From contig JBEWZL010000200.1 of assembly GCA_045837725.1 (NCBI GenBank), positions 248,001-278,420 on the forward strand: a stretch of 30,420 nucleotides of DNA. Direction: 5' to 3'. The DNA is from Vermamoeba vermiformis. Taxonomy: Eukaryota. Both the position numbers and the translations under genes were made by a program. The notes beneath the pieces are model-generated. The model was not told where the DNA came from. It saw nothing but the letters and a program-made list of their open reading frames with translations, and made no database searches. Shown here one piece after another: positions 1 through 30,420 of the stretch (its first letter is position 1; the number at the start of each line of letters is the position of its first letter).

Positions 1-287
1 ATGTCGTCATATTGTAAATAGTGTAAATACTTTTATTGTTGTTATTCAATGTACAATTCACTTGTTCTTTTCAGGTGAGGACAGTGGTGGCAGCACAAAC
101 ATGTCACCGCTCTTGCGTCGCGACGCCTCAAACTCTCTGACACTCTTGCGCACTGAGTCGTCGATCGAGTACTTCAATTGATGCACTATGTAGCTGAATG
201 CAAATATTGGGCTTGCTCAAATCTAAGTGATGCATCGTAAGTAATTTGAATGTCGAGAAAACTCGTGTTTTTTTACGTACCATTTCC
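1..287 (-). pseudogene. Degenerate duplicate of the AMP deaminase 3' end (last ~7 nt of penultimate exon, last intron, last exon, 3' UTR); direct repeat of ~3073-3449
   Basis: 1-195 aligns to 3073-3267 with few substitutions. It lacks 77 nt (3268-3344, frameshifting) and 9 nt (cacattcgt). Similarity continues through the intron to 'tacgtaccatt'. The copy may extend left of the window. Confidence 0.93.
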
Positions 288-290
288 GGA

Positions 291-1134
291 CTAGAGCTTT
301 TCTTTTAGCTTGTCCAACTTGGCCCTCCACACTTCCGAATAAAAAGCAACATGTTTCTCTTGTTGCGAGTCCGATCGGCTTGAGTCAGCTTCATCAACCT
401 CCATAAACGCATCACAGTTGTCCTTCCCTTCTTCAGGTGATGGGGGACAAGAAAATGCATCGTCGCTTGAATCATCGAGGTCCATCTCTAAATTTTGGTT
501 TGCAGTTTTTCTACTTTGGATGTCAGCAAGTATTTGCGAAATGAGAGAGACAAGAGTATAATCCGTAGTGCCGTCCAGTTGAGGTAATTGATTGAGTGGT
601 GTGTTGAGGACTTGTTTCAGATCGGCTGTGCAAAATAAGCTGAGCTCTTTCAGCTTCGGATCCCCAGAGATTGAAATGGTACTAATGTCTAAAACATCGT
701 TCAGGTAGGCAAAGTTGTCGTAATTTGTCCTCAATCGACGGCTAATCACCGCGGCTCGAGCTTTCTCGGTTTTGACGTGAGTGGGATTACGCGTGCCTCC
801 CCAAATGTACTTTTTTTGGAACTCCTTTGGCGTAAGCCTATTCATGTCGTTCTTAATTTTGTTATATTTTTGGTACTCGGAAGAATCTGCATCTCGCTCG
901 TCCGTTGGAGGGATTTGGATGTCGGCAAATTTGTCTGTCGTTCCGAGCCTAATGACAAATTGCTTGTATTTTTGCTGGCTCATATCCAAATATCTTTGCC
1001 TTGAAGAGTAGCACGTCCTCGATTTATTTATCTTGCTTCCATTAATTTTGAGAACAACTTTTCTTCTTCCTTTTAACAAACCGTTAAACAAATTTAATCA
1101 TGCAATGTTACTTACTGTGCTTTGTGTTATCCAT
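291..1134 (-). CDS. Orphan protein (~265 aa), acidic C-terminal region, 2 exons
   Basis: ATG at 1134 (MDNTKH). A GTAAGT..AAAG intron at 1115-1070 joins in phase to the long ORF 291..1091. No recognisable domain. Confidence 0.65.
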
Positions 1135-1209
1135 CCCGGGTTTGGGTGTCATTTATCGGTCGTGTCACAGATGAATTTTTGACACAAACGAAAGAGCACC
1201 GCACAACAA

Positions 1210-2983
1210 ATGGAAAGTGTAAGTATTTAATTTTAACTTACTAAATAAACAATTTTTTGGTTAAACCTTGTTATCTAGAGTTTTAGTGTCAAGGTATTGT
1301 CCGGTCCGGATATAGATGTCATACAATACTGCCACGACTATCTTGATATTTTGGGCAATTTAAACGATAGAAAAAATTTAATAATTCAAGAGGAACAAGA
1401 GTTCATAAACTCCGAGCAAAAAAGAACTAAATTCAGCGATCCATTCTTGGCTTTCAAGCAAGCCAGTGTTACACTAAAGTGGAATGAAGTTATTGAGCAG
1501 TTCAAGCAGCTTTTAATAAGCACGGAAGAACTTACGGAAACCAAAAGAGCTGCTCAATTACGAGAATATCTTTTCAACAAAGCTGCGAACAACGAACCAA
1601 CTGACGCTAAAATTGTTCTGGATGGATTAGTTGCATTTTATTCCTCAACAAGAGGGAATTTACTAAAAATGCAGGATTATTTTGATAGTCACGCATGCTG
1701 TTATGGTGCTTTGATGTTGATTCCTGGCAACAAAGCAGCCTGCGACTACATTGTAAAGCCAGAACGAGTTGATCAAGTCCTCGGAGGACTCGTGGCACGG
1801 ACAACCTCATTTGCGAAGTGACGACTCCCGAGTAGGCTTGTGCCCATATTGTCTAGAGTCACTGTTAAAGATGCGAATTGGCTCTTACAAAGCATTTATA
1901 TCGAAGATTAGAAACACATTGGCCAACAACAAAAACTCTCCATACGCCAAGGCAGCAGAAGAAAAAGAAAAGAAACTGACAGAGGAATTAAACTATCTAC
2001 AAATTGACATTGAGAGAGTGATTGCTACTAAATTGACGTTTGTATGTCATTTGCACGACATAACGTTCTCACAACACGTTACGTCATTTATTCCTCGATT
2101 TAAATCTAATATCTCCATTCAGGGAAGAATAGAAGAGCCAGAAGAGACAAAAACACATCAAGTTCAACAAGACGATGTCACTGATGATGCAGATCTTGAG
2201 TTCCTACTGCAGCAAGAATTTGCCTTTGATTCGCTAGACAACCAAGACCACTCATTTTTTGACCGCGAAGAGTCGAGCAATTCGGAGCAAAGCAAATCCA
2301 TAGGTACTTAGTCACCTTCGAACGTGTCAGTTTTGATTCTCAATCATTTGCGCAGAAGAAGTCAAGAGCACACCAGCCGCTAAGAAACGAATCTTGGTAA
2401 ATCTTGAACTAGAAGGGGATGATACTCCACCAAAAGGTCGACAGCTGAGATCGCGCAAACTCAAACACGATGATAACGAAGAACTAGCAACGGCACCTAA
2501 TACTAGAAGTCGCACAGCTAATAAGGGTGCCCAAACCAATAGAAATACAGTGAATAACACTAATGTAATGACAGTCAGTATGTAAGGGTATTGATATTGT
2601 GTGCACTATCTGAATATCTTTTTAGAACAAACGAAGGGGCAGAAACGGAAACGGCAGGAAGAAGTGTTTGTAACGAGTAAAAAGCGAAAGCTGCAGCCCG
2701 CGGGTAGCAAAAAAGAAGTACCAAATAATAGCACAAGCGAAGAAATGAATAGCCTTGCTCTTCGTGTAGAAGACACAACTTGCTTGTTCCCGCTGACAAT
2801 ATCGCAAGTGTTCTTGTTCAACGCACTTGCAGTGGCACTTTCTCTGAATTTGCCAAAAACTCGGAAATGCGCGCAATGTATCACGACTCGATGTCTCAGG
2901 TGGAGCTTGCGACATTATCACATCTGAAGGATCTGGTGTCACTGGCGCACACAAAAAAGTGCGAGTCCATGGGTTTGAAATAA
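1210..2983 (+). CDS. Orphan multi-exon gene (Cys/His-containing middle, acidic then basic NLS-like C-terminal half); interrupted by two apparent 1-nt frameshifts (pseudogene or assembly error)
   Basis: ATG at 1210. In-phase GT-AG introns at 1219-1278, 2304-2355 and 2578-2625 link ORFs 1297, 1769, 2394 and 2601. Frame switches are needed at ~1755 and ~2777. Confidence 0.55.
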
Positions 2984-3129
2984 ACGTCTCGTGTTAATTT
3001 CAAGCGCGATTCTCCACCAAGCAGCAAGCGTGGGCGGAGGTCTGTTTGATATTGGCCAATAGTGTATTAATAATGTCGTCATATTGTAAATAGTGTAAAT
3101 ACTTTTATTGTTGTTATTAAATGTACAAT

Positions 3130-6100
3130 TTACTTGTTCTTTTCAGGCGAGGACAGTGGTGGCAGCACAAACATGTCACCGCTCTTGCGTCGCGACGCTT
3201 CAAACTCTCTGACACTCTTGCGCACTGAGTCGTCGATCGAGTACTTCAATTGATGCACTATGTAGCTCAAGTCGATGTGATCGAAGGTCTTCAGTCCATC
3301 AAAGATTGCTTTCATTTCTTCCAACAATGTTTGGTGTCTATATTGAATGCGAATATTGGGCACATTCGTCTTGCTCAAATCTGATGGTGCAATTCGTAAG
3401 TAATGTGAATGTCGAGAAACTCGTTTCTCTTTAATTACGTACCATTGCCACCGATGCCAGGCAAATAATAGTTAGCGCCGAGCCAATTCATTTTCAAGCT
3501 CTGAATAGAGATTAGATGATATGCATAATAATTGTACATCTTACGTGTTCAAAGCCGGATTGCAGCACACTGTTGCGTCCTACTTCGCACAGATCTGCTG
3601 AACTCATCTTCCACACTTGTGCGGCAATGGCGTACTCTTCGATCAAGGGCTCGCGTGTGTAATGGAACTGCAGCGGATCATCTGCATTGCTATGGTTAAT
3701 GACTTGTCTCGCGTGTCAAGTGTCAAACACTGACCTGTTGAGAGTGACACATTGAGACCACGAGCGAAGAATTGCGGGAATGGATTCTTGGAATAATTGA
3801 GGAACAGCGAGTTGTTGCTGAGAGGACTCATTGCAATGCCTATTTGACACAAATAGAACCTAGGCACTAGTTAATATCACTCGAGTAATACAGTAATTAT
3901 ATGGTGCTACTCACAAGTACTGCAGCACGGGTGTCTTGCGCAGATTGATGCCGTGATTGATGCCATCAGCCAACAAGAACGCAGCGGCCAAATGATCTAA
4001 CTCGCCTGCCTCGCCACTGTGCGGTCTGAACTTGAAGGTTGCTAAATTAGGAAGTTAAGGAGAACGACATGGAGTGAAGGATATGCAGTGCTAGAGCGGT
4101 CATCAAGGATACAAAAACCACGTGCACGACGCAGCTGATTGAGCACCGTGAGATTCGAATAGAGATAATACAAGTAGTAGCTGTACGGTGGGTTGTGCGG
4201 CAAGTTCCACTCTTGTGGTGGCGGATACTTGCGCATCAAACGGTGCTCCAGTTTGCTCTCATCGTCCACACAGTCCACGCCCACTAAATAGCGCAAGAAG
4301 CGGTGCAGTTTGGGGTCTTTGGAGGGGTCAACTGTGACTTCGAACAGCGGCTCGAAAATATCTGCAAAGCTATGTTAGACACCTCACACAAGCAATCACG
4401 TGACGTACTTGACACCATGTCCTGCATGGTCTCGAAGTTGGGAATGCGATTCTTCTTGAATTCTTCGTACAGGCGCGGCACTTGCACCAACCAGCGCACG
4501 TGATCGGAGAACAAGTTGTTGTCGCAGACCCACGCCGCCAGTTTGGACCACTCATCGCGCTTGCGGCCATAAATCGAGACACGGTACTCAGCGAGGATGT
4601 ACTTGCTGTCCTTGAGCTCGTCCATCAATTCGTAGGTCATCTCCGCGAGATACCGGCCTTTGATGAGATTGTCGGTCTTGAGAAATATCTCGCGCAATCT
4701 CGATTCACCGATGGGATTGTATTTGAGATTGAACTTGTCGAAGCGGTGAAAGATGCGATTGTCTGCGTGCACGTCCAATCGATCGACGGTCAAATCATAG
4801 GCTGTCAGTCTGATACTTTCAAACACTTCTTGCAGCGTCAGGTGCTTGTTGTCGCGGAATATGACCACTTCCTAATTTAGAAATGACACGTGTTAATAAT
4901 GCCTCTAAGACGTGGACAGCACTTACATTGCCCTCGGACTTCAACTTCTTCTTAATGAACTTCAACAAGTGCTTCTGATTCATCGCACTGGACAAGTGAA
5001 TGTGCGTGTCAACTTTGCGAATGTTGTAAAAGTCACGATGCGCAACATTCTAAATGACACGTGTCAAATGATGTATCTTCCAATTACTCGGACTTACCAT
5101 TTGATGCAACTTCTCCTTGTCCTGATTGAGAGTCTTGTGCAGCACAAAACAGCTCTCGAGCAGGGCCAGTCGCTCGTAACAGTACGTCTTGTTGGGCCCT
5201 TCATTGGCCACGCGCAGCAGTGTGTTCAAGTCGCTGTAGTACTCGCGCAACTCGGCCACTTTGGCTTTGAATTGTGGTGCGTCGTTGTTCTCCATGGCTG
5301 CCGAGACTGTTAGCGTATTGACACGTGTCAAAGTGAGAACTGTACGCACCTGATTTTGACGGCCACACTTGTGCCACACCATCGATGAATTTGAACGCGA
5401 ACTGTTGACAGGTTAGCGATTGACACGTGTCAAAGAGCAGTTCTGCACGTACCTCAGAAGGCAACATCTCTTCCCTGGTGATTTCTTGACTGGCCAATAG
5501 CGTGACAGAGTTCGTGGTGTCAGAGGGCAGATCACGTGACTTGTAGTTGTGCGTCATCAGTGTCTCGTAGTCGTCTGTCACGTACTTGTGGCGCAGATTG
5601 ATCGCTGCCACGAGTGAGTTGAGCACTGTCAGCACTTCTTCGCGCTCAATAGGCTCGGCTGTATACGAACAGTACTGTAAGTATATGCGAGCGATAGTAT
5701 GTAATATTGTTGTACGTACTGTCCGGGGTAAGGATCAGCCGACGGAATTCAGGACGATTTAAATTCTGTTCGCGGGGTATGCCTTGAGACAACGACAACG
5801 AGTCTTTGAGTTTGAGCGTTATCTCTTGTTCCTAGCGCACTGGATGTTAGTGGAGTTCTGGTCGTTGAACTCAACTTGTGCCCAATAAAAATTTCGATTC
5901 ATTACAAAATACGCTTTTGAAATTCAATATTTTTTTGGCTGTATTTTGAAACTAATAGGAGAGAAGAAAACATAAATTGTCGTGTGGGGTGCACGGATTG
6001 GGCTCCAAAAAAATAGGTTCAAAGACCAAACATTATTTTTTAAATTACAATACCTTAGCTTGTTGGGCCTGGTAAGCATAAAATTCTTGGGTGTATTCGT

Positions 6101-6179
6101 ACGGATCAAAGTTCGGGTTGCTAAACGCCGACGCGTAGTCAGGCGGTGTAGCCCCTCCATTCGGCGGTGAGTTTTCCAT
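3130..6179 (-). CDS. AMPD: AMP deaminase, ~12 exons
   Basis: Family motifs include [70 protein letters not shown] and [11 protein letters not shown] at 6179 (MENSPPNGG), TAA at 3130. Introns join in phase. Confidence 0.97.
4042..4112 (-). other. U12-type (minor spliceosome) GT-AG intron in AMPD
   Basis: 5' site GTATCCTT, branch TCCTTAAC 10-15 nt before the AG. Removal gives in-frame [16 protein letters not shown]. Confidence 0.88.
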
Positions 6180-6747
6180 ATTATACGGTTGATGCTGTGG
6201 TCACGCTTTGAAAATGTAATTGAAATTGAATTTGCTCGAAGAGACAAAAATCGAACGAATGAAACAGAAATCTCGCAGGAAATTCAGGCGGAGCATGGTG
6301 CCCAGGCAAACGAACGATTAAACGACGCACCTGTAGTCGCATGAGGGGTAAAAAAAATGGATATGGGCGAGGTTTCCACCGAGCCAACGCAGGAAGAACT
6401 TATTGGTCGGAGAATCACTCGCCGTGATAATCAGAGTAGCCAGGAAACCACTGCGATGGTACTCCTAGGTCCTTGCACGTGATCAACAAGCGACAACACT
6501 GCTGCTACACAATGCGTTTGATGGCGGGTTAGCGGTGACCAGTTATTAGTGCGACAACTATTGTGGGAATAGAGAGATGCCCTTCAAATGCTGAGCGAAG
6601 GTTATCGCATGGACAACGAAAGGTATCACCAGTTGAACTGTCTTGTCGCAGCGGATCCAGATCTGGTCTCTACCAGGGCTACAGTTCAAGAAAAGTTTTC
6701 AACTCGTTTTTTTTCAGTTGTTATCTCTTTTTATTACAGTGCACAAC

Positions 6748-8447
6748 ATGGCTCTCTTCGTAGGCAAGTTATTTTCCTTTGCGGCGCTCTTTTGAACGTT
6801 ATTATTGCACATCAAACGAACTAAATCGGATTTGAAATTATTGAAACCTGAAATTACAGCTTGATCTTTGCCCTCCCGTGACATCAAAATTAGTCCTAAT
6901 AATTTTACTACAGGAAGATTACCAAGTGACGTTCGTCAACGAGAATTGGAAGATTTGTTTGATAAATACGGCAAGATCCTCCGTTGCGACATTAAGTCAA
7001 GTAGGTTAATACAATCAAGATTGTAGTCGTATTATATGTGATGGTTTATTTTTTCTTAACGCACTGCGTATTTTGCACTAAGCTTAGAATCTTCTGAAAA
7101 TAACTGAATTCAATTATTTATGCGTGCTTAAGCGTTAGATGGTTGCAATAATGCTAACAATACAATTTTAGGCTATGCCTTCGTCGAGTTTGAAGACAGC
7201 AGAGACGCTGAAGACGCCATCAAGGAGATGGACGGCTACCGTTTGAGCGGCCGTCCCATCGTCGTTGAATGGGCTAAGGGCAAGAGAAGAGGTGGTGAAT
7301 CGCGAGGTTAGTGCACATTAATATTCTCAGACCTAAATAGTGTGACTAAAATGATATCATTTAGCTGGAGGAGGCGATCGCGATGCATGCTTCAAGTGCG
7401 GCGAGAAGGGTCACTGGGCTCGTGAATGCCGCAAGTAAGTATCATAACAAAAAGTATATGACATTGAGACGAAGTATACTAACTGTTGCTTAGTGGTGGT
7501 GGCGGAAGCAGCAGCCGCAGCGGCCGTCGTCGTTCCAGATCCAGATCGAGATCAAGATCACGCAGAAGATCTTCAAGGTAGGCCTTTATTTTCATTTTTA
7601 TATGCTTAAATTCTTGAGTTATGCTTAAGAGCAATTTGATGGAAAATTGATTTTATTTTCAATTCTTACACTTACGACTGGATCCATTTATCCACATCAT
7701 CCATTGACTAGCTCAATTCTCGCTCGTGTCCGCGGTACTGCTGCGCTGTAGTTGCAACACTCGTGCTGGAGGCCAGGTGAAATTGCTGCGCCAAGTCGAG
7801 TTGTTAACGAGAGGTCCCGGTCACTGCTGTTCAGTTCTGAGAAATTGTGTCGTTGCGGTGCTGCTGACTAGAGGGGGTTCAGTGAACGGCCAGCTGATCA
7901 CGTGGTCACTCTGATGATCTTTGCTCTGATGGGGCTCTGCGCTGGTGCTGGTAGTCACTTCAGGTCAAGTTCAGTGAGCGGTGCTGTCCATGCCAAGGGT
8001 GCGACATCTCGGTCTTGTGTCCAGTTCTGGCGCTGTTGTCTCATTTCAGTCCTGTCTTTGCGCGTGTTTTGTGCCTTTTTTGGTAATGTCCCTAGAACTT
8101 TATCTAACTCTTTTTTTTCTTTAAAGATCGAGATCCAGAGATCGCAGAAGACACTCTCGCAGCAGGTAAGCCTCATATATTATTATATTAGTGTCTTTAC
8201 AGTCAGCTGATCATTTTCTCTACGTAGATCTCGTGATCGTCGCAGATCCAGATCTGGTGAGCGCAGAGACAAATCTCGCTCTCCTCCTCGCGATGAGAAG
8301 AGAGACAGATCTCGCGATCGATCTCGCGACAAATCTGCTGAGCGTGAACGTGACAGATCTCGCTCCAGATCCGCTGACAGACGTGAACCAGAGCCGCAAA
8401 CTAACGGCGATGATCACGGTAAGACTGATGCCCCCGCTGATGATTAA
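6748..8447 (+). CDS. SR splicing factor, RRM + CCHC zinc knuckle + RS domain (SRSF7/9G8/RSZ-like), 7 exons
   Basis: Exons 6748-6763, 6914-7000, 7172-7306, 7365-7434, 7494-7577, 8127-8165 and 8228-8447. They give [55 protein letters not shown] and RS repeats. Confidence 0.93.
6764..6913 (+). other. GC-AG intron (first intron of SR gene)
   Basis: G|GCAAGT donor restores the RNP2 motif LFVGRL. Confidence 0.85.
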
Positions 8448-8688
8448 ATCTGAGGCGTAAGGGCTGGATCAAGGGCTCCGTATTTCGGACCTTTGGTTTG
8501 GATTTTAATGTCCACCAACAATAACTCTTTTTGTAGAAAATAAACAAATAAATATCGTGGTTAATCCTATTAATTGAATGCTCTTTTCCCTTGTTGTCAT
8601 AATCCACCAGGGCCATCATACCAAAAGTGTCAAATGCCTCTTGAGCTCAAATGGGTCTCATTTCATTAATCTTAACGTTACAACTACA

Positions 8689-9531
8689 ATGCCTCTTAGT
8701 CCAAAAGTGTCAGTCACCACTGGAGGCAAGTAGATCTGTCAAACGAAACGTGCCAACAATTTGTTGCCGATAACAATTTGACACTTCAGTTTGCGTAATT
8801 TTATTAATTGTTATTTGGTTAAAGGAATCCATGGTCGATGCTGGTTCGCCAAGTAAGCGTCGTAGATATTTTTTGTATTTTTTGCGCAATTTTATTAATA
8901 AATGCAGCGATGATATCAAGAAGGGAGAGAAAATTTGGTGGAATGACCCAAGCATTACCAACTACCGCAAAGAGAAGGCTTTGACTGTAGATTTCCAGAC
9001 ATTCGCGACCTGGCCCAAAGACAAACAAGACAAGTTTATGGAACTCGCTTATCAAATCGATGAAAACACACTCGAAGGGTTCCCCGAGGGTGTTGAGCTC
9101 CCTGAAGACTTTGTCAAGGAGAATTACGTCAATCACTGCTGCGATGGCAACTGCTGGTTCGAAGGCGATGATTTGATCGTCGCTTCACGAGACATCGCGA
9201 AAGGCGAAGAAATCAAGTAAGAGAGCTTGTTTGACCTGACGCAGACCACTACTCACCTCTGCTGCTCAGCTACGATTATGCACTCACCGAGACCTCTTCG
9301 TACTTCTCGCTGGATTGCTTGGTAAGTCACCGCTCATTTGAAACATGACTGACACGTGTCAGTGTGGCAAGGCACTGTGTCGCAAGAGAGTGACAGGCGA
9401 TGATTGGAAGGTAAGTGTCGTCCTTGACTGCTAGCACATACTGACAGCAACAGTTGCCCGAACTCCAAGCCCGTTATGGCAATCACTTCTTGCCGTACAT
9501 TCTCAAGATGATTGAAGCGCACAAGCAGTAA
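8689..9531 (+). CDS. Small SET + post-SET domain protein (putative lysine methyltransferase), 6 exons
   Basis: Spliced product contains GIHGRCWFANDDIKKGEKI, YVNHCCDGNC, RDIAKGEEINYDY and post-SET CLCGKALCRKRVTGDDWKLPELQARYGNHFLPY. Confidence 0.9.
8726..8824 (+). other. GC-AG intron (first intron of SET gene)
   Basis: G|GCAAGT donor puts GIHGRCWFA in frame. The GT 4 nt downstream gives the wrong frame. Confidence 0.75.
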
Positions 9532-9629
9532 ATTGAAGCAGAGCCGCGGCAAATATCCAAATGTGACCAGTAATAATAGTCCAATAAATAAGTGTTTGAA
9601 GTATTTACAAGCTGTACAAGTGAGTGGCA

Positions 9630-11859
9630 CTACAGCGGCACACCATCCACGTCGTCGTCGTCATCCTCTGCTGGCACCACTGTCTTGCGCTCAGCACTCG
9701 AAGTGAGTGAGGGAGTGTGACTAGTCTCACCGACGAACACGCCGCGCAATTGATCGAGCAGATCTGGTGGATAGAGCGACCAGTCCAGCCAGATCTTCAA
9801 TACCCGCATTATTGGGTCTTTGAAGTTCTGCGCCATAATTCTGCTCGTGAATGTCTTGTACTTGGCGTGCAGGGCCTCAAAGATCACGGGCAATGTCTCT
9901 TGAAATCTGACACGTGTCGTTAGCTCTGACGCACTACTAGCGTGCTATTGGCGGTACTTACCCAGCACGGAACTGACTGCCGTGTTGTATGCCCGCATTG
10001 CTGTTGTACAAGATGTCTGAGATGAGCCACAGTCGTGCAATGGCGAGTACTGGTGACAGCTCATTGGTCTGCACCAGCATTGACTCGCTCAACACGCGCA
10101 CGAGTTCTGCAGCACTGTCCGCACGTTCAACTGCAAATATCATTGCATCTCTGATCGAGACACGCGACAGATTCAAGTGTTCGAGCAGTGACTTCCATTC
10201 ACTCAAATCACGTGGCAGAAGTGGCTTGCTGCGGAACTTTTTCATGAATGCAGACCAGTCGAATTGGAAGGGCTCAGGCACGGGTGGTGGTACCCACAGC
10301 GGACCTCCAACGAACATGACGAACGGTGTTGTGCGCCACGACTCGAGCGTGTCACCTTGGAGCAGCGAATACACGCGCCATCGATAGTAGAGGTTGTCAT
10401 TGGTGCCGTTCTGAAACAAGAAAGACAGCTTGGGGTGCTGTGAATGACGCTCGACAAGTTGTTGCTGCAGCGATCGTATTAATACTAAGTATATATATAT
10501 CTCACGCGCGGATGTACGCACCTCAAACTGCTGTCCATGCGTCACTACGAGCTGCGCCAATCGATCAGCGGTCTCGCGCTTCGACTGGTCACTCGGAGGC
10601 ACCACAATCAGCTGCGGCGGTGCTTGCACTGCACTCGCTGTGCCTTGTGCCCAAGGAGGAGGTGCTGCAACATCTGCAGGACATTAGTATGATGTGCCTA
10701 TTGTACAATCAATGTACGCACTGAGCGAGGGAGGTGGTGCAAAGTTGTGACTGGGTGCAGACTGGTGTTTGGGTGCACGACCCCAGCCCAGTCGCGGCAC
10801 TTGTCCCATAATCTCTTTGTCGCGCATTGCTTCCATCGCTCGCTCTGCTTCAGCGCGTGTGGCAAATTGAACAAATCCACTGTTGCGCGCCTTCTTCTTC
10901 TCCTCTTCAGTCTTGGGCCACAACACTTTGACACTCACAACTGTGCCGTAGGGACTGAACTCGCGGCGTAGTATCTGTTATATATGGTTGAGGTTCAGGC
11001 AATGCAATCGAACAAGCAGAAATGACCGTACCTCTTCCGTGACCTGCAACGAGAGACTTCCAAGAAAAATATTGGTGCTGGTGGCATCAGGCAGTTCATC
11101 CTCCGTGCTGTGTTCTATTCTGTTGCCCGTAGGACCCTTCGCGAACTTCCTGCGCTCTTTTTCTTCTTCTTGTCTGTTACAAAACTGTTCAGTATTGAGA
11201 GTCAACAACACTGGCATAGTGACGAGCTAACTTTTTCAACTCCTCCATAAAAGCATCAATCGTGCGCTTCTTGCCCGTAATAGGAACATTATCGGTGGTT
11301 GGCTTGGGCACTTCACGCTTAGCTATCTCTGCATCCAGTTTGTACTCGCGATTGTCAACCGCTTGTTGCACGGAGAGACCTTTCTCAGTCTGAACAATTG
11401 TTTCTCCGCGCACGAACATTTTGCCTTTAGAATCACTAGCAGAAAATGATTGCACGAATTCTTTGTACACAGCATCTGCCTCTTCTTGTTCTCTCTAATT
11501 GACAACAGAGGAAAAAAAATATGAATATTCGTCGTAAAATTGAATAACATGAATAATTGCTCCGTGTATCACCAAATACGTGTTGCTCGCGGCTTTTCAA
11601 TATTGTGATTTTTTTGAACTAAGCGAGGGCCGGTGGATTACCTTCTTTTTCTTTTCAGCTTCCTCTTTTTGCTTTTGAAAAGGAGATTTGATTACTTTAC
11701 TAACATTTTTCTTGACCTCATTTATATCAGTGGTCTAAAGGCGGTGAGTGGACTTATACCGAATAACGAGAAGAAAGATCTCCGTACCTTGGATGTGGGC
11801 GGTGCTAACTTATCCTTATCGAGCCCATAGGGCAACCGCCTATTAATATTGTCGTCCAT
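9630..11859 (-). CDS. U2SURP: U2 snRNP-associated SURP motif protein (SR140): RRM + SURP + CID, ~8 exons
   Basis: Motifs include [27 protein letters not shown] ([32 protein letters not shown]), SURP ([13 protein letters not shown]), CID ([13 protein letters not shown]) and terminal DDVDGVPL. Confidence 0.93.
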
Positions 11860-12027
11860 AGGTGGACTTTATGCAATAACTGTCTCACAGACGGCAAAAT
11901 GAAACTCATCGCTTTTGGGCGTTTTTTCTTCGGAGAATATTTGCGAAGAATTTTTGAGGCTCGGTTTTGGTCATCCTCGTCTGTCCTTGCTTTTCTCATT
12001 CGTAGCTCCATTGTGCACAGTAGAAAC

Positions 12028-12940
12028 ATGGTCTCTTTGCGACTTCGTAAACGTTTAGCTGCCAGCGTCTTGAAATGCGGCAAGAAGAAGGTTTGGTTAG
12101 ATCCTAACGAGACTTCTGAGATCGAGATGGCCAACTCTCGTAAGTATTTACTATTTACTTCCTTATAATAATTACAAATACTAATAATATAGTACCCGCA
12201 TTATTTGCTGTTGATATTTTTTTAGGGTTATTTATTGGCTTGCAATTTTCAAAATAATAATAATAATAATTAAATTATCAGGTCAACAAATCCGCAAGTT
12301 AGTCAAGGACGGTTTGATCATCCGTAAGCCCAACAAGATTCACTCGCGTGCTCGCGTTCGTGCCAGAACCGAGGCCAAGCGAAAGGGCAGACACATGGGT
12401 TTTGGTAAGAGAAAGGGTACCAAGGAAGCCAGAATGCCCACCAAGGTCCTCTGGATCCGCAGAATGCGTGTTTTGCGCAGAATGTTGAAGAAATACCGTG
12501 CCCAAAAGAAGATCGACAAATTCTTGTGAGTATCAAAGATCGATATTTTAATAACCGGATCAGCCAGAAAAAAAAACCAAAATTAGGAAGCAACTCAATA
12601 TACAAATGATCGACACACAAATTTAATTGTGGCATGATATTCTACCTCCATAATTTTAGAACCGAATCTAATCTCGTATCTGATCAGGTACCACGAGTTG
12701 TACTTGAAGGTCAAGGGTAACGTCTTCAAGAACAAGCGTGTTTTGATGGAACACATCTTCGAAGCCAAGGCTGAAAAGCAACGTAACAAGAACCTCGAAG
12801 AGCAAGCCGCTGCTCACCGTTTGAAGAACCAAGCCAGACGTGAGAGACGTTCAAAGAAGGTCGCTGAGCGCAGAAAGTTGGGTGTTGCTGAAGAAGCTGA
12901 GGACAAGCCCCAAGACACTAAGGCCCAAGCCAAGAAATAA
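12028..12940 (+). CDS. RPL19: 60S ribosomal protein L19 (eL19), 3 exons
   Basis: [41 protein letters not shown] and [19 protein letters not shown]. Introns at 12140-12281 and 12526-12687. Confidence 0.98.
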
Positions 12941-13083
12941 GTCGCTTCTCTGTCAAATAATAAAACCAAAACCTTCATTAAAAACTACTGTGCTCCTCTT
13001 TGATTAAAAGAATAGTTTTATTATTAATTACAACTAATAGCGCCGCAATATAGTACTAGCTATTGATTTCTATTAGGATGGGC

Positions 13084-13597
13084 TTAGACGGCAGCTCTGA
13101 TGATTTGCAACAAAGCAGATCCGACAACAACGAACAAGAAGAAACCAATCACAACAGGACCGACTGCGAGGGAGCTTTCTTTCTTCTGCAATACATAAAT
13201 ATGCATTAATAAGCGTTACTAAGCAATGCAGATGAGGATCAAACAACTTACGGTGCTGCCAGAGGAGACGTTTCCTCTTTTTTCAATATTTTGATGGAAT
13301 TTCTCGCTCTTCTTTCGCAACTTGCGTACTTGAGGTGACTATGCAATAACGAGATGAATTAATAAGCTAATTCATGTTGGGCAAGAAAATTCAAAATAAT
13401 TATGAAAAACTAAAAAAAACTGAAATAATTATTTGTATTATCGTTAACAGTTGTAAGAGTATGCATTAGTTGTAGTGTTGTATTTGCGAAACAGAATTAC
13501 AGTTAATATTGCTGAAATGATCTATTTTCAAAATATTATTTGCTAGCCCACTGCAGCAGCTCACTGCAGGCCATGTAACAGCAATACTTACAGGCAT
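13084..13597 (-). CDS. SERP1: RAMP4/SERP1 stress-associated ER tail-anchored protein, 64 aa, 3 exons (not in ORF track)
   Basis: Exons 13597-13592, 13338-13252 and 13185-13084 give MPSPQVRKLRKKSEKFHQNIEKRGNVSSGSTKKESSLAVGPVVIGFFLFVVVGSALLQIIRAAV. Confidence 0.92.
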
Positions 13598-13825
13598 GTT
13601 GTTATAGTGCGGAGACTAGTGTGTTATTGCTATTAATAATACTGCACGAAATAACTGTTCCGTGACGTGGAGCCAGAAATATCCCTGCTGGTCAACATCG
13701 GTCATTATCAATTCATCGCTGAATACGAGCACATATATATAGGGAATATATGTTCGTATTCATTTAGGACCTATTGCTGCGGTCCATTTTGTTGGTGTTG
13801 ACCTCGCGATTGACTCGATCTAGAC

Positions 13826-16800
13826 ATGGCAGACAAAGAGACATTGCCCGTAGATTATACTAAATATAGAGGCCTATCATCGCGCAGAGCTTATAAGTAC
13901 GCTTGTCTTGCATTTATTGTTTGAGCTATTGCAGATCCGCGATCCAGCCGATAACACCGTTGGCCTTTTTAATCAATTTACGACACTCAGCTATTAATAA
14001 TAATACTATTATAGGACCCTACGAGGTGCTATTAGAAAGCTGCTTCGCGATGAGCAAGCTAAATACAAGAATTATAGTCGTATATTTGCTGGCTATTGGT
14101 TCTCAAGGCCGATTACATGGCTCTATATACTCACGTGTGGTCTATTGCTCACTTATTACTTTTTCGCCGATTCCGCTGAGCAGATCCGCACGATCGTCGA
14201 GTTTTGCTTAGTGTCAACTTTCTTCTTACTGAATTCACTGCTCACGTACTTCAACAAGCTCGCACTAGTACGTATAGTAATATAATACATCTTCTAGTCT
14301 CACTGTGCATTCCAGTGTGTCGGTCGTATTCGTCGTGCACGCGCGCATTTGAAAGCATTCAAACCTGAACGAGATCCGCTGCTCAGTATGTGCATGCCTT
14401 AGACGGTATTAATCCTTATTAATGTCCTGCAGCGATGAGTCAGGACGAGATGGCACGTCAGGCCTCCAACAGTGCGTGCGACTATCAACGCGTGCGTCGT
14501 GACGGGCAGTGGCAATTGTTGCCAGCAGCGCTCTTGGTCGAGGGAGATCTCGTGCTGCTCGCTGTCAATCAACACGCGCCAGCTCGTGTCACTTCACTGC
14601 ACTACTCGGGTACGTACCGCACGTGTGTGACACCTGTCAAGCACTGACACCTGTCAGACGTGGAGCTCCAAGCAGGTGAGCTCGTGACCGTGGAGCCCTT
14701 TCAAATGCCGTCCTCCCCGCCCAGTGCTGATCACGTGGGTCGCGATTGGTCACCGTGGCGTGTGCTCGAGACATCCATTCTCGGCACTCTCACGCAGACC
14801 TTTGCAGCTGGGCCTGATCTCCCGCTCGAGCTCATCCCTCCAGCCCTGTCACGTGCACTCTGGGTGTGTGGTCTGACCTCACTCGCCGTGTCAGTCATCA
14901 ACTCTGTCGTGCGAGTCGCGGTGCTCGAACATCAGCGCGCACTGTGGCCCTGGTTGTTCATGCAGCGCAACGCATTCTTGTTGTTGCCTATTTTGGGCAT
15001 CACCGTGCCAGCACTCGAGTGGATCATCACGTGCTTGCAGAATGCGCGGCTGTGGGCCTTGTTTCACACGCAGCAATTGACACCTGTCACTGCGCGTACT
15101 GCACAAGATGAAGAGCACGTGCTCAAAATCGATCACGAGCCCAGCGCCAAGTACGAAGAGGTGCCTGGAGGTATGTCCAAATAAGGCAATAACTGTCAGT
15201 GCTAACTGAGCTACAGCCCTGGTTAAGGACTACTTCGATCACTTCATGCGCGGTGACAGCAGCGTGCTATCTCGCTACTCGAGATTGATACACGTGCTCG
15301 GACACGCCACTACACTGTGCGTGATTGACAAAGAAGGCATATTGTCCGAGACTATTCCTTATCCGGAAAAGCTTTGCGTGTTCAACGACGAAGAGAGCGT
15401 GGTGCTGGCACTCGAGCGACAGCAGCGGAATTCAATTCGCTTCGTGTCTGAGAACTGGGAAGACTATCTCCCGTAAGATCTCCGCTGTCACTGCCACGTG
15501 TCACTCACGTATCTATATTTAGTGCCCTCAAGCCGCTCGGACTGAATGCCATGCTCAATTCGAGCTGCAAATCACGTGCGCGTCAACATCGCGATCGGGC
15601 CCTGGACTCGCCGAGTCACGTGTTCGATCACGTGCCATTCATCAGCGGTCAGTGTCACTCTGTGCAGTGCTCTGTGTGCTAATGGTTTCTAAAAATAGAA
15701 CACAACAAGTGCCTGTATCTCCTGGGTCGCGAGATTGGCTTCACAGAGCAGGTGATCGAGAACTACATTCATCTGAACGAGACGCACATCTATCAGACAC
15801 AGGCTGTGCATCACTTGCCAGGCCAGGGACTCAATGGTGGCAACAGCATTGACAGTCAGTATCAGTCCATCATTGCCTTATTAGTACAGGACATCGCCTC
15901 CGAGTCTTTGCAGTTGTTGTCGCGAGGCAGTCCGGAGTTCGTGCTTGACGTCTGTCAACGTAAGTGTCACGTGTCTCTCGTGCAAGTCAGTGATTGACAG
16001 GTGTCACACAGAGTACTGGAACGGCGAGTCCCTCAACCGCATGAACGATCAGATCCGCACGTCCATCACACGCCTGTACACGCAGTGGGGCGTCAATGTC
16101 GACTATCATTGCATCTGTTTCTCGTGCGTCACCTGTCACTACGCCCATCGCTGGCACTAATGTCTAATTATAGTTACAAGCCGATCGATCGTCGCTTCAA
16201 GATGTTGTTCAAAGAGCGCGGTGTGCTGCTGTCGAGTGAAATTGGCCAATCAGCAGTCGTGGATGAGAGCGAGAGCAGTGGCACCACCATTGGCACGCGC
16301 AAGAGCTCCGAGATCAAGAAGCGGAACAAAAAGCTAAAAATAGAAGCGATTAAGAACAAGCGCAAAGAAAAGAACAAAAAAGGCACTTCGAGCTCGTTCG
16401 ATGTGTTCGGACTGAAAAAGAAGTCACGTGACAAGAAGAAAAAAGACCGCGCCAGTGCCGCGGAGAGTCGCACTGGTGACGCGAGTGAGCCCGATGAGCC
16501 ACGTGATCAAGCTAATAATAGCACTGCCAGTCCACGTGACAGTGTCAGTGAGGGCCCTGATGAGCGCGAGGGTCCCGAGAGTGAGTCACGTGATCACGTG
16601 CGCGACACTGAACAACAGTCACGTGATCAGCAAGAGAAGAGTGCCAGCGACAGTGTGCCACCAGACCACGTGACCGAGCGGCACGATGACAGTGCCAGCA
16701 GTCCACGTGCTCTGCCGCGCATTGACGAACAAGACGAGAGCAGCGAGCACGTGATCGACGCCGAGACCAGTGCGGAACAACCCATGGATGCGAGTGCGGA

Positions 16801-18675
16801 ACAACTCATGGAGGCCAGTGCGTCACGTGTGATCGACGAGTCGTCACGTGTGGAGACGGAATTCACTGAACGCGAAGACGAGTCCGATCTGACCGCGAGC
16901 TACAAACAGGCGCTGTACGACCAGACCCTGCTCGGCATGGCGGCAGTGCGCTACTTGCCGCGCGACAGTGTGCCGCAGCTGATTGAAGAGCTGATGGACG
17001 CGTCGATTCGCTTCGTGTACTTCTCGCGCGTGAATGAACAGCGCACCAAACTGTTCGCGGACAAATTGGGCCTCGAGACTGATTGGAATTGCTGCATCTC
17101 ACTGCAAGAGCACGTGATTCAACCAGGGCCCAGCTCGGAGATTGCTCCGACCTCACCAGGGTCTGCCATCGAGAAGTTGCCGCACGGGATTGAAAAGATC
17201 AAGCGCCATATTAGGGAAGTGGACAATGTGCCACTGCTCGTCAAGATGTTCTCTGACGCCACACCGCAGAACACGATGGAAATGGTAATGTGCCACCTGC
17301 CACCACTCGCACTCACTCACTGACACGTGTCACAGATTGACATCTTGCAGCAGAACGGCGAGGTCTGTGTCGTGCTCGGCAGTGCACTGCAGTTGCAGCA
17401 CCAGCACGCGTTCATGGCTGCAGGCAAGTCTATTTTTAGCACCGCGGGAGCACGTGACTAACTTGGTGCCAGATTTGTCCTTCTCACTCATGCCCGAGCG
17501 GGTCAGTGACTGTTCGGGAGATACAGAGCCAGATCAGACACCACGTGATCCACTGGTAGACACGTCACGTGACTTGGAAGATCGCGCGAGAGATCAGACC
17601 TCGCCATTCACCTACTCGTAAGTGCGCTGTTGACATGTGACAGGTGTCATTGACCGCTCTCCGTGCAGGTCAGTGTCGAGCACGCAGTTCAAAGAACACA
17701 AGACGAGCGGAACATTAGCGGTAGATCTCAATTCGCTGCCCTGCGATCTCATCTTCAAGAGTGACACCAATCTGTTTGACATTTACGAATTATTCCGCGC
17801 TGGTCGGCACTTGCTGTCCAACACCACGCAGGCACTGCTGCTATTATTAGGCTCACATCTCGCGCTGCACTATCTCATGCTCATCTCCGCGCTGGTGTAC
17901 GTGCCCCCAGTGCTGAATGGCATACACTTGCTGTGGCTGCTCGTGGTCGTCACACCGCTGCTGGCACTCAGTCTCTTGTGGGCACCGCTCGAGCCCAAAA
18001 TCATGAAACAAATTGCGCCGAAAAACCTCCCGATCAAAACGCGACGATTGTTCCGCTATCTCGGATATTTTGTGGCACGTGCCATCCCCTCGGTGCTGGT
18101 CTGCGTCGTGATCTATATTTGGGTGCTGCAACTGACCTGGACGACATTTGACACGCGTGTCATTTACGGCACCGCACTGCCCGCGGACTTTGATTGGTCA
18201 AATTATTTTCAAGCGGTGCACTTTTCACAGAACGTGACGCTGTACGCCTTTGTGCTATATTTGGGTATGTGCCACCACTCTTAATTCGGCAAAGCTAATT
18301 CTGTGGCAGTGGTCACCTCGCTCACGTGTCACCATCGAAATCTCAGTCTAAAAGTGGTCAATCCGTTCATGAACCGACCCTGGGTGATCGGTGTGCCCAT
18401 CACGTACGTACCAGCACTTGCCTAATTGGGAAATACTGACAATTCCCTACAGACTGGTGCTTCAAACAGCGTTCTTTGTGATCTCGTTGCGCGGAGATTT
18501 ATCGTTGCTGTCGCAGATCACGTGGCCAGTGTGGCTGATCATCTTTGGCTGGCTGCCGCTATTAATAGCCACACACGAGGGCATCAAGCGCATCGATCTC
18601 AATGACTATATTAGGCAACAGACGATCATGAAGCTCGAGTTCAATACCAAATTAGGCATGCACTCACCGATCTAG
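13826..18675 (+). CDS. TMEM94: TMEM94-family P-type-ATPase-like membrane protein, ~15 exons
   Basis: RDGQWQLLPAALLVEGDLV, CVIDKEGILS, IRFVYFS..KLGLETDWNCCISL, KLPHGIEKIKRHIREVDNVPLLV and C-terminal KLEFNTKLGMHSPI. Confidence 0.93.
16769..16822 (+). repeat. 24-nt coding tandem repeat (SAEQPMDA SAEQLMEA SA) within the TMEM94 low-complexity insert
   Basis: agtgcggaacaacccatggatgcg followed by agtgcggaacaactcatggaggcc. Confidence 0.8.
17424..17472 (+). other. GC-AG intron in TMEM94
   Basis: G|GCAAGT...CTAAC...CCAG. Removal joins QNGEVCVVLGSAL..AFMAA to DLSFSLMPE in frame. Confidence 0.8.
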
Positions 18676-19004
18676 CTCCCTCTGATGGCACAGGTATATT
18701 TGCAGTATTTCCTAATTCGTCAATGCCGGTACTTCATTTGCAAGAGCTGGCACTGACTACAGCAGTCGAATGTATCGCGTCCATTGCTGTACAAACTGTA
18801 ATAAAGCAGTCGAGTCCGTGGAGCACGTGACTGGAAATTTCCAGATTGAATCACGTGCCTGACAGCGACTGTTTGAGAATTCAACTGGGCATTAATTTCG
18901 TACCAATCGATTGAACGGACCACGATATGTATATATAGTACTCTAGCGAATATAATTTGTAATTATTCTTGTAATTATTTGTTTGTATTATTTGTAATTT
19001 AACA

Positions 19005-20979
19005 ATGGAGGTTGCGGATGTGCCCGAAGATCTGGTAAGACAATTTAATTATTAATTTTTACATGATAGAAAATTCGTTGCGACGGCATTAGCACTAATG
19101 AATGTAAAACGCAATTTCGAAAAGCGCATCTGAAATTAAATATGAATTTTCTTTGCCGAGCAGGACGGCGCTGCAGAACTGCGCGAATTATCTCCGACAT
19201 TAGAAGAGATCATATTGTCGTCAGAACTACACACCTATGCGAACGAAGAAGAGCTGTGGCAAGAGTTGCAGCACTTTATTCGCAAGATCTACTCCGAGAC
19301 GTACAACGCGACGGGCAGTCAGAGCGATGAAATACTGAACATACCCTTCGAGCGAGTGTATCCTTAGTCCCTAGTCTCTGTACATATCTCACCACTCGGT
19401 CGAGTTATTTCCTTAACAGGCACTTGCCATATTTAGACATTGGCTGGTGCACGCGCTGTGCGTGGTGAATGCAGACTACTTGCTGCGCGTGTTGGAGAAA
19501 GAGGCCTATCGCTACTTGAAGTTCTTGCAGCACCAGCTCTTGGAGTCCATGTCCTGCCTGCCTGACAGTACGTCCAAATTTAGCAATCGCCGTTCAGTGA
19601 ATTGACACGTGTCACAGATGTCGAGTCCAAGGCCGTGTCCAGCGTGTTCTTGAAGTTGATTCTGATCACTTTTGAGAACCTCATGTGCACCAACGACATC
19701 TTCAACGGCGTGCTGGTGAGACTGTCACGTGATGCTGTGCCGTTCACTGAACTGTTAACTAACTACCTTTCCTTATTTAGACACTACTCCACAATTGCTA
19801 TCTGTTCCGCTTCAAGTTTTCGTTTGCAGATCTGAACAAAGGTCTATTTTTAGAACTGATTTGGAACAACGACGAGTCACGTGACAAAGCGAGCAACAAA
19901 TCCATCAAGAGCTACGTCGATCGATCGAAGAGTTTGATATTTGCACAGCGCAGTCACAGCGAGGCAGTCAGCGAGGAGTTGACGCAAGCCGATCAGAATT
20001 TCTTCGAATTAGGACAACAATTTCTCAATTTTGAAGCCGTGCTCGACGAGTTCAAAGTCACGTGGCCTGTGACCAAACAGCGCATTCTGACTTATCACGT
20101 GATCCACCCTGATGATTTGCAGCTCATCGTGCAGGACATTAGAACGCAGCTGCAAACCACCGCAGAGCATTTGCAGTTCAGTGACGAGCACGTGGACAGC
20201 GAGGACGGCGAATTCAGTGAACCAATCTCCGCGGAGATCCCGATCAGACCACGTGTCAAGAGGTCACTGAATCGATCAGCACTGAATCTGACGACGAGAC
20301 CACAGTTATTCCGCTCAATCAGTCACGTGTGCGGCGGACCAATCACAACGACCATTCAGTGAATGCACTGCGCGACAAACTGCGGAACAAATATCGCGCC
20401 AAGAAACAAGCGGAGACTGAACAGCATCACGTGCCTGACGCGCAGTCAGAACACAGTACGACACTGTGCTGTCAACTGAAGACCTCTAACAACATTTCCT
20501 TATTAGGCAATGACTCGCGATCCATCGACGAGTTGGTGAACTTCATCAACCAAGAAAAGAAGAAAAAGAAAAAGAAAAAGTCCAAAAAAGGAAACCCGTC
20601 CTCCACTCCAGCCTCAGATGTGCCACCAGCACTGACCAATCACGTGACAAGCACAGCTGCAAACACTGATCACGTGCCAGTCAAATCACTCGCGCAATTA
20701 AATGGTCTCGGAGCCTATCCGAGGTTCTGGGAAGAGGACCACGAGTCACGTGATCCTGAACTCGACAAATTAGTCGAAGAATTCCGGCAAAGACTCGCAG
20801 ACCACCAGCTAAAAATAGAAAAACAGGAACCTGCAAAGATGAAAATAGAGCCACGAGCCTTTGAACGCCTGGCCGACATTTGTCGGAACAGTTCTAAAAA
20901 TAGATTTCAGAGCCCTGGTGAGCGCACTGCACCCGCCAATCAGGGCACTCATCGCTCAAAAAGGAAAAAGAAAAAATAA
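19005..20979 (+). CDS. FAM193-like protein, 5 exons, one apparent 1-nt frameshift at ~20340
   Basis: N-terminal LWQELQHFIRKIY..LVHALCVVNADYLLRVLEKEA and C-terminal LRDKLRNKY, RSIDELVNFIN and DPELDKLVEEFRQRL. These resemble FAM193 conserved blocks, recognised from memory. Confidence 0.65.
19358..19436 (+). other. U12-type GT-AG intron in FAM193-like gene
   Basis: 5' site GTATCCTT, branch TTTCCTTAAC (19408-19417), AG at 19435-19436. Splicing gives in-frame PFERVHWLVHAL. Confidence 0.88.
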
Positions 20980-21138
20980 ACGTTGTTGTCTGTCATCGCA
21001 AGTGTTGAACACCACCCTTGAGAATAGGACGGGTTGAATATAGCACTTGTAGTGGAAATATTTTGTTATTATTATTGTTGTAACCATAGTGTAGTAATTG
21101 CCTAGTCTAGTGAAATAGAAAGTTAATACAGATCTCAA

Positions 21139-21712
21139 ATGACTAACGCACAAGAACGATTTGAATTATTGGATGATGAGAACACTATCAAGTGAGTTTT
21201 ATTAATTTAATAGTATATGTGTGTGTTATTTATTAGCGAAATATTCTTTTATTTTATTAAAGCCATAATTAATTACAGAATATTTGCTTAAATTCTTATT
21301 ACATAATTATCGCTTTTCTATGGTATTAAATATTATTTCAATGCCGATAATAATATTAAAATCATTTATCAGAGTCTCGTTCGAAAAAGACACAAAAATT
21401 CCGAATGCAGTCACCTTCACCATCAGAAAAGAAGATCATACGCTAGGCAATCTACTACGAATGTGCGTATAATGTATTTTTTGCTATCGATCGTACTAAG
21501 ATAACCCCAGGCAATTGCTGCGAGATCCTGCGGTCAGTTTTGCCGCGTACAAAGTGCCCCATCCACTCGAGCCACAAATTGTTGTCAAAGTGCAGACCAA
21601 AGAGAATAAGGACCCTGTTATTACTACCACCACTGCGCTCACTGCACTCGAAAATGAATTCGCTGAGATGCGTTCCAAACTCGAAGAACAACTGCAACGT
21701 CACCGCCAATAA
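21139..21712 (+). CDS. RPB11: RNA polymerase II subunit RPB11, 3 exons
   Basis: [57 protein letters not shown]. Confidence 0.95.
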
Positions 21713-21799
21713 GAGCTAAAAATAGTCCGTTTGTACTTTCCTAATTTGTAAATAAATTGCGCAAAGCTATCATACAGGGTGATTTATGGTTGACAGGTG

Positions 21800-23083
21800 T
21801 CACTGTGCAGGTCGACAGTTGACGCGGTGCTGCGGCCAGTGTTCGAGCTGATGTTCGCGACAGCAGTACTTGACAGCACGACACTGCGAACAGCGGAACA
21901 ATTGATAGGACTTGGAGCACACCACGCACTGCTGCTCGAGGTCGATGTTGAACCAGTTCTCGACTTGACGCACTTCACTGAACAGCTTGCCAATGTACGG
22001 ATGTGGATGCAGCACCCCGTCACTCACGCGCCACGAGTGCCAGCGCTGCAAGAACTGCGCGACTTCGAGGCCGTAGTTGGCTTTGTTGCTCACATTGCGC
22101 AACTTGCTGGCAATGTCGCGTCGCACAAAGCTGTAGTGATACATCTCTACCTCCCCGCGCTCAAACAGGCGGTGGCGCATCAGCTGTTCAGGTACTGCAG
22201 TGCGGCGTGTGGGATCGACAATCGCGGGGTGTGGGTGTGCGAGCAGAATGGGCGCGTCAGCACGACAGACGCAGATGAAGGGCACGGCATTGATCTCATC
22301 GGGGGGCCAGTACTCGTAGTGCGCAGTCTTGAAGAAGGTGCGCATGCGACAGGTGGTGCTGGTCCAGTGATTGAGCAGTATCTGTTGCTTGGCGTAGCGC
22401 AGTTCCTCGCTCTTGTAGCACTCGTCTGCGTCCAGACTCATGAAGTGCGTGCACCCTGCGGCCAGACACCGCTGACGACCTGCAGTGTGACACGTGTCAA
22501 ACATCAACCTCTGTCATGCGCTATTGTTGACGCACTCACCTAGCTCGCGCTTGCTCGTCTCGTTCATGAATTGTTCGCCAATGGTCTCCACAGAGCCGCC
22601 CACCTCTTCGGGGCTATGAAGAGCTGTCAGTGGCACTTTGCCGCGCTCGTGGCTGCTAGTACGTACCGCGCTCGTGGGGAAACAATTGCGAGTCTCTCAG
22701 TCACGGAGAAGGATCGCGGTGTGTAGTGGACCAGTTCGTCGATCAGACCTCTCTTCTTGAGATCAACGAGCAACTCTTCTAAGTGTGGATTGGCTTGGTT
22801 GCCAAAATTAGAAATAGTTTGATATACCACCACAATGTAGTCCACGTCATTGCGAATGGAGAGAATAGAGGCTTCTAACAGTTCTTCGGAATCGAAGACT
22901 AATTAAATAATTAGTCAATAAATTAATTTAATTAGCTAACATCATAGACGTAATCAACTATAAGGAACTGCGTAGAAAAAAATAAAATAAAAAAACAGGG
23001 ACTTGTTTGAATTTCCGGGCCTGGATCGTGTTTGACATTTAAATCGCTTGTTACGTACGGTTATAACAAGCCCCTAGGCGCAT
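21800..23083 (-). CDS. GT-A fold (GT2-like) glycosyltransferase domain fused to C-terminal MYND zinc finger, 4 exons
   Basis: MRLGACYNLFDSEELLEASILSIRNDVDYIVVVYQ..ETSKRELGRQRCLAAGCTHFMSLDADECY (DxD motif)..MYHYSFVR. C-terminus CVVC..CSQCRAVKYCCREHQLEHWPQHRVNC is a MYND finger. Confidence 0.8.
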
Positions 23084-23307
23084 TGTACTAGTACTAGACT
23101 GCACCTCCATAGCATGTGCTGTGTTATTCAGCTTGACAACTAAAGGTCAACAGAACAATTGTTGTTTTTGAGAATTCTCTGGATGCTGCTGCACGCCACA
23201 CCATTAATAATAAGCACCGCTGTAGCGTGGAGCGAATGACACGTCAGACATAGGCAAAGCACAGTAGCTAGATTTAAAGAGTATTTATTCAGGTAGGTCA
23301 CGCATTT

Positions 23308-24035
23308 TTAGTTCTTCTTCTTGTGAGAGACACCAACAGTTCTGCCTCTGCGACCAGTGGTCTTGGTGTGTTGACCGCGCACACGGACACCCCACCAGTG
23401 GCGCATACCACGGTGGCAACGGATCTTCTTCAAACGTTCAATATCTTCACGCAACTTGGTGTCGACGGCGTTGGCAACAACTTGACTGTAAGTACCGTCA
23501 CGGTGATCCTTTTGTCTGTTCAAGAACCAGTTGGGGATCTTGTAGTCCTTGGGGTTTTGGATGATCTTGACGATGCGATCAATTTCATCAGCCTTCAATT
23601 CACCAGCACTGAAATTAAAATTGTTTAATTACTTGCTAATAAATATTATATGTATATAAGATGTGATAATAAGCGGGTTACAATAAATTAATATTATCAA
23701 TAATTAATAAATTAAAAATTGATAATGGGCGCACTTACCGCTTGTTTAAATCGACCTCAGCCTTCTTGCAAACAATGTTGGCAAATCGGCGACCAATACC
23801 CTTAACGGCGGTCAAGGCATACATAATTTTTTGTCTGCCATCGATGTTGGAGTTCAAAATACGGAGAATGTGTTGGAACTCCTTCTCGTCGTTGTAAATA
23901 ACCAAAGAAGATGACTAAATAATAATAATTATTAATTATTCTACGTTGTGGATTAAATCTACATCTTCTTTCTACGCTATATTCGTGAATGCTGTAATAT
24001 TGGCTAGCGTAATAATAATTATTGATCCATACCAT
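23308..24035 (-). CDS. RPS18: 40S ribosomal protein S18 (uS13), 3 coding exons, first is ATG only
   Basis: [43 protein letters not shown] and [30 protein letters not shown]. Confidence 0.98.
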
Positions 24036-24230
24036 TTTATAAATGCGTGAGGCTGAGTTGTGCTCCTTGGACAAAATGCGAGGGAAGAAAAGGAAAGAAG
24101 CCAAACCGAGTGAGGTACTTTTCCTCCCTGAATTTTTTTGGGAGGAAAATTGATGTTTGTCATGACTTAATCTGTGCAATTAAGTCCCGCTATTGGATCG
24201 CGAATAACAATCGAAGGCAACACAACTGAA

Positions 24231-25129
24231 ATGTACAAACGACTATTGAATAAATCTAAACAAAAGGAGTTCGATGATTCTGACTCGGTTTCCTCTCAAG
24301 AGGAACCAAGATCTGTTGACGATCATGAAGTTAGCGACGAGGAAAATATGGAAAATAATGAAGATATTATAGAAAATGACGAGGAGCAGGAGGACAATCG
24401 CGACTTTGATATTACCGATCCAAATCTTGATGTGGTCACCGAAGATGAGTTAGCACAGTCTGGAAAGAATGCCAAAGGCGACTTTGTTTGTACATTATGC
24501 CCAAAGAAAAAATTGGATTCATTATTGGCGGTTCGCGAGCACCTCCAATCAAAGGTAAGCCTCAACGAAATTATTACTCTTGTTAATTATTATTTGTAGG
24601 GTCACTTAAAACGAGAACAAATTGCAGCTAAACTCGTCGCAGAAGAAGAAGAACGAATGCAAGTTGAAAAGAGCAAGGGCAAGAAGAAGAAGGTCGAGAC
24701 ATCGCCACAGGTTGACACAACTAGCCCCAAGACGAATAAGACCAACAAAAAGAAGCGACAGAGCGGCGAACAGAGTGCTGCAAGTGATGATGCGACAGTA
24801 CCCGCAGCGCGTGAGAAGAAGCAGCAGGGTGACAAGCACAGTGCACAGACCGAGAAACAGAGTGGTGACACGAACACGCGCGATTATAACAATAACACAA
24901 CAATAATAAGAAGAACCAGAACAGCAAGGGCCCCACTAAGACCGATCAAAGCGCGGCAGTGAAGAGTGACAATTTGAAGAGAAAGCGACCGCAAGAGACC
25001 GAGTCTGAAGAGCAGCCCCACAAGAAACAGAAGCGCGTTGAACAGCAATCTCCTGCTTCTAAAAAAGGAAATTCTAACAACGGCAGTACAAACTCTAAAA
25101 AAGGCACTGCAGCTAAGAACAAGAAGTAG
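24231..25129 (+). CDS. Acidic/basic protein with a single C2H2 zinc finger (probably nuclear or nucleolar); apparent 1-nt frameshift at ~24896
   Basis: FVCTLCPKKKLDSLLAVREHLQSK|GHLK across intron 24555-24599. The Lys-rich tail continues in the shifted frame to TAG 25129; the literal frame stops at 24962. Confidence 0.7.
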
Positions 25130-25339
25130 AATAACTAATATCAAGTGAATTGTACAATGCTGAGTGAGTAATAAACCCACGGAGTGTATATAGATCACAC
25201 AACAGCACCGCACTTTATTGCACGGAATACGCAAGACGTCTTTGCCAAATAAGGCAATACCTTCTGAGGGCTGCCTCCAAAGACTGCTTTCACCGTGCGC
25301 GCATCAAGTCACCAGTCACATCAAAGTCACTGCAACTCT

Positions 25340-26011
25340 CTACTGCGTGCCATCGCGATTGTCCATGTACACCAAGCTCTGTGTGATGGCATTCACAGGA
25401 CTCGCTTTGACACGTGTCAAATTGTGAATGTGACGGCGGATATTCGCCTCTAACTGCACGGTGCGCTCTCTGAACTGCGTGCCCTCATCGCTGTGCAGTA
25501 TATTCGATCGTTCGAGCACTACGCGCCCTGGTCTAGCGCGCATCTTGCGAGAGAGCAGCACTGCGTTCTGTTTGAACTTGAGCTCGCGCAGTGTGTGATG
25601 CAATTGACGTGCAATAGTGCTGGGCTCGCACAAAATGTTGGCATCGAGCAGTTGTTGGGGTAGCGGTCGTTTATCACTCGTAAGTAATTTTTCGATCAGA
25701 TGCGCCACAGCGTCAAACGGCATCCGCGTGCCTAGAGCCCAAATTTCTTCTGCGAAGTGAATATCGTTCTTAGAATCACTCTTTTCTTCTCCAAGTGATG
25801 AAGCAGGTTTCGAAATCCGTTCAGAAAATTCGAAATTATTTGTTGCATCCAGCCGAGTATCTTGGAGCGTAGTATTGTTGTCTGATACGCATGATATTAA
25901 TAATTGTTTAATTAATCTTTACATATACGCGAGAAATTACTTACTATTAAACACGGGACCTAATTTCAAAGTCGGAATTGCAACACGATCTTGCAGTACT
26001 AGCGCTGTCAT
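25340..26011 (-). CDS. RPEL-repeat (G-actin-binding-like) protein, 2 exons
   Basis: LIEKLLTSDKRPLPQQLLDANIL and LSRKMRARPGRVVLERSNIL match the RPEL pattern L..K...RP....L...NIL. ATG at 26011 with an in-phase GTAAGT..CAG intron. Confidence 0.72.
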
Positions 26012-26258
26012 GGTGGTGGTGTTGGATGTGACTCGTGGTCGTCAAGTTGTGTGGTGTTATGACTTTGGGCGGCAATAGTTGTCGCTCGCAGTTTTACTCG
26101 CAATCTTTTCGCGGTGCCGATGACATTTAGACAGGCAGTTCACTCGCGTCTACTGCGGGCTCGAGTATAATTGAATTTTACGCAAGGGAAATCTCCCGGC
26201 ACATGCGCGGCATTGGCCTGAACGGGCGCACAGGGCTAGTGTAGTATTACGACTAGCG

Positions 26259-27215
26259 ATGTACGCCTCTGGTGCATCCTCGTTTCACTTGTGGATTGTC
26301 GAGGAGTTTAACAACCTCAAAAAAGCCAAGCCTGATGCGACAGTTGATTATGTAGTAAGCAGCGAATATATTGCGAATATTATCAGTTAATAGTAATCAT
26401 ATTATTATGGAGGTACTGGACGATGTTCTCAAAATTAAACCACCACGAGAATACCCGTTAGAAACAGCGCATCTCGGCACGCTCTTCATCATGGATAAAG
26501 ACAAAGACGGTAAATTTAGCGTGCATGACCTCATAGACTTCGCGACATTGTATCATGAACGACAAGCGCGCCAGGATGTGGTTGATTTTTTGGTAATTAA
26601 TTTTAAAATTCATCAAAAATATTACACATTCATAGTCTGCCGTAAATGCTTTTAATAATAGTCGTATAATCGGTATTTCTACAATTTACGAGGCTAAAAT
26701 ATTTAGTTGCTGATCGGTTGGTTTGATCGAAACAGAAAGACTTTCAAGGGTTCTGCACCATGCAGCTGTGGTACTACGTGTCGCAACAGAATGGCGAACA
26801 AGCATTTGTCGAGTGGTTCTGCAAGCTATTCGCGCACAATATGACGGGCGAGGTCACGGGGCACTCGGGCACGATCTTCTTCAATCGCGATGCTGTCAAG
26901 ACACTCCACACCCTGCTGAATATGAGCAAGGCCTATGGATTGGATATACAGAGCTTTTTTGATCTGCTGCAACGTGTCGCTGAAGAGCAGGTAAGATCCG
27001 GTGTCAGATGAGGGTGACTGCCGTCGACAGTGCATCAGAATTACTCCGATATGAAAGTGGTCTAACGATATATACAGAAACAAATGCAGCTCGACGATGA
27101 ACAGCTTGATGATCTAGTTCCTCTCGCTGTACTGCGCAGATTCGCTACGGACTTTGTAGGTGGTTTCATCTCGTTCATGCAAGCACTAGGCTTCTCACCT
27201 GACAATGAATTGTAG
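26259..27215 (+). CDS. EF-hand-containing protein, 4 exons
   Basis: LFIMDKDKDGKFSVHDL EF-hand loop. Exons join in phase to ..LDDLVPLAVLRRFATDFVGGFISFMQALGFSPDNEL*. Confidence 0.78.
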
Positions 27216-27746
27216 AGCAGCATTCACTGCTGGTATACTCCCTGTACATATTAATCGACTTGTAAATTAAATTTCCTGCAAACATCCGCTTTTGTCGATC
27301 GTCTTTGTCAGTCCCGTGCAGCGCGATGAGGATAGTATTGAGCACTACGATCAAGACCACCCCTCGCGCCAACAGCTGCATAGTCCTTCAGATTTCATGC
27401 AGTGCTCAGTTGTCACTCTCGTTTTTGGGTCGCAAACCAACTCTGACTGCGCCTTGACCTCTCCGCGATTCTGGTACGTAGTTTGTTGGCCCTGCGCTGC
27501 TCGTGCGATGTCTCTCGGCGCACTGCTGCACGCGGTGCTGCTCCTGGAGGGGTCGACGATCGGATGCTCGAAAACGCAATAATTCAACGCGACGTTATTC
27601 GCATAATTTCTAACACTACTTCTCAACTGATTCATGCCTATTATGCACAGAAATACAGCGCTAATATTTCAGTCAAGAAGAGAAGTAATTTTTGACTTAG
27701 ATGGGTTTAATTTTAAAACTTCAACAACACTTGTAGATTATGTTTA

Positions 27747-29057
27747 ATGGTAATGCGACAGCGTGGACGTGATTATAAAAATTATATTAACGAATATAAA
27801 CGCCCCCAGACTGACACACCAAATCCATCGCAACAACAGAAGAAGACTGGCTTGCAGTGGCGAGGCAAAGACTTCTCCTTTGCGCGCCCTCAATCCACCA
27901 CCACACTACCCACCTCCCCTGCACCCAATCCGCACTCACCGCTCAGTGCCCCAACCACGCCTGTTAATAGCTCACCCCTCGTTACGCAGCCACATCCACT
28001 CACTCCCACACAGCCTGAACACACCGACACACATTCTATCACTACTCCTAGTCTCGAGCAGGGCACACAGGACACGAGTAGGACACTAGGCCCTGCACTG
28101 ACCGAGCACAAACCCGTTGTAAATATGATCAAGTCAGCCCCCAAGATGACCGCACTGCCTGTATATAGTCCCAACCCGCTGCAGTCGCGCGGTGTCGTCA
28201 GGGCACCCACCCCCGTGCTGCACGCACCGCCCCCCCACCCACTCACACCGACACAGCCCAAGATGGCAGCGACTGTGCGGCCAGTGGTCAGTCCGCCCCT
28301 CGTGCCTGAAGATCGCAAGCGCAAAGCAGATCAGATGATGTCCGCGAACACGCCTGAAATGCAGTACAAGCGGCGTGTGGTGCAAGCCCTGCAGAGTGAC
28401 GCGAAGAGTGCCGGACAGCCCGCACTGACACCGTTCCTCAACTGCGAGGACGTGCTAACGCGACTGCTGCCCTTTCACATCTTTCAGCCCGTGGACAGCG
28501 AGACCCTGGTCGATGGTCTGCGCGAAGAAGAGCTGCAAGTGCGCTATCAACAGCTGCTCGACGACTATCACGCGCGCAGTGCAGTGAGTGCGTGCAGCGA
28601 GGAGGCGCTGCTGATGGAACGGCTGCTGTGGAGCGAACAGCGCGAGGAGTTGCAAGCGAGTCGTGAGCTGTTGAACAAGTACCTCGCACAGCTGCAGCAA
28701 CAGCGGCAGTTGCAACAACAGCTGCTCCACTCCACCGTGAGCACTGGACCCAGCACCAACACCGTGCCCGCGGTGATGCACGGCACTGGCACACCACTGA
28801 CACCCGGGGCAGTGAAAGTGATTGCCAGCACACCGCACACCGCACCGCGCACACAGCCGCTCAATGTGGCCGTGATGGCACCTGGCATGGGCAAGACTGG
28901 CCTGCTCTCGGCACAGACCATGGCGCTGATTCAGAAAGTCGCGCATCATCAGAGTGTCAGACCGAGTGTGGTGACACCTGTCAATGTGGTGCCCGTACCA
29001 CCCGCGATCAGCAAAGACGAGCACGTGATCAATCTGTTGCCACAGAACAAGAGTTGA
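27747..29057 (+). CDS. GLTSCR1/BICRA-domain protein (putative non-canonical BAF subunit), Pro/Thr-rich
   Basis: 436-aa ORF. TPFLNCEDVLTRLLPFHIF followed by LLMERLLWSEQREE matches the GLTSCR1 domain pattern. Possible in-frame 60-nt intron at 27750-27809 after the ATG. Confidence 0.78.
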   Translation: MVMRQRGRDYKNYINEYKRPQTDTPNPSQQQKKTGLQWRGKDFSFARPQSTTTLPTSPAPNPHSPLSAPTTPVNSSPLVTQPHPLTPTQPEHTDTHSITTPSLEQGTQDTSRTLGPALTEHKPVVNMIKSAPKMTALPVYSPNPLQSRGVVRAPTPVLHAPPPHPLTPTQPKMAATVRPVVSPPLVPEDRKRKADQMMSANTPEMQYKRRVVQALQSDAKSAGQPALTPFLNCEDVLTRLLPFHIFQPVDSETLVDGLREEELQVRYQQLLDDYHARSAVSACSEEALLMERLLWSEQREELQASRELLNKYLAQLQQQRQLQQQLLHSTVSTGPSTNTVPAVMHGTGTPLTPGAVKVIASTPHTAPRTQPLNVAVMAPGMGKTGLLSAQTMALIQKVAHHQSVRPSVVTPVNVVPVPPAISKDEHVINLLPQNKS

Positions 29058-29139
29058 TGGCATGATGCGAATAAATAAGGTTGTATTATTGTTAAATAGG
29101 ACCATAGACTATGTACAATGTGAATACAATTGCGCGCTG

Positions 29140-30039
29140 TTAGCTGCCGTCCCCTGCGCGGTGCAGTCGCTGTTCCATGGCCTGCACCAGGGACAGCATT
29201 TCATCGACCAGGGCCACGCTCTGCACTGACAGCATCGTGCGCGGTGTGCTGCGCGGTGATTTGCTGGCTGTCACGTGCTCGGTACTGACAGGCACGTGAT
29301 TGGTTGATGCGTGTTCGGTACTGACAGGCACGTGATTGGTTGATGCGTGTTCGGTACTGACAGGCACGTGATTGGCTGTCACGTGCAGTCCATTGGTGCT
29401 GTCAGTCGTCTTACTCGCAGCACTGGCCGTGAGATCACGTGCCATGAGCTCGGCTTTGAGATCTTTAATCTCGTCACGTGCGCGCTGCAAGAGATCGGTG
29501 AGTTCATCGCGCTCAGTGTGCAGGTACGTGATCTCTTCCAGCTGCTTGTCAGTCACCTCACGCGCGCGCTTGACTTCATCGCTCAGTGTGCGCTCCACGC
29601 GCTCCAGTCGCTCGTTCTCTTGCTCCACACTCACCAGCTGTGCTTTCACTGAATCGTAGTCACGTGACAGTCGTGCCACACTCTCCTTCAGCTCGTCAAT
29701 CTGACCACTCGCATCACGTCGTGCCACCACTCCGCGCTCGCGCTCCTCCTCGACCACGCGCTTCATCTGCTCCACGGCACTCTGTCGCTCACGCTTCTCG
29801 CGCTCACTGCGCTCCAGCTCCTGCTCGACTTGACGCAGTTGTTCCGCTTGTCGCGCACTGGTCTCCTCCAGCTCCTTGATGGTCTCTTCGAGCTCCTGTT
29901 CGACCATCCTGCTCGACTGTTCGAGCTCGTCGTGCTGCGTCTCCAGCTCACTCAGCGCACTCTGCAGCTCCGTGCACCGCGCAGTCAGTTCCACCACTTG
30001 ACGCTGCAGTGCCTCCACGGATTGATTCGACTCGCTCAT
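29140..30039 (-). CDS. nudE: NudE/NDE1-NDEL1 family dynein regulator
   Basis: Coiled coil with ELEQSSRMVEQELE, VEQENERLERVER and LQRARDEIKDLKAEL. C-terminal helix VALVDEMLSLVQAMEQRL. Confidence 0.82.
   Translation of the reverse strand: MSESNQSVEALQRQVVELTARCTELQSALSELETQHDELEQSSRMVEQELEETIKELEETSARQAEQLRQVEQELERSEREKRERQSAVEQMKRVVEEERERGVVARRDASGQIDELKESVARLSRDYDSVKAQLVSVEQENERLERVERTLSDEVKRAREVTDKQLEEITYLHTERDELTDLLQRARDEIKDLKAELMARDLTASAASKTTDSTNGLHVTANHVPVSTEHASTNHVPVSTEHASTNHVPVSTEHVTASKSPRSTPRTMLSVQSVALVDEMLSLVQAMEQRLHRAGDGS
29279..29375. repeat. 36-nt coding tandem repeat, ~2.7 copies (NHVPVSTEHAST), each carrying CACGTG
   Basis: tcggtactgacaggcacgtgattggttgatgcgtgt starts at 29279 and 29315, with a partial copy at 29351. 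Confidence 0.95.
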
Positions 30040-30420
30040 CGTGCCCTGCGAGAGGTGTCAGTAGTGTCGTGGTGCAGCATCGATGCACGAGTGATAACGT
30101 CGCGCGGAATGGTGATTTAATTTAAATTCAGAATAATAATATCAATATCAATAATATATTTAGGAGCAGTATATGGCGTATTAATGTCATATAGAGCTGG
30201 GTTATCGCGTACAATGCAATACTTACTCAGATGTGTAAAGATATCATGTAATAATGCAAATTGAATTGAGATTGCCTGTTGATGACGAGCTGAATATACA
30301 CGATGCAACGAGGTCTATATATATATTAATTCTATGATGATGATCTATTGCCTCGTGTTTGTTCGACACGTGTCGCTGGATCTGATAATTAATTCAACTT
30401 CGTCATCACAAACACAACAC

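Follow-up and report, generated by a model that had tools for sequence, protein, structure and literature searches.

A duplicated AMP deaminase 3′ end flanks a probably inserted pair of divergent genes in the amoeba Vermamoeba vermiformis

Introduction

In the E. coli icd gene, e14 and phage 21 leave the displaced 3′ end of the gene downstream of the insert. Yeast WHO elements home into FBA1, whose 3′ end they replace, leaving behind fragments of ~400 bp (PMC7282813). Allele-specific cleavage of the host gene, greater diversity in its 3′ than in its 5′ part and clusters built by repeated homing characterise these elements. WHO10 inserts of 2.8–6.6 kb in Torulaspora globosa come with a duplicated 3′ end of either BXI1 or E1850, and the genes of WHO elements often become pseudogenes (PMC7282813; bioRxiv 10.64898/2026.08.13.744650). 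Transposed Arabidopsis genes often carry genic flanking direct repeats that match the empty orthologous site, with a circular product being proposed (PMC2869330), and bacterial restriction–modification genes insert with a long target duplication (PMC2853133).

Here we analyse a locus in Vermamoeba vermiformis (assembly GCA_045837725.1, contig JBEWZL010000200.1), where an earlier note, made from the letters alone, had proposed a prophage-like integration of two orphan genes that restored the gene for AMP deaminase (AMPD). The window, meaning the whole stretch of 30,420 nucleotides that was analysed, maps to G000:C200:248001-278420. A literature search that left most subscription journals outside its scope found no report of an element of this kind in Vermamoeba.

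Results

The AMPD 3′ end is present on both sides of a two-gene cassette

The host gene was identified by the Pfam AMP_deaminase domain (E 9e-71, large exon). The features of the locus, in window positions, are:

-3 to 287 (G000:C200:247997-248287), minus strand: copy of the AMPD 3′ end, displaced and decayed; it contains 4–7 nt of the penultimate exon, the intron (280-223), the last exon, the stop TGA (60-58) and 3′ UTR
288 to 3068, no strand assigned: complete insert (the cassette), 2,781 bp, found once in G000
291 to 1134, minus strand: gene 1, ~265 aa; predicted exons 1134-1116 and 1069-291
1135 to 1209, no strand assigned: 75-bp spacer between the predicted start codons, presumably a shared promoter
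1210 to 2983, plus strand: gene 2, multi-exon, homologue of the 523-aa protein P0034
3069 to 3449, minus strand: intact AMPD 3′ end, with intron 3442-3381, last coding exon 3380-3130 and 3′ UTR
3450 to 6180, minus strand: the rest of AMPD, with an approximate 5′ end

The 381-bp segment with the last intron, last exon and 3′ UTR of AMPD is repeated at the left edge of the window, as the earlier note had seen, and two copies of it were found in G000. Within the window alone the repeat covers 1-198 against 3073-3270 (97%). With the left flank included it reaches -3 and becomes a 202-bp match of -3..198 to 3069-3270 (97.5%), and a second block pairs 195-287 with 3344-3449 (77%). The last intron is kept in both copies (62 nt and 58 nt), which bears out the claim of a DNA-level event. 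Our recount of the exon substitutions gave the same four as before, three of them silent (GAA/GAG, TCG/TCA and TAA/TGA) and one not (CGC/TGC); to these we add a 9-bp deletion and a frameshifting 77-bp deletion in the displaced exon. With these coding deletions, the displaced copy is unable to encode the end of AMPD. A plain larger segmental duplication, named earlier as an alternative, is excluded by a 60-kb self-comparison, which returned only this repeat at the site.

The cassette carries two divergent, intron-containing genes

As had been described, the cassette holds two divergent genes, which are arranged head-to-head; both contain introns. Their stops lie 3 nt and 85 nt from the junctions, and no neighbouring genes were carried along. 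The frame of gene 1 is open, and its stop, 3 nt from the displaced copy, is at an aligned position common to most homologues. Gene 2 matches P0034 in four blocks, with frameshifts at ~1789 and ~2843. The second of these sits within a gap-free contig of read run X1, at a place where one X6 contig shows a 2-nt difference; the first falls outside all displayed read-run records. Judged by its reading frame, gene 2 is now decaying. It encodes a conserved Cys/His cluster (C..C..H..H..CxxC).

Neither gene gave anything above the curated cut-offs in Pfam, PHROGs or NCBIfam, a PDB sequence search with both proteins returned no significant match, and the ESM Atlas had no usable match for either. AlphaFold models were of low confidence (pLDDT 39 and 43), the one for gene 2 being mostly helical or disordered. 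The structure and fold searches on both genes, which the earlier note had suggested, gave nothing significant: they returned generic helical hairpins and non-significant rows, such as topoisomerase I at E ~0.8, and with such models no fold is excluded.

The earlier remark that no integrase or transposase is recognisable agrees with our family searches, which found no nuclease, recombinase or transposase in the cassette genes. Pfam gave no match to LAGLIDADG or any other nuclease family among the window frames and the intact homologues, and neither Pfam nor NCBIfam matched a restriction or modification gene family. A tyrosine recombinase domain had no sequence match, the structure models being too poor to exclude a remote fold. 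No terminal inverted repeat was found (best end-to-end inverted match 8 of 10), and the other traits of terminal-inverted-repeat DNA transposons, namely a short target duplication, a DDE transposase and several copies, were likewise not found. A perfect 12-bp palindrome lies at 3050-3061, 7 nt inside the right junction. A Helitron-like reading of this palindrome together with CTAG at 294-291 was dropped, as there is no Rep/helicase; a Helitron-type insertion would not yield a long duplication. KolobokP, as far as the consulted part of its description goes, does not fit the cassette either (PMC9587614).

The cassette indeed lacks the CACGTG signature, as reported earlier; this is uninformative, since 120 of 474 segments of 2.8 kb lack it too, and the CACGTG-free gap spans -4679 to 4119, across host genes. 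Cassette GC is 0.414 against a mean of 0.411, with 62% of the 474 segments at or below it. We therefore rejected both as marks of foreign DNA, each being ordinary for this genome. Searches of IMG/VR, GTDB contigs and phages found no relatives that would point to a viral or prokaryotic origin. Separately, the motif GTGACACGTGTCA and its variants recur across the host genes of the window, often in introns, and are uneven along the contig.

The locus resembles described insertions in layout

We compared the locus with the described systems, within the portions of the sources cited above. Like a WHO locus, it consists of an intact host gene, an element and a decaying host 3′ fragment of ~400 bp. 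WHO elements have a LAGLIDADG/intein-like endonuclease fused to a zinc finger, whereas none was detected in the AMPD cassette. They have one gene and form clusters, whereas the cassette has two divergent genes and forms no cluster in G000. The WHO host gene is FBA1, while here it is that for AMP deaminase, in an amoeba-type host. Unlike in WHO, an intron as well as the 3′ end of a convergent neighbouring gene fall within the duplicated piece. The locus thus has the WHO layout and falls outside the WHO family in its endonuclease and its host gene.

It is possible, though in our judgement rather unlikely, that the cassette is selfish, a mobile or homing element with a WHO-like mode of action and an unrecognised enzyme. 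One of its two products would cut AMPD alleles that lack the cassette, close to the last intron; repair would then bring in the cassette together with a donor 3′ end, the old AMPD end would be pushed downstream, and gene 2 would decay after fixation. The match to WHO in layout and scale (PMC7282813, in the part consulted) speaks for this, as do the frameshifts of gene 2 with its conserved Cys/His cluster, and the failure to find a donor copy of the gene pair in G000. The missing nuclease match, the single copy without an element cluster and the lack of detectable fragments of earlier host sites inside the cassette speak against it. Equally doubtful to us is the wider proposal of a new family of selfish two-gene elements of Vermamoeba-type amoebae that would enter host genes close to the 3′ end and rebuild it by means of an enzyme from no known family, a WHO-like homing strategy outside yeasts and without LAGLIDADG.

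The Arabidopsis case shares with the AMPD locus the movement of non-transposon genes and a direct repeat that matches the empty site; many Arabidopsis genes have a parent site, whereas no donor was found here and the cargo is a conserved uncharacterised pair (PMC2869330, in part). With the restriction–modification class the locus shares an insert of <20 kb, a duplication of >30 bp (~420 bp in some cases) and the lack of a mobility gene; it differs in having eukaryotic intron-containing genes and no detected restriction or methyltransferase gene (PMC2853133, in part). The long-target-duplication architecture, with a repeat that is single at the empty site, is found here for one empty site. In the compared portions of these sources a layout such as that proposed for a eukaryotic prophage analogue does exist, and it had already been described (PMC7282813, PMC2869330). 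Unlike e14 and phage 21, the cassette has no integrase that we could find, and no att-type core was identified.

The repeat ends at the stop of a convergent gene, and a relative has an empty site

The repeat boundary sought left of the window was found: the outer end of the repeat falls on the TAA stop of a convergent gene (final base at position 1) that has a SAP domain in its last exon. As the repeat ends at this stop, the displaced copy would also serve as the 3′ end of this SAP gene. We infer that both host genes depend on the duplicated segment for their 3′ ends. The intact copy holds part of the SAP stop region, which argues against the WHO-like homing described above, a single duplication being simpler.

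In a metagenome scan with the last AMPD exon as query, 211 pattern matches came down to one locus, L009. There, AMPD and the SAP gene stand tail-to-tail with 65 bp between their stops and no insert, and they align to both flanks of G000 at 70–76%. By this alignment, L009 is the empty AMPD site hoped for in a relative, seen once and in a distant one. Since the two copies in G000 are 97.5% alike, against 70–76% to L009, the duplication would be younger than the split, unless conversion reset the copies; a duplication that postdates the split of G000 and L009 is likely.

Could the pair instead be ancestral at the site, having been lost in the L009 lineage by recombination between the repeats, with conversion keeping the copies alike? 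Conversion would make the similarity of the outer 202 bp exceed that of the intron, as is observed (Fisher P 0.008–0.07, depending on intron counting). Such conversion would need to persist over 25–30% nucleotide divergence, and the pair and AMPD are on JGI contigs of different size (indirect evidence), so that we regard this history as very improbable.

The divergence between the copies leans, non-significantly, towards two once-functional alleles

From the silent bias, the earlier note had concluded that both copies were once under selection. This does not hold at significance (P 0.04–0.35 overall). Three silent changes out of four have P 0.04–0.13 if all changes fell on a neutral copy, and 0.14–0.35 once the working copy is also allowed silent changes. 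Taking the intron as a neutral clock, dS was ~0.06–0.08, intron divergence 0.07–0.11 and dN ~0.008, with P 0.04–0.24 across 12 counting choices. The pattern leans towards two once-functional alleles and is non-significant. When polarised by L009, a weak outgroup, the intact copy has two silent changes and the displaced copy one silent and one non-silent, a distribution also expected from plain decay.

The low dN relative to dS speaks for a WHO-like element, the non-significance of the silent bias against it. Of the proposed gene-restoring integration, what stands is an insertion at the DNA level, accompanied by duplication of a host 3′ end; the delivery of a replacement AMPD end by a circle would be conjecture.

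Both genes have relatives, and their linkage appears conserved

The two genes, first called orphans, turned out to be lineage-restricted. Gene 1 has 11 homologues (54–96% identity), and both genes have relatives of 60–96% identity in three clades. One gene-1 homologue, a complete transcript, bears the name Vermamoeba vermiformis in EukProt. The gene-1 tree has three well-supported clades, and the gene-2 tree is compatible, with weak support. The frames of P0005 (946 bp) and P0024 (1,731 bp) run continuously across the predicted introns of the window, and these records look like spliced transcripts. A profile search of 1.84 billion representatives gave four matches: P0001, two family fragments and one repetitive protein judged spurious. 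A scan of JGI metagenomes with the gene-1 query yielded no locus.

Contig sizes suggest that the linkage of the pair is conserved: 6 of 19 gene-1 records share their contig size with a gene-2 record, among them all 4 of the records larger than 20 kb. JGI records place the pair on contigs of 271,752 and 81,922 bp and an AMPD exon on one of 490,359 bp, although the organism may differ. A compact, linked pair in three clades, apart from AMPD in those records if the organism is the same, would also suit a WHO-like element.

Several homologue records are near 2.8 kb (2779, 2796, 2854 and 2875), which we noticed post hoc; they may be transcript contigs. A diverged gene-1 contig in X6 (L001:2171-2604) has a depth of ~11, against 2–5 for most other X6 pieces, and this excess could reflect more copies in another lineage or the abundance of another organism.

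A toxin–antidote or addiction module, in which one product harms cells that lack the partner gene and gene 2 would be the lost toxin, seems to us improbable. It would keep the pair linked and favour its retention after a move, and the tight head-to-head linkage, the narrow distribution and the combination of one broken and one intact partner agree with it; the pair would resemble known toxin–antidote pairs. It has, however, no family or fold support, and both proteins are 60–70% conserved across clades, like the host SAP exon.

Reads cover the locus at host depth

The best-matching DNA run, X1, covered 30 of 30 bins, with depths of 508–720 on cassette contigs and 504–597 on host contigs, that is, single-copy; X1 may be the source sample and hence non-independent. 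X5 contains cassette pieces with 0 differences, X6 near-identical and diverged cassette pieces, and cassette and flanks co-occur in both. Among the displayed records none spans a junction by 31 nt in both directions (149 pieces were undisplayed). The RNA run X21 is from a diverged strain (85% likeness), which makes its zero cassette reads uninformative on expression.

An assembly artefact, with two haplotypes or loci joined across the repeat, is unlikely, and we give it very little credence. Small indel differences between the assembly and X1, low-complexity runs elsewhere on C200 and the missing bridging contig are what one might expect of it. Against this, X1 depth is continuous at host level over the 30 bins, the displaced copy has coding deletions and so is not a working allele, and in X5 and X6 the cassette is accompanied by its flanks. 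The low-complexity runs, at G000:C200:164000-165070 and ~9790-9820, are purine-rich, lie between short repeats and look like long-read assembly noise.

The last AMPD intron (3385-3426; L001:4885-4926) shows several indel variants in X1, X5 and X6, and the 1,375 bp upstream form one X1 contig without variants. The indel variants may be alleles or cross-mapping from the displaced copy; as alleles, though some are perhaps cross-mapped, they would fit a WHO-like element.

Comparable scars do not look very common in a small sample of the genome

The further cassette copies that had been envisaged did not appear, as a DNA search and five protein queries found one locus in G000 (such counts are lower bounds). 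A control over 594,082 bases of G000 (~1.4%) gave 46 direct-repeat rows, two of them from the AMPD locus. The eight short high-identity pairs inspected included no clean second scar; they comprised tandem paralogues, a retroelement, a partially duplicated transporter gene and what is probably an artefact. In this small sample, a scar of the AMPD type does not look like the product of a very common process.

Other repeats were noted along the way. A 4.1-kb retroelement (L027; G000:C200:81052-85605) lies between 204-bp direct repeats (99.5%) and has three long overlapping frames, the middle one with RVT_1 (E 5.5e-8) and a weak RNase H, the third with no Pfam match; it is possibly, as a guess, a tyrosine-recombinase-type element. 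Intronless frames of ~410 aa form tandem arrays at G000:C200:47615-52112 and 104071-106538 (L023, L024 and L029). They have no Pfam match above cut-off and an identical stretch at one frame end, and their second group is flanked by paralogues with 3′ 383 bp 96% alike; these frames could be another mobile family. At G000:C260:119444-125403 (L054, L055), a transporter-like gene has been partly duplicated (identity 79% in the 5′ part and 96% across 211 bp that include an intron), and frames with a P-loop motif lie between the duplicate and the intact gene. This arrangement is related to the AMPD scar, though distinct.

Discussion

We read the AMPD locus as a real insertion scar whose architecture is of a known kind, found here in a new lineage and with an uncharacterised conserved pair. 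On balance, and with slightly more conviction than doubt, we favour a one-off insertion of the compact gene pair by host repair, tolerated since both host 3′ ends were duplicated. The 2.8-kb head-to-head pair, likely from another locus or lineage, would have entered once, in an event of host DNA repair or recombination that also duplicated the target. The route may have been a circle integrating via one crossover, or break repair with template switching. With the AMPD and SAP stops ~60 bp apart and tail-to-tail, the two 3′ ends would share one short region, and insertion would therefore be tolerated only if that region was duplicated. AMPD would retain the right copy and the SAP gene the left copy as its 3′ end; gene 1, with its stop 3 nt away, probably also uses the left copy, and the AMPD-coding part of that copy would be free to decay.

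This explanation is supported by the repeat ending at the SAP stop with no further homology in 60 kb, by the empty site in L009, and by the single-copy depth, the one locus in G000 and the absence of a family match. The same outcome has been described in Arabidopsis without a dedicated enzyme, in the portion of that paper used here (PMC2869330). Several observations count against a one-off event. The pair looks like a unit, given its stops near the junctions, the absence of accompanying neighbours and the suggested linkage; no donor was found in G000, and dN between the copies is low relative to dS. The single empty site is from a distant relative, and no displayed record bridges a junction.

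As a one-off scar, the locus would be a clean example of a very compact eukaryotic genome gaining genes between overlapping gene ends with neither gene broken. If the pair is self-mobile, it would represent a homing-type element other than an intron or intein, found outside yeasts, with a novel DNA-cutting or DNA-joining protein.

Follow-up and report, generated by a model that had tools for sequence, protein, structure and literature searches.

Gene-selective loading of the palindrome CACGTG in Vermamoeba vermiformis and its possible reading as arrays of E-box binding sites

The hexamer CACGTG is so frequent in the 30,420-nt stretch of the Vermamoeba vermiformis genome analysed here (the window) that it raises the question of what would place one palindrome in exons, introns and spacers alike. 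A sequence-only reading of this DNA had described the motif as saturating the genome in a HIP1-like manner, and its counts were accurate: the exact number of copies was 70 (estimated at about 70), base composition predicted 6.4 (estimated at about 6), and exactly 45 copies lay between 14132 and 20747 (estimated at about 45 in 14.1-20.8 kb). CACGTG was the top-ranking 6-mer by count in the window. Dinucleotide shuffling gave 10.46 ± 3.21 copies, with a maximum of 17 in 100 runs; shuffling within 1.5-kb blocks gave 12.0 ± 3.3, and none of the 300 runs reached 70.

CACGTG is concentrated in three tracts

Genome saturation was not borne out. Three tracts (approximately 10 kb, four genes) held 62 copies versus 6.0 expected, and the 20.4 kb outside them held 7 versus 5.8, leaving two thirds of the window unenriched. 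In the loaded genes, a copy recurred every 100-300 bases, whether in exons, tiny introns, or untranslated segments. As had been reported, RPL19 (whose identity was confirmed), RPS18, and the segment 1-4118, which spans the orphan cassette at 1-3.4 kb, were free of the motif. The loaded tracts were somewhat richer in GC than the rest; however, GC3 failed to explain the loading, since the MYND gene (GC3 0.74) has no site and the GLTSCR1-domain gene (0.65) has one. The sequence-only reading had also raised a spacing periodicity related to nucleosomes, but in tract 2 the intervals followed a Poisson-like distribution (CV 1.03) and lacked any period of 3, 10.5, or 140-200 bp; two pairs were only 8 bp (16587/16595) and 12 bp (15617/15629) apart. 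These results suggest that particular genes are marked at the DNA level in a manner not described before, and they do not suggest genome-wide saturation.

Tract 1 (4119-5538) comprises eight copies in the body of an AMP deaminase gene on the minus strand, recognised by AMP_deaminase Pfam matches on the ORFs at 4284-4871 and 5053-5412. Isolated copies follow at 6476-6481, in the interval that separates the 5' end of the AMP deaminase gene from that of the 6.7-8.7 kb gene; at 7899-7904, in a 549-nt intron of the latter gene (RNA joints 7571/7574 to 8124), where it is the sole copy; and at 10209-10214, where the motif encodes P-R-D on the minus strand in a SURP-domain gene. The last two are conserved in the syntenic relative L001, whereas the copy at 6476 is not.

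Tract 2 (14132-20752) accounts for 45 copies over two co-oriented plus-strand genes and their spacer. The most heavily loaded gene, at 14435-18675, encodes a TMEM94-like pseudo-P-type ATPase, as indicated by tblastn of 1200-1700-aa homologs; it has many 45-55-nt introns and a weak Cation_ATPase_C match, and its start at 14435 is our reading of the sequence. Its disordered acidic exon contains the densest stretch (16425-16850, plus strand), with 11 copies in 426 bp (one per 39 bp). The second gene, g19.8 (19781-20979), was delineated from its ORFs and an RNA-derived contig, the latter revealing a 51-nt intron at 20456-20506; it carries 10 copies in its ORFs and two upstream, and a Pfam search of the ORFs returned no family. 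Tract 3 (29022-30372), which may continue past the end of the window, contains 10 copies, namely eight in a minus-strand coiled-coil protein gene (29140-30039), one upstream of it, and one in the last codons of the GLTSCR1-domain gene. Three of these eight lie in a 36-bp tandem repeat at 29274-29375, and apart from them the flanks of the copies in the window are unique.

Reading frames, imprint on proteins, and conservation

By position, 44 of the 70 copies are coding (including the site at 5533, whose ORF has no family support), 10 are intronic (three of them probably), eight are intergenic or in UTRs, and eight have no class. The coding copies fall in frames 0, 1, and 2 in the numbers 21, 20, and 3, and the density of the motif in introns and UTRs is similar to that in exons, in agreement with the earlier description of sites in exons in different frames, in introns, and between genes. 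That they are rare in promoters held only loosely, since the copies at 6476, 14132, 19606, 19726, and 30367 are upstream of genes.

Codon usage did not account for the excess. The loaded genes contributed 5,754 bp of coding sequence with 38 sites, compared with 14.9 ± 2.5 after synonymous shuffling (maximum 23 in 500 runs) and 3.6 ± 1.8 after codon permutation; the coding sequence of the unloaded genes had two, versus 1.5 expected. Valine was encoded mostly by GTG in the loaded tracts (96/135 versus 51/142). The proteins themselves bear the imprint of the motif, which writes H-V, (S/P/T/A)-R-(D/V/A), and, rarely, T-C/W. His-Val pairs numbered 20 versus 4.5 expected, and 18 of the 20 were encoded by CACGTG. 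The density peaked where the protein was least constrained, with 11 copies in the 426 bp of the disordered exon versus one in 621 bp of membrane domain. A conserved residue was nonetheless affected: the copy at 4497-4502 (minus strand) encodes His-Val in the catalytic core of AMP deaminase, at a position that is Asn in 93 of 107 homologs and Asn-Val in 79 of them. A single AAC-to-CAC substitution produces this change and creates the CACGTG, which is kept in L001 and shared by a 97%-identical protein (P0001). The loading is thus dense enough to have reshaped the proteins of the four genes.

Comparison with relatives indicated retention above background. In L001 (76.7% nucleotide identity), 7 of 12 CACGTG copies were exact, compared with 29-30% whether the background was taken over all hexamers or over those centred on CpG or matched in GC (P about 0.03), and in poorly conserved neighbourhoods 5 of 9 were kept versus 20% (P = 0.02). 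Five of the six alignable sites in tract 1 were exactly conserved, and L001 showed the same pattern of loaded and unloaded genes. Within the densest exon, where the motif gives S/P-R-D, S-R-V, P-R-A, or H-V, a motif-compatible peptide was kept in 29 of 34 site-by-relative cells from three relatives, and all five changes of the first residue stayed within the NCA codon family (S/P/T/A); the copy at 16595 was missing from all three. At 79 distant AMP deaminase loci (949,728 bp), we found 140 copies versus 235 expected and no enrichment at any locus. Among the loci compared, only the close relative was enriched (10 versus 2.3), and the loading therefore appears to be lineage-specific. Survival of the synonymous null, use of all three frames, presence in introns and UTRs, altered proteins, and conservation in a relative together uphold the proposal of a pressure acting on DNA, distinct from promoter logic and codon usage.

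Flanking bases and a separate 12-mer class

T immediately preceded 36 and G 14 of the 70 copies (position -1), and A immediately followed 26 and C 17 (position +1), which matches the extension (G/T)CACGTG(A/C) noticed by eye. The symmetric half-site can be written R-R-(T 60, G 31 of 110)-CAC. T at -1 and/or A at +1 was present at 48 of 55 sites, compared with 43% expected from composition, and the flanks were essentially random past position ±3.

Approximately 10-15 CACGTG sites belong to a separate 12-mer, TGACAC[C/G]TGTCA. The form TGACANNTGTCA occurs 15 times in the window, with a central pair of CG in eight copies and CC/GG in seven, never GC, and some copies have AT...A flanks. Three copies of TGACACGTGTCA lie in probable introns in tract 1: those at 5055-5066 and 5319-5330, both in probable AMP deaminase introns, are conserved in L001, the second as an island in diverged flanks, and at 5421-5432 L001 has TGACAAGTGTCA adjoining a 5-nt indel. 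Another TGACACGTGTCA (9350-9361) is between the SET gene and the 3' end of the SURP gene. On the plus strand of the TMEM94-like gene, two copies of TGACACCTGTCA (14628-14656) occupy a 48-nt intron (14611-14658), the second ending at the acceptor; TGACACCTGTCA at 15078-15089 is the only copy in a homology-supported exon; TGACAGGTGTCA at 15995-16006 is at the 3' end of the intron 15961-16013; TGACACGTGTCA at 17321-17332, whose TGA is an apparent in-frame stop, is at the 3' end of a 51-nt intron (17285-17335); and TGACAGGTGTCA at 17638-17649 directly precedes the exon 17652-18272. The remaining copies are TGACACGTGTCA upstream of g19.8 (19603-19614), TGACAGGTGTCA and TGACACGTGTCA at the 3' and 5' ends of the MYND gene (21791-21802 and 22488-22499), TGACACGTGTCA near the 3' end of the 25.3-25.9 kb gene (25408-25419), and TGACACCTGTCA in the 3' part of the GLTSCR1-domain gene (28972-28983). 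The TGAC and TGTCAG of the intronic copies may double as branch site and acceptor.

Candidate explanations and known systems

We favour, with a probability of roughly 0.4, the reading that the gene-selective arrays are putative binding sites for a dimeric E-box protein. Such a symmetric protein, with the flank preference of Cbf1/USF/TFE-type bHLH-leucine-zipper factors, would bind the copies, which would have accumulated and been kept at the DNA level along whole transcription units of a subset of genes, in the window those for AMP deaminase, the TMEM94-like membrane protein, g19.8, and the coiled-coil protein. In so compact a genome, whose spacers are short and whose introns measure about 50 nt, almost no room would be left outside the gene body, and sites would be written into exons in any frame that the protein tolerates. 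Coverage at one site per 100-300 bp could confer a special chromatin or transcription state on a gene, for example by nucleosome exclusion, an elongation roadblock, or nucleation of silencing, and the genes could be switched as a group. In RNA run X21, a single condition from a diverged strain (7,954 of 19,629 mapped reads at least 99% alike), the depth was 0-4.4 for the loaded genes, 30-41 for the 6.7-8.7 kb gene, and about 300-600 for two ribosomal protein genes. The low RNA is consistent with repression without proving it, and it is not exclusive to the loaded genes, as the SURP gene (three sites in 2.2 kb) had a depth of 1.1-2.8.

Motif-directed biased repair or gene conversion, turning near-cognate words into CACGTG and restoring mutated copies irrespective of function, is a less probable alternative; a sequence-specific methyltransferase coupled to mismatch correction would be one example, and the tracts would then mark the regions in which it operates, for instance units prone to recombination or transcribed only at certain stages. 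Independence of frame and coding status, preference for unconstrained protein, and bending of even a catalytic-core residue agree with it, and conservation in a relative would also be expected if lost copies were restored. For the changed Asn, a site-level drive fits at least as well as the binding-site reading, since selection for a given count of sites in a gene would be expected to use positions of low cost. The pairs 8 and 12 bp apart are probably too close for two dimers and, together with the absence of the 16595 copy from relatives, look more like opportunistic site creation than selection for occupancy. AACGTG/CACGTT was depleted (1 versus 7.5 in the loaded tracts, 6 versus 11.7 elsewhere), although the counts are tiny and the word is one of nine neighbour classes compared. 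According to excerpts of PMC4390886, methyltransferases have been connected with HIP1 in cyanobacteria. However, a repair bias should act genome-wide, whereas the interleaved genes are unenriched and the same contrast recurs in L001. The deficit of CATGTG/CACATG (5 versus 27.5 expected) that T:G correction would produce was nonspecific, being common to CATG-containing hexamers generally and just as strong outside the loaded DNA as inside it (0.20 and 0.16 of the expected number). CpG observed/expected was 1.06, and there is therefore no trace of 5mC decay. Of the two mechanisms offered by the sequence-only reading, methylation-coupled biased repair thus left no specific signature, and the agreement of the flanks with a Cbf1-type E-box makes a DNA-binding protein the better fit.

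A signal in RNA, with CACGUG in pre-mRNA bound by a protein or self-pairing and marking transcripts for nuclear retention or removal, would explain the coincidence of the tracts with transcription units (exons, introns, and the 3' UTR), the gene selectivity, and the weak representation of loaded genes in RNA. We consider it improbable, as the symmetric flanks match a bHLH DNA-site preference that an RNA-binding protein need not require, and copies occur upstream of genes (6476, 30367, and probably 19606). Neighbouring sites showed no more mutual complementarity than distant ones (0.93 versus 1.01 extra bp; 99 versus 889 pairs), and the folding of the densest 501 nt surpassed that of shuffled sequence only by a small margin (z = -2.1). 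An origin from a mobile element, for instance an introner-like or short hairpin element that left footprints or miniature copies, is very improbable: in the TMEM94-like gene, several tiny introns have ...CACGTGTCAC... in common, but copy-like flanks were confined to the 36-bp repeat, no target-site duplications were found, and the 44 in-frame coding sites align to homologs without insertions. Still harder to credit is the idea that the excess arose artificially from base composition, codon usage, repeats, or the assembly. The GC content, the GTG preference, and the tandem repeat would favour it, but the excess survived the dinucleotide, local-block, synonymous-codon, and codon-permutation nulls, which refute it; moreover, GC3-matched genes carry no sites, the flanks are unique, and sites are shared by the independently assembled L001 and the independently sourced proteins P0392-P0394 and P0001.

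Among known systems, Cbf1 has the consensus RTCACRTG, USF and TFE factors have a related flank preference, and E-box factors act mainly from promoters. The sites described here resemble those of such bHLH(-zipper) proteins in the T/A flank at 48 of 55 sites and the purine at -2. In yeast, excerpts of one study indicate that Cbf1 prefers T 5' and/or A 3' of CACGTG, a single good flank being enough, and that E-boxes are functional in promoter nucleosome-free regions, those in ORFs being mostly weak and bound only in vitro (PMC5880240). Unlike yeast Cbf1 sites, the copies in the window are largely coding (44 of 70) and cover whole genes, and our literature search found no paper on gene-body E-box arrays. 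HIP1 (GCGATCGC), as described in parts of two papers, averages more than one copy per gene in some cyanobacteria and is 15- to 300-fold over-represented genome-wide; like CACGTG here, it is a short palindrome, frame-independent in coding sequence and conserved above neutral expectation (PMC5861425, PMC4390886). The loading in the window differs in being confined to particular genes, and its host is a eukaryote with spliceosomal introns. The 12-mer subclass resembles a TALE-homeodomain dimer site, TGACA-NN-TGTCA; the canonical TGIF1 DNA is given in part of PMC6158717 as ATTGACAGCTGTCAAT, two inverted TGACA half-sites with a 2-bp spacer, and some of the 15 copies share its AT...A flanks. Unlike the TGIF1 site, the copies here have CG or CC/GG at the centre, never GC, and many are at the 3' ends of tiny introns. 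The arrays also recall the homotypic clusters of transcription-factor sites in animal enhancers, in that many copies of one site occur within a few kb at particular genes. Those clusters lie in non-coding DNA, and we know of no report that they rewrite protein sequence, whereas the arrays here lie largely in coding sequence and alter proteins. In fission yeast, clusters of an asymmetric hexamer (DSR) in meiotic mRNAs are bound in RNA by Mmi1 for elimination. The two systems share gene-selective hexamer loading of transcription units, coding sequence included, in genes kept low in growing cells; the word in V. vermiformis, unlike the DSR, is palindromic, and its symmetric flanks resemble a DNA-binding site.

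Abundance and gene-selective distribution of CACGTG

CACGTG occurred exactly 70 times in the window, as against 6.4 copies expected from base composition. Shuffles that preserved dinucleotides (n = 100) contained 10.46 ± 3.21 copies with a maximum of 17, and shuffles inside 1.5-kb blocks, which kept the local composition (n = 300), contained 12.0 ± 3.3; none of the 300 reached 70. CACGTG was the most frequent hexamer of the window when both strands were counted (140 vs 75 for the second), and a comparison of the ten CANNTG classes revealed enrichment of CACGTG alone, about 5.8- to 5.9-fold, with the rest at 0 to 1.5-fold. The copies had unique flanks except for three in the coiled-coil gene, which lie in a 36-bp tandem repeat at 29274-29375 (2.8 copies, 98% matches); each repeat unit carries one CACGTG and encodes ...T-N-H-V-P-V-S-T-E-H-A-S... 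Several other short words were unusual in frequency: CCGG was rare (19 copies vs 177 of GCGC; 0.52 of the second-order expectation), CATATG was absent (7.8 expected), CATG-containing hexamers were 3- to 9-fold below the dinucleotide expectation, and GATC (1.44) and GTAC (1.52) were in excess.

The sequence-only reading had counted about 70 copies, about 45 of them in 14.1-20.8 kb, often extended to (G/T)CACGTG(A/C), and had listed genes that it named RPL19, RPS18, RPB11 and SR (coding exons) and the 1-3.4 kb orphan cassette as motif-free. The counts (45 in that interval), the flank letters and the lack of the motif in these genes proved correct. Its description of the motif as saturating the genome did not hold within the window, where the enrichment is regional. 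Three tracts at 4000-5700, 14000-20900 and 29000-30420 (10.0 kb together) contained 62 counted copies vs 6.0 expected, approximately 10-fold (this count omits one more copy that falls at a block edge), whereas the other 20.4 kb contained 7 vs 5.8 expected. The tracts match genes: an AMP deaminase gene, identified from Pfam (4000-5700); a TMEM94-like pseudo-P-type ATPase gene (about 14.4-18.7 kb) together with the adjoining gene at 19.8-21.0 kb and the intervening spacer; and the coiled-coil gene (29.1-30.0 kb). The interleaved RPL19, RPS18, SET, SURP, MYND, GLTSCR1-domain and 6.7-8.7 kb genes and the left-end cassette contained 0-3 copies each. GC3 or codon bias was rejected as the cause of loading because loaded and unloaded genes overlap in GC3: the MYND gene (0.74) has no site and the GLTSCR1 gene (0.65) has one, and loaded exons span 0.51-0.70. 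Spacing in the main tract was Poisson-like (CV 1.03), with no period at 3, 9.5-11.5 or 140-200 bp, so that the nucleosome-related periodicity considered in the sequence-only reading was not found.

The left-end cassette, which is AT-richer and motif-free, is flanked by a direct repeat, 97% identical over 198 nt or more (1-198 and 3073-3270, plus 206-287 and 3364-3449), that runs off the left window end. This arrangement resembles a tandem duplication with a unit of 3.07 kb, or else an LTR-like pair.

Coding sequence, expression and conservation in relatives

Using exon outlines based on ORFs, RNA joints and alignments to homologs, we placed 44 copies in coding sequence, 10 in introns (3 of them probable) and 8 in intergenic or UTR sequence; 8 were unassigned. 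The coding copies occupied all three reading frames, which bears out the frame independence claimed from the sequence: 21 were in frame 0 (His-Val), 20 in frame 1 ((S/P/T/A)-Arg-(D/V/A)) and 3 in frame 2 (Thr-Cys/Trp), the scarcity of the last being expected from protein tolerance. The enrichment also survived a codon-preserving null, on which the sequence-only reading had made its claim depend. The confident coding sequence of the loaded genes (5,754 bp) contained 38 copies vs 14.9 ± 2.5 under a within-ORF synonymous-codon shuffle (maximum 23 in 500 shuffles), and the excess is therefore not due to codon usage. Codon permutation of the same genes yielded 3.6 ± 1.8 copies. The unloaded genes (6,996 bp coding) contained 2 vs 1.5 expected.

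The gap between the synonymous and permutation nulls indicates that the amino-acid sequences themselves are skewed towards CACGTG. His-Val occurred 20 times in the loaded genes vs 4.5 expected, with CACGTG as the coding sequence in 18 cases; the unloaded genes contained 4 vs 3.9 expected. The clearest single case of a protein bent towards the motif is the AMP deaminase core. Asn-Val precedes Arg-Trp in 79 of 107 homologs, and Asn is found at this position in 93 of 107; the window, like its relative at 97% identity, has His-Val instead, and a single AAC-to-CAC change creates CACGTG.

RNA joints, the sequence and in-frame insertions relative to homologs showed that introns of 45-60 nt are numerous, and several carry CACGTG. 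Tiny introns of 48-58 nt were located at 14611-14658, 15961-16013, 17285-17335 and 18273-18330; some are multiples of three and open or nearly so in frame, so that ORF-based gene calling reads through them. An apparent in-frame TGA at 17321 lies inside an intron, and a recoded stop was rejected for this reason. At 20221-20359, the two long ORFs in the 19.8-21.0 kb gene overlap while lying in different frames, and an RNA-derived contig from run X5 spans 19823-20455 with one gap. This suggests an indel of 1 nt that stems from strain variation or from an error in the assembly.

RNA reads of a single condition (run X21) gave depth in 29 of 30 bins; their strain is a diverged one, with 7,954 of 19,629 reads at least 99% alike. 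Among the 40 differences listed in the read comparisons, with a further 1290 outside the list, none fell at the key CACGTG sites. The loaded genes were weakly expressed in this run: depth was 0.02-1.45 for the AMP deaminase gene, 0-1.1 for the TMEM94-like gene and 0.8-4.4 over the 18.7-21.3 kb stretch, as against about 300-600 for the two ribosomal protein genes, 30-41 for the 6.7-8.7 kb gene and 6-15 for the MYND gene. Low expression is not exclusive to loaded genes; the weakly loaded SURP gene had a depth of 1.1-2.8. The X21 reads also showed an opposite-strand joint between 12027 and 12498, as well as hundreds of loose ends at two positions, 11643 and 11677, which suggests that the sequenced strain has an inverted segment or differs structurally upstream of RPL19.

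A single metagenome scan yielded one close relative, contig L001, whose AMP deaminase has 96% amino-acid identity and which is syntenic with 4470-14595 at 76.7% nucleotide identity; the evidence base is one 30-kb window and one 10-kb relative. Exact conservation was found at 7 of 12 aligned CACGTG sites (P about 0.03, from 12 comparisons) vs a background of 29.7% for all hexamers, 28.8% for other CpG-centred hexamers and 30.1% for GC-matched ones. Where the neighbourhood was less than 78% identical, 5 of 9 sites were kept vs 20% (P = 0.02), and several conserved copies stand as islands amid diverged flanks, e.g., at 4887, 5322 and 5533. Turnover was also seen (5 window-specific and 3 L001-specific sites), and genes had the same loaded or unloaded status in both species. 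In the densest exon (16001-17284, 12 sites), a motif-compatible peptide was present in 29 of 34 cells of a comparison with three relatives of independent origin at 78-86% identity, and in its disordered part the motif-overlapping residues were 85.6% identical vs 74.4% for the others. All five substitutions at the first residue of x-Arg-Asp were S-to-A or P-to-A, within the NCA codon family, which indicates that the DNA word is kept.

At 79 distant AMP deaminase loci, 949,728 bp in total, CACGTG occurred 140 times vs 235 expected, and none was individually enriched; the loading is therefore lineage-specific. A search for further relatives with the TMEM94-like exon found no match in genome-contig or viral-contig scans, and the RPS18 query returned only two archaeal S13 genes from the genome contigs and none from the viral contigs. 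The RPS18 exon was 94-98% identical to environmental or transcriptome sequences; identity was 76-78% with early-diverging fungi, chytrids among them, and 72-77% with animals. These values place the source no more closely than as an opisthokont-like eukaryote lacking an annotated near relative.

Flanking bases and a second palindrome

Fifteen CACGTG copies have GA at -2,-1 and/or TC at +1,+2, and most of these fall in a longer palindrome, TGACAC[C/G]TGTCA. The general form TGACANNTGTCA occurred 15 times in the 30.4 kb window, once in the 949,728 bp of control loci and 3 times in L001. These 12-nt copies start at 5055, 5319, 5421, 9350, 14628, 14645, 15078, 15995, 17321, 17638, 19603, 21791, 22488, 25408 and 28972, and their central NN is CG in 8, CC/GG in 7 and GC in none. 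All are non-coding or unassigned, save one CACCTG-type copy at 15078; they often reach to the acceptor of a 48-53-nt intron, several of them ending precisely there, or lie at gene ends, and may double as branch site and acceptor. We treat the 12-mer as a separate element that includes CACGTG incidentally in about half of its copies. Its layout of two inverted TGACA half-sites with a 2-bp spacer corresponds to a TALE-homeodomain dimer site; however, the canonical DNA of TGIF1, given as ATTGACAGCTGTCAAT in PMC6158717, has a central GC, which differs from the CG or CC/GG of the window copies.

When copies with 12-mer-type flanks were excluded, the remaining 55 CACGTG showed a symmetric half-site, R-R-(T/G)-CAC, with T in 60 and G in 31 of 110 half-sites at the base next to the core. 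T at -1 and/or A at +1 was found in 48 of the 55 (both in 12, one in 36, none in 7), where composition predicts 43% with at least one. According to PMC5880240, yeast Cbf1 prefers a core preceded by T and/or followed by A; one favourable flank is enough, and strong sites have both.

Interpretation and comparison with known systems

These observations call for a pressure whose target is double-stranded DNA, or a self-complementary word, within particular transcription units, and which is able to override protein constraint. We favour the reading of the CACGTG tracts as arrays of candidate sites at which an E-box dimer of the Cbf1/USF/TFE type would bind, with a probability of roughly 40%, because the flank signature and gene selectivity fit it best. 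Such a protein might coat the gene body and could affect nucleosomes, elongation or silencing. It is a more doubtful proposition that the tracts form a gene-body code, in which a palindrome-recognising dimer, or a drive coupled to one, would write a CACGTG per 100-300 bp through selected transcription units, override coding constraint and thereby lead to a distinct chromatin or transcription state.

A conversion drive of a HIP1-like kind (HIP1 being the highly iterated palindrome of cyanobacteria) is a serious rival, if an unlikely one: it would account for the costly Asn-to-His change in AMP deaminase, for CACGTG pairs spaced 8 and 12 bp and for the scarcity of AACGTG across loaded tracts (1 vs 7.5), but it leaves the untouched interleaved genes unexplained, and the CATGTG signature that it predicts is not specific. 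A deficit of CATGTG/CACATG, the trace expected of very-short-patch-type repair, was rejected as evidence for such repair since it belongs to a general CATG-hexamer deficit that is equal in loaded and unloaded DNA. The methylation-coupled repair suggested by the sequence-only reading fared no better, given this non-specific signature and a CpG observed/expected ratio of 1.06, which gives no hint of 5mC decay. A signal acting at the RNA level in transcripts is improbable. Although it would explain the confinement to transcription units, we detected no excess complementarity for pairing between CACGTG copies and only a folding z of -2.1, and it does not predict bHLH-like flanks. An artefact or a mobile element is excluded or very unlikely: the enrichment survives the dinucleotide, local-block and codon nulls, and flank bases beyond ±3 are near random, with copy-like flanks in the 36-bp repeat (29274-29375) only, and the copies lack target-site duplications.

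In the literature searched, titles and abstract openings gave no account of CACGTG being enriched in the gene bodies of a eukaryote. If the tracts do form a gene-body code, they would be a counterpart in eukaryotes, restricted to selected genes, of the iterated palindromes of bacteria, and would represent a type of cis-regulation so far undescribed. If the pattern is genome-wide, a short DNA word would be selected or driven hard enough in a eukaryote to rewrite proteins, even a conserved enzyme core, gene by gene. The system would then allow the effect of gene-long sequence-specific binding on nucleosomes and elongating polymerase to be tested, and would separate selection from biased conversion as the force behind iterated palindromes, which is still debated for cyanobacterial HIP1; in such lineages, a DNA motif instead of protein function would lie behind His-Val and x-Arg-Asp peptides, as well as behind some 'conserved' substitutions.

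Sites of the Cbf1/USF/TFE type share with the window copies the palindromic core CACGTG and the T/A flank preference; however, they lie in promoter nucleosome-free regions, whereas 44 of the 70 window copies fall in coding sequence, 10 in introns and 8 in intergenic or UTR sequence. Like HIP1, the window CACGTG occurs in coding sequence regardless of frame and is conserved above the neutral level (7/12 vs 29-30%, a small sample), but the genome-wide 15- to 300-fold excess of HIP1, which in some species averages more than one copy per gene, has no equivalent within the window. Cognate methyltransferases for the palindrome or its core are a further HIP1 trait, set here beside a CpG ratio of 1.06. 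Homotypic site clusters and the hexamer clusters (DSR) of fission-yeast meiotic transcripts are gene-selective, and the CACGTG loading resembles both in this respect. The DSR motif is strand-specific and acts in the transcript, whereas CACGTG is its own reverse complement.

Follow-up and report, generated by a model that had tools for sequence, protein, structure and literature searches.

A perfect 12-base palindrome in the micro-introns of Vermamoeba vermiformis: a putative dimer-type recognition site doubling as a branch/acceptor signal

A perfect 12-base palindrome, TGACACGTGTCA, recurs in the short introns of unrelated genes of Vermamoeba vermiformis. The 30,420-nucleotide stretch of genomic DNA analyzed here (hereafter, the window) contains 8 copies versus 0.01 expected, and none of 100 shuffles contained 8. 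Our best explanation, offered tentatively and graded as a whole, is that the sequence is a maintained, putative dimer-type recognition site that doubles, in micro-introns, as a branch/acceptor signal. Under that same tentative grading, TGACA-SS-TGTCA would be a discrete, maintained palindromic element of transcribed DNA and not a decayed repeat.

Abundance and distribution of the palindrome

Allowing C or G at both central positions (TGACANNTGTCA) brings the window total to 15 copies versus 0.08 expected. The center is CG in 8 copies and CC/GG in 7; GC and W-containing centers are absent from all 15. Spacing is equally rigid: inverted TGACA..TGTCA pairs separated by 2 nt number 15, with at most one pair at every other spacing from 0 to 15. 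Judged against the perfect form, 8 copies match throughout and 10 deviate at a single base, which in 7 of these is the central C/G alternative. The remaining one-mismatch variants lie at 4884 (TGACACGTGTTA), 9908 (TGACACGTGTCG), and 15492. Five copies have two mismatches, compared to approximately 2 by chance. A full-text literature search for the exact 12-mer matched only two papers, both on Ebola virus and unrelated.

The original prediction, made from the letters of this DNA, located all 8 perfect copies correctly, along with the CC/GG copies at 14628, 14645, 15995, and 17638. It missed those at 15078, 21791, and 28972, and it set two genuine near-variants one base off, at 4885 and 9909. 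Its assertion that the introns are otherwise unrelated agrees with the flanks of 26 oriented copies, which share a mean anchored identity of 27% (maximum 50%). One exception is apparent by eye: the neighboring AMPD introns 5402-5452 and 5298-5349 are alike along their whole length.

Introns were cataloged with our own simple gene finder, some models of which are wrong; 40 introns were modeled in the window. Several have independent support. Specifically, splicing out 5402-5452, 5298-5349, 5050-5097, 4872-4926, and 4362-4408 produces a stop-free AMPD protein of 427 amino acids, identical to the transcript-derived protein P0020 at 413 of 428 columns with 1 gap. Given this collinearity, there is no sign of intronized coding sequence. 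An RNA contig skips exactly 9907-9961, confirming that intron, and homologs align on both sides of introns 15960-16011 and 17285-17335. The remaining motif introns are defined only by GT..AG ends and frame continuity, with RNA depth there below 1.

Eleven of the 15 copies are intronic, three lie in coding exons (15078, 25408, and 28972), and one lies over a stop codon (21791). Thus, 11 copies fall in 2,374 nt of introns, each approximately 50 nt long, versus 4 in the remaining 28,046 nt (odds ratio 33, P=6.5e-10). Those 4 nonetheless compare with approximately 0.003 expected there, by arithmetic from class lengths. No copy exists in the 14,435 nt outside gene models, a class that is 41% G+C and includes genes the models missed. 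As originally proposed, 7 of the 8 perfect copies occupy introns (41-60 nt by our models), and the eighth, at 25408, lies in a frame that stays open across it. A positional bias within introns is seen and density outside gene models is zero, the opposite of what the original proposal named as grounds for its rejection. The motif is present in 10 of the 40 modeled introns, or 13 when one-mismatch variants are counted, and so is missing from most. Copies are spread across most of the G+C-rich genes in the window, and a single gene can carry them in as many as 5 or 6 of its introns. Metagenome contigs L003, L031, L032, and L049 show the same motif arrangement and are independent of the window, to which nucleotide BLAST matched none of the four.

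Table 1. Copies and variants of the palindrome and the features that contain them. Tail, distance from motif end to intron end.
Feature	Position	Strand	Details
48-nt AMPD intron	5050..5097	-	motif 5055-5066; tail 5 nt to AG (..TTTGACACGTGTCATTTAG); motif A 14 nt from AG; spliced per P0020
52-nt AMPD intron	5298..5349	-	motif 5319-5330, central; tail 21; separate CTAAC 12 nt from AG; acceptor 5298 set by P0020
51-nt AMPD intron	5402..5452	-	motif 5421-5432, central; tail 19; separate CTAAC 11 nt from AG; spliced per P0020
55-nt AMPD intron	4872..4926	-	one-mismatch variant 4884-4895 (TAACACGTGTCA in gene orientation); spliced per P0020
41-nt intron	9322..9362	+	motif 9350-9361 runs straight into acceptor, giving 14-nt palindrome CTGACACGTGTCAG; motif A 10 nt from AG; model only
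55-nt intron	9907..9961	-	ends ..GCTAACGACACGTGTCAG; one-mismatch variant 9908-9919, CTAAC immediately upstream; RNA contig
48-nt intron	14610..14657	+	CC-form copies at 14628-14639 and, after a 5-nt gap, 14645-14656; second ends in acceptor; predicted fold pairs both
50-nt intron	15473..15522	+	one-mismatch variant TGCCACGTGTCA at 15492-15503
52-nt intron	15960..16011	+	GG-form copy 15995-16006; tail 5 nt to AG (..TTGACAGGTGTCACACAG); homolog alignments break here
51-nt intron	17285..17335	+	donor GTAATG; motif 17321-17332; tail 3 nt to AG; homolog alignments span with gap
51-nt intron	17618..17668	+	GG-form copy 17638-17649, central; tail 19; then TTGAC 15 nt from AG
50-nt intron	19568..19617	+	motif 19603-19614; tail 3 nt to AG (..TTGACACGTGTCACAG); model only
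60-nt intron of zf-MYND gene	22480..22539	-	motif 22488-22499; tail 8 nt to AG
CC-form copy, coding exon of P-type-ATPase-like gene	15078..15089		read ..TTG ACA CCT GTC ACT..
Perfect copy in open frame 25340-25918	25408..25419		frame on minus strand
CC-form copy in long exon of GLTSCR1-domain gene	28972..28983		
GG-form copy	21791..21802		its minus-strand TGA terminates the zf-MYND open frame

The palindrome and the branch site

Tails in the window measure 1, 1, 3, 3, 5, 5, 8, 18, 19, 19, and 21 nt (P=0.004 versus uniform placement). The bias toward the 3' part of introns that was first suspected is real, but the distribution is bimodal. Among 20 intronic copies analyzed, 13 end 1-12 nt before AG, four copies ending directly in the acceptor (..TGTCA and then G) as predicted, and 7 lie 18-37 nt upstream; position is not fixed.

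In 12 of the 13 acceptor-proximal copies, Y precedes TGAC and no other YTRAY exists 8-22 nt from AG. The motif A lies 10-21 nt from AG. For comparison, 33 of 51 motif-less introns have a YTRAY 8-22 nt from AG, with chosen sites at 10-21 nt, mostly 11-14. The flanks are correspondingly asymmetric: Y occupies position -1 in 12 of 13 acceptor-proximal copies, while R occupies +1 in 4 of 13 (P=0.004). Because Y-TGAC is the only branch-site-like sequence there, and lies at normal branch distance, the motif probably supplies the branch point in those 12 copies. Upstream copies in the window are followed by their own CTAAC, TTGAC, or second motif copy. In all four, only 0-5 nt separate the motif from the real branch site or the second copy, so that none is placed elsewhere in the free part of the intron.

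The proposal that YTGAC is the branch point is thus supported for approximately two-thirds of intronic copies. As a definition, a self-complementary branch/acceptor module does not suffice: 7 of 20 intronic copies lie 18-37 nt upstream, 4 copies are not intronic, and three-quarters of introns lack the motif. Splicing alone does not explain the palindrome, since 7 copies precede another branch site or lie far from AG, other copies are coding, and the flanks are unrelated.

Candidate readings of the symmetry

The notion we tentatively favor, a dimer-type site with a second use in splicing, has three parts. First, and fairly firmly from intron anatomy, the element would cover the branch-to-acceptor segment of an approximately 50-nt intron in about two-thirds of intronic copies, the left arm, Y-TGAC, acting as the branch site and the right arm either stopping 1-12 nt short of the acceptor AG or running straight into it. 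Second, and more weakly, the defining property would be a non-splicing one: perfect dyad symmetry with a fixed 2-nt, S-S-only center most likely reflects duplex DNA recognition by a dimeric sequence-specific protein, perhaps of the TALE-homeodomain or E-box kind. Third, the micro-intron sites that survive may chiefly be those that overlap splicing signals or lie just upstream of them; elsewhere, the strong TGAC and TCAG of the motif would rival the genuine signals, and exonic copies would be limited by coding.

Compared by sequence alone, the motif resembles the TALE (MEIS/PREP/TGIF) dimer sites TGACAG-S-TGTCA in its half-sites, inverted arrangement, and 12-bp length. The 7 CC/GG copies exactly reproduce the MEIS3 consensus, which PMC5449588 lists as TGACAGGTGTCA, and PMC6158717 describes the TGIF1 homeodomain crystallized on TGACAGCTGTCA, where the biological unit consists of chains A and B. 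The window motif differs in that its main form has a CG center, the GC center (the best TALE site reported for animals) occurs in none of the 15 copies, and copies reside in introns and exons instead of promoter-like DNA. HES/E(spl)-type bHLH class B/C E-boxes (e.g., CGGCACGTGCCA) are likewise 12-bp palindromes around CACGTG, and a HES5 consensus of this kind is listed. They differ in having G/C at positions 3 and 10, which are A/T in the window motif, nearly half of whose copies carry CACCTG. The sequence TGGCACGTGCCA has one window copy, at 18073.

The suggestion of a TALE-type factor site sheltered in introns thus gains from the rigid spacing, the S-S-only center, and the MEIS3-identical form, and suffers from the empty 14.4 kb outside gene models. 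Transcription-factor sites would be expected in promoters, and their absence from that DNA counts against recognition of DNA, although the class has just 41% G+C and contains genes that the models missed. In addition, the upstream window copies that hug the branch site hint at an RNA-level role, and many copies per gene across most G+C-rich genes would be unusual for a regulator's sites.

A purely RNA-level element is a doubtful but serious competitor. The hypothesis is that Y-UGACAC is an extended branch site, with what we take to be complementarity to U2 GUGUAGUA, and that the self-complementary right arm lets copies pair, whether across neighboring introns or inside an intron that holds two. 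Such pairing could hide the branch site and acceptor, regulating splicing or intron retention. The concentration in introns, the branch-proximal position, and the YTRAY-like flank asymmetry all suit this idea, as do copies in consecutive introns of one gene (e.g., four AMPD introns), the presence in the ATPase-like gene of both CC and GG forms, mutually complementary as RNA, and the strong hairpins of two-copy introns (z -1.4 and -2.8). The Trichomonas 3' motif tabulated in PMC13548475, ACTAACACAYAG, likewise has AC after the branch site. By contrast, motif introns are not more structured (mean z -0.41 for 18 introns versus -0.02 for 48 motif-less, Mann-Whitney P=0.14, in a single-copy comparison), the loop-less 12-mer cannot fold on itself, and neither the CC nor the GG form prefers one orientation over the other relative to the gene. 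Moreover, 30 of the 40 window introns have no copy of the motif and are spliced all the same, and the S-S-only center and the coding copies are left unexplained. An intron hairpin element, tried as a candidate of its own, is unsupported, motif introns being no stabler relative to shuffles than motif-less ones.

Less likely is a functionless by-product. Here, a lineage process, either E-box selection or sequence-specific repair or mutation bias, would enrich CACGTG in gene bodies, and an intronic core would fuse with YTGAC on the left and the TCAG/TCACAG acceptor on the right, two signals that happen to be reverse complements. On direct reading, CTGAC and GTCAG are indeed related in this way. 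The most frequent hexamer in the window is CACGTG (70 copies; 60 versus 11 expected in G+C-rich genes), CATGTG/CACATG is depleted in those genes (2 versus 8.2 expected), and CACGTG shares its genic distribution with the 12-mer. However, 7 of 15 copies carry CACCTG/CAGGTG instead. Exonic CACGTG is flanked by T..A (TCACGTGA 10, ACACGTGT 1), whereas intronic CACGTG is flanked by A..T (ACACGTGT 9), and each of the 11 A-CACGTG-T sites either is the full 12-mer or departs from it by 1-2 mismatches. Upstream and coding copies also keep the full palindrome though they need neither branch site nor acceptor.

Introners and introner-like elements, known from Micromonas, Aureococcus, and fungi, also place a common sequence in introns of unrelated genes, but they are similar over the whole intron, and window introns share only 12 nt. 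A relic or footprint of such a mobile intron-generating element, or of fused terminal repeats, is highly improbable: the similar AMPD pair, the 17-nt tandem duplication of the motif in intron 14610-14657, and central C/G transversions that presumably resemble hairpin-resolved excision footprints are set against the unrelated flanks, the near absence of degenerate copies, an AMPD protein collinear across its junctions, and no terminal repeats or target duplications seen at intron ends, so the old intron-generating element first suggested finds no backing.

Related systems and significance

Giardia introns also possess a fused branch-point/acceptor motif. In Trichomonas, the Type A introns tabulated in PMC13548475 end in a conserved 12-nt block, ACTAACACAYAG, in which a YTRAC branch site is followed by AC and leads into AG. 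The likeness lies in a stretch of 12 nt, located where short introns end, that runs from branch site plus AC toward AG. The Trichomonas block, in the introns of that table, is position-fixed and non-palindromic; the window motif is a perfect palindrome in 10 of 40 introns, with a variable tail of 1-12 nt, and has further copies in exons and ahead of other branch sites. In the trend set out in PMC2483917, Irimia and Roy associate strong 3' consensus with intron-poor lineages and degenerate signals with very short introns; the intron-dense, short-intron window runs counter to that trend as stated there.

Intron-poor parasites are known for strong, extended 3' intron motifs. Here, an intron-dense window with approximately 50-nt introns keeps a perfect 12-nt palindrome on the branch/acceptor region in about one-quarter of its introns. 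Were RNA the only level at which the palindrome is read, it would represent a branch-site element of a new, self-complementary kind. Were it read on both DNA and RNA, it would offer a clear example from nature of regulatory and splicing codes that overlap. Being short and present in many copies, the motif is experimentally tractable, and it could improve intron prediction in the lineage. The most far-reaching version, which we consider a rather long shot, is that one 12-bp palindrome is read twice, as a dimeric-regulator site on DNA and as branch point and acceptor approach on pre-mRNA, with splicing of that intron coupled to site occupancy or to copy pairing between neighboring introns. If true, this dual reading would constitute a lineage-wide overlapping code in approximately one-quarter of introns.

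Abundance and geometry of the palindromic 12-mer

The overrepresentation of the palindrome TGACA-SS-TGTCA is real, strongly non-random, and reproducible. Specifically, the perfect form with a CG center, TGACACGTGTCA, occurs eight times in 30,420 bases versus 0.01 expected, and 0 of 100 dinucleotide-preserving shuffles reach eight. The original prediction placed all eight perfect copies exactly. With any center allowed, the window contains 15 copies versus 0.08 expected: eight have a CG center and seven have CC or GG, while GC and A/T-containing centers do not occur. Three CC/GG copies had been overlooked. The near-variants originally described are present, but their positions were one base off; corrected positions, together with a third one-mismatch variant, are tabulated. 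Spacing is invariant. Inverted TGACA..TGTCA pairs number 15 at a spacing of 2; no other spacing between 0 and 15 yields more than one, and neither everted nor direct half-site arrangements are enriched in the window. Beyond the eight copies with no mismatch, ten have one, seven of these being the C/G alternative at the center. In the literature searched, the exact 12-mer appears only in two unrelated Ebola virus papers.

Several readings were tried and rejected. An intron hairpin is not supported (mean z -0.41 in motif introns versus -0.02 in motif-less introns, P=0.14), strong folding being limited to two-copy introns. An extended repeat family is likewise rejected: across 26 oriented copies, mean flank identity is 27%, with one neighboring pair of introns in the AMP deaminase gene (AMPD) alike by eye. 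Finally, the 12-mer is not a product of CpG decay, because CpG observed/expected is ~1 across the window and no variants with a TG or CA center exist. Rfam yields no match in the window.

Coordinates of features in the window and in one metagenome locus
Feature	Position	Comment
AMPD intron (minus strand)	5402-5452
AMPD intron (minus strand)	5298-5349
AMPD intron (minus strand)	5050-5097
AMPD intron (minus strand)	4872-4926
AMPD intron (minus strand)	4362-4408
Intron	9907-9961	exactly skipped by RNA contig
Intron	14610-14657	AG directly after first 12-mer
Introns, P-type-ATPase-like gene	15960-16011; 17285-17335	protein homologues align on either side
12-mers with CC/GG center	15078; 21791; 28972	overlooked originally
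One-mismatch variants	4884; 9908	corrected by one base
One-mismatch variant	15492	third variant
AMPD region	3130-5900	relative P0021 86% identical
Region compared with RNA runs	4700-24699	95-99% alike
Neighboring gene classes	12000-13400 and 23300-24100; 14400-21000
Segmental duplication	1-195 and 3073-3267	98% identity
Segmental duplication	206-284 and 3364-3446	84% identity
Intron with inverted repeat of donor region	3381-3442	copy at 212-280
CACGTG regions	4100-5550; 14100-20800; 29000-29700	mostly (A/G)TCACGTGA(C/T)
36-bp tandem repeat	29274-29375	2.8 copies, 98% matches
Open frame (minus)	29140-30057	contains the tandem repeat
Metagenome locus L043	2030-2290	intron of ~220 nt with two perfect 12-mers

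Gene models and the distribution of the 12-mer

Gene models come from our own exon-chaining script, amended where outside evidence allowed; at least one acceptor was mis-set (amended from P0020, a transcript-derived AMPD protein), and most A+T-rich genes are missed in the final models. Pfam and homology identify genes for AMP deaminase, a P-type-ATPase-like protein, proteins with Surp, zf-MYND, and GLTSCR1 domains, RPL19, and RPS18. Introns of the G+C-rich genes measure 41-60 nt, with GTAAGT, GTACGT, or GTGCGT donors and with branch-like words (CTAAC, CTAAT, CTGAC, or TTGAC) ahead of AG, mostly by 10-14 nt. With its five tabulated introns removed, AMPD is stop-free over 427 aa and matches P0020 at 413 identical positions in 428 columns, with one gap; its relatives share ~70% identity with it in fungi and plants alike. 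RNA evidence over the tabulated region comes from three runs of raw reads and one of contigs. Depth over motif genes is below 1, so one intron alone (9907-9961) is confirmed by RNA among the best-supported joints, which are those listed. Apart from the two ATPase-like introns, the remaining motif introns were called from splice consensus and frame continuity.

Some observations concern the genes themselves. The three RNA runs, which carry the same species label, show many fixed differences from the window and probably come from another strain. The record of P0021 gives a continuous 741-aa product from a contig of 5.3 kb; P0021 could be a relative that does not have these AMPD introns, or the contig could be a transcript. 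Two gene classes neighbor one another: RPL19 and RPS18 are A+T-rich and highly expressed, with A+T-rich, 12-mer-free introns of 130-162 nt, and the RNA runs examined show scarcely any expression of the G+C-rich genes (52-56%). The segmental duplication means that the left end of the window repeats the 3' part of AMPD, one intron included. That intron begins GTACGTAAT and contains ATTACTTAC; thus, its donor region is repeated inverted, and a GTAAGT..-type intron is readable on the opposite strand too.

Introns carry most copies: 11 of the 15 fall within 2,374 nt of modeled introns (4.6 per kb) and four within 13,611 nt of exons (three coding, one across a stop codon), and the other 14,435 nt, beyond the gene models, which miss most A+T-rich genes, contain none. 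Relative to all other DNA, introns are enriched with an odds ratio of 33 (P=6.5e-10). Ten of 40 modeled introns have a 12-mer, or 13 of 40 when one-mismatch variants are included. The four non-intronic copies also greatly exceed chance, with about 0.003 expected by arithmetic from class lengths.

Related arrangements exist elsewhere. Scanning metagenome contigs for two 12-mers 80-110 nt apart yields 70 loci, the majority being tandem or bacterial-type repeats unrelated to the window. L003 (=L052), L031, L032, and L049 resemble the window type; the likeness is less clear for L038, L051 (=L058), and L054. None of the first four matches the window at the nucleotide level. They too have short introns with the 12-mer 1-12 nt before AG, ending, for example, in ..TTAATTAA-motif-G and ..TTTGGT-motif-ACAG. 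Duplicate contigs are at least 99.7% identical and therefore useless for conservation. In the A+T-rich contig L043, both intronic 12-mers are distant from the acceptor and have symmetric T..A flanks, additional TGACA half-sites are present, and the flanking translation reads as an IP3/ryanodine-receptor-like channel.

Position within introns and the branch site

Intronic copies are biased toward the acceptor. In the window, 1, 1, 3, 3, 5, 5, 8, 18, 19, 19, and 21 nt separate the 12-mer from the intron end, a mean tail that departs from uniform placement (P=0.004; P=0.008 with nine copies from metagenome introns added). Two classes can be distinguished among the resulting 20 copies. In the acceptor-proximal class (13 of 20, tail at most 12 nt), the base 5' of TGAC is T or C in 12 copies, producing the YTRAY branch consensus. 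These 12 place the A of the 12-mer 10-21 nt from AG, with no second YTRAY at 8-22 nt, an exclusivity that is partly geometric because a near-acceptor 12-mer occupies the space of the branch site. Introns that do not contain the 12-mer have YTRAY at 10-21 nt, mostly 11-14, and the searched 8-22 nt hold one in 33 of 51. The exceptional copy has A at -1 and TTAAT available nearby. Flanks in this class differ between the two sides (-1 is Y in 12 of 13 copies, +1 is the mirror R in 4 of 13, P=0.004), and in four copies the 12-mer runs straight into the acceptor (TGTCA|G). In the upstream class (7 of 20, tail 18-37 nt), window copies lie 0-5 nt ahead of their own branch site or a second copy: CTAAC (11 or 12 nt from AG), TTGAC (15 nt), or another 12-mer follows.

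The simplest reading of these positions is that acceptor-proximal copies use Y-TGAC as their branch site and upstream copies do not. For roughly two thirds of the copies in introns, the original suggestion that the 12-mer contains the branch point is probably correct. Dyad symmetry, the restricted center, and the upstream and coding copies are unaccounted for by a branch-point role. Y-UGAC-AC would be complementary to U2 snRNA GUGUAGUA. Among splicing signals, Trichomonas introns offer the nearest analogue, a fused branch/acceptor block, ACTAACACAYAG (PMC13548475), and AC follows the branch site in both. However, that block is non-palindromic and, in the Type A introns which that paper lists, sits at a constant position, whereas the 12-mer is palindromic with a variable tail. 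In intron 14610-14657, the AG after the first 12-mer could act as another acceptor, 16 nt ahead of the modeled one; its use would shift the frame.

A possible recognition site and its rivals

We tentatively favor a maintained dimer-type recognition site that would persist where it is also a branch/acceptor signal. On the DNA side, TALE homeodomain dimer sites come nearest: the MEIS3 consensus is TGACAGGTGTCA (PMC5449588), and TGIF1 was crystallized on TGACAGCTGTCA (PMC6158717). Two observations weigh against a dimer site: no 12-mer lies outside genes, and the "upstream" copies sit close to the branch site. Both leave room for a self-complementary element acting only in RNA, a less probable reading.

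The 12-mer could also be a by-product of splicing constraints acting together with an excess of CACGTG. No hexamer in the window is commoner than CACGTG (70 copies, 48 in modeled exons), with 60 versus 11 expected in G+C-rich genes and densities per kb of 3.5 in exons, 6.3 in introns, and 0.5 elsewhere; this genic distribution is common to CACGTG and the 12-mer. The flanks are opposite: T..A in exons (TCACGTGA ten times, ACACGTGT once) and A..T in introns (ACACGTGT nine times). Moreover, every one of the 11 A-CACGTG-T sites either is the 12-mer or differs from it at no more than two positions, and CACCTG replaces CACGTG in nearly half of 12-mers. Thus, the 12-mer goes beyond an extension of CACGTG bias, the outcome named originally as its refutation, and we regard the by-product explanation as improbable. 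Two-mismatch versions number five versus about two expected, leaving almost no halo of decayed copies, and a mobile-element relic seems very improbable.

CACGTG has features of its own. It is translated in two frames (His-Val; Ser-Arg-Asp/Val), is dense in low-complexity protein regions, and is missing from RPL19 and RPS18, both highly expressed. CATGTG/CACATG is depleted (2 versus 8.2 expected). The unit of the 36-bp repeat holds CTGACAGGCACGTGATTGG, an E-box beside a CCAAT-like word plus a TGACAG half-site. The literature searched on palindromic branch sites, and on an excess of CACGTG in genes, contains nothing relevant.

Returning to the maintained dimer-type recognition site, the notion is that the 12-mer may be kept for recognition and would persist at those intronic positions where it can also serve as a branch/acceptor signal.
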